Notes: generated by a model not told the origin, from the letters alone. A stretch of 64,000 bases of DNA from Terriglobia bacterium (GCA_965198225.1 CBDAOY010000006.1:576001-640000), one strand, 5' to 3'. Shown: positions 1-64,000, numbered from the stretch's first letter. Numbers and translations are program-made.

Positions 1-3
1 TAC

Positions 4-822
4 GTGGACGATGGAACCATCGATCTGGAAAGCACGCTCGAGGAGCTCGGCATCGATGACCGCCTCGGACTAACGAAAGCGGAGCGCCAGGCGCGCGTGG
101 TGGATCTGCTGGGTTCGCGCTCGGGTGTGTATCACCCGGCTAACCTCGTCAGCCTGGCAAATTCCAGGAGTTGGCCGAAGCGAGGGAGCCACGCTCCAGG
201 CACGCACTGGTTTTACAACAACTGGGACTTCAATGTAGTCGGGACGATCTTCGAGCAGCAAACCGCAATCGGCATCTTCGAGGCATTCGACCGGCTCATC
301 GCGAAGCCTATCGGCATGCAAGACTACGAGACATCCGACGGCATGTATGAGCCGCGCAGTGGCTTCGACGGAGCGCAAGGCAGAAGCGTTTCGGACCATC
401 CCGCCTATGCCTTTCGCATGACCGCCCGGGATATGGCGAGGTTCGGGTATCTTCTGCTGCGCAATGGTCGGTGGAACGGCAGGCAGATTCTTCCCCGGGA
501 TTGGATCGAAAAGACCACGAAAACCGACCGGGCGATCGGTGAGTACGGTGGCTACGAGTTCTTATGGTGGATCTCTATCGACGGTCGCCTTTATCCCAAT
601 GTGAATGTGGGAAACGGTGCCTACGCGGCGCACGGAGCCGGCGGACATCGAATCACGGTCATGCCCGAGCACGATCTTGTCGTGGTACACCGAGTCAATA
701 CGAACGGGCGCACTGCGCCGGTCGGCGGAACGGAGCCGGGCGAATCGGTGTCCGGGGCAGAGTATGGAGAGCTGCTGAGGCTCATTCTGGCCGGGAAGCC
801 CGCGAGCGAAACGAAGCCCTGA
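4..822 (+). CDS. Serine hydrolase, beta-lactamase/NylB-like family (5'-truncated by window edge)
   Basis: YNN (YxN) motif in WFYNNWDFN, MTARDMARFGYL and AAHGAGG motifs typical of class C beta-lactamase-like hydrolases; the SxxK region would lie upstream of the window. Confidence 0.85.
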   Translation: MDDGTIDLESTLEELGIDDRLGLTKAERQARVVDLLGSRSGVYHPANLVSLANSRSWPKRGSHAPGTHWFYNNWDFNVVGTIFEQQTAIGIFEAFDRLIAKPIGMQDYETSDGMYEPRSGFDGAQGRSVSDHPAYAFRMTARDMARFGYLLLRNGRWNGRQILPRDWIEKTTKTDRAIGEYGGYEFLWWISIDGRLYPNVNVGNGAYAAHGAGGHRITVMPEHDLVVVHRVNTNGRTAPVGGTEPGESVSGAEYGELLRLILAGKPASETKP

Positions 823-898
823 TGTCGGGTTGATGCGGCCTTCCCCGGAACTTACGCCATAGATCACATAGGGTCGCTGTGATCGTGGGCGATCCGAG

Positions 899-1311
899 TC
901 AAGAAAAGGTGTTTCTGACTCGCACCGATTCTTTGAAGTACTTTGTCCAGACGATCGCCCATCCCAGCGACACGGACACTATTGCCGAGAGCGTCACTAC
1001 TACGACAAGCAGTTCCTCACGACTCATCTCCTCACCACTCACCGGCATCAAAACGACACTGATTGAACGTAGAGTCATCAAGACAGCGACGATCCACAAC
1101 AGCGCGATATTCCACCGCGGTGCTTTAGGGGATTTCAATAGAACGAGCAAAAGTGGAACTGCGAGCAAGAGGAAGATCACGACCATGAGAACAAAGGGAT
1201 AGTCGAAAAACCACCCTGAGAGGCCCATTGAATAGACCATCAGGAGAGGGATCGAACAGATGAGGTAACCGATAGCCAACCTCTTATGCCTTCCACGCTG
1301 TCTTGTTCCAT
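899..1311 (-). pseudogene. DUF2569-like membrane protein, frameshifted near its N-terminus
   Basis: C-terminal WTKYFKESVRVRNTF and hydrophobic helices fit DUF2569. The family-like N-terminus MEQDSVEGIRGWLSV (ATG at 1311) is in another frame; adding one T at ~1267 would fuse the two. Confidence 0.6.
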
Positions 1312-1385
1312 CAGAACTCTTTTGTAAACCGATAGCCAACCTCTTATGCCTTCCACGCTGTCTTGTTCCATCAGAACTCTTTTGT
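1267..1385. repeat. Perfect tandem duplication, 59-bp unit with 60-bp period
   Basis: 1267-1325 is identical to 1327-1385. Confidence 0.97.
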
Positions 1386-1444
1386 TAGTTACAGGCCACT
1401 GGAAGCTCACTGGGTTCGTATTTCATGTCCACCGGGGGGCACCT

Positions 1445-3115
1445 CTACCGGGCGATCAGCATCGTCAGCCGATGCGGCTCGGTGGTGGACGGGTGATGCA
1501 GGAGGACGTCTAGCTTGCCGTCCTTGTTGAGGTCCGCCAGCCAGGTGTATTCCTCGTCGTTGGGCACGGCGACCGCCACCTCTTGAGGCCGCCGGGCGAA
1601 AAGGTCCGACCCCGGTACGCCGTCATAGACTTGCAGTGCCCTGTAGGTCCGCTCGATCAGCAGGTCTGAGCGGCCGTCGCCTGTTACATCACCGATGAGA
1701 AAAGTCGTGTTGAACGCGCGCAGGTAACTCTTTTGAGTCTTTCGTCTTTCGTGCGTCCCGCCTCGAAGCACGATGTCCAGTGGCACCCACCCCGGCTCGC
1801 GAATGCTGGGGTGGCCGTCTAACTGTCTTCTGAGAGTGACGCTGGGTTTGTCGGGGTAGAGGCCCCCTGCCATGCGGTAGAACTCGAGTTCCAGCCAGAC
1901 GTCATCGCCCATGAACCCTTTGATTCGCTTCCAGAGGCTGCTCTCGAGGTACTCGACGTCGATTGTTGTGAACATCAAGTCGACCTGACCGTCGCGATCG
2001 AAGTCGTGCCGGTCCATCCCAAGCTGAATTCTGCCGTCCGACTGGAACGCAATGTCGACGCCCCGTGTGAACGCGGTGCCGCCCTCGGGTGTAGGCGCGC
2101 CGAAGTGCACCTCGTAGGTCGAACGCTTGTTCGAGATGCTCGTGCCCTCCAGCGAGAAAACGACCAGGTCGGCGACACCGTCGCCGCTGAGGTCAGTCAA
2201 CGAGTGCAACACCCTCCCCGTCATGTCTCCGGTGGCGAGCGAGGAGAGATCGTCGGAGTCAAATGCCACTTCTGTCGTGAAGGTCTCGGCCACCGGGGCA
2301 AACAGCCCGACATCGTCCTGCAGATGAACCTCGAAGTGGCCCTCGTCCCAGGACACCAGGTCGCGGCGACCATCCCTGTTGTAGTCCACCTCGTGGACCC
2401 GGCTCTGACCCCAGGGGTCATATCGATATCCGTCTGCTCCGAGGATCCTGCTCATCTCGGTGGAGGGGCCGAGCTTCACTGGATCGGCGAACCGGCCGTC
2501 GCTCATCTGGATGAACACCCAGAAGCCGTCGACGTCCGGCACGACCAGGTCGTCGCGGTCGTCGTCGTTCACGTCCCGAGTGACGTCGACATGGGGGATT
2601 TCGACTCCGAGAGGCGGGTTGAAGTTGGAAGTCACCGCCACCAGCGCCCGTTGGATCGCCGACGCGGGATCGAACCAGGACAGGCGGCCGCGCTCGTAGG
2701 TGACCAACCGGTCGCGTCCGCCGATGTTGGCCACGTCGACGAACCGCACTTCGGGACCGAGCGCTGCCTCGAGTCTCGACACCCAGATGCCGCCCTCGAA
2801 CGCGTAGATGCGCAAGCGGCCCTCGTCGTTCTCGTCGAAGTTCAACACGGCAAGCTCGGCGACCGCGCCACCGAGTAGGAATCCCGTCAAAACGGTCTGG
2901 CGTTCCGCGGAGCCCGTGACGACCTCGTACTGCTCGAAGGTGAATCCCCCGGCGTCCTGCGGGTTCGTGCGCGCTGTCAGGCATCCCGACAGGAACACTC
3001 CAAGCGCCAGTATGGAGACCAGGCTCCGTCGATATGTAAAGATACCCCGCTTGATTCTGATGGCACGATCCCGGGAAATCCGTCGATCCGTCATGTCCAT
3101 GGCTTCACCCTGCAT
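1445..3115 (-). CDS. FG-GAP/VCBS-repeat secreted protein or lipoprotein
   Basis: Multiple DxNxDGxxDL repeats; hydrophobic segment ending in lipobox-like FLSGC. Confidence 0.85.
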   Translation of the reverse strand: MQGEAMDMTDRRISRDRAIRIKRGIFTYRRSLVSILALGVFLSGCLTARTNPQDAGGFTFEQYEVVTGSAERQTVLTGFLLGGAVAELAVLNFDENDEGRLRIYAFEGGIWVSRLEAALGPEVRFVDVANIGGRDRLVTYERGRLSWFDPASAIQRALVAVTSNFNPPLGVEIPHVDVTRDVNDDDRDDLVVPDVDGFWVFIQMSDGRFADPVKLGPSTEMSRILGADGYRYDPWGQSRVHEVDYNRDGRRDLVSWDEGHFEVHLQDDVGLFAPVAETFTTEVAFDSDDLSSLATGDMTGRVLHSLTDLSGDGVADLVVFSLEGTSISNKRSTYEVHFGAPTPEGGTAFTRGVDIAFQSDGRIQLGMDRHDFDRDGQVDLMFTTIDVEYLESSLWKRIKGFMGDDVWLELEFYRMAGGLYPDKPSVTLRRQLDGHPSIREPGWVPLDIVLRGGTHERRKTQKSYLRAFNTTFLIGDVTGDGRSDLLIERTYRALQVYDGVPGSDLFARRPQEVAVAVPNDEEYTWLADLNKDGKLDVLLHHPSTTEPHRLTMLIAR

Positions 3116-3289
3116 TCTAGACTTCGTCCCCGGGACCAGAGCCTCTACTGTCGCAGTTTTTCGACTGTCACAATCAGTTTCTAGGCGAGAGCCGGAAAAT
3201 GACGCGCTAACGGAACTGGCCGACGCCGGGGGAGATCGCCTGTGGGCACATGGCTGAAGAACACGAATGCCGTGTCAGTTCAACGCATA

Positions 3290-3368
3290 CGACTACTCGT
3301 CCAAGTGATTCTTCCCGATCGCCGGCTCGATCGATTTGATGGACATGGATATTCGGATCGATCAGCAT
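3290..3368 (+). repeat. Dispersed ~80-bp intergenic repeat, copy 1
   Basis: cgactactcg..caagtg ... cgatttgatggacatRgat...ggatcgRtcagcat, shared with 61565-61651 and (3' half) 13995-14031. Confidence 0.75.
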
Positions 3369-3378
3369 CTGAAAGGCC

Positions 3379-4389
3379 ATGAAGGCGATTGTCCAGGAAA
3401 AGTACGGATCTCCTGATGTTCTGGAACTCCGAGAAGTCGATAAGCCGGCGCTCGGTGATGATCAAGTCCTGGTGCGGGTCCGCGCGGCGTCCCTCCATCC
3501 GGATGTGTGGCATTTCGTGACCGGACGGCCCTATCTGCTTCGCCTCATGGGATTAGGTTTCTCCACACCCAGGAATCCGATACCCGGAACGGACATGGCG
3601 GGGGTCGTCGAGTCCGTCGGCGAGAGCGTGACACGGTTTCGCCGGGGTGATGTGGTATTCGGCGAAACAGCCGTCGGCCATGGATTGACCACCGGGGGTG
3701 CCTATGCCGAATACGTGTCCGTTCGACACGATCAGCTGGCGCTGAAGCCTGAGAACATCACGTTCGAACAAGCCGCCTCGGTACCCACCTCCGGGTTCAT
3801 CGCCCTGCAGAATCTCCGCGGGGAGAGCCATGCACTCCCCGGGAGGAAGGTGTTGGTCAACGGTGCCGGGGGCGGCGTGGGTGTCCTCGCCCTGCAGCTC
3901 GCGAAGGCCTACGGCGCCGACGTAACCGCTGTGGACAGCTCGAACAAGCTCAGCATGCTCGAGTCACTCGGAGCAGATGAGGTCCTCGATTACAAATACG
4001 AGGACTTCACCCAACGCGGCGCTCGCTACGATCTCATCTTCGATGTTCCGGGAAACCACCCGTTCCGTGCCTGCAAGCGCGCTCTCAAACCGGATGGACG
4101 ATACGTGCTGATCGGGCATGAGGGGTTCGGAGCGGCCGGCACGCGTGCGTTCGGAATCTTCCCTCAGTTTTTTAGACTGGTGTTGCTCTCCCGCTTCGTG
4201 AAGCAGCTCCGAGGCCCGGGCATTCCGCTGCCCACGAGGGAAGACGCGATGGCCGTCCTCACGGAATTCCTCGAAGCCGGGAAGATCACGCCCGTCATCG
4301 ACAGTACCTATCCGTTGAGCGAGGTCGGCGCGGCCCTCCTGCACATGATCGAGGACGAACTCCAGGGCAAAGTTATCATCACCCCGTGA
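3379..4389 (+). CDS. NAD(P)-dependent MDR oxidoreductase (zinc-independent alcohol dehydrogenase/quinone reductase-like)
   Basis: MKAIVQEKYGSPDVL start, PGTDMAGVV, NGAGGGVG nucleotide-binding motif, C-terminal GKVII. Confidence 0.9.
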   Translation: MKAIVQEKYGSPDVLELREVDKPALGDDQVLVRVRAASLHPDVWHFVTGRPYLLRLMGLGFSTPRNPIPGTDMAGVVESVGESVTRFRRGDVVFGETAVGHGLTTGGAYAEYVSVRHDQLALKPENITFEQAASVPTSGFIALQNLRGESHALPGRKVLVNGAGGGVGVLALQLAKAYGADVTAVDSSNKLSMLESLGADEVLDYKYEDFTQRGARYDLIFDVPGNHPFRACKRALKPDGRYVLIGHEGFGAAGTRAFGIFPQFFRLVLLSRFVKQLRGPGIPLPTREDAMAVLTEFLEAGKITPVIDSTYPLSEVGAALLHMIEDELQGKVIITP

Positions 4390-4431
4390 AGGGTACTTGT
4401 CTGTTTATGAGATTAAAGGAGGTAATGACAC

Positions 4432-5310
4432 ATGATATGCGTCACAGGGGCCAGTGGGACCGTAAGCAGCGAAGTGATCCGGCAGCTTGCATCGTTAGAG
4501 GCACCCTTTCGCGGTGCCTACTTCTCGAACAAGAAGGCGGAAGCCGCCCGCGCGAGAGGGATCGAGGCCGTCACCATCGACTACGACCAGCCTGAGACCC
4601 TTCGGGCGGCGTTTCAGGGATGTCAAAGACTGTTCCTTCTCGGGCCAAACGCGCTGAACCAATCGGAGCTCGAGCGAAACGCCGTCGATGCGGCGAAGGC
4701 GGCGGGCGTGCAGCACATCGTGAAGCAGTCCGTAATGGGAGCCAGCGACGAGTCATGGAGCCTGGCGAAGATCCATCGAGCCGTCGAGAAAGCGATTGAA
4801 TCGAGTGGGCTGGCATGGACGTTTCTTCGCCCGAATAGCTTCATGCAGAATACCGTGACCTTCATGGGCCAGACGATACGGGCTGAGGCAGCGTTTTACA
4901 GCGCGAGCGGCCAGGCAAGAATCAGCCACGTGGATGTGCGTGACATTGCCGCGGTCGCAGCAAAGGTGCTTACAGGACCCAGCCATGAGGGAAAAGCTTA
5001 CACGTTGACCGGCCCGGAGGCCCTGACCTATGACGAGCTGGCGAGCGAGCTGTCGGAGGCGGTTGGGCGCCCGATCACACACATCAACCTCCCACCGTCC
5101 GATTTGAAGAACGGCATGTTGGCGGAGGGGATGCCGGAGGAGATCTGCAATCGAATGCTGGACCTGGAGCGATACTTTCGCGAGGGCCAGGCGAGTCGCA
5201 TCTCTGATGACATCAAGCAGGTGATCGGACGGGAACCGGGACGACTTGCGGAGTATGTTCGCGAGACCGCCGCCACGGGGGTCTGGGATGCCGCCGAGGC
5301 CACGACATGA
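4432..5310 (+). CDS. Atypical SDR / NmrA-family NAD(P)-binding oxidoreductase
   Basis: VTGASGTVS Rossmann motif, WTFLRPNSFMQN, VDVRDIA; strong RBS aaggagg. Confidence 0.9.
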   Translation: MICVTGASGTVSSEVIRQLASLEAPFRGAYFSNKKAEAARARGIEAVTIDYDQPETLRAAFQGCQRLFLLGPNALNQSELERNAVDAAKAAGVQHIVKQSVMGASDESWSLAKIHRAVEKAIESSGLAWTFLRPNSFMQNTVTFMGQTIRAEAAFYSASGQARISHVDVRDIAAVAAKVLTGPSHEGKAYTLTGPEALTYDELASELSEAVGRPITHINLPPSDLKNGMLAEGMPEEICNRMLDLERYFREGQASRISDDIKQVIGREPGRLAEYVRETAATGVWDAAEATT

Positions 5311-5786
5311 GCGACGGATTGCTTCACGCCCTGACTCTCATCTCGGCGCTCGGATGCGGGCTGGTGGGAGGTATTTTCTTCGCCTTTTCCACCTTCATAA
5401 TGAAGGCGCTCAACCGTCTCCCTCCGGCGCAGGGGATCGCCGCCATGCAATCCATCAACATTATGGTGATCAATCCGCTGTTCATGACGGCGTTTTTCGG
5501 GCCGGCTGCGGCGTGTGCCATCCTGGCGGGATCCACGTTGCTGGGTTGGCAACCCGGTGGCGCTTTCCTGGTCGCGGGCAGCCTGCTCTATCTCGTCGGC
5601 ACGATTCTGGTTACGGGAGTATTCAACGTTCCGCGGAATGACGCCCTGGCGGCCGTCGACCCGGCGAGCGACGAGGGGGCGCGCGTGTGGGCGGGGTACG
5701 TTACTGGTTGGACGGCCTGGAACCACGTGCGGACAGCCGCAGCCCTTGCGGCTGCGGCATTGCTCACCGTTGCACTCCTCCATTGA
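5307..5786 (+). CDS. DUF1772 / anthrone oxygenase-family membrane protein
   Basis: GIFFAFSTFIM, AMQSIN, NVPRNDAL, WTAWNHVRT; ATGA overlap with the upstream gene. Confidence 0.88.
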   Translation: MSDGLLHALTLISALGCGLVGGIFFAFSTFIMKALNRLPPAQGIAAMQSINIMVINPLFMTAFFGPAAACAILAGSTLLGWQPGGAFLVAGSLLYLVGTILVTGVFNVPRNDALAAVDPASDEGARVWAGYVTGWTAWNHVRTAAALAAAALLTVALLH

Positions 5787-5796
5787 TGAGCGTGCC

Positions 5797-6333
5797 TTAC
5801 CGAGCCGGAGGCGGGCTGGAGGTATCGGTGCCATGGATGGGTGCGAAGACGCCCGCGAGATAGAGAAGCAGACCTGCCGCGAGGACGATGACGGAAGGGC
5901 CCCCGTCCAGCATTTGGAGCACGCTGTTCGTCCCCCAGCCGATCCGTGACGAAGTGAGATCGAGGGTCGATTCGCCAGAGAGCAACGCGTATGCCTGAGC
6001 CCCGAGGCCGACCACAACGCCCACAAGCGCTGCCGCCCACGAGAGTCGATCGCTCCGGGCAATAGCGACGGGTACCCGCGACTGAAGGCGGGAGGCGGGC
6101 GCACTCTCCTCGTCGATGCGTGCCGTGCGTGCGATGATGGCCGCGGCCAGACCGGCGGGTGGCGCAGGCTCCGGTTGGCGGCTCAGTTCGGAATCGAGCC
6201 ATTTCGCGTCCGCCAGAGCATGCCGACACTCTATGCAGTCTCGAGCGTGGCGCTCGGCGGCCGCTATTTCGTGCCGCGGGTACTCCGGGAGCGGCAGCGC
6301 TTCGATGAGCGTGAGGACGTGCTTACAGGTCAT
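5797..6333 (-). CDS. Zinc-binding anti-sigma factor (zf-HC2) with two TM helices
   Basis: MTC...HxxxCxxC (HARDCIEC); directly downstream of the ECF sigma gene. Confidence 0.8.
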   Translation of the reverse strand: MTCKHVLTLIEALPLPEYPRHEIAAAERHARDCIECRHALADAKWLDSELSRQPEPAPPAGLAAAIIARTARIDEESAPASRLQSRVPVAIARSDRLSWAAALVGVVVGLGAQAYALLSGESTLDLTSSRIGWGTNSVLQMLDGGPSVIVLAAGLLLYLAGVFAPIHGTDTSSPPPAR

Positions 6334-6334
6334 A

Positions 6335-6973
6335 TCAGCTCCTCGGGGGCTGGTCGGAGGTTTGCTTCACGGTGTGGCGCAACCGGCGGCGTGCGCGAAA
6401 CAGGAGTGTCTTCACTGTGCCGCTTGTGACCCCGAGTGCGCGGGCGATGTCGCTCACTTTCATTTCCTGACGGTAGTAGAGGAAGGCGGCGGTGCGTTCC
6501 CCCGACGGGAGCGCCGCAACCGCTCGCCACAAGTGCCGGCCACGCTCGTCGGTGATGAGCTGACCGAGTGGATCGGGGGCCGTCGCGGCAGGGTCGCGCC
6601 CGGGTTCAAGCGCAGTGCCTTCCCTCGTGGTCACCCGAACGTTGCGCCGCAGCCAGGTCTGCGCCAGCCGCACCGCGATTGTCGCGAGCCACGGATAGAA
6701 CGGACGATGCTCGTCGAAGAGATCGAGGTGCGTAAAGGCCCGGACGAAGGCGTCCTGAGTCACCTCCTCGGCTCCCGACGGATCACGAACCATCATCAGG
6801 GTGAGACCGAAAAGCCGCCTCTGATAGAGCTTCACCAGCCTGCCGAACGCCTCGTGGTCGCCGCCCCGAACCGCCCGGACCGCGGAGCGCACGGCGCTCG
6901 CCTCCGGCGCGATGACCGGAACAGGCTGGGCTCCCCCTGCGTCGTTTCTGCCGCCGGACGCGGGTGGGCTCAC
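6335..6973 (-). CDS. ECF-type sigma-70 factor
   Basis: AFGRLVKLYQ, AEEVTQDAF, FYPWL (region 2); IARALGVTSGTVKTLLFRARRRL (region 4). Confidence 0.93.
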   Translation of the reverse strand: MSPPASGGRNDAGGAQPVPVIAPEASAVRSAVRAVRGGDHEAFGRLVKLYQRRLFGLTLMMVRDPSGAEEVTQDAFVRAFTHLDLFDEHRPFYPWLATIAVRLAQTWLRRNVRVTTREGTALEPGRDPAATAPDPLGQLITDERGRHLWRAVAALPSGERTAAFLYYRQEMKVSDIARALGVTSGTVKTLLFRARRRLRHTVKQTSDQPPRS

Positions 6974-7305
6974 GCGTTCGGCTGATCGGCATCATCGACA
7001 AGCCCGAGTCCCATTGAAACGTAGACCAGCTTTCGAGCGCCGTAGAAGAACGGGAAGAGCCCGATCAGGAGGAGCGGCGGAAAGAGAAGACCGAGGAAAC
7101 AGACGACCAGTCCCTGGAGTGTGAGATCCACGGCGTCCCGCTTCTCTTCGTCCGAACGGGGCACGGCGCGCATGTAGGCGCCAAACGACGAGTATCCTGC
7201 CCTGAGAGCTTTGCGCCGCAAGGATCTCCAGAGCGTCACGGTGACGCCGACGACGATGGCCGTCACAACCACGAAGCCCACCAGTGCGATGATGAAAACG
7301 CTCAA
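6970..7305 (-). CDS. Small membrane protein, first gene of the ECF operon
   Basis: TTG start at 7305 after an AAGGAGGT RBS; hydrophobic segments; stop overlaps the sigma start. Confidence 0.65.
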   Translation of the reverse strand: MSVFIIALVGFVVVTAIVVGVTVTLWRSLRRKALRAGYSSFGAYMRAVPRSDEEKRDAVDLTLQGLVVCFLGLLFPPLLLIGLFPFFYGARKLVYVSMGLGLVDDADQPNA

Positions 7306-7469
7306 GAAATAGACCTCCTTACGATGTCGGTTAATGAGCCGCTCCGGCCCCCACGGCCGGTGGTCTCTACCGGTTATACGACACGAGCTTGGTCCCGGTT
7401 GACAAGAATCGCATCGAGGTTTCCGCGCTGGCGACATGCCGAACATGTGGATTCGCACGGCCCGTCGGT

Positions 7470-8789
7470 TCAGAATCGGCGCAGAAAGTTTCCGCTGGCG
7501 CCAGAGAGGCGTGAATTCACGACGCTGTCAAAAATCGAGCCGAAGGTGAAAGTCAGACCGATGCTGAACTGGTAGTCGTAGTTCGTAGCCAGACTTCGCC
7601 GGCGCAGGAGAACCTCCTCCTCAGACGCCCCACGTCGTGGAAGGTAAATCTGGTCGCGGATCAGCGATGCGCCACCACTGACGTCGAGTGACAAGCCCCG
7701 GACGAGGCGGTAGCCGACGGAGCCGAATCCAACTACGCGGTAGTTCCCCGGCTCGTCGATAAAGTGTGACGCTTCCAGTGATGCATCGAGCGTGCCCCAA
7801 GGCTGGCTGGCTCCGGCAAAGAGGTGAAAACGTCCGTCCGGCTTCGTCTCCTGTGTTTTCCCGAAAATGGTGGGTTCCCGGTATCGCAGGGCGCTCATAC
7901 CGACCGCGTAGCTGATCGTCACCTGGCGTCTCGATGACTCGTCGTAAGGATAGATGTTGTATTCGATCGAGGGAGCAAACCGGACTGAATTTCGTTGATT
8001 CGTGAACGTGGATGACACGACGGACCCGCCCACCCCGACGGCCCAGTGGCGTCCGAGGCTCTTGACAACCAACCCGGTCACGGCAGAACGACGAGAGACG
8101 CTGGTAATCATCTCGTCATCGAAATTGAATCGATCCAGGTCATACAGGGCATCCACGCCAACCTGTAGTTTCCAGGCCTCCGTCGTCCGACTTGCCAGTC
8201 CAAAGCCCGACAAAGACCTTGTGCTGCTGGACTCTTCGCCGCTCAAGTCTCCGAAGAAGCCCATCTCAAAAACCCAATAGTTCCACGGGTCCTCGGTTGG
8301 TCTTTCAGCCCTCGAGGGAGAGTCCTCGCCGACAACGAGTTCAACTCTTGACGCATCGGGAGTTCTCGCGATGTACCGTGCGAGACCGAGAACGAGAAGC
8401 CGTGCGTAGGACAGCCGAACTTCGTCCGGTGTTTCTACGGGCGAGGCCACGTGCCGCAGAGCATCGTCAACACCGGAGAAGGCCCCGCGTCCAATGAAGG
8501 TGAGGGTCGTTTCCTCGCCGCCATTGCCCGTTGGTTGAACGCTGAACAGGACGTGGACGTCGGCGACGAACCGGTCACGAACGTAGTCAACGAACGTTAC
8601 CTCCTGGCGGAGATAGTCCGTGTCGCAGCTCGTACAGTCCAGGAAGACTCGAATCGACCGGGCGGCCGGGGTTGGCGCTGACGGCTCCTGTGCGAGTGCC
8701 GCGATATCGAACGCAGCCCAGGTGCCGACGAACAGCCCGAACAGAACCAGGTAGCGGACGGACGAAGGCTTGGCTCGGTAGACGAACAT
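7470..8789 (-). CDS. Putative outer-membrane beta-barrel protein
   Basis: Signal peptide, N-terminal VFLDCxxCDxDYLR domain, alternating amphipathic beta pattern, C-terminal Phe. Confidence 0.7.
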   Translation of the reverse strand: MFVYRAKPSSVRYLVLFGLFVGTWAAFDIAALAQEPSAPTPAARSIRVFLDCTSCDTDYLRQEVTFVDYVRDRFVADVHVLFSVQPTGNGGEETTLTFIGRGAFSGVDDALRHVASPVETPDEVRLSYARLLVLGLARYIARTPDASRVELVVGEDSPSRAERPTEDPWNYWVFEMGFFGDLSGEESSSTRSLSGFGLASRTTEAWKLQVGVDALYDLDRFNFDDEMITSVSRRSAVTGLVVKSLGRHWAVGVGGSVVSSTFTNQRNSVRFAPSIEYNIYPYDESSRRQVTISYAVGMSALRYREPTIFGKTQETKPDGRFHLFAGASQPWGTLDASLEASHFIDEPGNYRVVGFGSVGYRLVRGLSLDVSGGASLIRDQIYLPRRGASEEEVLLRRRSLATNYDYQFSIGLTFTFGSIFDSVVNSRLSGASGNFLRRF

Positions 8790-8863
8790 GACGTGCAGCC
8801 ATGCCGCCAGGGAAGAACCCAGGGACAGGGTGCAATTCTACTTTCGGGTATGACCGTTCGAAA

Positions 8864-9193
8864 TTATGCGCGGAAGAGTCGTGGACCCTTCCGCGCATGG
8901 CTTTGAGGAATCTGCAAGATGCGGCCTAGTCGTCCCCACGGAGAGGGGGGATTCCGTGACCTCCTCGCCCCTGGTCCTGCCACGGTGATCAGATCGCCGC
9001 CTTGGCGTAAGCACCTCCTCCGTAAACGGTTGACGAGCCGACCACGTACGAAAAAGTCGCCATCATGGCCAGAAAAATGGCAGATTTCAGTCCGACGCGG
9101 AGGGGTATTCAACGGCTTCTGTCCGAAACTAGTCGGCGCTACTGTCGTTAGCGCCAATACCGCAATGATCAAGCTACCAAAAAACATTCTCAT
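8864..9193 (-). CDS. Hypothetical secreted protein (C-terminus possibly degenerate)
   Basis: ATG with gaagggag RBS and signal-peptide-like N-terminus. Confidence 0.45.
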   Translation of the reverse strand: MRMFFGSLIIAVLALTTVAPTSFGQKPLNTPPRRTEICHFSGHDGDFFVRGRLVNRLRRRCLRQGGDLITVAGPGARRSRNPPSPWGRLGRILQIPQSHARKGPRLFRA

Positions 9194-9536
9194 GAGCGTT
9201 CTCCCTTCGTTATTGAGTCTTTCCGTTATTGAGTCTTGGCAGTCGGACGTACAAATAAACAACAGTGCCGCTTTCTTGTCCAGCGTTTTCCTAGGACAAT
9301 GTCCTTCTCATATCGCCTTTTCCCCTACGCGACGACAAGGACACCTCAAGAGAGCTTTGGCGTGACGACGGCCACCCGAAAGCCGGGACTGCCAGCACCA
9401 GTCGCAATCGACGCATAGCTTCTTCAGCGGCAGATAAGTGGGATTTGGAAAACCTGACCTGGAGCCATGGGAGGGGGTTTTCGGCGGTTGGAGCGATTGG
9501 TCAGCGAGACGGAATGATGCCCTAAGGCAGCGATTT

Positions 9537-11765
9537 TCACGGCAGCAGATCGAACTGCTGGACGTACTTGATGATGAACGCGCGGTTGACTGGGCCCAGG
9601 CCGTTCATGCTCTCCGTATCGTTGTAGACGACGAACAGTCCCGTGCCCGCCGTCCACAACCAGTGGAACCGCAGGTTGGTAGACAAGCGCTGGGTCCGGT
9701 CGTTGTACTGAATCAGGGTCTGCGCGAAGATCGACGGCGTAAAGTTGTACGTCAACCGCATTCTGCCCAGATTCGTCCGGAACGAGCCCGCCGGTAGATC
9801 GATGGAGCGGTAGTTCCAGGTCGCATCCAGCGCGAACGTGCCACCCTGCCGAACGATCGTCTGGAATATATGGCTGTTCTGATTGCCGTCGAGGAACCGG
9901 CCGACATCCCACTGATGGCGTCCGAACAGCCACTTCCTCCGGTCGGTGTTTGAGCGCAACGTGAAGCGCAAGCCCCCGTGCTCGCCCGGTGGAACGACGA
10001 TGTCCGGGAAGATTTCGAACGGCTCCTCCAGCCCTTCCCATGTCCCGTTGACTGCGGTGCTGATGTAATAGCCGTTCTCCCAGTCCCAATGATTGTCGAC
10101 GTGGAGATCTGCGCTCTGCATGCCCCCGCCGTCCAGGTAGTCGTAGCGCGTGTAGTTGATGTGGGGCAGGAACTCCCGAAATCCCCAGCTCCGGATCTTC
10201 TCCTGGCGCATCGTCTCCTGAATGCGGAAGTACCAGCGTTTGTACCCGAGCGTGTTCTGGAGAAAGCCGACCTCTGGGTTGAAATCTTCGCCGGTAATGC
10301 CGTAATCGAAGTCGAGCCGGGTCTTTCCATCGTCGTACTGCGAAGTCATGTTCCATGCATACTCGCGTCCGGTCAGCCCCGGTGTTTCCGTTTTCGCCGC
10401 AACCGCCCCGATGGACACCTGTTCGGCAATGCCGAGCCTTCCGTCGAGCCCCCACGTACGGTTCCAGTCGTCGGGTCCGGCGAATCGGCCGGTCGCGCTG
10501 CGGTTGACGAAAATCGCCCCGAGGCCGGAGCGGTTCGGCAGTTCGCGGCTCACGCGTAACGTCGTGAAGTTGTCTCCCGGGTCTGGCCCGACGTCGTCGG
10601 TCTGAATGTTCAGAAATCCGATGTTGTAGTTACCGGCTTTGCCGCTGAGACGGGCGCCGCCTTTGATCGGCACGAGGCTGCCGCTCTCATCGAGCCCGAT
10701 GCGCCGGCTGAAGAACAGGTCGACGTCACCGCTTCCGCCGAATCCCCCACCGCTGGCGCCCACCGCAAAGAGCTGCGAGTTCTCGAGGAAGAACGGTCGT
10801 CGTTCCGGGAATCGAATATTGAAGCGCGTGAGGTTGATCTGCTGGGTGTCGACCTCGACCTGGGCAAAATCGGTGTTGTAGGTCAAGTCCAGGTTCAGGC
10901 CTCCGGTAATACTGATCTTCGAATCGATTCCCCACGCGCTGTCATAATCGGTCTCGGCGTTCGGCGCGAAATTGCGGTTGGCGGATGCGACCACGTACGG
11001 CAACACCTTGATGCTCCTGGGTGACGGCAGTTCCAGCCCACGCAACTCTCCCGCGGACGACAGGCGTGACAGGTTGAATTGGCGTGGCAGGGGAGCCCAG
11101 TAGGTCCTCTCCCGCCGCCTCTGGATGTTGCGCATGAAGTTCACGCCCCAAACTTGAGGGGGCGGCCCGTAGCGAAGCGTACTCAGCGGGATGCGGAACT
11201 CCGCCGTCCACACGCCCTCGCCAAGTCGGGTCATGACGTCCCAACTTCCGTGCCAGCTCGAGCTCAGATTCCCTTGATTCCGGACCTGAGCGTCATGCTG
11301 AATTCCAGAAGCGGTCGTGCCAAACGCAAATCCGTTCTGCTGGTCCAGAAACGTGTCGAAAACGATCTGAAAGGAGTCCTGGTTCCCCAGGCCGGCATCG
11401 CGGCTCGTGTCGGTGATCACGATCAGCGACGTGTCGGAGTCATGGAGCCACACGCCGACGTAGATCGCCGTGTCGTCATAAAGAAGACGGACCTCGGTCT
11501 CCTCGCTGGCGGGCGCGCCTTCGAGCGGCTCGGCCTGGACGAAGCCAGTCAGAGGCGGGGCGTACTGCCACATTTCCTCGTCGAGTTGCCCATCGATGAC
11601 CGGCGCTTCAACCACCTGGGTGGCGTTGGCGACAGGCCGCGGAATCGCAGCAATGCCGCCGCCGTCGGGTGCGACCACCTCCTGCGGCAGGGCATTCCCC
11701 ACTATTGAGAAAGGTAGGACAATGGCCCAGACGAGCGCGGCGCGCTTGACAGATCGCGAATCCAT
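9537..11765 (-). CDS. DUF5916 / CBM9-like domain outer-membrane protein
   Basis: APVIDGQLDE (CBM9-like), WTAEFRIP, NTDFAQVEVD, FPERRPFFLE, LFFSRRIGL. Confidence 0.88.
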   Translation of the reverse strand: MDSRSVKRAALVWAIVLPFSIVGNALPQEVVAPDGGGIAAIPRPVANATQVVEAPVIDGQLDEEMWQYAPPLTGFVQAEPLEGAPASEETEVRLLYDDTAIYVGVWLHDSDTSLIVITDTSRDAGLGNQDSFQIVFDTFLDQQNGFAFGTTASGIQHDAQVRNQGNLSSSWHGSWDVMTRLGEGVWTAEFRIPLSTLRYGPPPQVWGVNFMRNIQRRRERTYWAPLPRQFNLSRLSSAGELRGLELPSPRSIKVLPYVVASANRNFAPNAETDYDSAWGIDSKISITGGLNLDLTYNTDFAQVEVDTQQINLTRFNIRFPERRPFFLENSQLFAVGASGGGFGGSGDVDLFFSRRIGLDESGSLVPIKGGARLSGKAGNYNIGFLNIQTDDVGPDPGDNFTTLRVSRELPNRSGLGAIFVNRSATGRFAGPDDWNRTWGLDGRLGIAEQVSIGAVAAKTETPGLTGREYAWNMTSQYDDGKTRLDFDYGITGEDFNPEVGFLQNTLGYKRWYFRIQETMRQEKIRSWGFREFLPHINYTRYDYLDGGGMQSADLHVDNHWDWENGYYISTAVNGTWEGLEEPFEIFPDIVVPPGEHGGLRFTLRSNTDRRKWLFGRHQWDVGRFLDGNQNSHIFQTIVRQGGTFALDATWNYRSIDLPAGSFRTNLGRMRLTYNFTPSIFAQTLIQYNDRTQRLSTNLRFHWLWTAGTGLFVVYNDTESMNGLGPVNRAFIIKYVQQFDLLP

Positions 11766-11771
11766 CGCGCT

Positions 11772-11800
11772 ACTGTAAAGAGGACCCGTTTCGGAGTCAA
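11772..11800 (-). promoter_or_regulatory. Sigma70-like promoter, probably leaderless transcript
   Basis: TTGACT-N17-TACAGT on the minus strand, ending 6 nt before the ATG at 11765; no RBS. Confidence 0.6.
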
Positions 11801-11874
11801 CTCACCCGTCGCGCGGTGAGGTGACGACCAAACCCGGGAGGTCTCGATGTCCAGAACTGACAGGGACTACTTGT

Positions 11875-12249
11875 CTACTCGGGACGGACGGTCAGCGTTT
11901 CGTCAACACTGATGCGTTTGGGTGCATTCGGATCCGGGCCGGAGTAGTTGGCGACGATCTCGAAGCCCGAATCGCTGGTCTCGGCAGAGTAGGTAAAGTT
12001 GGGGCGAGGGTCAGGGATGACGTCACCGTTCGCGCGCAGTTCATCCAGTGAGGCGTACTTCCCGTTTGTGGCAAAGTACGTGCGTTGAGCGTTGGCGATT
12101 GCGATCAGGTCCATTCGCACGCCGGTCACGTCGACGGAGGTTGTCGGTGCGGCGCCCCCCGGCGTGACGTCGCCGGCCTGCTTTGAGTAAAGATACCCGC
12201 CGATTGCCACTGCAACAATCAATGAGATGAAGCCAATGCCGCGTCCCAT
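11875..12249 (-). CDS. Small membrane-anchored hypothetical protein (pilin-like architecture)
   Basis: N-terminal hydrophobic helix GFISLIVAVAIGGYLY followed by AQRTYFATNGKYASLDEL. Confidence 0.6.
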   Translation of the reverse strand: MGRGIGFISLIVAVAIGGYLYSKQAGDVTPGGAAPTTSVDVTGVRMDLIAIANAQRTYFATNGKYASLDELRANGDVIPDPRPNFTYSAETSDSGFEIVANYSGPDPNAPKRISVDETLTVRPE

Positions 12250-12367
12250 GCCTCGGAGTGTAACTCGGGGCCAGCCCGTCAACCATCTTTTCGCCCAGAG
12301 CGGTGGGTGGGCCGGCCTGACGGTTTGGATGATGGACAGCGGGGTCTTGGGGTGCTATACGGAACAA

Positions 12368-12952
12368 ATGGGGAGTTCAGAGGCCAGAAAACTCATGCGG
12401 AGCGCCTGGGCGACGCGTCGGTCTTCGTTTGGCAGGTCGGCCGAGAAGAAATTGAAGCTGATCACGAAAGCGCGCGACGACCTGGTCAAAGCGGTCGCGT
12501 TGTGCCGTGAGGGCGCCGATCCCGTCGAGCTTGCGAAGGCCCTGCATCTGCTCGCCAACCTGGAGCACGACATGCGCAGGGATGGCCCCGCCCTGACGTT
12601 GTGGCTCGAAGCGGTTGCGATTCTGCGAGAGGCCGACAATCCGCTGCAACTGGCCCACAAGGTTCGACACATCGGCGATCTGCACCGGCACTGCGGGAGA
12701 CTCGATGACGCGGATGTCTGCTATGAAGAGGCTGTCGCCCTCTATCGGAGTCACGACAAGCCCGGGAGTCTGGACTACCCAAACGCGATTCGCCCGCTGG
12801 CAATCCTGAAGGAACAACTGGGCGACCGAAAGCAGGCGCTGGCACTCTGGCTAGAGGCGAGAGAGCTCTACGCGGGGGTCGAGGGGCTGGACCTTCAGCC
12901 TGCGCTGGATGAGTGTGACCAGCATGTAACGCGGCTGGAGGCGGCGTCCTAG
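12368..12952 (+). CDS. Tetratricopeptide-repeat protein
   Basis: TPR-like helices (LAKALHLLA, RHIGDLHR..GRLDDA..CYEEAVALYR). Confidence 0.8.
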   Translation: MGSSEARKLMRSAWATRRSSFGRSAEKKLKLITKARDDLVKAVALCREGADPVELAKALHLLANLEHDMRRDGPALTLWLEAVAILREADNPLQLAHKVRHIGDLHRHCGRLDDADVCYEEAVALYRSHDKPGSLDYPNAIRPLAILKEQLGDRKQALALWLEARELYAGVEGLDLQPALDECDQHVTRLEAAS

Positions 12953-13119
12953 TTTGGAGTCTCTTTGTCGCGGCGGCGGCCGCAGCCGCGACGACGATAC
13001 CGACACCGACTCACGCCATCAGGGGAACGAACCCCAGGGCGCAGCATGAGGGCAAGACACATAGTGCTTATCTGCGCCCTGGGTCCTCTGGATACCGGTC
13101 TTCCGAGCGCTTCCGGCTC

Positions 13120-13839
13120 TCAGCCTCTCTGCGGTGGCGCGGGAAGAGACGGCGTCGAGAAGGTCATGGCGGTAATCGCCTTGATGCTCCGGGCGCCGTA
13201 CCGGAACGGAACGATGACGCGAAGAGGCGCGCCGTGCCGGGAAGGAATCGGCTCGTCGTTCATCATCCACGCGAGCATCACCTGCGGGTGCGTCAGCGTT
13301 TCCAGTGAGTCGTCAGCGTAGCGCCCGTCGGATCCCACGATACGGCAATAGTGCACCCCGGGTAGCAGACCCAGCATGTCGACAAAGTCGGAGAAACGCA
13401 CCCCGGTCCATTTCACGATTCCGCGTGGGTTCGGTGCTCCACACTGCAGGAGAAAAGTCTTGGAAACACGCGGCAGCGGTTCAAGGTCCGAAAACCGCAG
13501 CGTTCCACCGAGTCTGGCCATGCCACGGGTATCGACCCGGATTGCCATCCGCCGGTAGTCGAACTCGACTTCTGGTGCCTGGCGGTCCGGGGTACGCCAC
13601 ATCAGCGGATCGGTAATGGGACCCGCCTCGCTTTCATCGTGCTCCGGCGCTGAACCGTCCGGGTTGAGTGGAAGCGGCGCCGGGAAGCCGTCCCGCATTG
13701 GTCGTTCCACCAGTCGGTCCGGCCAGTCTTCCTGCCGCGCAGCCTGAGCCGCCAGGGCTCCGGGCTTGACTACGCCCAAGGACAATCCTGCCAGCGTCGA
13801 GCCTGAAATAGCGATCGCCTTACGTCGTGAGATTGCCAT
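13120..13839 (-). CDS. Tat-exported molybdopterin-dependent oxidoreductase (sulfite oxidase/MsrP-like)
   Basis: SRRKAI twin-arginine signal, LLQCG (Mo-ligand Cys), WTGVRF, HGAPLRVIVPFRYGARSIK; ggagg RBS. Confidence 0.85.
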   Translation of the reverse strand: MAISRRKAIAISGSTLAGLSLGVVKPGALAAQAARQEDWPDRLVERPMRDGFPAPLPLNPDGSAPEHDESEAGPITDPLMWRTPDRQAPEVEFDYRRMAIRVDTRGMARLGGTLRFSDLEPLPRVSKTFLLQCGAPNPRGIVKWTGVRFSDFVDMLGLLPGVHYCRIVGSDGRYADDSLETLTHPQVMLAWMMNDEPIPSRHGAPLRVIVPFRYGARSIKAITAMTFSTPSLPAPPQRG

Positions 13840-13994
13840 CCCTAAACCTCCTTCCTTTGATAGAGCGGATTGTCTCACAGTTACAGCCACGCGGAAGGAA
13901 TTCCCTGGACAACGAGCAGGAACCCCGGGGAAGTCCACTGTCACTTTTCCGTATGGCTTCACGGGCATGTGACAGTGCACTCTTAGCGCTGGAC

Positions 13995-14031
13995 CGATTT
14001 GATGGACATAGATGCTCGGATCGGTCAGCAT
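13995..14031 (+). repeat. 3' half of the ~80-bp dispersed repeat
   Basis: cgatttgatggacatagatgctcggatcggtcagcat is nearly identical to 61615-61651. Confidence 0.75.
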
Positions 14032-14203
14032 AACGCGTAGACTTAGTCGTCCATGAAAGAGCCGGTTTCCATCGGATCACAGTCAACTGCGACGGCGTTG
14101 CCGGGCAGCAGAATCACGTGGTTCGAGTTGCCACGAAGTTCTGCCTAATACTAGTTTGGCCGACGGTTGATGTTAAGGACGCCGATATCAAGATTGAAGT
14201 AAC

Positions 14204-15403
14204 GTGAACGTACGTCACAGATCTCGAATCTTCCGGCATGGTTCGCTCCATGTGGAGACAGGTCCCCCCGAGAAGGCCGAGCAGAAACAGCAGTCGTCGA
14301 CAAACAATCGGCCAACCTCCTGGACGAAGCGACTGGTCGGCGTCATCGCCCTGGGGTTCCTGACCGTACTTTATGGGGGTTGCGCGGATTCTCCCTCCGA
14401 AAGGGACCGCGCCGGGACTGTGACGGACGGTGAGTCCGGCGGCGCGACGTTACTCCCCGAAATGGAAGTCCCCCCAGACAATCCGCTGACTCTCGAAAAG
14501 GTCAGGCTCGGTAAGCAGCTCTTCTTCGACAAGCGGTTGTCGGCTACAGGCGAGATGTCCTGCGAAAGTTGTCATCTGCCTGAAATGGGCTGGACCGACG
14601 GGAAGCAATTCTCCGTCACCGCCGGCGGATCCGTGAACAGCCGTCACACCCCGACCCTCTATAACGCAGGCTATTATCGGGAGTGGTATTGGGACGGTCG
14701 TGCCCCGACCCTGGAGGCACAGATTCTGGCCGCCTGGAGGTCTCAGATGGGGGCGGCACCGGAAGAAATCGCAGCGCGGATCGCCGAGATCCCAGGCTAC
14801 CGGGATCAATTCCGCCTCCACATGGGAACCCCGGTCGAAGCGGACTCGATCGTGAAAGCGCTGGCGACGTTCGTCCGGACGATTGTGTCGGACGATTCAC
14901 CCTGGGACCGTTACGAGCTTGGTGACCTAAACGCCGTATCTCCCGAAGCCGTGATGGGCTTCAAGGTCTTTAGTGAAAGCGACAAAGCGAACTGCACCCT
15001 GTGTCACCTTCCGCCCCTCTACACCGATACCCTGTATCACAACATCGGCGTCGGGTTCGACCAACGTGAAGCGGACCTCGGCCGGGGAGGGTTCCTTGCC
15101 CGCTCCCTGGCGGAACAGACAGTCGAAGCGGAGACCCTCCGCGGGGCCTTCAAGACGCCCACAGTCCGAAGCATCACCGAAACGGCGCCTTACTTTCACG
15201 ATGGCAGCGCTCGTACGCTGGAGGAAGCCGTCGACTTCGTTCTCGGAGGGGGGCACCCCAACCCGTATCTGGATGAGAAGCTGCAACCCCGAGACCTGAC
15301 AACCCAGGAAAGGGATGCTCTGATGGAGTTCCTGCGAGCCCTCACCCCACAGGAAGAGGAGTTCGAGCGGCCCATCCTGCCACAGCCGACGGGTGGATCC
15401 TGA
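14204..15403 (+). CDS. Di-heme cytochrome c peroxidase (MauG/CCP family); true start probably downstream
   Basis: Two CxxCH motifs (CESCH, CTLCH), LGKQLFFDKRLS, WDGRA, FKTPTVR, APYFHDGS. Confidence 0.92.
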   Translation: MNVRHRSRIFRHGSLHVETGPPEKAEQKQQSSTNNRPTSWTKRLVGVIALGFLTVLYGGCADSPSERDRAGTVTDGESGGATLLPEMEVPPDNPLTLEKVRLGKQLFFDKRLSATGEMSCESCHLPEMGWTDGKQFSVTAGGSVNSRHTPTLYNAGYYREWYWDGRAPTLEAQILAAWRSQMGAAPEEIAARIAEIPGYRDQFRLHMGTPVEADSIVKALATFVRTIVSDDSPWDRYELGDLNAVSPEAVMGFKVFSESDKANCTLCHLPPLYTDTLYHNIGVGFDQREADLGRGGFLARSLAEQTVEAETLRGAFKTPTVRSITETAPYFHDGSARTLEEAVDFVLGGGHPNPYLDEKLQPRDLTTQERDALMEFLRALTPQEEEFERPILPQPTGGS

Positions 15404-15555
15404 TCCGGACGTAGAGAAACCGTGGATCTGCATTGATCACCGCTCACAATCTAAGTTTAGTAACGGCAAGTCGCCTAGTTCCCTCGGCGCGAGACTCAAC
15501 TTCACGGAAGCGGACTCCCGGCTAAATCTGTCGGTGCGGGCCGGAACTCCATCAC

Positions 15556-17798
15556 TCAGAATCGCAGGAAGCGTGTGAACTTCACCGCGATGCCACGGTT
15601 GAGCAACTGCGGGAACCCGCGGCCTGCAGTGTCGCGACCGTCGGTGTAAACAACGAATAAATCGCTGCCCGGCTGGTACTCCCAGCGCCAGCGCACGTTG
15701 GTCTCGAGTGAGCGTGTTGCCGAGTTGTACTGCACCAACGCGCTAACGAACATCCTCGGCGTTATCGTAAACGTCGGCCGTGCGCCGAGCAGAGTGACCC
15801 TGAACGATCCCTGCGGCAGGTCGACCCAGTCGAGGGAGATTCTCGGCTCGACGGCGAACTGGGCGCTGAGGTTTGCCCGACCGGAGTAGCCGATCTGGGT
15901 GCGATTGCCGGTAAAGAAACCGCCTCGACCGACGTTCAGTGTCCCGCTCACGCTGCGTTGGGGACCAAGCTGGTAGCTTGCGGAAACTTCCTGGAACCGG
16001 TGCCCTCCGACGGGCACGGCCACGCCGCGGGCGACTTCGAACGGCACAGAGAGGAATTCGTAATTGCGCGAGTATTCGAAAGACAGCACGTCGCTGTTTT
16101 CGAAATCAATCCCGAAGCTGCCGGTTACCCGTTCGGTCTCGAGCACTTCGGCGCTGTTGACGAAGCGATCGAGTGTCCCCTCCCAATTCAACCGGCGGAC
16201 GCCGCGAATGGAACTCGGTCGAGGACTGAAACGGCCCAGCGCGAACGTACGACGGAAGTCCTGACGGCGCAGGAAACCGACTTCGGGGTTGAAGGCGTCC
16301 CCGACCTTGAGACGCTCCACCTCGAAGCCGTAGCGATCCGCATCGTACTGGAACTGCCCGCGATAACTTTCCGTGTCGCCGGAGAGCCCGGTCGTGTCCG
16401 AGCGAGCGTAGTAGCCGTTGATCCGCAGGTTTTCGTAGAACGCCATGTTCGCGTCCACCCCGTAGACCCGATTGGAGCCGCTCCCCGGAGTGGAGGGGCT
16501 TCGATTCGTTAGAATCATCCCGATATTGCTTCTTCGAAGCACGTCCCGCTTGACCCGAACGACGGAGAAATTGGTCGCCACGGCATCCGCTTCCGGTGCG
16601 TCCTCGGTCTGGATGTTCAGCACTCCCATCGATAGCCGCCCCACGCGGCCCATCAGGCGGCCGCCTACCTGAATCGGGACCGGCCTGCCTGCGTTCAGGC
16701 CGATGCGGCGACTGAAGAATAGAATCGGGGTTTCGCCGGGCCCCCCTCCCCGACGCGCTCCGGATCCAGCGAAGTCGAAGATGCCCTGTCCTTCCAGGAA
16801 GAAGTCGCGTTTCTCGGGAAAGAACAGGCTGAATCGCGTGAGGTTTACCTGCTGTTCGTCTATCTCCACCTGCGCGAAATCGGTGTTGTAGGTGAAATCA
16901 AAGGTGACATTGCTCGTGACGCCGCGTCCAGCCCGAACGCCGCGTCCCCATCGTTGGAGATCCCCGCCGGCCGGTCGGTTGTCAGAGTCGAAATGGCGTA
17001 CGGCTTGATCTCGACATTGCGAGAATTCTCCGGGGGATCGATGCCGACCAGCGTCGCGGCGGATGCGAGCCTGAAGATTCCCTGTCCCCCATAGGAGCGC
17101 GGCACCGGCGATAGGAGCGTCTCCTCGTTCTTCGACCGGACCACGCGCAGGACGTTGAAGCCCCATACCTGGGATCGTGTCGGTCTGTATCGCAGAGACT
17201 TGAAGGGGATCGCCATCTCCGCGGTCCAGCCGCTCTCGGATCGACGGCTCCGGACATCCCATACGGTGTTCCAGTCGTAGTTCGTCGTGGTTTCGTCGAC
17301 GATCAGCGCGTCACGGACGCCGCCGATCGGGTTGGTCTGGAAGAAATAGGCGCTCCTCCTATCGAAGAACGTGTCCAGGGCAACGATCACGTTGTCGTTG
17401 AGCCAGATGTTTCGGTTGTCGCGCCTCATCTCGTTGGCGACCATCTGATAGGGCCGGCTGTCCCAACAGCGGAAGGCGACGTACACGTGGCGGGTGTCGA
17501 AGAACACCCACACCTCCGTATCTTCAGTGGCCGGCTCGCCACTCCGCGGATTCTGCTGAACGAACCCTCCGACGGCCGGTACGGTGCCGTAAATGTTCTC
17601 GTCAAGCGCACCATCGAGCACCAGCGGCTCTTCGAGACGAACGGCGCGAATCGTGATCCGGCCATCCTCGCTGCGCGTTACCGTGGCCGGTGGTACGGGT
17701 GCCGGGGGACCATCGAAAGATACAGTTTCGCCTGTCTGGGCGGCCGCCGGCGCAGCAGTCAGCGCCAGCAACACGCACGCCAAAACAGCGATCGACAT
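15556..17798 (-). pseudogene. Second DUF5916 paralog, split by a frameshift near 16920
   Basis: N-half in ORF 16860..17870 and C-half in ORF 15556..17262; alignment to the 9537..11765 paralog implies ~7 nt missing between GLDA and GVTSNV. Confidence 0.8.
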
Positions 17799-17942
17799 TT
17801 GTGAGGATCCCACGCTATGAGTTTCGCGTGCGTCCAGTGGAAGGTAAATCACGCAGAAATAGCAAAGCACCAGGCAGGAGACGGAGTCAAGACCCCCCGA
17901 CCCCCATCGGGACTCTTGAGGGAGTTTCGGATAGTTGGGACG

Positions 17943-20606
17943 TTATGGCGCCGGCACGAGTTCCTTCAGTTCCTCGAACCAATTCTGCACAACGATCACG
18001 CGCACCGAATCATCCGGATCTTCCTCGACCATCAGGAACCGTCCGTCCGCAGCCACGTCGTATGAGGTTCCCGGGCCGGGGCCCTTCCTGAATCGGTCTT
18101 CTGGGAAGAGTGGTTGCGGGGTTGAGTACCCCAGCGGATCCGTCGTGATTTGGACGGCCATCATCGTGCTGTCACTTCGATAGTAAACCTCTCTCCCGTT
18201 GCGCGCCCACACCGGATCGGTTCCACCTTCGCTCGAAATCTTGGTCCAACTTCCCGAAGTCGATGGGTACGGCTGCACAAAGATCTCGTTCCGGCCTGCC
18301 TCGTCTGAAACATAGGCGATAGACCTGCCATTGGGAGAAAACATCGGCGACATTGCGCCTGCTGGAGTCACGAGGAATTCCTCGACCCCGCCAGCCGACA
18401 ACACCAATATGCCGCTACCGATGCCCGTGCGAGTTCCCGAGAAGGCCAGTGTCCCGTCCGGCGAATAAGAACCGGGTATGTCCGTGCTGTCGTTCGATGA
18501 CGTCAATTGTCGGTCCCCACCGCTTCCATCCACACGAATCGAATAGATATCCGGCTGCAGGCCGGCTATTCTCTCGAACGTGAGCTCGGCTCCATCGGGG
18601 TTCCAGACGGGAAGCATATTAGCGAACCTGTAACCATCAGACGTGGCCCGCCGAGGGTCGCCGGTCACAAGATCGTGAACCCAGATGTCGAACGCCCCAA
18701 AGCCACCGCCGGAGAACCACGCGATGTGGTTGCCTTCCGGAGACAACCTTGGGGCGGCGTAGGGTCCAGCCGGTAGGCCGCGGACGAGCTCAGTCCTTCC
18801 TTCGCGATCCACCCAAACCAGCCTGTGTCGAGGTTCGGCAACGTCACCGGGTACGTACATCAACAGTCCGGTGTCGGAAAAGCTGAACTGCGAGACGCCT
18901 TGTTTTCCCCGCAAGACGTTTTCTACGACCGGGACGGGCGTTCCGGTCACTTCGAGTCGGGCCGGATCGAACGGAACAGCCAGGATCCGGTTGCCCTGGG
19001 CATAGACCAGGTGTCGGGTCGGTGCGTACTGCGGCTGCGTACCGGGCAGCAGAATTCTCGTGCTGGCATCGTCGAATGAGTAGACGGCGATCTGACCGTC
19101 TTCTCCACTCTGCTGTTCCGTCCATACCGTGAAGAGCACAGCCCGACCGCCGGGGAGAAACTTTGGGAGACGGTGACTGGTTTCCCCGTCGGCCAGCGTC
19201 GTCAACTCCTTGGGCTCACCGCCGTCAGCGGACGCCGTCCACAGGGCGGATTGTAAATCCGGTGCAATGACGAGATCGCCGCCCTCCCCCCACGTTATTC
19301 CGCCGAACGGATACGGTCCCGGGATGGCGACCGGAGCCCCACCGGTAATCGGCACTTTCATCAACCCGGTGTTGGTCCCCCTATAGGCCACCCATACTCC
19401 GTCGGGTGAAAACACCAGTGAGAAGGCTGCGCCGACCTCTATCGCTTTCATGTCAGGGGCGTCGAGAGGTCGAAGCAAAAGGCCTCCTGAATCAGGGAAC
19501 GTGCTGTACACGAAGTGGGAGCCGTCGGGAGAAACGAGTACGGCCGGATTTGGGGTCCGGATTGCCAACTGCTGCCTGATTGGAAGCACAAGCTCAGTGC
19601 GAACTACGTTGGCGGGGTCGGGTTCATTCCAAGTCGCGACTGCAGTTATGATGCCCCCGACAACGAGCCCCGCAAGGAGAGCTACTGCGGGTAGTGCGAT
19701 CCAACGGCGACGCTCCGTCGGCCGGTCGCTGTCAGAGGGAGCTTCATCGGCCGGCCCCGTTACCGCTTCGCCGATCTCGATGCGGGCATCCGCCATGTGG
19801 TGCAGGCGGCGATTCCGATCTTTCTGAAGACAGCGTTCGACGAGTTTCCGGACACCGTATGGAAGCGTCTTAGGCAGGGAAGACCAGTCGGGATCGTCGC
19901 GCATGAGGTGCGCAAAGATGTCTCCGACTGTCTCTCCCGCGAAGGCACGACGTCCCGTGAGCACTTCGTAGAGCACACATCCGAACGCCCAGATATCGGT
20001 ACGTGTATCGACCGGATCGCCTCTCACCTGTTCCGGGCTCATATAGGCCGGGGTCCCGCGGATCGTTCCTTCCAGCGTCGGTTCCGGAAGCGTGGCGGTC
20101 GGCATCCGAGACAGGTCGGCTCCGGATGCTTCGACCGCGAAGGCCTTGGCCAACCCGAAGTCCAGGACCTTCACCTTGCCTTCCGGTGTCACCTTGATGT
20201 TGGCGGGTTTCAGATCCCGATGAATCACACCCTTCCCGTGGGCCGCTTCGAGCGCCTCGGCAATCTGGAGAGCGAGTTTGAGGGACTCTTCGACAGGAAT
20301 GGCGCCGCGTTTCAACCGATCCGCCAGCGTGTCGCCTTCGACAAGTTCCAGGACCAGAAAACGTGTCCCGTCGGACTCCTCGAGTCCATGGATGGTGGCG
20401 ATGTTCGGATGATTCAGCGATGCCAGCAGTTTCGCTTCGCGTTCAAACCGGGCCAGCCGTTCCTCTTCCTTCGCGAACTCCTCGGGCAGGGTCTTGATCG
20501 CAACCTCACGTCCGAGCTTGCTATCCCTCGCACGCCACACTTCCCCCATGCCGCCCTTGCCAAGCGGGGAGAGGATCTCGTAGCTGCCGAGTTGGGTGCC
20601 GATCAT
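17943..20606 (-). CDS. Hanks-type Ser/Thr protein kinase with TM helix and TolB/PD40-like beta-propeller
   Basis: LGKGGMGEVW, VAIK, HRDLKPAN, DFG, GTPAYMSPE; SPDG repeats; C-terminal QNWFEELK. Confidence 0.95.
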   Translation of the reverse strand: MIGTQLGSYEILSPLGKGGMGEVWRARDSKLGREVAIKTLPEEFAKEEERLARFEREAKLLASLNHPNIATIHGLEESDGTRFLVLELVEGDTLADRLKRGAIPVEESLKLALQIAEALEAAHGKGVIHRDLKPANIKVTPEGKVKVLDFGLAKAFAVEASGADLSRMPTATLPEPTLEGTIRGTPAYMSPEQVRGDPVDTRTDIWAFGCVLYEVLTGRRAFAGETVGDIFAHLMRDDPDWSSLPKTLPYGVRKLVERCLQKDRNRRLHHMADARIEIGEAVTGPADEAPSDSDRPTERRRWIALPAVALLAGLVVGGIITAVATWNEPDPANVVRTELVLPIRQQLAIRTPNPAVLVSPDGSHFVYSTFPDSGGLLLRPLDAPDMKAIEVGAAFSLVFSPDGVWVAYRGTNTGLMKVPITGGAPVAIPGPYPFGGITWGEGGDLVIAPDLQSALWTASADGGEPKELTTLADGETSHRLPKFLPGGRAVLFTVWTEQQSGEDGQIAVYSFDDASTRILLPGTQPQYAPTRHLVYAQGNRILAVPFDPARLEVTGTPVPVVENVLRGKQGVSQFSFSDTGLLMYVPGDVAEPRHRLVWVDREGRTELVRGLPAGPYAAPRLSPEGNHIAWFSGGGFGAFDIWVHDLVTGDPRRATSDGYRFANMLPVWNPDGAELTFERIAGLQPDIYSIRVDGSGGDRQLTSSNDSTDIPGSYSPDGTLAFSGTRTGIGSGILVLSAGGVEEFLVTPAGAMSPMFSPNGRSIAYVSDEAGRNEIFVQPYPSTSGSWTKISSEGGTDPVWARNGREVYYRSDSTMMAVQITTDPLGYSTPQPLFPEDRFRKGPGPGTSYDVAADGRFLMVEEDPDDSVRVIVVQNWFEELKELVPAP

Positions 20607-20619
20607 TGCGTGGTCCGAC

Positions 20620-20669
20620 TGTAGGTGCGCTCTATGAGCGCACACGGGCGGTCATAGACCGCCCCTACA
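20620..20669. repeat. GTAG-type REP doublet (REPIN-like)
   Basis: tGTAGgtgcgctc-tat-gagcgcac and inverted partner tGTAGgggcggtc-tat-gaccgccc, each a hairpin preceded by GTAG. Confidence 0.8.
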
Positions 20670-20766
20670 GAAGAAGCGACGAAAACTGAAGAAATACTAT
20701 GGGAGGCCGGAGTTGAACGCAATAGAACGGTCACATGCCGGGCGATGGTAAGGACCCGCCCAGTAC

Positions 20767-22092
20767 CTAATCATCAAACAATCCCGATGTTGCGAGCTGT
20801 CTGGCTATCCGCAGCATCTCGTTCCTCTTCCCTTCCTCCGTATGAGTTCCGAACCACGCGACGACAACGTCGTTGGAGGGGGAAATATACAGGCCTTGAC
20901 CGCCGGACCCGCCTTTGTAGAAATCACCGTCAGACGTGACGATATCCCACTGGAAAGAGTTGTGGCGGAAGGAATCGTCTCCGAGTTGCGCTTGCCGCCG
21001 ACGCCGGCCTTCCGCAGAGGTCAGTTGGGGTCGTCCCCCGTTTTGAATCTTGTCTAGGTAGGCATCGGACACGGCCGGGGCGCTTCCTCCACGACCCGAA
21101 GGAGTGAACAACATCCCATAACGGGCCAGGTCGCGCAGGTTGGTGCTGACGCCGCCCGCTGACATGGCGTCGCCGTTTGGAGTGGTCGCGATGAGAGCGT
21201 CGGACTCCGCGCCGGTTCTCTGCCAGATCTCCCGTTCGACGAAGTCCGAGAACCGCTCCCCTGAAACGGTTTCGACAAGCCGATTGAGGACCTCCGTATT
21301 GACCGACGTGTAATCGAATACCTCGCCGGCCGGTCGGAGTGTTCCCATCTTCCGGACCGTTTCCATGGGATCGTCCTGCACGCGCGCAGCCATCGGCCAA
21401 CCGAAAGCATCGTAGAACCCCCAGAAACACGAATCGGCATCTTCGTGCACTTCAGGGCAATCGATACCCGACGCCATGTCCAGGATGTCGATAACGCGGA
21501 TGCCTTCCCAGGCTGTTCCGCTGAGCATCTCGAGGTAGGTATCGATGGGCTTGCCGACGTCGATTCGGCCGCGGTCTTCAAGGATCGCCAGGGCGGTTGA
21601 GACAAATGTCTTCGAAACCGAAAACCAGATGTGCTTATCGTTCGGACGCATGCGGGGGTAGTCTTCGAAGACGATCCTCCCTTCGTGAACAACGATGGCA
21701 CCGTCCACGGGGGAGTTTCTCACATACTCCGCGAGCTTCTTTTCGCCCTCCTCGCCCCCCGCCACGAAGTCAGCAATTGCCTCCTGATGGTCCACCCGGA
21801 GCTCTCTGGTTCGACCCTTTCGATTCAGAACGATGTGACCCCAGAACTCGGACATGTTCAGAAAAACGTAGCGGGTAAAATCCCCGCCCTGAGTCCAGGC
21901 GGTAAAGGGATAATCGAACAGTTTGTGGAATTTCTTCGCTTCTTCGAGCGTGAAGGACTGGTAGTCCGAGCCTTCGCAAGAACTCATGCCGGCACGGGCC
22001 GGGGCTTTCTGTCGTTCCGTACCGGAGCGCTCTGCTGCTGTAACAAGTGACGACGCCAGTAAAAGCAGAGTGAAAGTGATCGTGTATTTCAT
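20767..22092 (-). CDS. Secreted serine hydrolase, NylB/beta-lactamase-like
   Basis: Signal peptide, FSVSK (SxxK), LDMASG, FDYTS, LRDLARYG. Confidence 0.9.
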   Translation of the reverse strand: MKYTITFTLLLLASSLVTAAERSGTERQKAPARAGMSSCEGSDYQSFTLEEAKKFHKLFDYPFTAWTQGGDFTRYVFLNMSEFWGHIVLNRKGRTRELRVDHQEAIADFVAGGEEGEKKLAEYVRNSPVDGAIVVHEGRIVFEDYPRMRPNDKHIWFSVSKTFVSTALAILEDRGRIDVGKPIDTYLEMLSGTAWEGIRVIDILDMASGIDCPEVHEDADSCFWGFYDAFGWPMAARVQDDPMETVRKMGTLRPAGEVFDYTSVNTEVLNRLVETVSGERFSDFVEREIWQRTGAESDALIATTPNGDAMSAGGVSTNLRDLARYGMLFTPSGRGGSAPAVSDAYLDKIQNGGRPQLTSAEGRRRRQAQLGDDSFRHNSFQWDIVTSDGDFYKGGSGGQGLYISPSNDVVVAWFGTHTEEGKRNEMLRIARQLATSGLFDD

Positions 22093-22235
22093 GACTTAAT
22101 AACTCCCAGAAATCGTCTTAGCGTGAACCCATCTCTGCCCGTCCTGGGGCGAGAGTCATAGGTCGCGAAAACCTGTCCCTCTGTGTGATCCGACGCCCTT
22201 CTGCTGAAGGATCAGGGAAGCTCGAATCGCAAGGA

Positions 22236-22608
22236 TCAAGGAACCCGCACCCGTTCCTTGAGTTCTTCAAACCAATTCTGCACCACGAGCAATTGCCTCG
22301 GCGCAGATTCTTCCTCCGTTTGCTCGGCTCGCTTCATCATCAGGAACAGGCCGTCAGGGGAAATGTCATAGTCTGGACCGTCGGCGACCGGTCTGGAATA
22401 GAACCGGTCCGGGAATAAGACCTCGGGGCTCCCTGGCGTGAAGGGGCTCGGTCTCGGTGCGGACCACCATCATCGCCTGCCCGCTGCGGTAGAACAGCTC
22501 TCGTCCCTGCGGTCCCCAGACGGGCGCTCCTCCCCCATCGCTTGAGATCGGCCACTTTCTTTCCTCCACATTGGTGAAAGGCCGAACGTAGACTTCAAAC
22601 CGGCCCGT
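22236..22608 (-). pseudogene. C-terminal remnant of a kinase-beta-propeller gene
   Basis: GRFEVYVRPF...SSDGGGAPVW..GRELFYR, then after a frameshift YDISPDG.FLM...VVQNWFEELKERVRVP*; no N-terminus; break at CTAG 22609-22612. Confidence 0.8.
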
Positions 22609-22708
22609 CTAGTCCTTGGACTTCCCGGGCCGGGCGATCCGGCGCAAGCGCGAGCGGTCTCGGCCAGGATTCTTCGTTCCTCGGCTACCGTCGTTTCGAC
22701 CCCCGGAA

Positions 22709-25249
22709 TCATCCGGATTGGTCGGAATCCAGCACGGCCCTGACCTCGCGGGCCAGCGATTCCGGCGTGAAGGGTTTCGGTATGAAAGGAACGTCGGGAT
22801 TCTGCTCACCCGCCTTGAATCCCTGGTCGTCATGGGCCGACATGAAGAGGCACTTCATTGCCGGGCGTCCGGCTCGGACCCTCCGGGCCAGCTCCGGACC
22901 CCTCATTTCAGGCATGACGATGTCGGTGAGAATCAGGTCTACCCGAGGCACCGAAGAGGCGGCCCGGAGAGCCTCGCGGCCATCCGCCGCCTCGATCACG
23001 CTGTATCCCTCCCGCTTCAGAATCTGAGCGATCAGGCCCCGGACGAACTCGTCGTCTTCGGCGACGAGAATCGTCTCGCCAGCCGATGCCGGGGCAGAGT
23101 CCACGGGATGGCGGGCCGGCTCCGGCTCGATCTCGTGATCGGTCGGGGGGAAATGCACGGACACGGTCGTGCCCCGGCCTGGCTCGCTGTCGATGGCGAC
23201 CCAGCCGCCGCTCTGTCGGACGATGCCGTGCACCGTGGACAAACCCAGACCCGTACCCGCTCCAGGCCCCTTCGTGGTGAAGAACGGTTCGAACGCCCTG
23301 GCCCTGGCCTCTTCGTCCATGCCGGTCCCGGTGTCGCGGACGGAAAGGCGAACGTAGGGACCGGGCGCCGCTCCCGAATCGCCGGCCCCCTCTACTCCCG
23401 GCTCGGTGTTCGCGGTCTCGATGGTGACCCGACCCCCTTCAGGCATGGCGTCCCGTGCGTTCACCACCAGATTCATCAATACCTGGTCCAGCTGGTTGCG
23501 GTCGGTTCGCACCCTGAGCACATCCGGCTCCAGGTCGGTCGTCAAACGCACGTCTTCTCCGATGAGCCGTTCGAGCATTCCGACCTGCTCAGTGACGACC
23601 GAGTTCAGATCCATCGCCACGGGGCGTAGGCGTTGTCGGCGGCTGAAGGCCAGCAACTGCCCCGTGAGTTCCGCGGCTCGGTTCGCCGCCTTCTCGATCC
23701 CGACGATTTCCGGCGCCGAATGCCCGACATGTCTGCGCAGGAGATCGACGTAACCGATGATCACCGTGAGCAGGTTGTTGAAGTCGTGGGCCACGCCTCC
23801 GGCCAGCCGGCCGATCGATTCCATCTTCTGAGCCTGCTGGAGCTCCTCCTCCAGGGCGTGACGCTCGGTGACGTCGATCCAGTAACCCACGATCTGGACC
23901 GATCCGCCGTCCGCCCCCCGAACGAGTTGGACCGAGTCGTTCATCAACCGGTATTCGCCGTCCCGTCGGCGGAAGCGATACTGATAGTTTCGCGCTCCGG
24001 TCTCGAACAGCTTCGCCCGCTCATCGAGCACGAGCACCACGTCCTCGGGATGGATCTTCTCCATCCAGAAATCGGGATGGTCGAGAAAGTCGTCAGGCTC
24101 GTAGCCGAGGTGGTCCTTGACGTTCTCGCTCATGAACGTCGTTGTCGCGTCGTCGCCGTAGCCCTCGACCGTGTAGATCATGGCGGGGCTGGACTGGACG
24201 AGCCGATGGTACAGGTCCACGGCCTTCTGCAACTCCCTCTCCGACTGACGCTGCGACGTGATGTCGGTCGCGGCGATGATCGTCCTGGAGTAGTCCGGGT
24301 TCCCCTCCGACACCGGCACAGCCCAGCGGGCGAAGAGTTCGATGTCGCGACCTGCGACCGTGCGGGCCCCGATCTCGTCCTCGAAACTCGTCGCACCCTG
24401 CCAGATCGCCTCGACGAGACTTCTCATCATCTGCCGCAGCCGATCTTCTCTGGGTCGAGGAAACCCGTTCTCCAGACTCTGCCTCGTCGGCGCCTCGAAG
24501 AGCCGCATGCAGGCCTCGTTGAAGGCGACCTGGCGGATCGTCGACACGACCTCCCTCCACTCTTGCGGTCGCTCGTCGATGTACTCGAGGATCCGGCTCA
24601 CACCTTCCGCCCGCAGTTTCTCGATCCAGCGCGCCACGCCCGAGTAATCGGATTCCCACATCGCCACAGGCGCGTGCTCGAAGAGTTCCCGGTACCGGGC
24701 CTGGCTGGCTCCCAGCGATGCTTCCACCACCTTCAGTTCGGTAACGTCCACGGCGGCCAGAAGGACCTCGGAGAGGTCGGGGCGACCGTCAACTTCGGTT
24801 ATCTGGATGGAGAAAACGACAGGGACCGAACGCCCTTTGAGAGTGAGAGCGTCGCCGTGAGACTCAAACCGCACCCGCCCTTCCCACAGGTTCTCGAGAA
24901 ACTCGAGCGTGCGACGGGGGTTGCTCCCGGCCGGTTGCGCCGGGAAGTTCCGGATAAACTCTTCCTCATTCCTGGCCTCGAAGAGCCCCAGCGCGGCCGC
25001 ATTGGCGCGGATGGGCCGGGCCTTCCCGCGGAGGGACCGCATTGCATCCGGATTTTCCTTAATGTAGGCGGCGAGATCGCGGACACCTCTCCGACGCAAT
25101 GCATCCATCCAGTCTCCGACGGCACTGAAGTCCGTCTTCCAGATCGCAACCGGAGCTTGATCGAACACCCGCCCATACTGCTCTGCACCGGCAGAAGGCA
25201 CACCTCGGGACGAGCCGTGCTGACCGGGTAACCGTTCGGATTTACTCAC
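22709..25249 (-). CDS. PAS-domain hybrid sensor histidine kinase with receiver domain
   Basis: GRLAGGVAHDFNNLL (H box), NLVVNARDAM, DTGTGM, FEPFFTTK, GTGLGL; receiver ILVAED..LTDIVMP..KPF. Confidence 0.95.
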   Translation of the reverse strand: MSKSERLPGQHGSSRGVPSAGAEQYGRVFDQAPVAIWKTDFSAVGDWMDALRRRGVRDLAAYIKENPDAMRSLRGKARPIRANAAALGLFEARNEEEFIRNFPAQPAGSNPRRTLEFLENLWEGRVRFESHGDALTLKGRSVPVVFSIQITEVDGRPDLSEVLLAAVDVTELKVVEASLGASQARYRELFEHAPVAMWESDYSGVARWIEKLRAEGVSRILEYIDERPQEWREVVSTIRQVAFNEACMRLFEAPTRQSLENGFPRPREDRLRQMMRSLVEAIWQGATSFEDEIGARTVAGRDIELFARWAVPVSEGNPDYSRTIIAATDITSQRQSERELQKAVDLYHRLVQSSPAMIYTVEGYGDDATTTFMSENVKDHLGYEPDDFLDHPDFWMEKIHPEDVVLVLDERAKLFETGARNYQYRFRRRDGEYRLMNDSVQLVRGADGGSVQIVGYWIDVTERHALEEELQQAQKMESIGRLAGGVAHDFNNLLTVIIGYVDLLRRHVGHSAPEIVGIEKAANRAAELTGQLLAFSRRQRLRPVAMDLNSVVTEQVGMLERLIGEDVRLTTDLEPDVLRVRTDRNQLDQVLMNLVVNARDAMPEGGRVTIETANTEPGVEGAGDSGAAPGPYVRLSVRDTGTGMDEEARARAFEPFFTTKGPGAGTGLGLSTVHGIVRQSGGWVAIDSEPGRGTTVSVHFPPTDHEIEPEPARHPVDSAPASAGETILVAEDDEFVRGLIAQILKREGYSVIEAADGREALRAASSVPRVDLILTDIVMPEMRGPELARRVRAGRPAMKCLFMSAHDDQGFKAGEQNPDVPFIPKPFTPESLAREVRAVLDSDQSG

Positions 25250-25774
25250 GATTCGGCAACCTTCCCTTCACGCCATTCTAAGTCCTCTCGGGCCGCTGCG
25301 TCACGATCAGGAGCCGATCCGCGAGGTGTCGTCTCAGGTTCGAGTGAAACGGCCCGACGCCTGCCCGGGATCTCCGCCAAGCTTCCAGGACTCTCGACGG
25401 CCATGATTATCTTGTGGTTGTCCACCCTGGGAACCGACGCCACCACGATTCTAACGCGAATCGTTGCGCGCTGGAGGCGGAGGCTGCCATGCAAACAAAG
25501 AGACGCCGAGCGGCGTCGGAAGCAGTTCCGGAAGCGTAAGGTGGCTGTTTCAACAGAGGCGAGCGTGAACAGTGTCTCTAATGAAAGCCCGCCAGCGTAG
25601 GGTCGTTTGCGTGTCGAACACATGCGTCCATCAAATCCGCAGCTTGAGACCGCTCTCGACGTAGCTGTCATCGTTGCCGCACAGGCCACGATCCCGCTCG
25701 TCATCCTTCAGGAGCGGGAATTAGACGAATCATTCAGCCACGGCAGACGGATGCCCTACAGCACTGCCCTTTTA

Positions 25775-25828
25775 CCTTGGCGGCCGTCCCGGGAATCCGC
25801 ATATAATCCGCTGGCGTGACTCTGAAAG
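25775..25828 (+). promoter_or_regulatory. Promoter-like block duplicated upstream of both S9 peptidases
   Basis: TTGGCG-N19-TATAAT within a 54-bp block differing at about 5 positions from 38591-38644. Confidence 0.6.
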
Positions 25829-25894
25829 CCCGGACTCCATCACAATCGCTTGGCGTTTCTTTGTCTCAACAGGTTCAAAGCGAAGGAGCTACTG

Positions 25895-28138
25895 ATGAAC
25901 TGCCGACGTACTTTCCTACTGCTTTTCGTATTGACCGTGCTCTCTGCCCGGTCGGGCGCCCAGCAGATGCGCCCCATCAGCCCGGAGATCGCCCTCGACG
26001 TGCGGACCGCGCGGATCGCGGCGGTCGCCGACGACGGCAGCCGCGTTGCCGCAACGGTGCAAACGCGGCGCGAGCGCACCGACGTGGACCACCGGCGCTA
26101 CGGCGATCCGACGTACATCTCGCCGGTCTCGACCCGATTGATGGTCATCGACACTCGTTCAGGTGATCAGACCTGGTTGCACGAGGAGCCGGCGAGGATC
26201 CGAGGATTCGCCTGGTCGCCGGACGGCATGCGCCTCGGCTACTTCATGGTGGAAAACGACCGCTACACACTGCGCATCTTCGATGCGGCTTCGGGAAATA
26301 CGACAGCCGTCGCGGTGAACACCGACAAGGAAATCGCGTCGTCGTCGTTGCTGGAGTGGTCGCCCGACGGCGCCACGGTCCTCCTCGGTCTGCGCCCCGA
26401 TGGATGGGCGGATGAGGCACGCCGGGCGTTTGTCGCCCTCACCGAGGCCGCGGTAATCGTGCAGGACTCGCGCAACGACTTCCTGGCCTGGGACCGCGTC
26501 CGCAACATCGCCGACCAGCAGGTCACGGCGCTGGTGTCCGTGGCCGACGGCACGGTGCGCGAAATCCTGAGTGATCGAACGCGGGGCGTGGGCTTCTCGG
26601 AGGACGGTGTCTACATCACCTACTCCACGGCGACCCGCACCAAGACGTCGTACACGCGCCGCGACGGCACCGACTACGAGATTCTCATGCTCGCCCTGGA
26701 CGGTGGCGAGCCGGCGTCGTTCCTTGGCCCGGGTGAAGAGCGCATCAACGCGTCGTGGACGGAGACGCGGGATGCCTTCGCCTACAGCGAAGACGGCTCC
26801 GTCTTCGTGCGGCACCTCGGCGAAGAAGAAGCGGTGGACGTCACGGCGGCGCATCGCGCCCCCAAGGAAGACGATGAGGCCGGCACGGCGGAGGTAGAGC
26901 CGGAGCCGGATCGCGAGGATCTGGAACCCGAGTTCTCTGTCAACCGCTGGAACTTCGCGGGCACCCAGCTCCTGCTCACCACCGAGAAGGGCTGGCATCT
27001 CCTCGATCTCGCGACCGACACGGTTCGGGACCTGCTCGTGCTGGAAGAAGACGAGGACGCCCGCCCCCGTCGCAGTGTGCAGGCGTGGAGCGAAGACGGG
27101 CGCTACCTCTTCTTCAGCTACTCGGCGCACGATCATTGGGAGCGCGGCTTGAAGCGCCTCGACGTCGAATCCGGCGAAATCGACGCGCTGTTGCTCGATC
27201 GGAACCGCTACGGCTCGTGGAACATCTCCGATGACGGCAACACGATCGTCTACACGATGTCCGACGGTGACCGCCCCGACGAGATCTGGGTCACCGGTCA
27301 CGACTACGCAGCGCCGAAGGCACTGACTTCTTCGAATCCCGACCTCGCGGACGTCGCGCTTGCCCGAACCGAGCTCGTCGACTACCTCGACGTCGACGGC
27401 AACACGCTCTACGGCATCCTCTATTACCCGGCCGATTACGAAGAGGGCCGTACCTACCCGCTGGTGGCTGAGATCTACGAAGAGTTCTTCGACAACGGCT
27501 ACAACGAAAACATGAACCTGATCACGGCCCAGGGATGGTTCGGCTTCCGGCCGTCGGTGCACTTCGAAGAGGGCTACCCCGGCGAGGCGTGGCTCAAGGC
27601 GGTTCCCAGCGCCATCAATAAGCTCATCGAGCGCGGCCTCGTGAACGAAGACAAGGTCGGCGTATACGGACAGAGCTACGGCGGCTACGCCACGAATTTA
27701 CTCATCACCCAAACCGACCGCTTCGCCGCCGCGGCGAACGTGTCGGGGAAGGTGAACATGGTCTCGTTTCTCGGTGACTCGCCGAAGATCACGACGCGCA
27801 ACTACGCAGCGGCCGAGGTCGGCCAGGACCGCATCGGCGCGACGTTGTGGGAGCAGCCGCAAAAGTACATCGAACACTCCGCGGTGATGTTCGCCGACAG
27901 GATCGAAACGCCCCTGCTCATGCTCTCGGGTGAAGGCGACTGGAACGTTCCGGCCACCAACCAGCGGGAGATGTACTACGCGCTGCGCCGCCTAGGGAAA
28001 GAGGTGGTATGGGTGCACTACACCAGCGGCGGGCACGGCGCCGGTCGCGCCAGCACCTCCGAGGACTTCGTCGATCACTGGCAACGCATGTTCGACTGGT
28101 TCGCCGAGCATTTCACAGCCGACGAGGGTGAGTCCTAG
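25895..28138 (+). CDS. S9 family (prolyl oligopeptidase-like) secreted peptidase
   Basis: Signal peptide, beta-propeller region, GQSYGG nucleophile motif, GEGDWNV (Asp) and GGHG (His). Confidence 0.92.
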   Translation: MNCRRTFLLLFVLTVLSARSGAQQMRPISPEIALDVRTARIAAVADDGSRVAATVQTRRERTDVDHRRYGDPTYISPVSTRLMVIDTRSGDQTWLHEEPARIRGFAWSPDGMRLGYFMVENDRYTLRIFDAASGNTTAVAVNTDKEIASSSLLEWSPDGATVLLGLRPDGWADEARRAFVALTEAAVIVQDSRNDFLAWDRVRNIADQQVTALVSVADGTVREILSDRTRGVGFSEDGVYITYSTATRTKTSYTRRDGTDYEILMLALDGGEPASFLGPGEERINASWTETRDAFAYSEDGSVFVRHLGEEEAVDVTAAHRAPKEDDEAGTAEVEPEPDREDLEPEFSVNRWNFAGTQLLLTTEKGWHLLDLATDTVRDLLVLEEDEDARPRRSVQAWSEDGRYLFFSYSAHDHWERGLKRLDVESGEIDALLLDRNRYGSWNISDDGNTIVYTMSDGDRPDEIWVTGHDYAAPKALTSSNPDLADVALARTELVDYLDVDGNTLYGILYYPADYEEGRTYPLVAEIYEEFFDNGYNENMNLITAQGWFGFRPSVHFEEGYPGEAWLKAVPSAINKLIERGLVNEDKVGVYGQSYGGYATNLLITQTDRFAAAANVSGKVNMVSFLGDSPKITTRNYAAAEVGQDRIGATLWEQPQKYIEHSAVMFADRIETPLLMLSGEGDWNVPATNQREMYYALRRLGKEVVWVHYTSGGHGAGRASTSEDFVDHWQRMFDWFAEHFTADEGES

Positions 28139-28428
28139 TGACCTGTTACAGGTCAAGTGGCCTGTAACAATGCTATCGGTACCATCGCCGATGGGTCTTG
28201 CGGGCGAGGTCGAGGAGGGAGACGGAAAGCGATGCTCTTTCATCGGTGACGGCTTCCGACAAAGAGATCGCCCGCAACCCCCATCGGCCCGAAGGGTTCG
28301 GCGGAACGGCGCCGTCTTCGTTGTCGTAACGCCCTCGCAATGAAACAGCATTGGCTCGGGCGTCACTCCTAGAATCCGACGCCGTTCCGCCGAACGCTGG
28401 TACCGATAGCACTGTTACAGGTCACTAG
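28135..28428. mobile_element. Non-coding MITE-like element with ~30-bp terminal inverted repeats and CTAG flanks
   Basis: 28155-28184 versus reverse complement of 28398-28427 match at 27/30; two internal inverted-repeat pairs; partial second copy at 62032-62113. Confidence 0.85.
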
Positions 28429-28519
28429 AACCAGCCCACGCGACACCCGCCAACGTCGAGGAGGCGCTGGCTCGGCGTCCAGGCGCGAACAGAGCCTGCT
28501 TCACCTGAGCGTAGTGGTC

Positions 28520-28912
28520 ATGAATCAAATCTTTCGGTTCTCCAGTGCGGTCAAGCGGGATGCAGCCATCGATGCCTGGATGAAAGAGCATTCGGGTGAC
28601 TTGGGGGCTATCGCGCGGCATTGGTTTGACGTCATGCGCGAGCGTGGAGACGATGTTCGAGAACTATTGCATGACGGCCATCCGACCGCGTGCGTAGCGG
28701 ACGCAGCATTCGCCTACGTCAACGCGTTCACGGCCCACGTCAATGTGGGGTTTTTCCGTGGCGCCGAGCTTGCGGATCCGGGGCAGCTGCTGGAAGGCAC
28801 CGGCAAGTACATGCGCCATGTGAAGCTCAGGCCCGAAAGCGACGTCGACGCTACGGCGCTAATCAAGCTAATCGATGCTGCATACACTGAGATGAAGGGG
28901 CGCCTCGACTAG
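28520..28912 (+). CDS. DUF1801 (YdhG-like) protein
   Basis: AHVNVGFFRGAELADP..LLEGTGKYMRHVKL. Confidence 0.9.
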   Translation: MNQIFRFSSAVKRDAAIDAWMKEHSGDLGAIARHWFDVMRERGDDVRELLHDGHPTACVADAAFAYVNAFTAHVNVGFFRGAELADPGQLLEGTGKYMRHVKLRPESDVDATALIKLIDAAYTEMKGRLD

Positions 28913-28971
28913 GAAGAGTGAAACGCTTGCAGCGGTCGCCATAGGCGTGGAATCCACAGACGCCGAACCCG

Positions 28972-29001
28972 GTCTGGATCGTCGTCACCGACGATCCAGA
29001 C
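28972..29001. terminator. Perfect 13-bp hairpin between convergent genes
   Basis: gtctggatcgtcg-tcac-cgacgatccagac; no clear U-tract. Confidence 0.5.
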
Positions 29002-29084
29002 ACGAGTAACGGGGCCCAATTCAGGGGCAGAGGACGCCCCAGGCGGGTGAGGCGATCAGAGTCGGCTCATCGCAGCGCGGGCCG

Positions 29085-30560
29085 TCAGGGCTTCTGCCAG
29101 CGCTGCCGCGGCGCCAGACGGCCGCTCCCCGCCTCGCTCAGGATCTGCCCGTTCTCGTAAACCACCTCGCCGCGGCGGATCGTGACGGTCGGCCAGCCGG
29201 TCACCTCCCGCCCGTCGAAGATCGAGAACCTCCCGTTCGACAGGATATCCTCGTCCCGGATGGTGCGGGTGAGGTCGGGATCCCAGATCACGACGTCGGC
29301 ATCGGATCCTACCGCGATCGTGCCCTTCTGAGGATAGAGACCGAACATCTTGGCCGGACTGGCCGAAGACAGCTCCACCATCTTCTCGAGCGTGATCCGC
29401 CCCTTGCGCACGCCTTCGGAGTAGAGCAGAGGCATCTGGTCCTGGAGGTAGTTAGCGGCGTTGCGGGACCGGAAGATGGAGTTCTCCGGGTCCATCTTCT
29501 CGGCGCGCGTGTAGCCGACGTGGTCGGTGTTCACCGTGTCGACGCTCCCGCGGGTAATCGCGCCCCAGAGGTAGTCCTGGTCGGTCTTGTCGCGCAGCGG
29601 GGGGGCGCCCGTGTAGATCTGGCCGTCGGGCTGGTTGAAGCGGTCCCGGGTCAGGTGCAGGTAGATGAACCGGACCTCCGTGAACACCGGCAGCCCGCGC
29701 GAACGGGCCTCCTCGGCGACGCGCATCGCGCGCTCCGACGACATGTGGACCAGGTAGATCGGGGCACCGGTCGCCTCGCTGATGCCGACCGCGCGCCGGG
29801 TGGCGACCTCCTCGGCGACCACGGGCCCGGCCTCGGCGAAGTTCTGACCCTCGAGGGAGGTCCGCCCTTCGGCCCGCATTCGCTCCCGCGTCGTTGAGAT
29901 GATCGCGGAGTCTTCGGCGTGCAACATCGTGAGCACGCCCGCGGCGCCCGCCGCGCGGATCAGGTCGACGTTGCCCGCAGCGTTCTCGTCGAACGCCGGC
30001 CGCACCATGAAGATCTTGAGGGTCACCTGCCGTTCGAGCAGGGTCGCCACGTCGGCCGGAGAGAGAGTCGTCGGATCGCTTGCCGTGTAGTGGAGAATCA
30101 CGTCGGCCATCGCCTGCCGCCGCGCGACCTCCATGGCCTCCCCCAGCGTGGTTTCCGCGCTGACGCCGGGCTCCTGGCTGATGAAGTTACCGATGGTTGT
30201 CACGCCGCCCGCGAAGGCCGACCGCGACGCCGACGTGTAGTCGTCGGCTCCCTGGGGGGTTTCAGGGTTCCGAACCGGCCTCAGGTGCACGTGCGGATCG
30301 ATGCCGCCAGGAAGGACCATCTTCCCGGCCGCGTCGATCACCCGGGCGCCGTCCGCTGGGGTCAAGTCCGGCCCGATCTCCGCGATCGTGCCGTTGCGGA
30401 TGCGCACGTCGCCCGGCGTGCGTCCCTCGGCGGTCACGATCAGCCCGTTGCTGATGAGGAGCTCTGCCGGCTGCTGAGCCACCGCGTTGCCGGCGAACAC
30501 CAGCGCGAGACACACGATCCAACCCGCCACCTTCGGCTGCCACCGCTTCGTCATTTCCAT
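29085..30560 (-). CDS. Dihydropyrimidinase/hydantoinase-like metal-dependent amidohydrolase with signal peptide
   Basis: PGGIDPHVH, GGVTT, LKIFM, MLHAE, LVHMS, NTDH, KGTIAVGSDADVVIWDP. Confidence 0.88.
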   Translation of the reverse strand: MEMTKRWQPKVAGWIVCLALVFAGNAVAQQPAELLISNGLIVTAEGRTPGDVRIRNGTIAEIGPDLTPADGARVIDAAGKMVLPGGIDPHVHLRPVRNPETPQGADDYTSASRSAFAGGVTTIGNFISQEPGVSAETTLGEAMEVARRQAMADVILHYTASDPTTLSPADVATLLERQVTLKIFMVRPAFDENAAGNVDLIRAAGAAGVLTMLHAEDSAIISTTRERMRAEGRTSLEGQNFAEAGPVVAEEVATRRAVGISEATGAPIYLVHMSSERAMRVAEEARSRGLPVFTEVRFIYLHLTRDRFNQPDGQIYTGAPPLRDKTDQDYLWGAITRGSVDTVNTDHVGYTRAEKMDPENSIFRSRNAANYLQDQMPLLYSEGVRKGRITLEKMVELSSASPAKMFGLYPQKGTIAVGSDADVVIWDPDLTRTIRDEDILSNGRFSIFDGREVTGWPTVTIRRGEVVYENGQILSEAGSGRLAPRQRWQKP

Positions 30561-30926
30561 CGTTCTCTCCCCCGAGCAGACGCTCGTGATGCGTACCGTA
30601 AGGTCAGAGAGCCGAGGGCGGCCCACCGTCCTGTCCTGCCGAAGGAGCATAGACGAAATAGGAGTCCCTTCCCAGATAGAAATTCCCCACTGACGGCCGC
30701 GCCCCGGAGGAAGGTCCGACCTCGTCTGAAAGCTCGAAAAGGGCGGGCCTTGTTAAGAAAGCCAGATGTCCTCCTTTTGGTAAGGACAGGTGTCCGTGGC
30801 TAATCTCTTGCTTTCCGTGCCGACCAGCAACTTCTTGCAGATTCGTCACCCGCTATGGCTGAATTAGCCATGTCCGCCGGAAAGAACGTCCGTCTGGTGC
30901 CGGATAACAAGATGAGGAAAACTAAA

Positions 30927-33251
30927 ATGAAGAGTGTCATGAGGGGTAGAAGTGCGCTGAGTTTGGTTCTAGCCACAATCGTCACCGCTGGAATTCATTT
31001 TGTGCTCGCCGGTGGGGTGGCGCTCGGGCAATCCCAGGAATTCGACCTCCACGAAGCGACGATCAAAGACATCCACGACGCTATCCAGTCAGGCCAAGTC
31101 ACTTGCCAGGGAGTCGTGCAGGCGTATATCAATCGCGCGAAGGCCTATAACGGCGTCTGCACGCAGCTCCTCACCGAAGACGGAGCACCGACTCGTCCGC
31201 CTTCCGGTTATGTTCGAGCGGGTTCGCCGCTAGTGTTTCCGACTGAGACTCGCTCTGTATCGAGCTTCCTACCGGACTTTGATCAGTATCAAGGTCTGCC
31301 ACTCGACCTTGGCAGAATGGAGCCGACCGCGTCGGACCCAAGCGTAGAGCAACAGTACGGCATGATTTCGGGTGTGCCGAATGCGGGCCAGCTCAACGCA
31401 CTTGAAACGGTAAACATACGTGGCGAGCGATCTGTCACATGCAAAGCCGAGTGTGACATGCATCCATCATCGGGCGGTCTTCCGGGATCGTGCCCGGCCG
31501 TCTGCGAAGAGTTTCGGCGGCAACCGGACGCCCTGGAGCGAGCTGCCGAATTGGATGCGCAATACGGTAGGAGTCCGGACCTCGGCCAGCTGCCGCTCTA
31601 CTGCACTACTTTCTCGGTCAAGGATTGGTATGACATCAAGGACATGCGCTCGACAGGTGGGAACGACGTCGCCTTTGCCATGGATGTCCCCCGGAAGGAT
31701 TCGAAAATTGTGGCGGACCTTCGTGATAAAGGGGCGATCATCTACGCCGTATCCATCGCCAACGAACTTCGCTATGGCGCGGATGGCCCTGCTGAACCAA
31801 TAAGGTCTTATGTCGGCGAAAGCGGCCTCATCAGGAGTAGTTGGGGCGGCCATGTTTGCAACCCTTATGATACCGAGCGCTCTGCCGGACCTTCCAGCGG
31901 TGGCGCGGGTACGTCGGTATCTGCCAATTTGGTGACCTGCGCCATCTGTGAAACGACCGGCGGTTCCTGTCGCGAGCCCGCCGATCAGAATGCGGTACCG
32001 AGCTTCGTGACCACCAAAGGGTTGACTTCGGAGAGCGGCACGGCGACCGCGCAGTTCATCAATCACCGCCCAGGTGTCATTTGTCGCACCCTCGCGGATG
32101 CCGCCCATGTTCTCGATGCCATAAGAAATCCGGAGCGCGGTTACTTCGATTCAAGAGACATGTTCACGGCGATTCCGAAAACCTTCCTATCGAATGAACC
32201 ATACGCCCTTTCTATTGTCGATGAAGAGGACCTGGAGGGAGAGGAGCGGCCTCTCGAAGGAATGCGTATCGGCATTGTCCGGGAATACATGGTAAAGCAC
32301 ACGCTTAACGACGTCGCGATCAGCGATCAAATCGACAATGAATTCAAGAAAGTTCTACGCGATGAGCTGGGAGCAGAGATCGTTGAATCGGTCGATCCAA
32401 AGTATCCCGACGATCCGACCGTGCCGAATCTGCAGTACACCTTCCAGGATGCTTTCCGGGAGATCATCGCATTCAATGCGCCTGAGTATTTCTTTCAAAC
32501 TACGGATGGCGATCTGGAGTTTGCCGTCCCCGGCCATGACGTGAGCACGAGGGATTACATGGTTCAATTGGCGCTCGGCGAGGTGCCATTATCGGACAAG
32601 TTGAATATGCGCCGCATCCTCTCCGGCTTCGACAATACTCAGCGCACTGCATTCAGCGTGGACAAATATCTGCGTGAAAGAGGCGATACCAAAGTAACGG
32701 ATTGGGCGAGTTATGTCGCCAACTCGAAATGGCGATCTGAATCACAAGCAGTCGGAGCCCAGAATGCGGCGGAGCGGAATGTGCAAGACATTCGCGCAAC
32801 ACGAGGGATCGACCGTGTAAAAATGCAGTCCGTATTCAGGCTTGCGGTTCTCAAGGTGATGCACGAAAACGATATCGACGTGTTCGTGCATCCGAACGTC
32901 GGCGTCCCTCAATGGAAGATCGGGATCGATCGTGAACCTACGGTCGACAACCGAAGGGCCGCCGGACCCGCGATCACCGACCTGTTGGGAGTTCCTGAGA
33001 TTATCGTTCCGGCCGGCTATAACCAAATCGTCTACGAGCCGCGCTATGTTTTAAGCGAAGACAAGAGGAGCTACTCATTGGTCACCGGCACGGTCGAGTC
33101 GACGCTCCCTCATCCAATGCCGATCAGCATTAACTTCTGGGCCGGTCCGGGCGACGAGGCAACGGTTTTGAAGGCCGCTTCGGCCTATGAAGCTGCGACC
33201 AAACACCGGGTCCCGCCGCCGGCGTTTGGACCACTCCCAGACGAGCCTTGA
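30927..33251 (+). CDS. Secreted amidase-signature family protein
   Basis: LHEATI, SVKD (Lys), NPYDTERSAGPSSGG, ETTGGSCREP; signal peptide. Confidence 0.85.
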   Translation: MKSVMRGRSALSLVLATIVTAGIHFVLAGGVALGQSQEFDLHEATIKDIHDAIQSGQVTCQGVVQAYINRAKAYNGVCTQLLTEDGAPTRPPSGYVRAGSPLVFPTETRSVSSFLPDFDQYQGLPLDLGRMEPTASDPSVEQQYGMISGVPNAGQLNALETVNIRGERSVTCKAECDMHPSSGGLPGSCPAVCEEFRRQPDALERAAELDAQYGRSPDLGQLPLYCTTFSVKDWYDIKDMRSTGGNDVAFAMDVPRKDSKIVADLRDKGAIIYAVSIANELRYGADGPAEPIRSYVGESGLIRSSWGGHVCNPYDTERSAGPSSGGAGTSVSANLVTCAICETTGGSCREPADQNAVPSFVTTKGLTSESGTATAQFINHRPGVICRTLADAAHVLDAIRNPERGYFDSRDMFTAIPKTFLSNEPYALSIVDEEDLEGEERPLEGMRIGIVREYMVKHTLNDVAISDQIDNEFKKVLRDELGAEIVESVDPKYPDDPTVPNLQYTFQDAFREIIAFNAPEYFFQTTDGDLEFAVPGHDVSTRDYMVQLALGEVPLSDKLNMRRILSGFDNTQRTAFSVDKYLRERGDTKVTDWASYVANSKWRSESQAVGAQNAAERNVQDIRATRGIDRVKMQSVFRLAVLKVMHENDIDVFVHPNVGVPQWKIGIDREPTVDNRRAAGPAITDLLGVPEIIVPAGYNQIVYEPRYVLSEDKRSYSLVTGTVESTLPHPMPISINFWAGPGDEATVLKAASAYEAATKHRVPPPAFGPLPDEP

Positions 33252-33387
33252 TCATCAAGGGAGACGCGATCGAAATCGTAAGCAACTTGCTCGTACGGAG
33301 TCAGCGCATCTTTCTTCCTTTTGAATCATGATTTTGCGAATGGCGCCACGACTTGCACGCCGTCTCACTTGGGTTCACCTTTCCGTG

Positions 33388-33425
33388 TAGTGACCTGTTA
33401 CAGGTCACTAGCTAGCTATAGCTAG
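33388..33425. repeat. Palindrome of fused MITE termini followed by a CTAG run
   Basis: tagtgacctgt-t-acaggtcacta, then gctagctatagctag; same terminal sequence as the 28.1-28.4 kb element. Confidence 0.8.
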
Positions 33426-33518
33426 GCGGCACGACTATACGTCCACGTGGATTGAAACAGTCTGGCGAATCGGAGAGTCTGCGGCGGGTCAATGGTTGTC
33501 AGGCTTCGATCTGAGCGG

Positions 33519-34892
33519 TCAGCGACCTTGGCGGTGGAGAACCGTTGAATCGCCGAGCGGCGGGTACATCGCAGGCGGTCGGTCGAAGTCGACCCACTCG
33601 ACGTCGGCCCAAAGCACGTACTCGGGGCGCTCACTGGGGTCGACGAAGATCAGCATTCCGGCATTCCCCTCGCCGAGGTCGCCGGTGCGTTCGAGTTGCA
33701 GCTCCTCGCCGCTATGGAGGATCACCCTGGCACGCTGGGCGCCGCGCTCTTCGCGGCCGGAGGGGAAGATCGAGGCGATCAGGCCGAAGGGGATGGTGTA
33801 ATTCACGCCCTCGGATGGGGCGTCGAGCGTCTCGGTGGTCTCGCTCTCGTCGAGGTCGTAGACCAGCCGGCCGGCGAGGCGGCGGCCGGCGCGGGTGGTG
33901 ACGCTGCCCGTGAGCGGGCGCCCCGGCGGGAAGTCGCCGAAGGCGGGGCCGCTGCCGCCGGGACTGAAGTCGACGCGTTCGAAGGCGTCCCAGGAAATCA
34001 GCACCCGGCCGTAGCGTCTGTCGTCGACGTAGATCCCGAGGTTGCCCTGCCCGACTTCGCGGGTGCCGGAGAGGACGATCTCGCGGCCGTCGAGGAGCGT
34101 CACGAGGGAGCTGTCGCGCGAGTTGCGCGCGATGGCGCCGATGATGTCGAAACGAAGGTTGAGCTCACCGTCGGCGGTGTAGCCGTCGAGCTCGTCCGTA
34201 CCGACGCACTCGTTCCGGTTCCACTGGACAAATCCGGTGAAGTCGCCCCCCCGCGTGCGCACCGTACCGTGCAGCCGGTCGGGGGCGGCGTCCAGTCGGG
34301 CGGTGGGGAGTAGCTCGATGCTGCGGATCCGCCACTCGTCGAAGTCCACAACGCCGCGCCTGGGGTCCCACACTCGCACGCCGTCGGCGAGGTCGTCGGA
34401 GGAGAAGCGGTCGAGGTCGAACACGGTTCCGCTCTTGAGAGTCACCCGGAAGTCGCGGCCGCGCGCCTCGATGCGCGCGATGTCGCCGAAGCGCCCCATG
34501 AAGGGCCGGCCGAGGTCTATCTGGCGCTCCTGGCTGACGATCTGGACCCCGAAGATCTTGATCGAGCGGCGCTCCTTGAGCTGCTCGGGCGGCGCGTGGG
34601 GGACCCAGGGATTCTCGTCCTTGAAGCCGTTGAAATAGTCGCCCCAGAACGCCTCCTCGTCGCCCCCCCAGCGCAGCCGCCCCTGGTAGGTGGCGCCGTC
34701 ATCGGTGGTGATGCGGCCGTAGAGGAAGCCCTGCTGGGCCTCCGAGGCCGCCGCCGCGGTCGGGGGGAGGGCCGCGGGCACGGTGGCCACCCCGGGGTCG
34801 ACGTCCTGCTCGCGGTCCCGGCGGCCGGTGGCCAGGACGAGGAGGACGAGCACGATGGCGAGGGCCCCCCCGGCGATCGTGGCTCTCTTCAT
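33519..34892 (-). CDS. Membrane-anchored hypothetical protein with three internal repeats
   Basis: N-terminal TM helix; repeats LYGRITTDDG.TYQGRLRW, LHGTVRTRGG.FTGFVQW, LTGSVTTRAGRRLAGRLVY; ggaggg RBS. Confidence 0.7.
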   Translation of the reverse strand: MKRATIAGGALAIVLVLLVLATGRRDREQDVDPGVATVPAALPPTAAAASEAQQGFLYGRITTDDGATYQGRLRWGGDEEAFWGDYFNGFKDENPWVPHAPPEQLKERRSIKIFGVQIVSQERQIDLGRPFMGRFGDIARIEARGRDFRVTLKSGTVFDLDRFSSDDLADGVRVWDPRRGVVDFDEWRIRSIELLPTARLDAAPDRLHGTVRTRGGDFTGFVQWNRNECVGTDELDGYTADGELNLRFDIIGAIARNSRDSSLVTLLDGREIVLSGTREVGQGNLGIYVDDRRYGRVLISWDAFERVDFSPGGSGPAFGDFPPGRPLTGSVTTRAGRRLAGRLVYDLDESETTETLDAPSEGVNYTIPFGLIASIFPSGREERGAQRARVILHSGEELQLERTGDLGEGNAGMLIFVDPSERPEYVLWADVEWVDFDRPPAMYPPLGDSTVLHRQGR

Positions 34893-35034
34893 GGTCAGTC
34901 AGCCCTCCCGCAGAAGACACGAGTCTCCTGCCGTGTTGTCGGCATACCTCCCTAACGCTCGGGGCGGCGGAAGATTACGCTGGGATGGCCAACTTCGCCA
35001 TCTCGGCTGACGTTCCAACCCGCATGATGGCTGT

Positions 35035-36441
35035 TCACTGGAGTTCTTGTCCGATCGCGACCAGGTTCGCGCTCGTGCGGAAGTAGAGAACCCCCTGCGA
35101 AATCGCCGGAGTTGCAAAGCACGGGCCGCCAATGCTGTTTCGTGCGAGCAGCTTGAAAACCGGACCGGCCTCGAGCACGTACACGTAGCCGTTTTCAGAT
35201 GCGCAGAACACCTTGCCGTCCGCCGCCACCAGCGACGAGACGATCGCCGCGCCCGGGTCCAGTCGCTTCTCGTACATCCGTTCTCCCGACTTTGCGTCGA
35301 AGCATCTCACGACACCGGTTTCGTAGCCGAAGTAGATGTAGTCGCCGTATACGACCGGTGTCGAAAGGTAGGAGCCGCCCCGCGTCGCGTGCCACAGGAT
35401 CGAATTCGATATCCTGGCCCGCGGCGTCGGTGTAATGTCCCCGTGCGCGTCGGGATGCACGACGAATATGGGCGATGAGCTTCCGTGCGAGCTGGTAATG
35501 TAGATCCAACCGTTCGCCACAAACGGGGTCGGCACAGGATTGTCGCCCCCACCTCGAAGGCGCCAGAGCTCCTGGCCCGTCTCCAGATCGTAGGACACGA
35601 TCCACGGCCAGCCATTTGCGACCACCTGGGTCCTGCCCGGGCCGGCATGAATCAGGGGAGTGCTCCAGCTTCCCCGCTCGCACACGCCCTTTCGGGACGC
35701 TCTCCAAAGCTCCTTACCGTCGGACAGGCGCAGGACGACCAGAAAGGGATCATCCGGATCGTCACACACTAAAGCAACACGATCGTTGTGAATCACGGGC
35801 GAGCTACCGTATCCCCGCCCGACACCGAATACCGTAATGTCGATGACTCCGAGATCGCGGCTCCACAACAGGCGGCCATCCAGATCGTAGCAATACAACC
35901 CTTCCGATCCGAAGAAGGCGACCAGTCGCCGTCCGTCGGTCGCCAGGCTCGTATTGGCGTGGGTCGCCTTCGCGTGGCGGTTTGCGCGTGGTCGTCCGAC
36001 TCGCGCCGACTGTCGCCAGATCTCCCGGCCGGACTTCTTGTCATAGCAAAGCACCACCCAGCTCTGCTCGCCCCTGTCGTCGGCGGCCTCGTTGCTACCT
36101 GTCCAATCCCGACGGTTCACTCCGGCATCACCACCAAGCCTGAGCGGGACCCGGCCGTCCTTGGCGATGGCTGTTAGAAGGAATATCCGCTCGCCCCACA
36201 ACACGGGGCTGGAGTGGCCGAGTCCCGGGATCGGCGACTGCCAGCGAACTCCGGCCACTTCACCGGCCGTTTCATCGACATCCCATGATGTGCGGACTGG
36301 AAACCCGTCCGCCACACCCCGCCCGTTCGGGCCCCGGAATGACGGCCAGTTCTGAATGTCCTCGGTCTCTTGAGCCAAGAGCGGAAGGGCGGCGACGCCC
36401 TGCAGGAATCGTCGTCGGGACAGAAGCATGCGCTCCTCCAC
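35035..36441 (-). CDS. PQQ-like beta-propeller protein, Tat signal
   Basis: LSRRRFL, NWPSFRGP, PGLGHSSP, FFGSEGLYCYDLDGRLLW, ATPAIS. Confidence 0.88.
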   Translation of the reverse strand: MEERMLLSRRRFLQGVAALPLLAQETEDIQNWPSFRGPNGRGVADGFPVRTSWDVDETAGEVAGVRWQSPIPGLGHSSPVLWGERIFLLTAIAKDGRVPLRLGGDAGVNRRDWTGSNEAADDRGEQSWVVLCYDKKSGREIWRQSARVGRPRANRHAKATHANTSLATDGRRLVAFFGSEGLYCYDLDGRLLWSRDLGVIDITVFGVGRGYGSSPVIHNDRVALVCDDPDDPFLVVLRLSDGKELWRASRKGVCERGSWSTPLIHAGPGRTQVVANGWPWIVSYDLETGQELWRLRGGGDNPVPTPFVANGWIYITSSHGSSSPIFVVHPDAHGDITPTPRARISNSILWHATRGGSYLSTPVVYGDYIYFGYETGVVRCFDAKSGERMYEKRLDPGAAIVSSLVAADGKVFCASENGYVYVLEAGPVFKLLARNSIGGPCFATPAISQGVLYFRTSANLVAIGQELQ

Positions 36442-36563
36442 GGTCAGAATGCCAGACGCATGTTACTGGTGAGCGCGTTTTCGTTCAATCACAGTCTGAA
36501 CCCCAGCTGTCCCCAACGGAGACGTCTACCCGGGCTTAGTACAAATTCAACCACCGATCTTGC

Positions 36564-38182
36564 TCATCGGGCGATCAGCATCGTGACCCGATGCGGCTCG
36601 GTGGTGGACGGGTGATGCATGAGGACGTCCTGCCTGCCGTCCTTGTTGAGGTCCGCGAGCCAGGTGTATTCCTCGCGGGGCATGGCGACCGCCACTTTTT
36701 GAGGCCGCCTGGCGAACAGGTCCGGCCCCGGCACGCCGAGAAAGACGCGCAGTTCTTTCCGGCCGCTCCCCACCAACAGGTCCGGGCGTCTGTCGCCGTT
36801 CACATCCCCGATCAGCACTGACGGCAAGAGCGCGGCTCTCTCACCTGACTTTCCGAGAGAGTCCGTCTTGATTTTGCGGGTGGCGTTGGTCTTGTCGGGG
36901 TAGATGCCGCCTTCCATGCGGTAGAACTCGACATCCAGCGATACCGAACGAGTCAGAAGCGCGCCGATAATCATGCGGATGGTCTTAAAGATCCCGATCT
37001 TGATGGTTGTGAACATCATGTCGACCTGGCCGTCGTGGTCGAAGTCGTGCTGACCCATCCCGAACGGGAGGCCGTTCGACTGGATCGCGGTGGCGACGTC
37101 CGGCGCGAACTCGGTGCCGCCGTCGGGTGTTGGCGTGCCGAAATGCACCTCGTAGGTGGAGCGCGCGCTCCACATGCTCACGATCTCCAGCGAGAAAATC
37201 ACGAGGTCGGCGACGCCGTCGCCGTTCATGTCGGTTAGCGAGTGCAGCACCCTCCCCGTCATGTCTCCGGTCGGTTGGTGATCTTTACGCCGGCGGCGAA
37301 CCCCCAGCGGAGCGGCGAGCGAGGCGAGTTCGTCGGAGTCGAATGCCACATCGGTAGTGAAGGTCTTGGCCGCCGGCACAAACAGCCCATGCTCGTCCTG
37401 GTGATGAACCTCGAAGTGATCCTCGTTCCAGAACACCAGGTCACTGCGACCATCCCGGTTATAGTCCATCTCATGGACACCGCCCTGATCCCAGGGGTTG
37501 TGTCGATATCCGTCGATTCCGACGGTCGTACGCCTGGAGGGGCCGATCTTCACCGGATCGGCGAACGCGCCATCGCTCGTCTGAACGAACACCCAGAAGC
37601 CATCGACGTCCGGCACCACCAGGTCGTCGCGCTCGTCGTGGTTCACGTCCCGAGTGATATCTACATGGGAGATTCCGTCTCGGGGAGGTGGGTTGAAGTT
37701 GGAAGTCACCGCCACCAGCGCGCGTTGGGTCGCCGTTTCGGGATCGAACCAGTTCAAGCGGCCGGACTCGTAGGTGACCAACCGTCGCGGCCGCCAATGT
37801 TGGCGACGTCGATGAACAACACTTCGAGACCGAGCGTTCGTTCGAGTGCCGGCACCCACGTGCCGTCGTCGAAAACGTAGATGCGCAAGCGGCGGTCGTC
37901 GTTCTCGTCGATGTTCAACACGGCAAGGTCCGCGAAGGCACCACCGAGAAGGAATCCCGTCAGAACGGTCTGGTGTTTCGCGGAGCCGATGACGACCTCG
38001 TACTGTTCGAAAGTGAATTCCGGGACCCCAGGCGGGTCCATCACATTCGTCCGCGCTGACATGCATCCAGAGAGGAACACTCCAACAACCAGTGTGGAGA
38101 ACAGGCTTCGTCGATATGTAGGAATAACCTGATTGATCCTGATGGCACGATCCCAGAGAGCTGGTCGATCCGTCATGTCCAT
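36564..38182 (-). pseudogene. FG-GAP/VCBS-repeat protein paralog with 1-bp frameshift at ~37784
   Basis: Close paralog of 1445..3115; reads ccaaccgtcgcg where the intact copy has ccaaccggtcgcg. Confidence 0.85.
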
Positions 38183-38372
38183 CACCTCACCCCCGCACTC
38201 TACGCTTTGGCCGCGGGAGCAGAGCCCCGACTATTCCAGTTTTTCGACTGTCACAAACGGGTCGGGATTATTGGGAGGCCGCGGAAATGACGCTCCAATG
38301 GATCTGGCCGACGGCCGGAGAGATCGCCCATGAAGATCTGGCTGTGGCGTCGATAGAATGATTCGTCTCCGT

Positions 38373-38470
38373 CTTAGACCAAAAGGGCACTACGCCTCCT
38401 TGCTGTTTTATCTGGTGCGTCTCGCCTGTTGGAGGAAACGGCCGCACGTGAATCTGGCCCTCAGCCTCGC
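38373..38470 (-). pseudogene. Internal remnant of a kinase beta-propeller domain
   Basis: EGQIHVRPFPPTGETHQIKQQGGVVPFWS parallels EIFVQPYPST..KISSEGGTDPVWA of the intact kinase. Confidence 0.55.
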
Positions 38471-38590
38471 CTGCCTGACCAAGGTCGTAGCCAGTGAAGA
38501 TCCGGCGGTCATGATGAAACTCTGGCCGATCGTCAAAACAAACGGGGATCGTCAGGGCCGGGGGCAAGCGGCACGGCGGAGGGTGATTTT

Positions 38591-38644
38591 CCTTGGCGGC
38601 CGTCCCTGAGATCCGCCTATAATCCGCTGGCGTGACTCTGAGAG
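38591..38644 (+). promoter_or_regulatory. Second copy of the S9-peptidase upstream promoter block
   Basis: Near-identical to 25775-25828; contains TATAAT at 38618-38623. Confidence 0.6.
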
Positions 38645-38964
38645 GTCAATACATCAGACCGTTAGTCGAAGTTCGACAACCTTGGCCGATCGTCGCGAAG
38701 GGAGGGCCGATGATTTTCCTATCCACCCGCTGGATTCAACTTCAGCCATGTCGTCGCCACGGACGTCTTCATCACGGAGGTCGACCAGTTCGGTGCGATG
38801 AACTCCGCCTACCGACCTCGATTTCAGAACGACCCGCCCGTACGAGCCACCGTCGGGGTCGACCGGCTGGCGAACGGCAACGAGCTCGCCAAAATCATGC
38901 TCGTGCGAGGAACGAGCGACGTTCCCCAGAGCTCGACTTCTTCGGCCTGGCCGGAAAGGACGCC

Positions 38965-41568
38965 ATGACTCGGTACGCCCGTTTCCTCATCCTCCTGCTA
39001 GCCGTGAGTGCGTTTCCGCTGAATCTCGAAGCCCAGGAAAGAACGGGTCAGGCCTTGACTCAGGCCGCTGGTCCCGTCACGACTGCGAACTACGATCTGG
39101 CTGGGCGCTTCGCTCCATACAAGATCGACCGCCTCATCTACAGCACGGCGGTTGAGCCGCACTGGATCGACGGCAGTGATCGGTTCTGGTACGAGTGGGA
39201 GACCTCGGCCGGTAAGAGCTACTACCTCGTCGACCCGGCACGCGGCACGAAGGCCGCCATCTTCGACAACGACCGAATCGCGGCCGAACTGACTCGCTTG
39301 ACGAAAGATCCATGGGACGGCCAGCACCTGCCGATCCGGAGCATCACGTTCATCGACGCGGACACGCTGCAATTCGAAGTCGAGTCGTCCCAGGATGCGG
39401 AAGAGGAGGAATCCGAGACGGACGAGACTGATCAGGAACAGCAGCAGGAAGAGGATGAAGGGGACGCCGACGAGGAGCGGGCGAAGAAGCATCTGTTCCA
39501 CTTCGAGTACGACATCAACGGCCGGACCCTTCGCCTGCTCGAGGATTGGGAAGAGCCCGACGACCATCCGGACTGGGCGAGCGTGTCACCCGACGGTCAG
39601 ACGGTAGTCTTCGCTCGCAACGACAACCTCTTCATGATGAGTGGGGACTCCTACCAGCAGATCCTCGACGCTCGGCGTGGCAAGGATGGTGATGACGCGG
39701 ACGAGGCGGACCAGGCCGTCGAGGTGGAGGAGATCCAGCTGACGACCGACGGCGAGCAGTACTACAGCTACGCCGACTTCGAGCGGGGCGACACCGACAA
39801 GGAACGGGAGAAGACGAAGGACGAGCGGAAGGAGGTCGCGATCTCGTGGTCGCACGATTCCGGTCGCTTCGCCATCGTCCGGCGTGATCAGCGAGAGACG
39901 GAGGATCTCTGGGTCATCCATTCGGTCGGTAACCGCCGGCCCGAGCTCGAGACGTACCGGTACGACATGGCTGGGGAGGAGAACATCACGCAGAGGGAGC
40001 TGGGCGTCTACGACCTCGCGACACGCCAGATGGTCGCGGTAGACGTGGCCAAGTTCAAGGACCAGAACATTGCGCTTTGGAACGCCCGGAAGTTCGTGTA
40101 TCCGGACCGCCACGAGCCTGAACGAAACCTCTGGCTGTCGGACGACCCGAACGAAGTGCACTTCTGGCGGCAGAGTCGCGATCGACACCGACTCGAGGTC
40201 GCCGTGGCGGACGCAACGACCGGTGAGGTGCGCGTACTCTTCGAGGAAGAGCTCAACACCTACGTGGAGATCCAGCGGCTCGAACGTCTCACTTCGGGCG
40301 ATCTGATCTGGTGGTCGGAGCGGGACGGCTGGTCGCATCTCTACCTCTACGGCTCGGACGGGACCCTCAAGACTCGGTTGACCGAAGGACCCTGGGGTGT
40401 GCGACGGGTCCACGGGATCGACGAAGCGGCCGGGGTCGTGTACTTCTCGGCGAACGCTCGAGAGGCCGCCGAAGACCCCTACTACCAGCATCTGTACAGC
40501 GTGAACCTCGATGGCGACGACCTGAAGCTACTCGATCCCGGAGACTTCGACCATCGAGTCGAGATGGGGGAGTCCAGCCGGTTCTTCGTCGACAACTACT
40601 CCAGGGTGAACACGACGCCGAGCGCGGCGCTGATCGGCGCCGACGGCACGAAGGTGCTCGATCTCGAAGCGGCCGACTTCAGCCAGCTCGAGGCGGCGGG
40701 GTATCAGTTCCCTGAGCCGTACAGCATCAAGGCGGCCGATCGCGTGACCGACCTGTACGGCGTCATGTACAAACCGTTCGACTTCGACCCGTCGAGGAAG
40801 TATCCGATCATCGAATTCGTCTATCCCGGTCCGCAGACCGAATCGGTCTCGAAGTCGTTCTCGACGAATCGCTACGAAACCGCCCTCGCACAGTTCGGCT
40901 TCATCGTCGTGACCATCGGAAACCGCGGCGGACATCCTGCGCGCTCGAAGTGGTACCACAACTACGGCTACGGCAACTTGCGTGATTACGGCCTGGCGGA
41001 CAAGAAGGCGGCCATCGAGCAGCTCGCCGACCGCCACGACTTCATCGACGCGGACCGCGTGGGCATCTATGGACACTCTGGCGGGGGGTTCATGTCGACC
41101 GCCGCGATGCTCGTCTATCCGGACCTTTTCAAGGTTGCTGTGTCGTCGTCCGGGAACCACAACAACGACGTCTACAACACCTTCTGGTCGGAGAAGCACG
41201 ATGGCGTCAAGGAGGTCGTGGGAGAGGACGGCGAGATCAGCTTCGAGTACGACATCGACAAGAACACGGATCTTGCCCAAAACCTCAAGGGGCACCTCCT
41301 GCTGACGACGGGCGACATCGACAACAACGTGCATCCGGTCGGCACGCTAAGGATGGCCGAGGCGCTCATCAAGGCGAACAAGCGCTTCGACTTCTTCATC
41401 TTCCCCGGCGTGCGGCACAGCTACCGGGAGATGGGTGACTACTGGTTCTGGCTCCGGGCGGAGTACTTCGTCGAGCACCTGCTGGGCGACTTGCAATGGG
41501 ATCCGGACATTGCTCAACTCAACTTGATGAAGGGCGATCCGCCGGTCGGGACGAACGGGCCGCGATGA
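38965..41568 (+). CDS. S9B dipeptidyl peptidase IV-like secreted peptidase
   Basis: Signal peptide, WSERDGWSHLYLY, GHSGGG nucleophile motif, GDIDNNVH, RHSY. Confidence 0.92.
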   Translation: MTRYARFLILLLAVSAFPLNLEAQERTGQALTQAAGPVTTANYDLAGRFAPYKIDRLIYSTAVEPHWIDGSDRFWYEWETSAGKSYYLVDPARGTKAAIFDNDRIAAELTRLTKDPWDGQHLPIRSITFIDADTLQFEVESSQDAEEEESETDETDQEQQQEEDEGDADEERAKKHLFHFEYDINGRTLRLLEDWEEPDDHPDWASVSPDGQTVVFARNDNLFMMSGDSYQQILDARRGKDGDDADEADQAVEVEEIQLTTDGEQYYSYADFERGDTDKEREKTKDERKEVAISWSHDSGRFAIVRRDQRETEDLWVIHSVGNRRPELETYRYDMAGEENITQRELGVYDLATRQMVAVDVAKFKDQNIALWNARKFVYPDRHEPERNLWLSDDPNEVHFWRQSRDRHRLEVAVADATTGEVRVLFEEELNTYVEIQRLERLTSGDLIWWSERDGWSHLYLYGSDGTLKTRLTEGPWGVRRVHGIDEAAGVVYFSANAREAAEDPYYQHLYSVNLDGDDLKLLDPGDFDHRVEMGESSRFFVDNYSRVNTTPSAALIGADGTKVLDLEAADFSQLEAAGYQFPEPYSIKAADRVTDLYGVMYKPFDFDPSRKYPIIEFVYPGPQTESVSKSFSTNRYETALAQFGFIVVTIGNRGGHPARSKWYHNYGYGNLRDYGLADKKAAIEQLADRHDFIDADRVGIYGHSGGGFMSTAAMLVYPDLFKVAVSSSGNHNNDVYNTFWSEKHDGVKEVVGEDGEISFEYDIDKNTDLAQNLKGHLLLTTGDIDNNVHPVGTLRMAEALIKANKRFDFFIFPGVRHSYREMGDYWFWLRAEYFVEHLLGDLQWDPDIAQLNLMKGDPPVGTNGPR

Positions 41569-41737
41569 GCGGCTCCTTCTCGTGTCGATCGGTCGCTCGG
41601 AAGAGGGGCTTGTCGACGAGATGCACTTTTCCGTATCGTCGACTTGAACGAAGCCGCTGGCGCGGCGGACGCTACGCGTGTGCTGAGCGAAGAGTGATGA
41701 GCCCCCGATAGAGTGTGAGCCTCACAAGGAGGCTCAC

Positions 41738-42628
41738 ATGACGAAGCTGCGACAACGGATGCTGGAGGAACTCCAGCGCCGGAACTACTCACCCGCTACG
41801 ATTCGGCTGTATCTTCACGCGGTCGAAGACTTCGCCCGCTACTTCGGGAAGTCCCCCGACAAGCTCGAACAGGAACAGATGCGGCAGTACCAGCTGCATC
41901 TGCTTCAGGAGCGCAAGCTCGCTGTCGACACCATCATCGGACGGATCGCCGCACTCCGGTTCTTCTACGTGAAGGTGCTTCGCCGTCCCTATCACCAGGT
42001 CGATCTGGTCTATCCGAAACAGCCGTCCCGGTTGCCCACGATTCTGAGCGAAGAGGAAGTGGCGCAACTGCTGGCCTCCGCCAACAGTGCCTATCACTTC
42101 GTCATCCTGATGACCTTGTATTCGACGGGACTGCGGCGGGCCGAGCTGTGTCGTCTGAAGGTCGAGGACGTCGATAGCGAACGCATGGTGATCCATGTGA
42201 GGCAGGGTAAAGGCAATCGCGACCGCGACGTGCCGCTGTCACCGAAACTGCTGGAAGTCCTGCGCGACTACTGGCGTTGGCGGAAACCCGGCGAGTACCT
42301 CTTCCCCAGTTTGCTCCGGACCCGGCCCGGACAGCCCATCGATGTGAAGACGGTTTGGTACGCCGTCCAACAAGCCGCCCAACGTGCCGGCATCAAAAAG
42401 AAAGTATCCCCACATACGCTGCGCCACAGCTGGGCCACCCACCTGCTGGAGAGGGGAACCGACCTGCGAACCATCCAGCTCCTGTTGGGTCATGTCGATC
42501 TGGAAGCGACGACCCTCTATCTCCATTTGTCTCAGGCGCACATGCAGCGCGTGGTGAACCCGATCGATTCTCTTCCGGTTCCCGATCTGGGACCGTCTCC
42601 CCGTCTGAGAAAGAAGAAAGGCGAATGA
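41738..42628 (+). CDS. Tyrosine recombinase/integrase with N-terminal SAM-like domain
   Basis: RNYSPATIRLY, TGLR (R), QGKG (K), HTLRHS (HxxR), LLGH, TTLY (catalytic Tyr); aggagg RBS. Confidence 0.95.
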   Translation: MTKLRQRMLEELQRRNYSPATIRLYLHAVEDFARYFGKSPDKLEQEQMRQYQLHLLQERKLAVDTIIGRIAALRFFYVKVLRRPYHQVDLVYPKQPSRLPTILSEEEVAQLLASANSAYHFVILMTLYSTGLRRAELCRLKVEDVDSERMVIHVRQGKGNRDRDVPLSPKLLEVLRDYWRWRKPGEYLFPSLLRTRPGQPIDVKTVWYAVQQAAQRAGIKKKVSPHTLRHSWATHLLERGTDLRTIQLLLGHVDLEATTLYLHLSQAHMQRVVNPIDSLPVPDLGPSPRLRKKKGE

Positions 42629-43794
42629 GCCGGCCCGCCGTCGAGGTGGCCGACATCGTCCGCGCCCGGGTTCGAGGTTTCCTCCAGCGTCACCGCCTCG
42701 GCATCCAGAAGCTCAAGGTCCTGCGCGCCATCCTGAACTGTCGTACTGCGGCTCTGGGTGGCCACATCGACCGGTGTGCCGATTGTGGCCGGGAGTCCGG
42801 AATCTCGTTCAACTCCTGCCGCAACCGCCACTGCCCGAAGTGTCAGACCCAGGCCCGACGACGGTGGCTCGAAGCACGAGAAGCCGAACTGCTGCCCACC
42901 CCCTACTTCCACGTCGTGTTCACCGTCCCGCACCAGTTCCATCCGTTCTTCTTCCACAACCCTGCCCTACTCTACAGCCTGCTGTTTCGCAGCGTGGCCG
43001 ACACGATGATCGAGGTGGCGGCCAATCCGAAACGACTCGGCGCCCGGATCGGCTTCTTCGGCATCCTGCATACCTGGAGTCAGAACCTGGAGTTCCATCC
43101 CCACATCCACTGCGTGGTACCGGCCGGCGGACTGGCTCCGGATCAGTCCCGTTGGATTCCGGGTTCTGGGCGCTTCTTCCTCCCCAAGCAGGTGCTCGCC
43201 CGAGTCTTCCGTGGCAAGTTCATCGACGGGCTCGGGCGAGCGATCGCCGACGGTTCGCTCGAACTGTCCGGCTCGATTCGACCCTTCGGCGAACCGCAAC
43301 ACTTTCGGCGGTTCCGCCGCCAGATCCATTCCCGCAACTGGGTCGTCTATATCAAACGACCCTTTGGTGGCCCCGAACAGGTGCTCCGCTACCTGGGCCG
43401 CTACACCCATCGGGTCGCCATCTCCAACCATCGATTGATCTCGTTTGACGGTAACCGGGTCCGGTTCCGTTGGCGGGATTACCGCAATGGCAACAAGAGT
43501 CGCATCATGACACTCGCGGCCGACGAGTTCATCCGACGGTTCTTATTGCACGTTCTGCCGAAGGGCTTCGTCCGCATCCGACACTTCGGATTCATGGCCA
43601 ACTACCGCCGGTCGGCCGCCTTCGCTCTCTGTCGCCAACTCCTCGATGCCATGCCGAGGGTCGAATCTGACGAAACCACCACCTCGAACTCTTCCTGGTC
43701 GTGTCCGCACTGTCAGGGACCGATGACTCTCATCCAACGCTTCACCGCTCTGCAACTCGTAGCGAGGCTCGCCTTCCAATGCGATACGTCCTAA
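42625..43794 (+). CDS. IS91-family rolling-circle (Y2/HUH) transposase
   Basis: Zn-binding CRT..LGGH..C..C..SCRNRHCPKC, YFHVVFT, HTW, HPHIH (HUH), YLGRY (YxxxY), RIRHFG; ATGA overlap with the integrase. Confidence 0.95.
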   Translation: MSRPAVEVADIVRARVRGFLQRHRLGIQKLKVLRAILNCRTAALGGHIDRCADCGRESGISFNSCRNRHCPKCQTQARRRWLEAREAELLPTPYFHVVFTVPHQFHPFFFHNPALLYSLLFRSVADTMIEVAANPKRLGARIGFFGILHTWSQNLEFHPHIHCVVPAGGLAPDQSRWIPGSGRFFLPKQVLARVFRGKFIDGLGRAIADGSLELSGSIRPFGEPQHFRRFRRQIHSRNWVVYIKRPFGGPEQVLRYLGRYTHRVAISNHRLISFDGNRVRFRWRDYRNGNKSRIMTLAADEFIRRFLLHVLPKGFVRIRHFGFMANYRRSAAFALCRQLLDAMPRVESDETTTSNSSWSCPHCQGPMTLIQRFTALQLVARLAFQCDTS

Positions 43795-44216
43795 TCCTCC
43801 TTCACAAACCGACGACCGACGTGCGGTTCAGCCACGTCCTCGCCGGAGTGTGCCTCCGCTGCAAAATCCCCTCAGATCCCGTCCTTTCAACCCACCGATT
43901 CCCCGACCCAACTGCTTTCCGATTCACACCATCGACGCGGTCATCGACCGCCGGTCCCCCTCCTCGCCCCAACGCCACTCCAGATCCGGCCCGCTTCCGG
44001 CTACTTTCTCCATAGCCCACCGCGTCCGCCGCATTCGGCCAGCGCCCTCCTTCAAGTCTTGTTATCGAAACTGCCGCGGTGGGAACTTCTCGCTCATCCT
44101 GTGGCCGCGCTCGCCGCGGCACTTCCGATGAACGCTAACGACTATACGCCCGAGTGACTGCCTGCATGCCGGCCAAGCCGGCTCCAGCCGCTTGTTATCC
44201 GCCGTCCTCCGTACCG

Positions 44217-44759
44217 CTACGACGATCTCCTCTGGAACCACCGCAACACCGCGTTGACCCTGGCGGCGGTTCGGCCCTCGACCTCGAGCACCTCGATACC
44301 GAGCCCGAGGGAATCCTCAATGAGGACCTCCCTCAGCACCTCGTCCACCAATTCTCTCGAGTGGTCCTGGAGCTCAGCAGACGCCAACCCTATGCGGTCG
44401 TACTCCTCGATGGGAACGAAGACTAAGAAATCGAGCGTCTGAAGAGCACGCTGCACTCGAGGGCGCCAATCCTCGATGGCAAAGGCTTCGGCCTCAGGAT
44501 GCACTGAAATGTAGCCGATAAGATCGAGTGGGCATCGGTCAAAAATTGCATTGGTGCGCCGCTCGCTGAGCAACTGGAGGGAAAGCGCCAGCTGCGCCTC
44601 GAAGTCTGCCAGCGCTGGCGGATGCGAGAACTCGTATCCGTCCTCAAGCATCAACTCATACGGTTCAGCGATCGCGGAATGGTCGGGCAAGTGCAAGCAG
44701 AGTTCCTCAACCAGGGTGGACTTTCCCGTACGGTGGGTGCCAGACACAGCAATGCGCAT
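44217..44759 (-). CDS. AAA-family P-loop NTPase (NadR/AAA_28-like)
   Basis: MRIAVSGTHRTGKST Walker A; IFDRCPLD. Confidence 0.85.
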   Translation of the reverse strand: MRIAVSGTHRTGKSTLVEELCLHLPDHSAIAEPYELMLEDGYEFSHPPALADFEAQLALSLQLLSERRTNAIFDRCPLDLIGYISVHPEAEAFAIEDWRPRVQRALQTLDFLVFVPIEEYDRIGLASAELQDHSRELVDEVLREVLIEDSLGLGIEVLEVEGRTAARVNAVLRWFQRRSS

Positions 44760-45047
44760 ACGGAGTGCAAGTGTATCGCTCTACGTTTCAATCCTGAGAG
44801 GAATCGGGCGAGAGCCGGCGCGATGTACTCTTGCAGGAATCCTCATCTCCGTGAAGGCGATCTACACGTCCATGTGGATTGAACACTCCGGCGAACTGAG
44901 ATGTCTGGTGGGGTGAGAAGGCTCGCACAGCGAGGGCCAGGGCCTTCGCACCTCAGCCCGATCGTGACTGCGGTCGGCCGTGGTGTTCATTGTCGAAACG
45001 AAAGATAGGATGATTCGGGTGTTTCGACACGTACTATTGTTGAGAAC

Positions 45048-45659
45048 ATGACTGGCCTCTTTGAATCTGAAGAAAACGTCCGTTTGGCAGGCCTGCTGTT
45101 CGGACTGTTCCTTTCCACGCTCTTCTCCTTCGTCGGCTACCTGGTGGCGTACCGGAAGCACTACAACTTGATATCCGGCTATAACCGCGCCCCGCAGGCG
45201 GTGAGGGATTGCTACGACATTGAAGGACTCTCGAAGCACTTGGGGGATGGGCTTATTACCCTCGCGGTCCTTCTGACGATTAGTTCAGTGCTGTTCTGGT
45301 TCGGCGTCGACGGCTGGATGACGGGCGTGATGGGGCTGTTCACCTTCGTCACGCTCATCATCCTGATCGGGACGCGCAAGTTCATGCCCGCCCGTCGAAT
45401 GCTGGCCGAGCGCTCCCCCTCGGATGCGAAACACGCCTTCCTATATTCGGTGATGCCCACCCGAGCGTACAGGGCCATGGAAGAGGGATCGCGCAAGTGG
45501 CAGCAGGAATGTCGGACCTGCGGACACGCACAGGACTACTGGGAGGCCGGAGGGGTTCGATACAAAGCGGTCGGGAAAAAATCTCAGATAGGTTTTTGCG
45601 AGCGGTGCGGGAAACTGCGATGGCACAGGATTCGGAAGAAACCGGCGTTCAGAACATGA
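45048..45659 (+). CDS. DUF3784-like membrane protein with C-terminal zinc ribbon
   Basis: LISGYN motif and three TM helices; CRTCGH...CERCG. Confidence 0.7.
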   Translation: MTGLFESEENVRLAGLLFGLFLSTLFSFVGYLVAYRKHYNLISGYNRAPQAVRDCYDIEGLSKHLGDGLITLAVLLTISSVLFWFGVDGWMTGVMGLFTFVTLIILIGTRKFMPARRMLAERSPSDAKHAFLYSVMPTRAYRAMEEGSRKWQQECRTCGHAQDYWEAGGVRYKAVGKKSQIGFCERCGKLRWHRIRKKPAFRT

Positions 45660-45783
45660 ATGGCCTACTTCAGTAGATCTTACATCGCTCACGCTGAGCT
45701 GGCAGTTGGCTGCTCATGGCTGCCTCGGACATCCACGGAGGAGTGATGGCACCAGGCGGACCCTCTTGTTGCAAATCGACGAA

Positions 45784-47133
45784 TTATTCGAGTCGAGCCA
45801 GCACAGGTGATGGCATGGTGCGAGCCTTGAATCTGTTCATTAGAAAAAGGTAGGACGGGAACGTGACAATCAGGCCGACCATCCATGAATAGTTGAGGAA
45901 TATGAGGGCGACACCTGCGCCCACGAACATGCTGATGAAAGCGATGGGATTGAAGCCGGCTCGGAACCAGAACGGGCTCTTTGTGGAGGTATCGAACAGC
46001 CCTTCGACGTCTACCTTCCGACGATTGAGCACCCAGTAGTCGGCCAGCATGATTGCGAGAATGGGTCCCAGGAAAGCGGAATAGAGGATGATGAAAAACT
46101 GAAAGTTCCCGCTGTCCAGCAACATCCATGGGAACGTCAGGCTGGCGGCCGCTCCCACAACAATGACGGCGGCGCCCCAACTCATTCCGGTGAGATCCAT
46201 CAGGACAAGCGCGGGTGGCAAAATGTTGATCGTAAGATTCGTCGTTATCTGAGCCATGGTGACGAAGAACAACAGCACAATGCTGAGCACAAGACCCGGA
46301 GACATGTCCATGAGCGCATCGATTGGATTCCAGGTACCGACGCTCGATGCTGCCATGATTCCGAAAACCGTCATGGCAATCAGCGGTGGATTAATGCCGA
46401 TGGCATGGCCAACCCAGTTTGTGGATGGCCGATTCTCGACATACCGGGTCAGGTCCGAGATGCTGATCATCTCGGTCGACACGATTCCCACGGCGGTGTT
46501 CAATGCAAACAGAAAAGGCAAGCCCCACGATCCTGGAAAGTTCCACGACTGCTCGATTTGCACGCCGTGGACCCCGAACAGCCGGGACATCATCCAGCCC
46601 ATGATGGCGAAGATCACGATCGCCATGGATGACTCGACCCATTTGATTGTCTGAATCCCGAAATACGCCAGTCCCGTCTGAAAAATCTGAAAGAGCAGGA
46701 AATAGACGGGCACACTTCCGAAACCGAATAGCTGCTGCGTAATGCTAGCGACCGCCATCGCGCCAATCCAGCTTCCGATGCCGTACCAGGCGATCGCCGG
46801 TATCGCGCGGATCGCCGCCGGAATTTTAGCGCCCCGAAGCCCAAAGCTCGACCTCAACTGAACTGCATAGGCCAGTCCGTGCCGTTGACCGAACATTCCG
46901 TTCAGGCTGAACACCAGGGTGACAATCAAGCCCGTCACCACAACAACCATGATGGCCTGCGCAATGTTCAATCCGCCGTGTGGCGGCAGAAAGGACTGGC
47001 CCAGGATAAACATCTGGATGGGTTTCAGCGAAGACCACCACAGAAAGGTATAAGTGGTCAGCGAGAAAATTCGTTCCTTGTCCGTGACCGGCAGAAAACT
47101 GGCACGCTTGCTGTCAGACTTGAGGAGGGCCAT
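45784..47133 (-). CDS. NCS1 family nucleobase/hydantoin:cation symporter
   Basis: LRSSFGLRGA, AIAWYGI, ISDLTRY, TTNLTIN, GPILAIMLADYW; about 12 TM helices. Confidence 0.9.
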   Translation of the reverse strand: MALLKSDSKRASFLPVTDKERIFSLTTYTFLWWSSLKPIQMFILGQSFLPPHGGLNIAQAIMVVVVTGLIVTLVFSLNGMFGQRHGLAYAVQLRSSFGLRGAKIPAAIRAIPAIAWYGIGSWIGAMAVASITQQLFGFGSVPVYFLLFQIFQTGLAYFGIQTIKWVESSMAIVIFAIMGWMMSRLFGVHGVQIEQSWNFPGSWGLPFLFALNTAVGIVSTEMISISDLTRYVENRPSTNWVGHAIGINPPLIAMTVFGIMAASSVGTWNPIDALMDMSPGLVLSIVLLFFVTMAQITTNLTINILPPALVLMDLTGMSWGAAVIVVGAAASLTFPWMLLDSGNFQFFIILYSAFLGPILAIMLADYWVLNRRKVDVEGLFDTSTKSPFWFRAGFNPIAFISMFVGAGVALIFLNYSWMVGLIVTFPSYLFLMNRFKARTMPSPVLARLE

Positions 47134-47202
47134 GGCCGACAGGATAACAAGAGCAGAAAGCCAAGGTCTAAAAAAGGATATCGCCTTCGGTCAGGAGTCG
47201 CG

Positions 47203-49878
47203 CTACTCGGTTCTCAGCGCGACTGCTGGGTCAACTCGAGTCCCCCTTCGGGCCGGCACGTACACCGCGAACAGCGCGGTGGCGGCAAGGAGGCCGGCAA
47301 CGGCAGCATACGTGAATGGATCTGCTGTCGACACGCCGAAGAGCAGTCCTTGCATGAGGCGAGTGAACGCCAGCGCCACCACCAGCCCGACTGCGAGTCC
47401 CAGACCAACAACATGGACTCCCTGGCCGATGACCATCGCGATCACGTCATGGCGCCTCGCTCCAAGGGCCATCCGTATCCCTATCTCTCGTGTTCGCTCA
47501 GCAACCCCGTAGGAGAAGACGCCATAGGTGCCGACGAGGGCAATCGCGATGGCCAGAACCGCAAAGAGCGACAGCAACAGGGTTGTAAACCGCGGTCGCG
47601 CAATCGAGTCTGAAAGTTTGGTTTCCATCGTCTCTAGTCGATAGATTGGCTGGTCCGGATCGATCGCGGCCACTTGCGACCGGACCGAGTTCACAAGGGA
47701 ATCGGGTGGCACCGATGCCCTGAGAACGATGGTCATGCCGCCGAACTGAAACTGCCGGGACGGTACTATGATTTCTGGCGTGTACTCCTGGCTGAAGCCG
47801 TAATGACGGACCGAACCGCTCACGCCGACGATTTGCCGTGATCGTCCGTAAAGTATGATGTGCTGCCCCAGGGGGTCCTCGTTCGGGAAAAACTCCTCGG
47901 CCATCGTCTCGTTGATCACCATCACGGACTGGGTGCCCGGTCCGTCAAACTCCGTGAAAGAGCGGCCACGGACAATGGGAATGCCCATGGTGCGAAAGTA
48001 CCCCACGGTCACGATACGGAGATTGGCCTGTCGTTCCTCGCCAGGCCGCGGACGAGGCTGTTCCTCGATCACAATAGGCAGATCGAAGTCGATGCCACCT
48101 TGATCCAGAGGCAGCGAACTGGCTGCCGCGGCGGCCTCGACTCCGGGCAGAGCTTCGATGCCGTCCAGGAGTTCCTCGAAAAACGACGCCTGTGGAGACA
48201 GCGGCGGTTCCTCGGCCGGACGTAAAGGCCGAAACTGGCCCCCGTCGGTGGGATAACGCGACTGGTCCAGAAAGATCTGTCCAGCCAGAAGGCCTTCTGG
48301 ACGGAAGCCGTAGTCCAATTCCTGTAGCTTCACAAAGCTTTGAAGCATCAAACCGGCACCCACCAGAACAACCAGTGAGAGACCGAGCTCAGCCACCACC
48401 ATGGCTGATCGACCCCGAAGTCGGCGACTCCCGGCGTAGCCCTGTGGGTCGAGCTTGATGGCACCCATAATGTCAGACCGCGAAGAACGAACAGCGGGTG
48501 TCAGGCCGAAAAGGAGTCCCGTCATGATCGACAAGAGAAGCGCGAACGCTAACATGGGTGAGTCGAGTTGGACCGTCTCGAGGCGGGGAATCGATTGGGG
48601 CCCTAATCGTACGGCTATTTCGATCAGGACCCACGCGAGTAGGACTCCGCATGCACCACCAAGAGCTGCGAGGACGAGGTTTTCAGTGAGCAGTTGCCGG
48701 ACGATTCGCATGCGGCTCGAACCCAAGGCGCTCCGTATCGCAATTTCCCTCGACCGGGCGGATGACCGTACCATGACGAGATTGGCGACGTTCGCGCAGG
48801 TAATCAAAAGAACGAAGCCTACTGCACCTGCCAGTGCCACGAGGCTCAATCGGACGTTCTCGATCATCTGTTCGTGGGCTGGCAGTACCGCCACTTCAGG
48901 GTTGCTGGTCGGCTCCTCTTCCGCGATGCGACTCGCGATGACGCCTAGCTGCTCGGCCGCCTCTTCGACCGACACATCGGGTCTGAGCTTTCCGATCACC
49001 AATAGCGTGTGGGAAAGTCGTGAGGTGAGCTCTTGAGGAGCGAGGGTCAACGGAGAGTACGTGTCGACGTTGGCGACGGTGGAAGGGAAATCGAATCCCG
49101 GCGGCATCACTCCGACCACTGTGGAGGCTCTATTGTCCAGTTCGATCGTGCTGCCGACGACCGCAAGGTCGGACTGGAAACGCCGACGCCAAAAGCGATG
49201 TCCCAGAACCACGACGGGCTCGTTTCGATCCAACTCCTGTCGGGTAAACGTCCGCCCGAAAAGCGGCTCGGCGCCAAGCACCCTAAAGAGGTTCGCCGTT
49301 GACGTGAGGGTCGTCAGCTGCTCTGCTTCACCGACTCCCGTAAGGGCAAAGCCTTCGGTGCGGTAGGCGGCCAAATTCTCGAACCGATCCGCTCCAGCGA
49401 CCCAGTCCTGGAGATTCCTCGGCGCCACCGGGTCACGATCCTTACCGGTCTGGCTGTTGCGCTCCCAAACTACGACAAGGCGTTCCGGATCGGTGTACGG
49501 CAAGGGTTTCAGCAGCACGTGGTTGACTATCGTGAATACGGCAGTATTCGATCCAATACCGATCGCCAGCGTCAAGATTGCGAGGACGGCATAGGCGCGG
49601 TTCCGGATCAAGAGTCGTCCGCCGCTTCGCAAGTCCTGGCAAAGATCGCCCACCCAATGAAGCGGCCTGGCCTCCCGCACCCACTCCTTCGTCTGTTCGA
49701 CACCCCCCATTCGGAGGCGGGCTTCCCGTTGTGCTTCTGCTCTGTTCCAGCCCTGCTGAACCAGGTCGTCGGCCTCCATCTCCAGATGGAGACGCACTTC
49801 CTCGGCCAGTTCCGACTCCACGTCTTGATTGCGGAACAAGATCCGCAGTCTGCGTGTCACTCGATCGAGCAATGGCAT
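47203..49878 (-). CDS. ADOP-type duplicated MacB/FtsX permease
   Basis: ELAEEVRLHLE prefix domain, LAIGIGSNTAVF, CANVANL, REIAIRSALG, RTREIGIRMALGA, DPAVALRTE. Confidence 0.92.
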   Translation of the reverse strand: MPLLDRVTRRLRILFRNQDVESELAEEVRLHLEMEADDLVQQGWNRAEAQREARLRMGGVEQTKEWVREARPLHWVGDLCQDLRSGGRLLIRNRAYAVLAILTLAIGIGSNTAVFTIVNHVLLKPLPYTDPERLVVVWERNSQTGKDRDPVAPRNLQDWVAGADRFENLAAYRTEGFALTGVGEAEQLTTLTSTANLFRVLGAEPLFGRTFTRQELDRNEPVVVLGHRFWRRRFQSDLAVVGSTIELDNRASTVVGVMPPGFDFPSTVANVDTYSPLTLAPQELTSRLSHTLLVIGKLRPDVSVEEAAEQLGVIASRIAEEEPTSNPEVAVLPAHEQMIENVRLSLVALAGAVGFVLLITCANVANLVMVRSSARSREIAIRSALGSSRMRIVRQLLTENLVLAALGGACGVLLAWVLIEIAVRLGPQSIPRLETVQLDSPMLAFALLLSIMTGLLFGLTPAVRSSRSDIMGAIKLDPQGYAGSRRLRGRSAMVVAELGLSLVVLVGAGLMLQSFVKLQELDYGFRPEGLLAGQIFLDQSRYPTDGGQFRPLRPAEEPPLSPQASFFEELLDGIEALPGVEAAAAASSLPLDQGGIDFDLPIVIEEQPRPRPGEERQANLRIVTVGYFRTMGIPIVRGRSFTEFDGPGTQSVMVINETMAEEFFPNEDPLGQHIILYGRSRQIVGVSGSVRHYGFSQEYTPEIIVPSRQFQFGGMTIVLRASVPPDSLVNSVRSQVAAIDPDQPIYRLETMETKLSDSIARPRFTTLLLSLFAVLAIAIALVGTYGVFSYGVAERTREIGIRMALGARRHDVIAMVIGQGVHVVGLGLAVGLVVALAFTRLMQGLLFGVSTADPFTYAAVAGLLAATALFAVYVPARRGTRVDPAVALRTE

Positions 49879-49907
49879 CAACGTGCTCCTGTCATCACTT
49901 TCTTCGC

Positions 49908-50240
49908 TCAGCCAGCCTGCAGTGTATGACCGACCGCTGCTGAAAACAGCCGCCATCGCTCTCGTTCGTCGGCGAACTGCTTGCGGCCCACCTTCGTCAG
50001 TCGATAGAACTTGGCCCGACGCCCTTCATCAGAAGTCCCCCAGTTGGCGCATACGAATCCGCGGTCCTCCAAACGGTGCAGCGCCGGATACAAGGAGCCT
50101 TGGTTTACCTCGAGGACGTCCCTGGACATGTCGCGAATCCGCTTCGAAATGCCCCATCCGTGGAGGGGGCCCAGGGTTAGTGCTTTCAGGATCAGGAGGT
50201 CGAGCGTGCCTTGGAGCAAATCCGCCTTGGGTCTGGGCAT
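49908..50240 (-). CDS. PadR-family transcriptional regulator (acidobacterial type)
   Basis: LLQGTLDLLILKAL, HGWGI, GSLYPALHRLE, RRAKFYRLT; directly upstream of the ADOP permease. Confidence 0.95.
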   Translation of the reverse strand: MPRPKADLLQGTLDLLILKALTLGPLHGWGISKRIRDMSRDVLEVNQGSLYPALHRLEDRGFVCANWGTSDEGRRAKFYRLTKVGRKQFADERERWRLFSAAVGHTLQAG

Positions 50241-50263
50241 GGTGTGTCCCCGTTCCGTGTCTG

Positions 50264-50327
50264 TGTTGTCGATTATTAATGCCTTGCCATTCGACAACAT
50301 AATAGACCCGAGTATCGATTGAGTCAA
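50264..50327 (-). promoter_or_regulatory. Sigma70 promoter and candidate PadR operator
   Basis: TTGACT-N17-TATTAT (50327-50299); 9-bp inverted repeat tgttgtcga-N18-tcgacaaca (50264-50299). Confidence 0.7.
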
Positions 50328-50584
50328 AGGACACAAGTAGCGGGAATCAAGAAAACGGGTCTTCCCTTCGCGATGGACGATTGGATGCTAAAGCCGCAAC
50401 TGGATTCTGCCGCATCGAATTGAAGGCATCGTTTGCGATCCAGAAGTCGCCATCTGGGAAGTCGAGACCAGATCGGTAAACGCTTCGGCGTTTTGTCGCG
50501 GGTAATCCGAGAGTCGAATGGAGCTTTGAGCTTGACCTTGTACCAGCCGAAGCGTAGCGTCGAAGAAGCGGATTCACGTCGGAC

Positions 50585-50683
50585 TCCTGTGTTGGAGCCT
50601 CGTGTCCCTTCTTGGAAAGTAGTTGGTTTCCCGCTGCCAACCCCTCTCTTTCCCGCAAGGTTCTCGAAGGTCCCTACAGACAA
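50585..50683 (+). promoter_or_regulatory. Conserved 5' leader of RRM gene 1 (candidate cis-regulatory RNA)
   Basis: Shares the blocks GGAAAGTAG, TGCCxACCC, CTTTCCCGCAA, TCTCGAAG and CTACAGACAA with the leader of RRM gene 2. Confidence 0.6.
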
Positions 50684-50704
50684 CGCCATCTTGGGGGACT
50701 GTCT

Positions 50705-51001
50705 GTGACTACGAGACTCTACGTCGGAAACCTGTCGCCCGAAACGACTCCAGACGATTTGAACAGCCCATTCGGACAGGTGTCCAGAGTGGTCCCCATC
50801 GACGTCGTAGCTCGGCCGGGCACCGGCCCTTCCCGCGGGTTTGCCTTCGTGGAGATCGACGCAACAAGCCCTGGGGACGTGATCTCCAAACTGAACATCA
50901 CCGAACTTGACGGGCGACGACTGAGGGTCAGGACACAACCCAGGTCTTCTACAGTAGTCGTCCGGGACACCCCTCGACGTGGCCAGGCACATGAACAGTA
51001 A
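50705..51001 (+). CDS. RRM-domain RNA-binding protein (divergent)
   Basis: RNP2 LYVGNL, RNP1 RGFAFVEI, LDGRRLRV. Confidence 0.8.
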   Translation: MTTRLYVGNLSPETTPDDLNSPFGQVSRVVPIDVVARPGTGPSRGFAFVEIDATSPGDVISKLNITELDGRRLRVRTQPRSSTVVVRDTPRRGQAHEQ

Positions 51002-51293
51002 GGGCACCGTGCGCTACGTGGGATACGGGGTGTTACCGGACGGTGGACGGGGATTCAATTTTTCATTTGAGGAGACGGGGACATCGGCGACGTTTATCAC
51101 GGTCGAAGCGCCCATGTCGCTCTTCACTGGAACCGATCGTCTCGCCATCCAGGAAGGTGCCCCCATCTGCTATGAAACTTTGAAGTGGCGAGTCGAAAAC
51201 GACTCCGGGAGGTTGCCTTCCCGGCTCACCCTGACGTCTGCTGACGTCGCTCAACACCGAAAGATCACGAAACCGTATGGCCGCAAGCGTTGA
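50991..51293 (+). CDS. Small hypothetical protein, paralog of 55741-56066
   Basis: Overlaps the RRM stop; shared motifs RYVG, FxGxDR, QExxxICY, LTxxD. Confidence 0.7.
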   Translation: MNSKGTVRYVGYGVLPDGGRGFNFSFEETGTSATFITVEAPMSLFTGTDRLAIQEGAPICYETLKWRVENDSGRLPSRLTLTSADVAQHRKITKPYGRKR

Positions 51294-51407
51294 GGTCGGC
51301 TTTCCAGGCATCGGTGGTGAGAAACGAGCGTCTCCCTGTCTCCTGGCGAGCCCGCAGCGTGAGGCAACTACAGCGAGCGGCCTCGCCCTGCCTGCCTGGC
51401 TAAGCTT

Positions 51408-51701
51408 TCAGTAGCGTCCGTAGCCGCCGCGACCACCTCCGCCACTCTGGCGATTGGTTTGAGGTCGGGCTTCGTTAACCGTCAGTGCCCGGCCGTCCAG
51501 ATCAGTTCCGTTGAACTGTGAAATCGCTTTCTCGGCGTTTTCGGCACTCATCTCCACAAAACCGAAGCCTCGGGATCAGCCGGTGTCCCGGTCGGTAATG
51601 ATCCGGACCGATTCGACCACGCCGGCCTGCGCAAACAGGCTGTCGAGATCGCCTTCCGTCGTCTGGAACGACAGATTTCCAACGTACAATTTTTGGGTCA
51701 T
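51408..51701 (-). pseudogene. Canonical RRM/Gly-rich RNA-binding protein with in-frame TGA at codon 42 (absent from ORF track)
   Basis: MTQKLYVGNLSFQTTEGDL...[16 protein letters not shown]...[13 protein letters not shown]...[11 protein letters not shown]; TGA at 51578-51576. Confidence 0.88.
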
Positions 51702-51716
51702 TGAACTTCCTTGAAT

Positions 51717-51814
51717 TTGTCTGTAGAGGGACTTCGAGAGCTTTGCGGGAAAGGAGGGTCGGCAAACAGGATCGATCTACTTTCCGAACAGAGGCAAGAG
51801 GCGCCCAAACAGGA
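51717..51814 (-). promoter_or_regulatory. Conserved 5' leader of RRM gene 2
   Basis: Homologous to 50585-50683 on the opposite strand. Confidence 0.6.
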
Positions 51815-52317
51815 TTAGTAGCTTGCGCTACGGAGTCCAGCATACAGGCCAGAACGCAGGAGCTGCAAGAAGACGATCCACGGCCATATCTTCCTCCCGC
51901 CAAATGACAAAGAGGTATTTCACTGGCAATCATGTCTTGATGGACGGGTGCGACCGGCTCGAACTCAAGAGTCGTCGACAGAGCCGAACGTGCTGGCGAG
52001 GTGTTCCTCGACCGCGAAGCCAGCAGCGGACGGAAGAGCACAAGCGGCCTGAAAGGCCACATCGTCGATACCGGTAACGGAGTATCGGCGACCATACGGA
52101 CAAGTGAAATAGCTAAACGCTGCGTAGGAAGAGTCGGCGACGGTCTTCGCGGGATTGGCTGGTGACCGGTCGTTACCAGGGACGTGCTCCGAGCCGCTAC
52201 GCCAGACGATGTGGCACAGCAAGCTGCTCGAATCGCCGATCGGAGCGCAAGTTGCCGACACCGGGATCAACCTTGAGACCGACTTACGTGGCGTCAGAAG
52301 TCGCCCACAAGGGCTAG

Positions 52318-53854
52318 GAGTCTGCGCGGCAGAGCGCAAAGAACTCGGACTGATTGGGATTTGAGAGGGTCTTCGGAGGAGAATCGACCGATTCTTCCGA
52401 TACGACGAGTTCAGAGTTGTACGGACACCCGTAATTGGCCGTGTATCGGGTCTGCCGGGTTGCGGTTTTCCGGATTATGCCCATTCGATCTTCCCGTTCA
52501 TCCGTCGTAAGTTCACCGCCAGAGTGACCAGATTCCACTCCCCGGTCACTTTGTCCAAACCGCGTAGACTGAACTGTCGGAATCCGAGCACCGACTTGAT
52601 CCACCCGAAGGGCGGCTCACCAATGTGCTTTCGGGCCCGGTAGCGGTCACGCCCACGCTTGGTTTTCATCTTTCTCATCATCCGACCAACAGCGGTGTCT
52701 TTGGGTGGGAGTGGGGCACGGGCGAGATCCTTCTCGCGACCCATCGCAACATACCCGTCAATCTGACGTTGTTCCAACATCCCCAGATTTGACTCGGATC
52801 GATATCCCGCATCGGCCAGCACGCGGTCGGGACGCTCCCCCAGATTGTCGCTCAACGCATCCAGCGTGGGTTCCAACTGCCCCACATCCGATGCATTGTC
52901 AGTCACCGTTGTTGCCACGATGATCCGGGCCTGGGAATCCACCACCGCTTGCGCGTTGTAGCATTGCTGGAACCCTTCGGTGGAGGTCTTCATCATCCGG
53001 CTTTCCGGGTCGGTGAAGTTGTCCTGGGCCGTGGGTTTAGGTTCCCCCATGGGACGTTTGAATGGCTTCTTTCCGCATCCGGGTTTGTGATCTTTGGTGT
53101 TCCGTCCCGCTTCCTTGTCCGCGGCCATCTGACGTTCTTCGAGCCGCTTCATGGCCGCCTGTATCGTGGCCAGGCGCTTCTTGCGCGTGGCCAACCCGTC
53201 GGGCAGTTCGTCTCCGCGCCGGTCCTTGCCGTATCGCTCGTCTTCGTCCTCATCGGTCGCCTCGGCCCGGTTCAACAGATCCCGAATCTGTTCACCCAAT
53301 TCGGTCTCCTGCTTTTTCATGCGTTCGTAGCTCATCGCTTTGCGTTTGCTTGCATTCGCCCGCATCTTGGTCCCGTCCACCGCCACGGTTCCCATCTTCA
53401 CCAGTCCCGCTTCCCGCGCCATCATCACCACTTGCACAAACAGGTTTCCGAACTCCTCAAGATGCAGTTTGCGAAAATCCGAGATCGTTCGGTGCGCCGG
53501 AAAGTTCTCCGCTCCCAACATCCGGAACGCTACGTCGTCGGTCAACTTCGCCGCGATCTTCCTGGACGAGAACACTCCGGTCGCGTACCCATAAATCAGC
53601 ACCTTCACCATCATCCGCGGATCAAACGCCTGATTGCCCGGACCCTCGGTTCCATACCGCTGTTCGAACGCGCTCAAATCCATCGCGTCCACCGCGTCCG
53701 ATATGAAGTACGACAGGTGATCTTCGGCCAACCAATCTCTCAACGACGGTGGCATCAGCAGTGTTTGTTCTGGGCTATAAGTTCGATAGGTTCGTGCCAT
53801 GACATATCTTCGATCTTTATCCGCCCAATTCCGGTCCTTCTGCCGCGCAGACTC
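52318..53854 (-). mobile_element. Complete IS1182-family insertion sequence
   Basis: Perfect 16-bp terminal IR gagtctgcgcggcaga; CTAG on both sides (52314-52317, 53855-53858). Confidence 0.92.
52475..53800 (-). CDS. IS1182-family DDE transposase
   Basis: LMPPSLRDWL, PRMMVKVLIYGY, SSRKI, VDGTKMRANAS, TDPESRMM, ADAGY, EPPFGWIK. Confidence 0.93.
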   Translation of the reverse strand: MARTYRTYSPEQTLLMPPSLRDWLAEDHLSYFISDAVDAMDLSAFEQRYGTEGPGNQAFDPRMMVKVLIYGYATGVFSSRKIAAKLTDDVAFRMLGAENFPAHRTISDFRKLHLEEFGNLFVQVVMMAREAGLVKMGTVAVDGTKMRANASKRKAMSYERMKKQETELGEQIRDLLNRAEATDEDEDERYGKDRRGDELPDGLATRKKRLATIQAAMKRLEERQMAADKEAGRNTKDHKPGCGKKPFKRPMGEPKPTAQDNFTDPESRMMKTSTEGFQQCYNAQAVVDSQARIIVATTVTDNASDVGQLEPTLDALSDNLGERPDRVLADAGYRSESNLGMLEQRQIDGYVAMGREKDLARAPLPPKDTAVGRMMRKMKTKRGRDRYRARKHIGEPPFGWIKSVLGFRQFSLRGLDKVTGEWNLVTLAVNLRRMNGKIEWA

Positions 53855-53976
53855 CTAGCGAGCGTGTCTTCATCTGCCTTCCCGCGTCCTTGTCAAAAGG
53901 GTTTCTTGGCTGTACGCTGCCTCGTGGCCCACCAGGGAGCCTGTATGTCAGATTCTTGGTGCATGAAGGAGACGCG

Positions 53977-55185
53977 ATGCACGGTTCTCGGAATGCTCTC
54001 GCCCATATCGGAATTCTCCTCGGGGTAACGTTCTTTACATCGGCTGGCGCGGCCACGCAGGGAGGTCGTGGTGGCGTGCAGATTCAGTCAGGTGAGTCGT
54101 GCCCCCAAGGCATGACTGAGGTCCGCCCGCAGACCTGCAGGGCACCGGAGTTGCCTCCGCCGAGCATTGTGGACTACCGGCCCGAGTCCAAGCTCGTCAC
54201 CGAGGAAAGCCTGGTCCCACGGGCCAAGTACCCGGTGGTAGACGTCCACGGTCACGCACGGTCGCTTGCCACACCCGGTGTGATCGACGACATGGTCACC
54301 CAACTCGATGCACTGAACATTCAGGTCTATATCGCCGCCGACAACCTTTCCGGCGAGCGCCTTCGCGATAGCATCGAAGCGATCGAAGCGAGCCCGCACC
54401 GCGACCGCTTCCGAGTCCTGGCGGGAATCGACTTCAGCGACAAGGAGCCCGGTTGGGGCCAAAGGGCGGCAGAGCGGCTCGAAGCCGATGTCCGGGCCGG
54501 TGCGATCGGCGTCGGTGAGGTTTCGAAGAGCTTCGGGCTCACGATCACCAAGGCGGATGGCTCTCGCCTGAGAGTAGACGATTCCGAGCTGGACCCGGTG
54601 TGGAAGACGGTGGCGCGGTTGAATGTTCCGGCGTTCATCCACACTGCGGAGCCGGCGGAGTTCTTCCAGCCGTTGGACTACCAGAACGAGCGGTGGCTGG
54701 AGCTGGCGCTCTTCCCGAATCGGAGGAACTACGGTCCTGATCATGTGACGTTCGACGAGCTGATGGCCGAGCGGGACAACCTGTTCCGCAGGCATCCGGA
54801 CACGCAGTTCATCGCGGCCCACTTTGGTTGGCACGGTAACGATCTGGCGCGCGCAGCACGGCTGCTCGAAGAGTTTCCGAACGTGGTCCTTGAAGTGGGG
54901 GCGATCCTATATGACTTGGGCCGCCAACCGAGAGCGGTCCACGATTTCTTCGTCAAGTACCAGGACCGTATCCTCTTCGGGAAGGATAGCTTCCAACCCG
55001 TCGAATATCCCTACTACTGGCGCGTCTTCGAAACCACCGACGAGTACTTCGACTACTACCGCGGCTATCACGCGTTCTGGAAGCTCTACGGCGCGGACCT
55101 ACCCGACGAGGTGCTGAAGGCGTTGTACTACCAGAACGCACTCCGGGTAATGCCTGGCTTGCCGCGTACGGGCTGGCCAGAGTAG
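53977..55185 (+). CDS. Secreted amidohydrolase (Amidohydro_2 type)
   Basis: Signal peptide, VDVHGH, FIHTAEP, AAHFG, QDRILFGKD. Confidence 0.88.
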   Translation: MHGSRNALAHIGILLGVTFFTSAGAATQGGRGGVQIQSGESCPQGMTEVRPQTCRAPELPPPSIVDYRPESKLVTEESLVPRAKYPVVDVHGHARSLATPGVIDDMVTQLDALNIQVYIAADNLSGERLRDSIEAIEASPHRDRFRVLAGIDFSDKEPGWGQRAAERLEADVRAGAIGVGEVSKSFGLTITKADGSRLRVDDSELDPVWKTVARLNVPAFIHTAEPAEFFQPLDYQNERWLELALFPNRRNYGPDHVTFDELMAERDNLFRRHPDTQFIAAHFGWHGNDLARAARLLEEFPNVVLEVGAILYDLGRQPRAVHDFFVKYQDRILFGKDSFQPVEYPYYWRVFETTDEYFDYYRGYHAFWKLYGADLPDEVLKALYYQNALRVMPGLPRTGWPE

Positions 55186-55740
55186 AGTGCGGTCCCGGGG
55201 GGCTTGACCACCACCGGTTCGGAAGAGATGCTCTGTGCTCATGGCGTCAGTGGAGATGGGCGGGCCCACGACCGTGGAAACCCAATTGGCACACCGCCGG
55301 CACGACAAGTCGAACCCCCTTTCAAAAACGGAGGCTCTCAACCACGATCCACGTTATCGTATAGGCATTACAGTCATGTGGATTGTCGCGGGCTCGGTTT
55401 CTGCTAGCTATGTTAACGCGCGGACCATCGGCATCGAATCGACTTGCGGGAAAAACCATCAGAAATCGTTAGGCCGTCCGGCGTGAGGTCGTAGTCCCTG
55501 TATTGATTGAGTAGGATGAACCCTTTCAAAGTAACACCGTGTTAATCTACCAACGGACAGAGTCCGTTCCTTCCAGAAGATCCGTCGTTTGCAATCCCGC
55601 CCCGGCCGGTCTATCCTCAAAATGATCTTTTTCTGAAAGGGTCTCTTTTTTCTACGATTCTTTCCTCGACTGTCTTTCACGTCACCCATTCTCGTGACCG
55701 TCGACCGTCAAGAATAAGAATCCCCGATTCAGGATCTCTT

Positions 55741-56066
55741 TTGAACGATAAGCAATCGATTCGTTACGTCGGCTTCGTGTGCACGGAGAACGGAGGCCAT
55801 TGTTGGATTTGTCCGTCCTTCCGGCCAGTGGCGCGCCGACGCAGGTTTTCATTGATATTCCGGAGCCGCATTTCAGCGGCGCGGATCGGATCCTGTTTCA
55901 GGAAGCCGCGGGAATCTGCTATCTCAAGATCAAGGAACTCTGTCAGGTGGGCACGATCCGCAACACACCCCGTGTGCGCCTGACCGCAACCGACATCGAA
56001 CGCTACAGACAGGTCGTTCAAGTTTCAGGTCGCCGGAAAAAGAGTCTCCGCAAGCGCGCGGTCTAG
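55741..56066 (+). pseudogene. Small hypothetical protein with frameshift at ~55797
   Basis: MNDKQSIRYVGF..ENGG in one frame continues as LLDLSV...FSGADRILFQEAAGICY in another; aligns to 50991..51293. Confidence 0.65.
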
Positions 56067-56120
56067 GAAGCGCTCTGAAGCCAGAGAAGTTTCGAAGTTC
56101 TATTCGAAGGAGCGAGGTCG

Positions 56121-56345
56121 GTGCAGTTATCGCGATGGGCCAGATCTGCCGATACGCGTTGGTATTTCGGCGTGCGTTGCCGTCGGTGCCGAACGCCGAT
56201 TCTATTCGGGGTAGATCACACGGCTGGAGAAACGCCGTTCACACCCGTTGCAAAACTCATACTGACCTGTGCCGCTGAGGCATGCGGTCACCAAGCCGAC
56301 TACAGCAATGCGACCGTATCGCGATTCCAGAAGACCCAAGAATAG
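56121..56345 (+). CDS. Small Cys-rich putative zinc-binding protein
   Basis: CRRC...CAAEACGH; aggag/gagg RBS-like sequence upstream. Confidence 0.6.
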   Translation: MQLSRWARSADTRWYFGVRCRRCRTPILFGVDHTAGETPFTPVAKLILTCAAEACGHQADYSNATVSRFQKTQE

Positions 56346-56384
56346 CTACGAAGAACGACCGGCGGATGCCGCCAGGAGGTCGAG

Positions 56385-56546
56385 GTGAAAGCGAAGAAGG
56401 AGACGATCCCGGACATTCGCGTCTGGTGTCAACACTGTTGCATCCGAATCTCACCCAATGAAGACCGGGTTGCCGCCGGTGATAAGGTCTACCATAAGCA
56501 CTGCTTTCCCAAGCGGCCCCCCGTCGAGAGAGCTAAGAAGGAGTAG
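56385..56546 (+). CDS. 53-aa LIM-like single zinc-finger miniprotein (absent from ORF track)
   Basis: MKAKKETIPDIRVWCQHCCIRISPNEDRVAAGDKVYHKHCFPKRPPVERAKKE; C-x2-C-x18-H-x2-C; aggagg RBS. Confidence 0.65.
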   Translation: MKAKKETIPDIRVWCQHCCIRISPNEDRVAAGDKVYHKHCFPKRPPVERAKKE

Positions 56547-56848
56547 CCGCTGTTTCCGCTTCCGATGAGTTCAATATGTACCGAAGGTGACATTCAAACT
56601 CATCTTGACGGGGCAGCTTACGCCAGCCAGCTGAACGGGTCCCGTTGAGTAAGGGTGGATCGGTAACGATCGGTCGCCTTGTGTTTAGGAACGCTCGATT
56701 GACCTGCCGCTGACCAGCCTGCACGTGTTACTGCCTAGCTAGTGTGACATCTGGATGGCCCTGTATTCATGGGGTCTTCGTGAGAATCCACTTTTCCGTG
56801 TCGCCGACTTTACGGCAAGTCGGGGGCAGAAGGCTCGAACACAGGTCC

Positions 56849-56935
56849 CTAAGGCACTGGCACACGTTCCTTGAGTTCTTCGAACCAGTTCAGAACAACT
56901 GTGATCGGGATCGAACCGGTTTCGGCGGCCGGTCG
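56849..56935 (-). pseudogene. Extreme C-terminal remnant of a kinase-beta-propeller gene
   Basis: PAAETGSIPITVVLNWFEELKERVPVP*. Confidence 0.75.
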
Positions 56936-56989
56936 GCTACTCGTAGATGTGCATGGGCGCTAACAAGAAAAGTGTCCACTGCATTGACC

Positions 56990-57142
56990 TCAAGCCCCTT
57001 GCCTCGTACTCTTCTTCTCCGGATTTGCTCGTGCGGTTCGTTCCTGCAGTGCTTTTCGAACTTCCCGGATACGTTCTCTCATCCGAAGTTTTGCCTTGCG
57101 CAGACGGTTGAAGCGCGCCTTGTCACCATTTCTTGCGGACAT
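56990..57142 (-). CDS. 50-aa highly basic small protein (absent from ORF track)
   Basis: MSARNGDKARFNRLRKAKLRMRERIREVRKALQERTARANPEKKSTRQGA; GAGGTG RBS. Confidence 0.6.
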   Translation of the reverse strand: MSARNGDKARFNRLRKAKLRMRERIREVRKALQERTARANPEKKSTRQGA

Positions 57143-57625
57143 CTGTCACCTCACATAATTCAGCATTCAGATTCTAGTCATTTGTGAACGAATAGAAAGT
57201 GTCCTCTTGCTAACGGAACGACAAAGGCCACTGGATGAACATTCAGACCCCCGGCTTTCCCGACGAGATCCACAAGGAAGTATCGGCGACATATCAGGAA
57301 TTAGCGGGAGTCAGTCGTTCGGTGCGCGTACTTGCGACGATTGATTCGACGAAACTAACGAATACAGGTTCGAGTAGGACTCTCGCGTTCGGGCTGTTGT
57401 TCCATGAGTACCAAACAGACGGAATCGGATAAAACTTAGCGATGAGGTGCTTGAGCTCCTCAAGGCCAGACGGTTTGTGTGACGTTGGCGCGTCAAGCAA
57501 GGTTTTCGCCTTCGCGGGGCGGGGGGTCACTCTTGCGGAGCAGACCCGAGCGCCGACAGCTACACTAAAACATTGTCACGCTCGGCCAACGTTATTGTAT
57601 TCTCTGTCCGGACTAATCGGAGGGA

Positions 57626-59005
57626 GTGATGAAGAGACTTGTGTTGCTGTTGCTGGTACTGGCGGCCTCGACGGGCGCAGAGGCGCAAACGAAGAATTGG
57701 CCCGCATTCCGAGGCCCGGGCGCGCGGGGTGTCGCAGACGGCAAAGTCGTCGTTTCCTGGAACGCGGATGCCAGCGAAGGTGAGCTCCGGAACGTTCTGT
57801 GGAGTACCGAGATCCCCGGTCTTTCCCATTCGAGCCCCACGATCTGGGGTGATCGTCTCTTTGTCGTGAGTGCGATCAGTTCCGAAGACACAAGTACGCT
57901 CAAAGTGTGTATTCGCTGCGACGGAGGAATACCCGCCGACGACAACGGGGAGCAAACCTGGGTCGTCTATTGTCTCGACAAGAATACCGGCAAGATCCTC
58001 TGGCAACGCACCGCCAAAAAGTCCATCCCCCGAGGGAGGCGGCACCCGAAGGCGAGTCATGCCAACCAGACAATAGCGACAGACGGCCAACGCCTGATCG
58101 TTTTCTTAGGTTCCGAAGGCGCCTATAGCTATGACCTTGATGGCAACTTGTTGTGGAAAAAGGATCTTGGCTTTATCGATGGTGCGCCGATCAACTATGG
58201 GGGCGGGGACTGGCAATTGGGAACGGCCAGTTCGCCGATCCTGTTTGAGGACACCGTTGTGCTTCAGGCCGACCAGACGCAGGGCTCGTTTCTTGTGGCT
58301 CTGACCGCGGCAGACGGAGACGAGCTGTGGCGCACCTCCCGCGAGGGCGTTTCCAGCCAGAGCTGGGCGTCGCCCACGGTCGTCCGATCGGGCGACCGAA
58401 CGCAGGTTGTCCTCAATGGCTGGCCTCACGTTGCAGGGTACGATCTGAATAGCGGCAAAGAACTCTGGCGGCTGCGGTCTGCAGGAGATCTTCCTGCAGC
58501 AACACCGGTTTTCTCGAACGGACTCATATACGTTTTGGGCTCGCACGGCCCAGGAATGCCGCTTTTTGCCATTTTCCCGGACGCGTCGGGTGACATCACG
58601 CCTGAGGAGGGTTCCACTGAAAGCCCCGGCCTGGCGTGGTATGTTCCGCGCAATGTCCAGGAGACCATGGCGACGCCTCTCATTCTCGACGGTCTGGTGT
58701 ATAGCATCGCCGACAACGGCGTCCTCAAGGTGTACGATGCGCTCACGGGTGAGAGACAGTACACCAAGCGGGTCGGTCCGGGCGTGGGTTTCTCGGCTTC
58801 ACCAATCACCGTGGATTCCAAGATTCTCTTCGCGAGTGAAGATGGCGACGTCTATGTTGTGAAGGCCGGAACGGAGTTTGAGGTGCTGTCGAAGAATTCC
58901 ATGGGCGAGCCGGTGATAGCCTCGCCGGCGTTTTCCGACGATGTCCTGTACTTCCGCACTCAAGGTCACGTCGTTTCGATCGGTTCCGTGACGGATCAAC
59001 GCTGA
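57626..59005 (+). CDS. PQQ-like beta-propeller protein, paralog of 35035..36441
   Basis: Signal peptide, NWPAFRGP, PGLSHSSP, GSEGAYSYDLDGNLLW. Confidence 0.88.
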   Translation: MMKRLVLLLLVLAASTGAEAQTKNWPAFRGPGARGVADGKVVVSWNADASEGELRNVLWSTEIPGLSHSSPTIWGDRLFVVSAISSEDTSTLKVCIRCDGGIPADDNGEQTWVVYCLDKNTGKILWQRTAKKSIPRGRRHPKASHANQTIATDGQRLIVFLGSEGAYSYDLDGNLLWKKDLGFIDGAPINYGGGDWQLGTASSPILFEDTVVLQADQTQGSFLVALTAADGDELWRTSREGVSSQSWASPTVVRSGDRTQVVLNGWPHVAGYDLNSGKELWRLRSAGDLPAATPVFSNGLIYVLGSHGPGMPLFAIFPDASGDITPEEGSTESPGLAWYVPRNVQETMATPLILDGLVYSIADNGVLKVYDALTGERQYTKRVGPGVGFSASPITVDSKILFASEDGDVYVVKAGTEFEVLSKNSMGEPVIASPAFSDDVLYFRTQGHVVSIGSVTDQR

Positions 59006-59058
59006 ACATCGAGCGACTATTCATCAGTCTCACCACAGACCCCCAAAAGGCTCAAAAA

Positions 59059-59799
59059 CTAAGGGAGGGCTTCCCGGACACAACGAAAGCCGATGTCCAA
59101 ATCGAAGTGCTCGTATCGGGGCTCGGCGACCGAGCGAAACGTTATCCGTATATACTCGGCAGTGTCGTTCCACGAACCGCCGCGCATTACGCGAAACTGT
59201 CCCTGCGGCGGTCCGGTGGGATCTGACGCCGGGCTCGATTCGTAGTACTTCTCCTCGTACCAATCCTGCACCCATTCCAAAACGTTGCCGTGCATGTCAT
59301 GCAAGCCCCAGGCATTCGGCTGCTTCTGGCCTACCGGATGCGTTTGATCACCGGAATTCCTGTCGTACCAACCCATGGCGTCCAGCGGTCCGGCGTACGC
59401 TCCGGTGGTTCCGGCCCTGGCCGCGTATTCCCATTCAGCTTCTGTCGGCAGCCGGTATCGGTACCCGTCGTTCCGGTCGTTCATCTTCTCCAGAAACTCC
59501 TGCGTAGCCTGCCACGTCACGTTCTCCACCGGAAGGTTCGATCCCGCGAATTTGCTCCGGTTGGTTCCCATCACGGATTCCCATTGCGTCTGCGTCACTT
59601 CGTACTTCCCGATCTCGAATGCCATCGTGATGCGGACCTGGTGCGATGGCTCCTCGTTGCTGTCGCATTCAGAGTCGTTCGAAGAACAACCCATCAGGAA
59701 CTCTCCCGGCTGAATCTTCACAAACTCCATTTCCGCTTGTTGCGCAAAATGCGGAACCGCAGACAGGAACAACAACACATACAAGGTCACTCTGCTCAT
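59059..59799 (-). CDS. FGE-sulfatase (formylglycine-generating enzyme-like) domain protein
   Basis: KYEVTQ, PVENVTW, RLPTEAEWEYAARAG, NAWGLHDMHGNV.EW, RGGSW, IGFRC. Confidence 0.92.
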   Translation of the reverse strand: MSRVTLYVLLFLSAVPHFAQQAEMEFVKIQPGEFLMGCSSNDSECDSNEEPSHQVRITMAFEIGKYEVTQTQWESVMGTNRSKFAGSNLPVENVTWQATQEFLEKMNDRNDGYRYRLPTEAEWEYAARAGTTGAYAGPLDAMGWYDRNSGDQTHPVGQKQPNAWGLHDMHGNVLEWVQDWYEEKYYESSPASDPTGPPQGQFRVMRGGSWNDTAEYIRITFRSVAEPRYEHFDLDIGFRCVREALP

Positions 59800-59845
59800 A
59801 CAGCCTCCCTGAGCGATTCAGACAACCACCCGATCACTCGAAGTC

Positions 59846-60017
59846 CTGGCTGTGCTTGTCGGTGATCGCGTCGTGGCCGATCGTCGTGCCGATCATGGAC
59901 CCGCCCGGCGTGACTTTGATTCTGGTGCGTCTTTGGCTCTCCACACCTCGCCCATGCCGCCCGTTCCGAGGCAGAAACGATTTGGTAGGGTCCGAGTGTC
60001 GACCCGGGCTGGATCAC
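59846..60017 (-). pseudogene. Two tandem N-terminal Ser/Thr kinase remnants
   Basis: MIQPGSTLGPYQIVSA/(frameshift)GTGGMGEVWRAKD from 60017, then MIGTTIGHDAITDK from 59896. Confidence 0.65.
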
Positions 60018-60176
60018 CCGTAGATAAGACTATGAAAGGGACTTGTGGTCAATCAGAAGGTCACTTCCCTGAAATACCGCTTTCTCGGAAACGTACCAAT
60101 GCCCGGTCGGCGCCGGTCGGTCATGGACGTGGCTGCTTCTCAGGCGAGGGAACGGATCGTCACGCGCACGCTGAGA

Positions 60177-61490
60177 TCACTCCTCGTCGACTTCACCGAC
60201 GCCGAGAAGCTCGTTTCTGGCGCAGACGACGAAATCAGTCTCGAGCATGATGAAATTGAAGGCGCGTGCCTGTTTCTTCGGAAGCCGGGAGGTGGCGAAC
60301 TGACCGAGGGAGCGGTCGAGAAGGCGCAGCGCGCGTCGCAGATCCTCGTTCTCGACAGCGGCGGCACCGCGATCGGCAGCCAGCGCCTGGCTCGTCCAGA
60401 TGGCCATCGGGTAATTGATGGCGAGTTTGGGAATCGCTTCGACGAATGGCAGCGACTGCTCGCCGGCGAGAAGGTAGCGTTGGCCGATGATCTTGGCACA
60501 CAGGAAGCTCTTGATCCTGCTCGCACCCTCCCGCTCGACAAAACTTCCGTCCACCTCAGTAATCTGTTCGAACGTGGCTGTCAACTCCCTGTTGTCGACG
60601 TAGGGCCTCTGCTCCGCCTTCCGGTAGCGATTGCCGATAGCGATGCGTTTTCTCTTCGCCGCCTCGAGCCTGTGGCCGCGCAGCAGATCTTCGTTTGACG
60701 TTGTCGGATTGAGCACCAGATAGAGCCATTGAAAGAAGATAGCTCGCTGCGTGCGGTCCATCTGTCCTTCCCACGGCATCTTGCTTATCTGGATTGGAAG
60801 CCCCTGAGAAAGGGCTTGGCGCAGTTGGGCGGCCGACTCGGTTGAGGGGTCTCCCGTGGTCGCCAGTCGGCTGTACTCCAGCAGGCAGCGAACACGATCG
60901 AAGAGGGACAACGAAGTGTCGTCGAGGAATGCGAGCATGTACTGCTCGATCTGCCACAGGATCTCGTCACTCAAAGCGGACTTTTCGTTGAGGTGGTGCT
61001 TTCGAGGTCGCGGGCTGCCCAGTTCGGTTTCGAGCAAGAGGCTCCACTCCGGGACTTGAGCCTTGAGTTCGGCCCCTTGACCGAGGCTGACAGCGCGACA
61101 GGAGAAGGCACAATCGACCGCGATGCGCTCCTTCAGAGGATAGAAGTGGAAGGGGTACATCCTGCACATCAGCGGCTTGCGCTCGGCACCGAAATGCTCG
61201 TGAATGCGGCACTGGCGGTCGGATCCGAGATAGATGCATGCACCATCCTCGCGCTTCTTCAAACGCCGCCCCGATCCCCCGCTCGAACCCGTAGCCGAGA
61301 CGCCCGGGGAGACACCAACCAGATCGTCGGCGCGTCCGCGCCAGTCGAGGCTAGCCAGCGACTCCGCCTCCTCGGGCGTCAGCAGGATGTTGGTGTTGAC
61401 GCAGCAGTCACCACACCCACTACACGTGAAACGGAGGTCGGACGGATAGTCGAAATCTGCAGTCACGAGGCAAGTCTCCCTCCCCAGCAT
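60177..61490 (-). CDS. YkgJ-family (CxxCxxCC) cysteine-cluster protein with C-terminal extension
   Basis: FTCSGCGDCC, GACIYL..QCRIH, KPLMCRMYPF. Confidence 0.82.
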   Translation of the reverse strand: MLGRETCLVTADFDYPSDLRFTCSGCGDCCVNTNILLTPEEAESLASLDWRGRADDLVGVSPGVSATGSSGGSGRRLKKREDGACIYLGSDRQCRIHEHFGAERKPLMCRMYPFHFYPLKERIAVDCAFSCRAVSLGQGAELKAQVPEWSLLLETELGSPRPRKHHLNEKSALSDEILWQIEQYMLAFLDDTSLSLFDRVRCLLEYSRLATTGDPSTESAAQLRQALSQGLPIQISKMPWEGQMDRTQRAIFFQWLYLVLNPTTSNEDLLRGHRLEAAKRKRIAIGNRYRKAEQRPYVDNRELTATFEQITEVDGSFVEREGASRIKSFLCAKIIGQRYLLAGEQSLPFVEAIPKLAINYPMAIWTSQALAADRGAAAVENEDLRRALRLLDRSLGQFATSRLPKKQARAFNFIMLETDFVVCARNELLGVGEVDEE

Positions 61491-61564
61491 AGTCGATCAG
61501 CGGCGAGTCGAACTCTTCGAGACCTTGAATCTCCTACATCATCCACATCTACGGTTAGCCGGCA

Positions 61565-61651
61565 CGACTACTCGCTCAAGTGGACTGTTCGGGATCCCCG
61601 GTCTTGATCAGAACCGATTTGATGGACATAGATGTCTGGATCGGTCAGCAT
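61565..61651 (+). repeat. Dispersed ~80-bp intergenic repeat, copy 2
   Basis: Homologous to 3290-3368. Confidence 0.75.
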
Positions 61652-61707
61652 CGCGCTCAAACGTTTCTGGTGATGAAACGACGGCTTCCAATCCAGAGGA
61701 GGGTGTC

Positions 61708-62030
61708 ATGAAGGCCTGGGGACTCGCCTTTCTTGTTCTTGCTTACGCCCCGCCCATCCCCGCCGCCCCACAGCAGGTCGGCGGCGTGGAGTTGATGGAA
61801 CTCACCGTCGCCCAGACCCACACAGCCATACTGGCCCGGACCCTCACGGCGCGGCAGCTCGTGGAGGCGTACCTGGCACGCATCGACGCCTACGACAAGC
61901 AGGGCCCAACCATCAACAGCCTCATCATGCTCAACCCCCGATGCCTGGAGCGCGCCGACGAGCTCGACGCCTACCTCGTCCGCACCGGACGCCTCATGGG
62001 GCCGCTCCACGGCATCCCCTTCATCGTCAC
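61708..62030 (+). pseudogene. Amidase N-terminal fragment truncated at a MITE remnant
   Basis: Signal peptide, LVEAYLARIDAYD, GPLHGIPFIV, then homology stops just before the expected KD. Confidence 0.82.
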
Positions 62031-62031
62031 C

Positions 62032-62113
62032 AGCATCGCTTTCCGTCTCCCTCCTCGACCTCGCCCGCAAGACCCATCGGCGATGGTGCCGATAGCACTG
62101 TTAAAGGCCACTT
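62032..62113 (-). mobile_element. Partial inverted copy (left ~82 bp) of the 28.1-kb MITE
   Basis: Reverse complement matches ~28155-28236 with only a few substitutions. Confidence 0.88.
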
Positions 62114-62418
62114 AGACTCCCGCGGGACGCTCAGGTCACCAGTCCAGGCCGAAATTCGTTTTGTATTGCTGTCGTTTCCTTCTTCGCCTGTCACTTCTGG
62201 ACTAATCGTCGCACTCTGGGCACTCGGCCGGCTGTGGGCGAGCTCACATTCGGACAATGTCCCATAAGTTGACTTGGACGTTTGAGTAGGGGCGATTGGA
62301 TGTACTTAGATGGATCTGCTCGCTTACGCGACACGAATTCTCTCGGCGCTGAGCGAGCCGATGGTTAGAATCTCCCAATGCTCGGGCCGTCCGGCCCTGG
62401 CGCAAGTGAGGTGAACCC

Positions 62419-63873
62419 ATGGTCAGAACTAAATCCGTTACGATAGGAGCCGCCCTCGTCGGAGTCCTGGCGTTGTTTCTCGCGGCAGCTCCGGTCGAGG
62501 CGCAGCTCGCGAGCCCGAGTGAGGACCCGGATGTCCAGGGGGCGATCAGGCTCTTCTCTGCGTGGCTCGACGGTCAGGTCGCCTATCGACAGCTTCCCGG
62601 CGTGGTGGTGGGCGTGGTGTCCGACCAGGAGCTCGTGTGGGCCCAGGGCTTCGGCTTCGCGAACGTCGATGCGAAGCGACCAATGGCGCTGAACACGCGG
62701 TTTCGCATGGCGTCGCACAGCAAGCTGTTCACCGCGACCGCGATCATGCAGCTGCGCGAGCAGGGCCGGCTCAGGCTCGACGATCCGGTGTCGGAGTATC
62801 TGCCCTGGTTCCGGGTGCAGTCGGCCGCCCAGGACGATCCGCCGATCACTATCGAGCACCTGCTCACCCACAGCTCCGGCCTTCCGCGCGAGGCAGGATC
62901 GCATTGGAGCGACTGGGAGTTTCCCACCCCCGAGGAGCTGAGAGAGCTCATCCCGAAGCGGCAGGCGCCATTCTCACCCGAGACCCGCTGGAAGTACTCG
63001 AACCTGGCGTACACGATCGCCGGGATGATCGTCGAAGCGGTGAGCGGCGAGATGTGGGCGCAATATCTTCAAAACAACATCTTCGATCCGCTCGGGATGT
63101 CGGCATCGAGCGTGGACCGCGACGTCGCAAGCTTGGCCACGGGCTACAGCCGCCGCATGCCGGACGGGTCGCGGCAGGTCATTCCCTTCGTCGATGCGCG
63201 CGGGATGGCCGCGGCAACCGGCCTCACGTCCTCGGTCGAAGACATGGCGAAGTTCGTCTCGGCCCAGTTCCGGAAGGGGCCGAGGGGTGGCGACCAGATT
63301 CTCAGCACCGCTTCTCTGCGGGAGATGCATCGTGTGCGGATGCTCGAGAGCACGTGGACCCAAGGGCAGGGGATCGGGTTCGCGGTCAGGCGCGTCGGGG
63401 ACAAGCTGTACGTGGGGCACGGGGGCGGCTATCCGGGCCATACGACGAACACCCTGATCCAGCTCGACTCGAAGGTAGGCGCGATCGTCCTGACGAACAC
63501 AAACGACTCGAATCCCGCGGACATCGCGCGACAGCTCATGAGCACGGTGGGCGAAGCCGTTGCCGAGGCGACCGCGACCGAGCCTGCCGTCCTCACGTGG
63601 GACCCGGCATGGGAGCGGTTCGCAGGGCTCTACCGGAGAATCGGTGGGGATAGACAGGTCGTCCTCCTGAACCAGCGCCTGGTGGTGATGACCCCAAACG
63701 CGCGCAGCATTGACGATTCGGTCGGGCTCGAGCCGATAGGCGACGGTCTGTTCCGTCTGACCGCTCCGACCGGAGGGGGGGCGGTCGGAGAGGTTGTCCG
63801 GTTCGTCGAGGAGAACGGACAGGTGGTCCGGATGATCATAGGGGATTCCTACGCGGATCGGGTCGGGAACTGA
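62419..63873 (+). CDS. Secreted serine hydrolase, beta-lactamase class C/AmpH-like
   Basis: RMASHSK (SxxK), LLTHSSGL, YSN, GHGG; signal peptide. Confidence 0.92.
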   Translation: MVRTKSVTIGAALVGVLALFLAAAPVEAQLASPSEDPDVQGAIRLFSAWLDGQVAYRQLPGVVVGVVSDQELVWAQGFGFANVDAKRPMALNTRFRMASHSKLFTATAIMQLREQGRLRLDDPVSEYLPWFRVQSAAQDDPPITIEHLLTHSSGLPREAGSHWSDWEFPTPEELRELIPKRQAPFSPETRWKYSNLAYTIAGMIVEAVSGEMWAQYLQNNIFDPLGMSASSVDRDVASLATGYSRRMPDGSRQVIPFVDARGMAAATGLTSSVEDMAKFVSAQFRKGPRGGDQILSTASLREMHRVRMLESTWTQGQGIGFAVRRVGDKLYVGHGGGYPGHTTNTLIQLDSKVGAIVLTNTNDSNPADIARQLMSTVGEAVAEATATEPAVLTWDPAWERFAGLYRRIGGDRQVVLLNQRLVVMTPNARSIDDSVGLEPIGDGLFRLTAPTGGGAVGEVVRFVEENGQVVRMIIGDSYADRVGN

Positions 63874-64000
63874 TCGCTGTGAGGTGAGCTTCAGAGGGGC
63901 GAGTTCCCCTTCCGCGATCGGCTGTCCGCCAAGCGGGGCTTCCGGACACAACCCACTCTGGTTGTATGGCGGCTCCACGTCCATGTGGATGCTGTAGGTT

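Follow-up and report, generated by a model that had tools for sequence, protein, structure and literature searches.

A polar palindromic junction site lies at the seams of mosaic gene islands in a soil acidobacterium

Integron attC core sites have the canonical consensus GTTRRRY and its complement, and folded attC sites are imperfect hairpins in which a spacer stays unpaired and some bases are extrahelical. Xer/dif-type core sites set two inverted arms, bound by a Xer-family recombinase, on either side of 6-8 central bp. REP/REPIN sequences are short palindromes dispersed in hundreds of copies, with inverted doublets and a single-copy Y1 HUH gene. The IS1111-attC group, group IIC-attC introns and REP-targeting insertion sequences (IS) such as IS1397 home to structured repeats. 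IS91-family elements transpose by rolling circle via single-stranded circles and leave no target duplication. ISfinder lists IS91-family members with an integrase-like open reading frame (ORF), although our literature search found nothing on such members. In IS91 itself, the tetranucleotide targeted beside oriIS is similar to the one at which terIS is cleaved, and the orf121 stop overlaps the transposase start (PMC13181058). The GIsul2 integrase is reported to move an ISCR-related unit, CR2-sul2, via att core sites (PMC9376610).

Here we describe a junction site, called PAL, that resembles several of these systems in part, and an IS91-family element associated with it in a Terriglobia bacterium. 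The window is the whole stretch of DNA analysed (64,000 nucleotides); genome-wide scans and relatives extend the comparison.

Structure of the junction site

An initial annotation had singled out a recurrent 18-bp motif, CTAYWCG-N5-GTGGAT, and this motif is real. With at most 2 mismatches allowed, the window contained 18 matches where 3.3 were expected (mean of 3.28 over 100 dinucleotide shuffles, maximum 12, with 0/100 attaining 18). Nine of the ten copies listed were recovered in place, namely 3293, 33435, 44142, 44862, 55347-55364 (minus strand), 56937, 61541-61558 (minus strand), 61568 and 63973, and the weaker copies at 44856 (minus strand) and 55366 were present in a weight-matrix scan. 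The tenth copy, at 7435, has 4 mismatches by reading and a score of 12.9, but it still appears to be the right-hand part of a full, though degenerate, palindrome. The copy near 62285 (minus strand) is a degenerate half-site with a 3-base insertion (by reading). The annotation had placed the copies outside intact genes, and 0/17 half-sites fell within an ORF with a Pfam match; their placement at joins between unrelated blocks was supported.

The 18-mer had been taken as a free-standing site, and here the annotation required correction: the motif is one half of a ~40-bp palindromic junction site with direction, the PAL. Its consensus is ATCCAC-N5-CGTRTAG, a 4-nt centre (N)CG(N), and CTAYACG-N5-GTGGAT, where the centre reads GTCG on one strand (GTCG, then C); a CAC-N6-GTG dyad lies inside each half. 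The outer boxes, GTGGAT/ATCCAC, are the best-conserved positions in a weight matrix built from 29 sites. The sites in the window are as follows, with the strand given for single features.

3293-3310, plus strand: half-site with a diverged solo oriIS-like end (..caacgcatacga) before it and a C-type arm after it
7395-7452: full but degenerate PAL that includes the 7435 copy; by eye, the weakest member
33373-33452: split PAL, halves 33373-33390 (minus) and 33435-33452 (plus) with 44 bp between them, including a 24-nt palindrome equal to this genome's CTAG MITE terminal repeats in paired form
33453-33490, plus strand: A-type arm (tgaaacagtctggcgaatcggagag..), kept beside ori-type halves in G000 and other genera
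41621-41638, minus strand: half-site on the ter side of the IS, score 23.8, abutting the terIS end, with a short D-type arm to its left
44142-44159, plus strand: half-site on the ori side of the IS, abutting the oriIS end
44839-44879: unoccupied PAL, ATCCTC-N5-CGTGAAG-GCGAT-CTACACG-N5-GTGGAT
52092-52109, plus strand: single half-site of ori type (..ggcga, then CCATACG..), score 15.6, beside a DDE insertion sequence
55347-55383: unoccupied PAL whose halves, 55347-55364 (minus) and 55366-55383 (plus), are separated by 1 nt
56786-56803, minus strand: half-site whose counterpart on the plus strand has degenerated through the loss of ~37 bp that are present in the copy at C6:341491 (by eye)
56937-57285: 350-bp unit with inward-facing halves (56937 plus, 57268-57285 minus), present in three genomic copies; the left half adjoins a kinase 3' remnant
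61541-61585: unoccupied PAL with a 9-nt spacer, CCGGCACGA
63935-63990: PAL whose left half is weak (ACCCAC-N5-TTGTATG) and separated by GCGG from the right half, 63973-63990; it lies 60 bp past a serine-hydrolase (Pfam Beta-lactamase) gene

Another unoccupied PAL lies beyond the window at C9:773124-773170, and others occur in other genera (G012, G005, G021 and G046). An arm that stands empty at C9:773149 in G000 is occupied at locus L001 of another genome.

The N5 stretches are non-complementary in G000 and G012 and nearly complementary in G046, and bulges are absent. Unusual hairpin stability was not seen in G000 (fold z of -0.7 to -1.0; -2.0 to -2.9 in G012 and G046), and no compensatory changes were seen between the left and right boxes of single insertions. 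PAL symmetry is central and not terminal; a MITE has inverted repeats at its outer ends and a target duplication, with copies at unrelated places.

The IS91-family element and its landing position

The window contains a 2.5-kb element that abuts half-sites at both ends, in keeping with the link to an integrase/IS91 element that the initial annotation had drawn.

41640-44142, plus strand: IS91-family element, delimited by tblastn copies and by identity boundaries among copies
41738-42628, plus strand: tyrosine recombinase gene, 296 aa, Xer/IntI-like, Pfam Phage_integrase and SAM_4
42625-43794, plus strand: Y2 HUH transposase gene, 389 aa, Pfam Y2_Tnp (1.7e-62) and Zn_Tnp_IS91 (1.6e-30)

The transposase matched the NCBIfam IS91 family transposase model NF033538 at 432.6 bits (cut-off 125), with H-x-H and Y-x-x-x-Y visible in its sequence. 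The element therefore has the Y2 HUH transposase with N-terminal zinc-binding domain that defines the family, and it also has the subterminal palindrome at oriIS (GCCGCG..CGCGGC, ending ~20 nt before the right end), comparable to the GC-rich inverted repeat of IS91, IS801 and IS1294. Taken as a whole, the joined ends of the element are not unusually structured (fold z -1.2 to -1.6). In the PDB the recombinase matched a XerC-like protein (3e-43) and IntI4 (2e-36, in two pieces); among NCBIfam models it scored 223 bits for XerA and 203 bits for TIGR02249, under the cut-off of 265, and it is without the IntI-specific extra domain (TIGR02249 positions 178-237 unmatched). Its catalytic R, H-x-x-R and Y residues are visible. 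The two genes overlap, the stop of the first lying across the start of the transposase gene. The upstream ORF of IS91 is arranged in a similar way (PMC13181058), but the upstream ORF here encodes the 296-aa recombinase and not Orf121. ISCR elements share the transposase superfamily and are likewise associated with mosaic regions and truncated genes, but they have neither a recombinase gene nor a defined palindromic landing site; they capture genes by one-ended rolling-circle transposition.

Nine near-identical genomic copies of the element (transposase 99.5-100% identical, tblastn) are sharply bounded, by CGAC.. at the left end and ..ACGAC at the right end, with flanks that vary between copies. 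In the window, the terIS (left) end begins CGACTTGAAC at 41640 and the oriIS (right) end reads ..GAACGCTAA at 44138; positions 44139-44142 then hold CGAC, whose final C doubles as motif base 1. CGAC was found at 7/7 intact left ends and after 9/9 right ends. Motif halves face outward on both sides, and on 8/9 ori sides and 6/7 ter sides the flank matched the motif better than 99% of random positions did. These boundaries place the IS family exactly at the PAL centre, in one orientation. The annotation had placed the breakpoint nearer CTA, and two lines put it directly beside CTA: identical IS copies stop at ..ACGA, before the C of the motif, and the homology of paralogous outward flanks breaks at -3, -5, -5 and -16 relative to the motif, ending at the PAL centre. 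Motif-matching flanks were found at 4/8 and 3/7 ends of an 86% IS type and at 2/6 and 3/6 ends of a 54% type. The 63%-identity types had the motif at 0/20 and 0/17 flanks, and at 0/20 and 0/19; they do not use the motif, and by eye they have another flank pattern and often lie head to tail or beside oriIS-like ends.

The motif was also considered as part of the element's own terminal inverted repeats, with which the inverted halves directly outside both ends would agree. However, copy identity stops at ..ACGAC and CGAC.., full unoccupied sites exist, and the adjoining 18 bases vary, in N5 and at conserved positions, beside nine identical copies, which contradicts this reading and leaves it scarcely credible.

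GTCG at the ter end and GTCG beside the ori landing match the known IS91 target rule, in which the tetranucleotide beside oriIS repeats the terIS one (PMC13181058). The tetranucleotide is CGAC/GTCG rather than CTTG/GTTC, and the insertions, instead of using any four bases that match, lie in palindromic surroundings of ~40 bp. A 3-4-bp target duplication, or the overlap of a tyrosine-recombinase crossover, would account equally well for CGAC at both ends, and the ends therefore single out no one enzyme.

The initial annotation had further described left and right flanks that reassort around the motif. All of the classes were found: aacgcWWacga at 3282 and 44131; ..cggcacga at 33423 and 61556; a ~60-bp flank common to 3293 and 61568, with a third copy at C6:327488; tgaaacag.. 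at 33435 and 44862; and gMtgtagg at 63973 and 61558 (minus strand). The left flanks, however, consist mainly of IS ends (two of them, oriIS and terIS) and short PAL spacers, and the right flanks are conserved arms rather than random cargo ends. In some cases the arm is a kinase paralog's 3' end; another has promoter-like sequence, the D-type arm bearing a sigma-70-like -35/-10 pair ~100 bp from the motif (by eye). This pair, together with the palindromic, intergenic character of the site and its dyad in each half, would suit a role in regulation, as an operator, promoter element or terminator common to island genes. We regard that as very improbable, given that gene distance and orientation vary, halves face gene 3' ends as well as promoters, the T-tract is absent and the hairpin weak, an Rfam search of the window gave no match, and in nine places identical IS copies split the site at its exact centre.

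Islands, relatives and competing readings

Scanned across the whole genome with a 23-position weight matrix, PAL sites exceeded control level: 48 sites at score 18 versus 2 in reversed or complemented controls, and 31 versus 0 at score 22. At score 14.5, 50/84 sites fall in five islands that make up 265 kb of 6.41 Mb (4%). Inside each island PALs point one way, with polarities of 7:1, 7:1, 6:2 and 13:1 across four of the islands, and they divide off gene segments of 0.35-10 kb, which hold several genes on both strands with their own promoters. Only 3/26 intact kinase paralogs have a site near the stop, and PAL is therefore no general trait of kinase-family spacers.

Like attC sites and CALINs, PAL is an imperfect palindrome with two box pairs 5 nt apart and a short variable centre, and co-oriented copies lie between gene segments with an IntI-related recombinase nearby. 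PAL is nevertheless not a canonical integron attC site. In the 29-site matrix its outer boxes are ATCCAC/GTGGAT rather than the canonical core sites, bulged bases are absent, and insertion occurs at the centre and not in an outer box. Although co-oriented sites separate segments in four islands, these segments, unlike integron cassettes, are multi-gene, on both strands and up to 10 kb with own promoters. Nor do PALs form an array beside an intI with attI: the genome's only IntI-family gene (TIGR02249 above cut-off; C6:488798-489706) has one in-frame TGA and lies 87 kb before the window, with no matrix sites of at least 14.5 within 50 kb of it.

Among relatives, the transposase co-occurs with the motif, being carried by 8/10 motif-positive versus 6/30 motif-negative genomes; G002 has 47 transposase matches and 0 exact motifs. 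Synteny breaks, which had been predicted to fall at the motif, gave a mixed result: homology with G003 stops at 44840, within the PAL at 44839-44879, but two PAL-free boundaries also break and an IS-holding PAL is unbroken. At the orthologous DPPIV/AAA-gene junction of two sister species, G002 and G003, PAL arms and halves are missing. In the single case in which an orthologous junction was compared, the difference from the sister sequence was a replacement and not merely an interruption. Island genes are dispersed in the two sister species and single-copy in G000. Junctions across IS ends, and circular or empty forms, were not seen among the short assembled contigs of public runs, and no cassette was seen in two contexts except within larger duplications.

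Part of this would be expected if PAL were an intergenic repeat of the host, akin to REP/REPIN sequences or small MITEs and merely preferred by the IS, with the mosaics arising from ordinary rearrangement and IS-IS recombination and with no movement of segments. Synteny scrambled at PAL-free boundaries, single-copy island genes and the missing circular or empty forms all favour this reading; inverted doublets of a short repeat recall REPIN doublets, and other IS families target REP or attC hairpins. Like the repeat-homing elements, the IS takes an exact position and one orientation in a repeated palindromic site, with a different chemistry (HUH Y2 plus tyrosine recombinase) and another target. 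Against a host repeat stand the number and placement of copies (~30-50 only, in five IS-rich islands and not genome-wide), their strong co-orientation inside islands, the patchy occurrence in relatives that tracks the transposase, the absence of arms and halves at the sister-species junction, and the 3/26 kinase paralogs. REP/REPIN systems differ further from PAL, whose ~48 sites at score 18 lie mostly in five islands and whose associated HUH gene encodes a Y2 transposase and has multiple copies. We consider a host repeat unlikely.

Co-oriented arrays, with halves bounding segments on both sides, would also fit a dif/attC-like recombination site for the element's tyrosine recombinase, at which one-PAL circular cassettes would integrate and excise while the Y2 transposase moved the IS only. 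An 11-6-11 geometry fits if the centre is GTCGCC, with inner arm bases conserved; the recombinase is XerA/XerC-like with its catalytic residues, and joining the two ends of a segment would re-form a PAL. PMC9376610 reports site-specific movement of an ISCR-related unit by an integrase, and GIsul2 there offers a tyrosine integrase with att cores bounding a unit that carries an IS91/ISCR-type gene; its integrase, however, lies in a genomic island and uses a single chromosomal attB, whereas here the IS itself carries the recombinase and there are many sites. The number of PALs also departs from Xer/dif, and the best-conserved boxes, ATCCAC/GTGGAT, fall outside the 11-bp arms. The joined IS ends do not resemble PAL, and the IS termini are dissimilar to its arms. 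With neither circles in the public-run contigs nor cassettes in two contexts outside larger duplications, this reading seems decidedly improbable.

Proposed assembly of the islands

We favour, as the probable account, PAL as a polar palindromic junction at the centre of which IS91-type elements with a recombinase and a Y2 transposase insert, serial insertion building the islands. The Y2 transposase would nick 3' of GTCG on one strand and insert single-stranded circles there, each insertion regenerating GTCG. The conserved arms on both sides would be read as double-stranded sequence by a protein, with the recombinase that the element itself encodes as the leading candidate, since four bases suffice for classical IS91 relatives that lack one.

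The origin of PAL arms that flank a gene has no account within this mechanism, which counts against it. Our literature searches found no published description of a PAL-type site.

The initial annotation, which had seen in the motif the crossover or end sites of a cargo-shuffling system, is partly supported as a whole. Cassette-like movement of gene segments between PALs is suggested, and segments with a PAL at both ends may move as units. In this soil acidobacterium PAL sits where the pieces of patchwork islands meet, islands that would have been built by serial, oriented insertion at PALs.

Occurrence of the motif and its relation to an IS91-type element

Allowing up to two mismatches, the 18-bp motif CTAYWCG-N5-GTGGAT (the half-site) occurred 18 times in the window, compared with a mean of 3.28 in dinucleotide shuffles, none of which (0/100) reached 18. 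Nine of the ten copies reported in the initial annotation were among these matches; the tenth, at 7435, has four mismatches but resembles a full site in decayed form, of which it would be the right half. The motif had been described as lying outside intact genes, and none of the 17 accepted window half-sites overlapped an ORF with a Pfam match. An Rfam search of the window at gathering thresholds gave no matches. Across the whole genome under study, in which the window corresponds to C6:576001-640000, 51 clustered sites were found at up to one mismatch. A genome scan of the kind the initial annotation proposed, using a weight matrix of 23 positions derived from 29 sites in the islands, gave 84 sites at score 14.5 (16 in the control), 48 at score 18 (2) and 31 at score 22 (0); 50 of the 84 fall in five islands making up 265 kb of 6.41 Mb. 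The finding as such is real, and the interpretation first given to it, a junction motif with reassorting flanks at which an integrase/IS91 system shuffles cassettes, is correct in part.

The window holds a 2.5-kb IS91-family element (hereafter IS) with the following features.

Features of the IS in the window
41738-42628, tyrosine recombinase ORF (Pfam search)
42625-43794, Y2 HUH transposase ORF (Pfam search; NCBIfam IS91 family transposase, 432.6 bits)
41640-44138, IS element, followed by CGAC at 44139-44142 (sharp identity ends among copies)

The recombinase most resembles XerA/XerC-like proteins and integron integrases (PDB 4a8e, 3e-43; IntI4, 2e-36 in two pieces; NCBIfam NF040815, 223 bits; TIGR02249, 203 bits, under the cut-off of 265) and lacks the stretch matching TIGR02249 positions 178-237, the IntI-specific insertion. 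Its stop overlaps the transposase start, and its gene holds the place of orf121 of IS91, which has the same position and whose stop overlaps the tnpA start, as stated in excerpts of PMC13181058. By its proteins the element belongs to the IS91 family, and it appears to follow the tetranucleotide logic of that family; it differs in the recombinase it carries and in its long palindromic context. Nine copies are present in the genome, with transposase identity of 100% in eight and 99.5% in one. Alignment of the copies with their flanks showed a right end (oriIS), ..GAACGCTAACGAC, common to all nine and a left end (terIS), CGACTTGAAC.., common to seven, the remaining two being left-truncated. A DDE insertion sequence (IS4/IS5-like, DUF772 + DDE_Tnp_1) lies at 52311-53871, with ~15 copies at >99% in this genome and ~10 at 83% in the sister-species genome G003.

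On either side of the IS, the bases immediately outside its identical part match the motif when read outward, and they vary among copies. Against a null of 20,000 random genome positions, each taken at the best of nine offsets, 8/9 ori-side and 6/7 ter-side flanks exceeded the 99th percentile, and five and six, respectively, the 99.9th. Because the flanks match the motif yet vary between copies, the motif is not in the transposed DNA; judging from these alignments, it forms the surroundings of the inserted IS. Unoccupied versions gave the whole site, a ~40-bp polar palindrome that we named PAL: ATCCAC-N5-CGTRTAG, a short centre, and CTAYACG-N5-GTGGAT.

Unoccupied PALs in the genome under study (window positions unless a contig is named)
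44839-44879, centre GCGAT
55347-55383, centre G
61541-61585, centre CCGGCACGA
63935-63990, centre GCGG
C9:773124-773170, centre TCGC
C6:341469-341508, centre CCGA

Full PALs with 4-nt centres were also found in other genera of the family (G012, G005, G021 and G046). The motif is one of the two arms of a polar palindrome, at once a junction site and the place where recombinase-carrying IS91-type elements land.

A strict PAL-core pattern matched in nine of 34 genomes of the family, while its reversed control gave 1-2 matches in 11 genomes; only G012 (4) and G046 (7) stand out, and the pattern had no match in the genome under study at up to one mismatch. Among 40 sampled relatives, ten (the genome under study counted) contained the exact motif, with three control hits in all, and 14 contained the transposase. 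Both occurred together in eight, the motif alone in two and the transposase alone in six, although these relatives are not independent samples. Scored with the same matrix and percentile, an 86%-identity IS type had 4/8 ori and 3/7 ter flanks above the 99th percentile and a 54% type in G005 had 2/6 and 3/6, whereas two 63% types had none (0/20 and 0/17 in G002; 0/20 and 0/19 in G015). By eye, the 63% types show another flank pattern, often beside oriIS-like ends. Elements of this kind at four loci of G002 (L033, L034, L036, L040) and one of G015 (L061) often stand exactly head to tail, with an overlap of three bases between the first copy's oriIS end and the terIS end of the copy that follows; other copies adjoin diverged solo oriIS-like ends. 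A locus in another relative (L073, G020 C26:60959-61570) has three exact motif matches with a 297-bp period and identical flanks, and looks like a tandem repeat within a coding region, not PAL sites.

The centre of the site and targeting of the element

Classical IS91 elements choose their target by four bases, and we know of no role for the integrase-like gene that some of their relatives carry. Excerpts of PMC13181058 describe IS91 relatives as inserting, with no target duplication, beside a tetranucleotide (CTTG, GTTC, GTCC) that adjoins oriIS and is required for further transposition, with terIS cleaved at a similar tetranucleotide, CTCG. On the bottom strand of the element studied here, the ter end reads ..GTTCAAGTCG| and the sequence just outside the ori end ..CGTATAGTCG|, suggesting that GTCG plays both tetranucleotide roles; empty PALs have GTCG|C at the centre. 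These junctions are equally compatible with a target duplication of 3-4 bp, or with crossover by a tyrosine recombinase within an overlap of 6 bp (GTCGCC, 11-6-11 geometry). The position of this IS subgroup, always at one point of a long polar palindromic site, points to recombinase-guided targeting. Recombinase-less Y2 transposases, sought in the same genome for comparison of target rules, were represented by one distant intact copy only. A genomic-island integrase has been described as moving an ISCR-related unit by site-specific recombination (PMC9376610); a published account of the targeting seen here was not found in the literature on IS91-type elements, integrases and attC.

Flanks, arms and polarity

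Of the flank classes of the initial annotation, those on the CTA side proved to be IS ends, other halves of PALs or spacers. The IS contributes gaacgctaacga as its oriIS end and cgttcaagtcgc as its terIS end, reading outward; unoccupied PALs contribute flanks like tgtatagtcgc, which are their opposite half; ..cggcacga is part of longer spacers, and the flank at 3282 is a diverged solo oriIS-like end. The PAL at 33373-33452 has 44 bp inside, including a 24-nt palindrome (33391-33414) that occurs dozens of times, the ends of a 273-bp CTAG MITE included, where it forms paired terminal repeats. This spacer is therefore taken as a small MITE-derived insert, and the same MITE-end palindrome rules out a miniature IS91 origin end. 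One copy of the ~273-bp non-coding MITE lies at 28151-28430, and ~70 copies at 95-99% identity are present genome-wide.

The GTGGAT-side flanks are conserved arms. A- and B-type arms derive from Ser/Thr-kinase/PD40 paralogs reading toward the site (C-terminus ..NWFEELK..VPVP), of which they contain the final codons and the 3' untranslated sequence, the gene often being reduced to a remnant; A-type arms recur in nearly the same form in G012 and G015. The C-type arm (~60 bp) is common to 3293, 61568 and C6:327488. The D-type arm (~80 bp) ends in a second inverted half-site followed, by eye, by a sigma-70-like promoter pair reading away from the site; a 53%-identity IS at C6:643617-645585 lies at this second half, and a D-type arm that is empty in the genome under study (C9:773149) has an 86%-type IS at exactly the same point in locus L001 of another genome. 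Halves of ori type (preceded by CGA) have A, B or C arms and N5 like TCCNN, whereas ter-type halves (preceded by GTCG) have D arms and N5 like GAAAN, and the PAL is asymmetric in consequence.

Copies of the C-type arm (3330-3375, 61605-61650, C6:327520-327560) include the imperfect palindrome GATGGACAT..ATGTCYGGATC. In the direction that leads to the site, they vary by eye mostly at third codon positions, so this arm may be a short coding remnant. Within the kinase/PD40 family, 26 long ORFs end in ..NWFEELK(E/Q)RVPVP, one of them at 17943-20645 (minus), and short 3'-end remnants are scattered beside PAL halves. The PAL is not the usual spacer of these paralogs: a site lies within 250 bp of the stop in only 3/26 intact ones. 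We also rejected the arms as decayed IS ends, a likeness seen by eye (A arm with terIS, D arm with oriIS): local alignments against 300 shuffles gave z of -1.7 to 2.7, and fewer than 10 shuffles reached the score in only 1/24 comparisons.

With polarity defined by the strand carrying CGA|C and nine unclassifiable sites left out, the sites of an island pointed mostly the same way: 7:1 on C4, 7:1 at C6 290-360 kb, 6:2 in the window's island, 13:1 on C9 and 1:2 on C7, counts that are not all independent because each IS adds two sites. A single repeated unit of 350 bp accounts, with its copies, for three of the exceptions. Four pairs of sites shared the outward flank at 85% or more and not the inward flank, their homology stopping 3, 5, 5 and 16 bases before the motif, at the PAL centre.

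Gene segments between sites and comparison with integrons

The pieces that PALs delimit in the window's island are 0.35 to 10.5 kb long and, except for the IS, the MITE and the 350-bp unit, single-copy in the genome under study. Those for which the two complete sister-species genomes (G002 and G003) have orthologs (85-93% identity) map there to scattered places. In both sisters the serine-hydrolase gene (62419-63873) stands beside the ortholog of C5:490-492 kb and the CxxCxxCC gene (60177-61490) beside that of C5:459-461 kb, so that the arrangement in the genome under study is the derived one. Gene segments may have moved through PALs. At the two ancestral C5 loci, examined for scars, only single-gene blocks align with G003.

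Synteny breaks at the motif, a check named in the initial annotation, were found in part. Homology of the AAA piece with G003 stops at 44840, in the first bases of the next PAL, but synteny is also broken at PAL-free boundaries between the S9 peptidase, amidohydrolase and amidase genes (25-33 kb), and the DPPIV peptidase/AAA pair stays adjacent in the sisters across the IS-holding PAL. Both observations count against cassettes, as does our finding no piece in two different PAL contexts outside larger duplications. At the DPPIV/AAA junction the spacer of both sisters is a different one, with a GC-rich hairpin and with neither the IS nor the D-type arm nor either half-site. In G003 this spacer (L095 5560-5860) also holds a further small mobile element, a ~330-bp insert bounded by inverted CTAGTGGTCCCCGCCAGA-type ends.

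Six public runs, kept only as short assembled contigs, contain 82-95% of sampled words. In four runs aligned to the window, contigs cross both IS junctions, and in one (X3) depth was ~159 over the IS and 12.6 over its flanks. No excision joint was found in these short contigs; the skips seen (41492 to 43929 and 41790 to 44110) have sides of <30 letters and lie away from the IS ends.

Cassette-like traffic through the PAL is plausible but unproven. We consider it unlikely that soil Acidobacteriota possess a gene-cassette system, integron-like in its working and of another build, in which PAL-bounded segments with their own promoters form co-oriented arrays through the IS91-type enzyme pair. In such a system the Xer/IntI-like recombinase would read the PAL arms, the Y2 HUH nuclease would cut the central GTCG, the PAL would re-form on circularisation of a segment, and the enzyme pair would stack segments in co-oriented arrays.

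In outline the PAL is like integron attC, since both have two box pairs with 5-nt spacers, a centre that is short and variable, and arrays of co-oriented copies; its outer boxes differ from the canonical attC core, and it has no bulged bases. Its hairpin fold is weak in the genome under study (z of -0.7 to -1.0) and stronger in G012 and G046 (-2.0 to -2.9), and the N5 stretches pair only in G046. The PAL is not a canonical attC site, nor is it a dispersed repeat of REP-like kind. The nine exact interruptions by the IS do not fit an operator or terminator, and neither does the variable gene geometry, seen in place of the fixed promoter distance that the initial annotation had named as the mark of a transcription-factor site.

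The only IntI-family gene of the genome (C6:488798-489706, minus; TIGR02249, 446.5 bits, the only one above cut-off) lies 87 kb before the window and has one in-frame TGA. No obvious attC array was noticed in passing beside it. In the surrounding locus (L104, 4805-5770 and 5741-7359), a ~1.5-kb insert flanked by 61-bp perfect direct repeats abuts its 5' end, and a long ORF contains a perfect 139-nt tandem duplication (17969-18246; C6:501968-502245).

If the cassette reading were true, it would give a job to the long-unexplained integrase of these IS91 relatives and one way for chromosomal genes to gain recombination sites. PALs are also a potential means, other than integrons, of arriving at cassette-like arrays. 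The PAL is a concrete DNA substrate for testing recombinase-guided targeting, and a marker for such islands and for IS ends in metagenome-assembled genomes. PALs lie along the joints of accessory islands across several genera belonging to a single acidobacterial family, and may thereby help to explain how genes are gathered and rearranged in large soil genomes.
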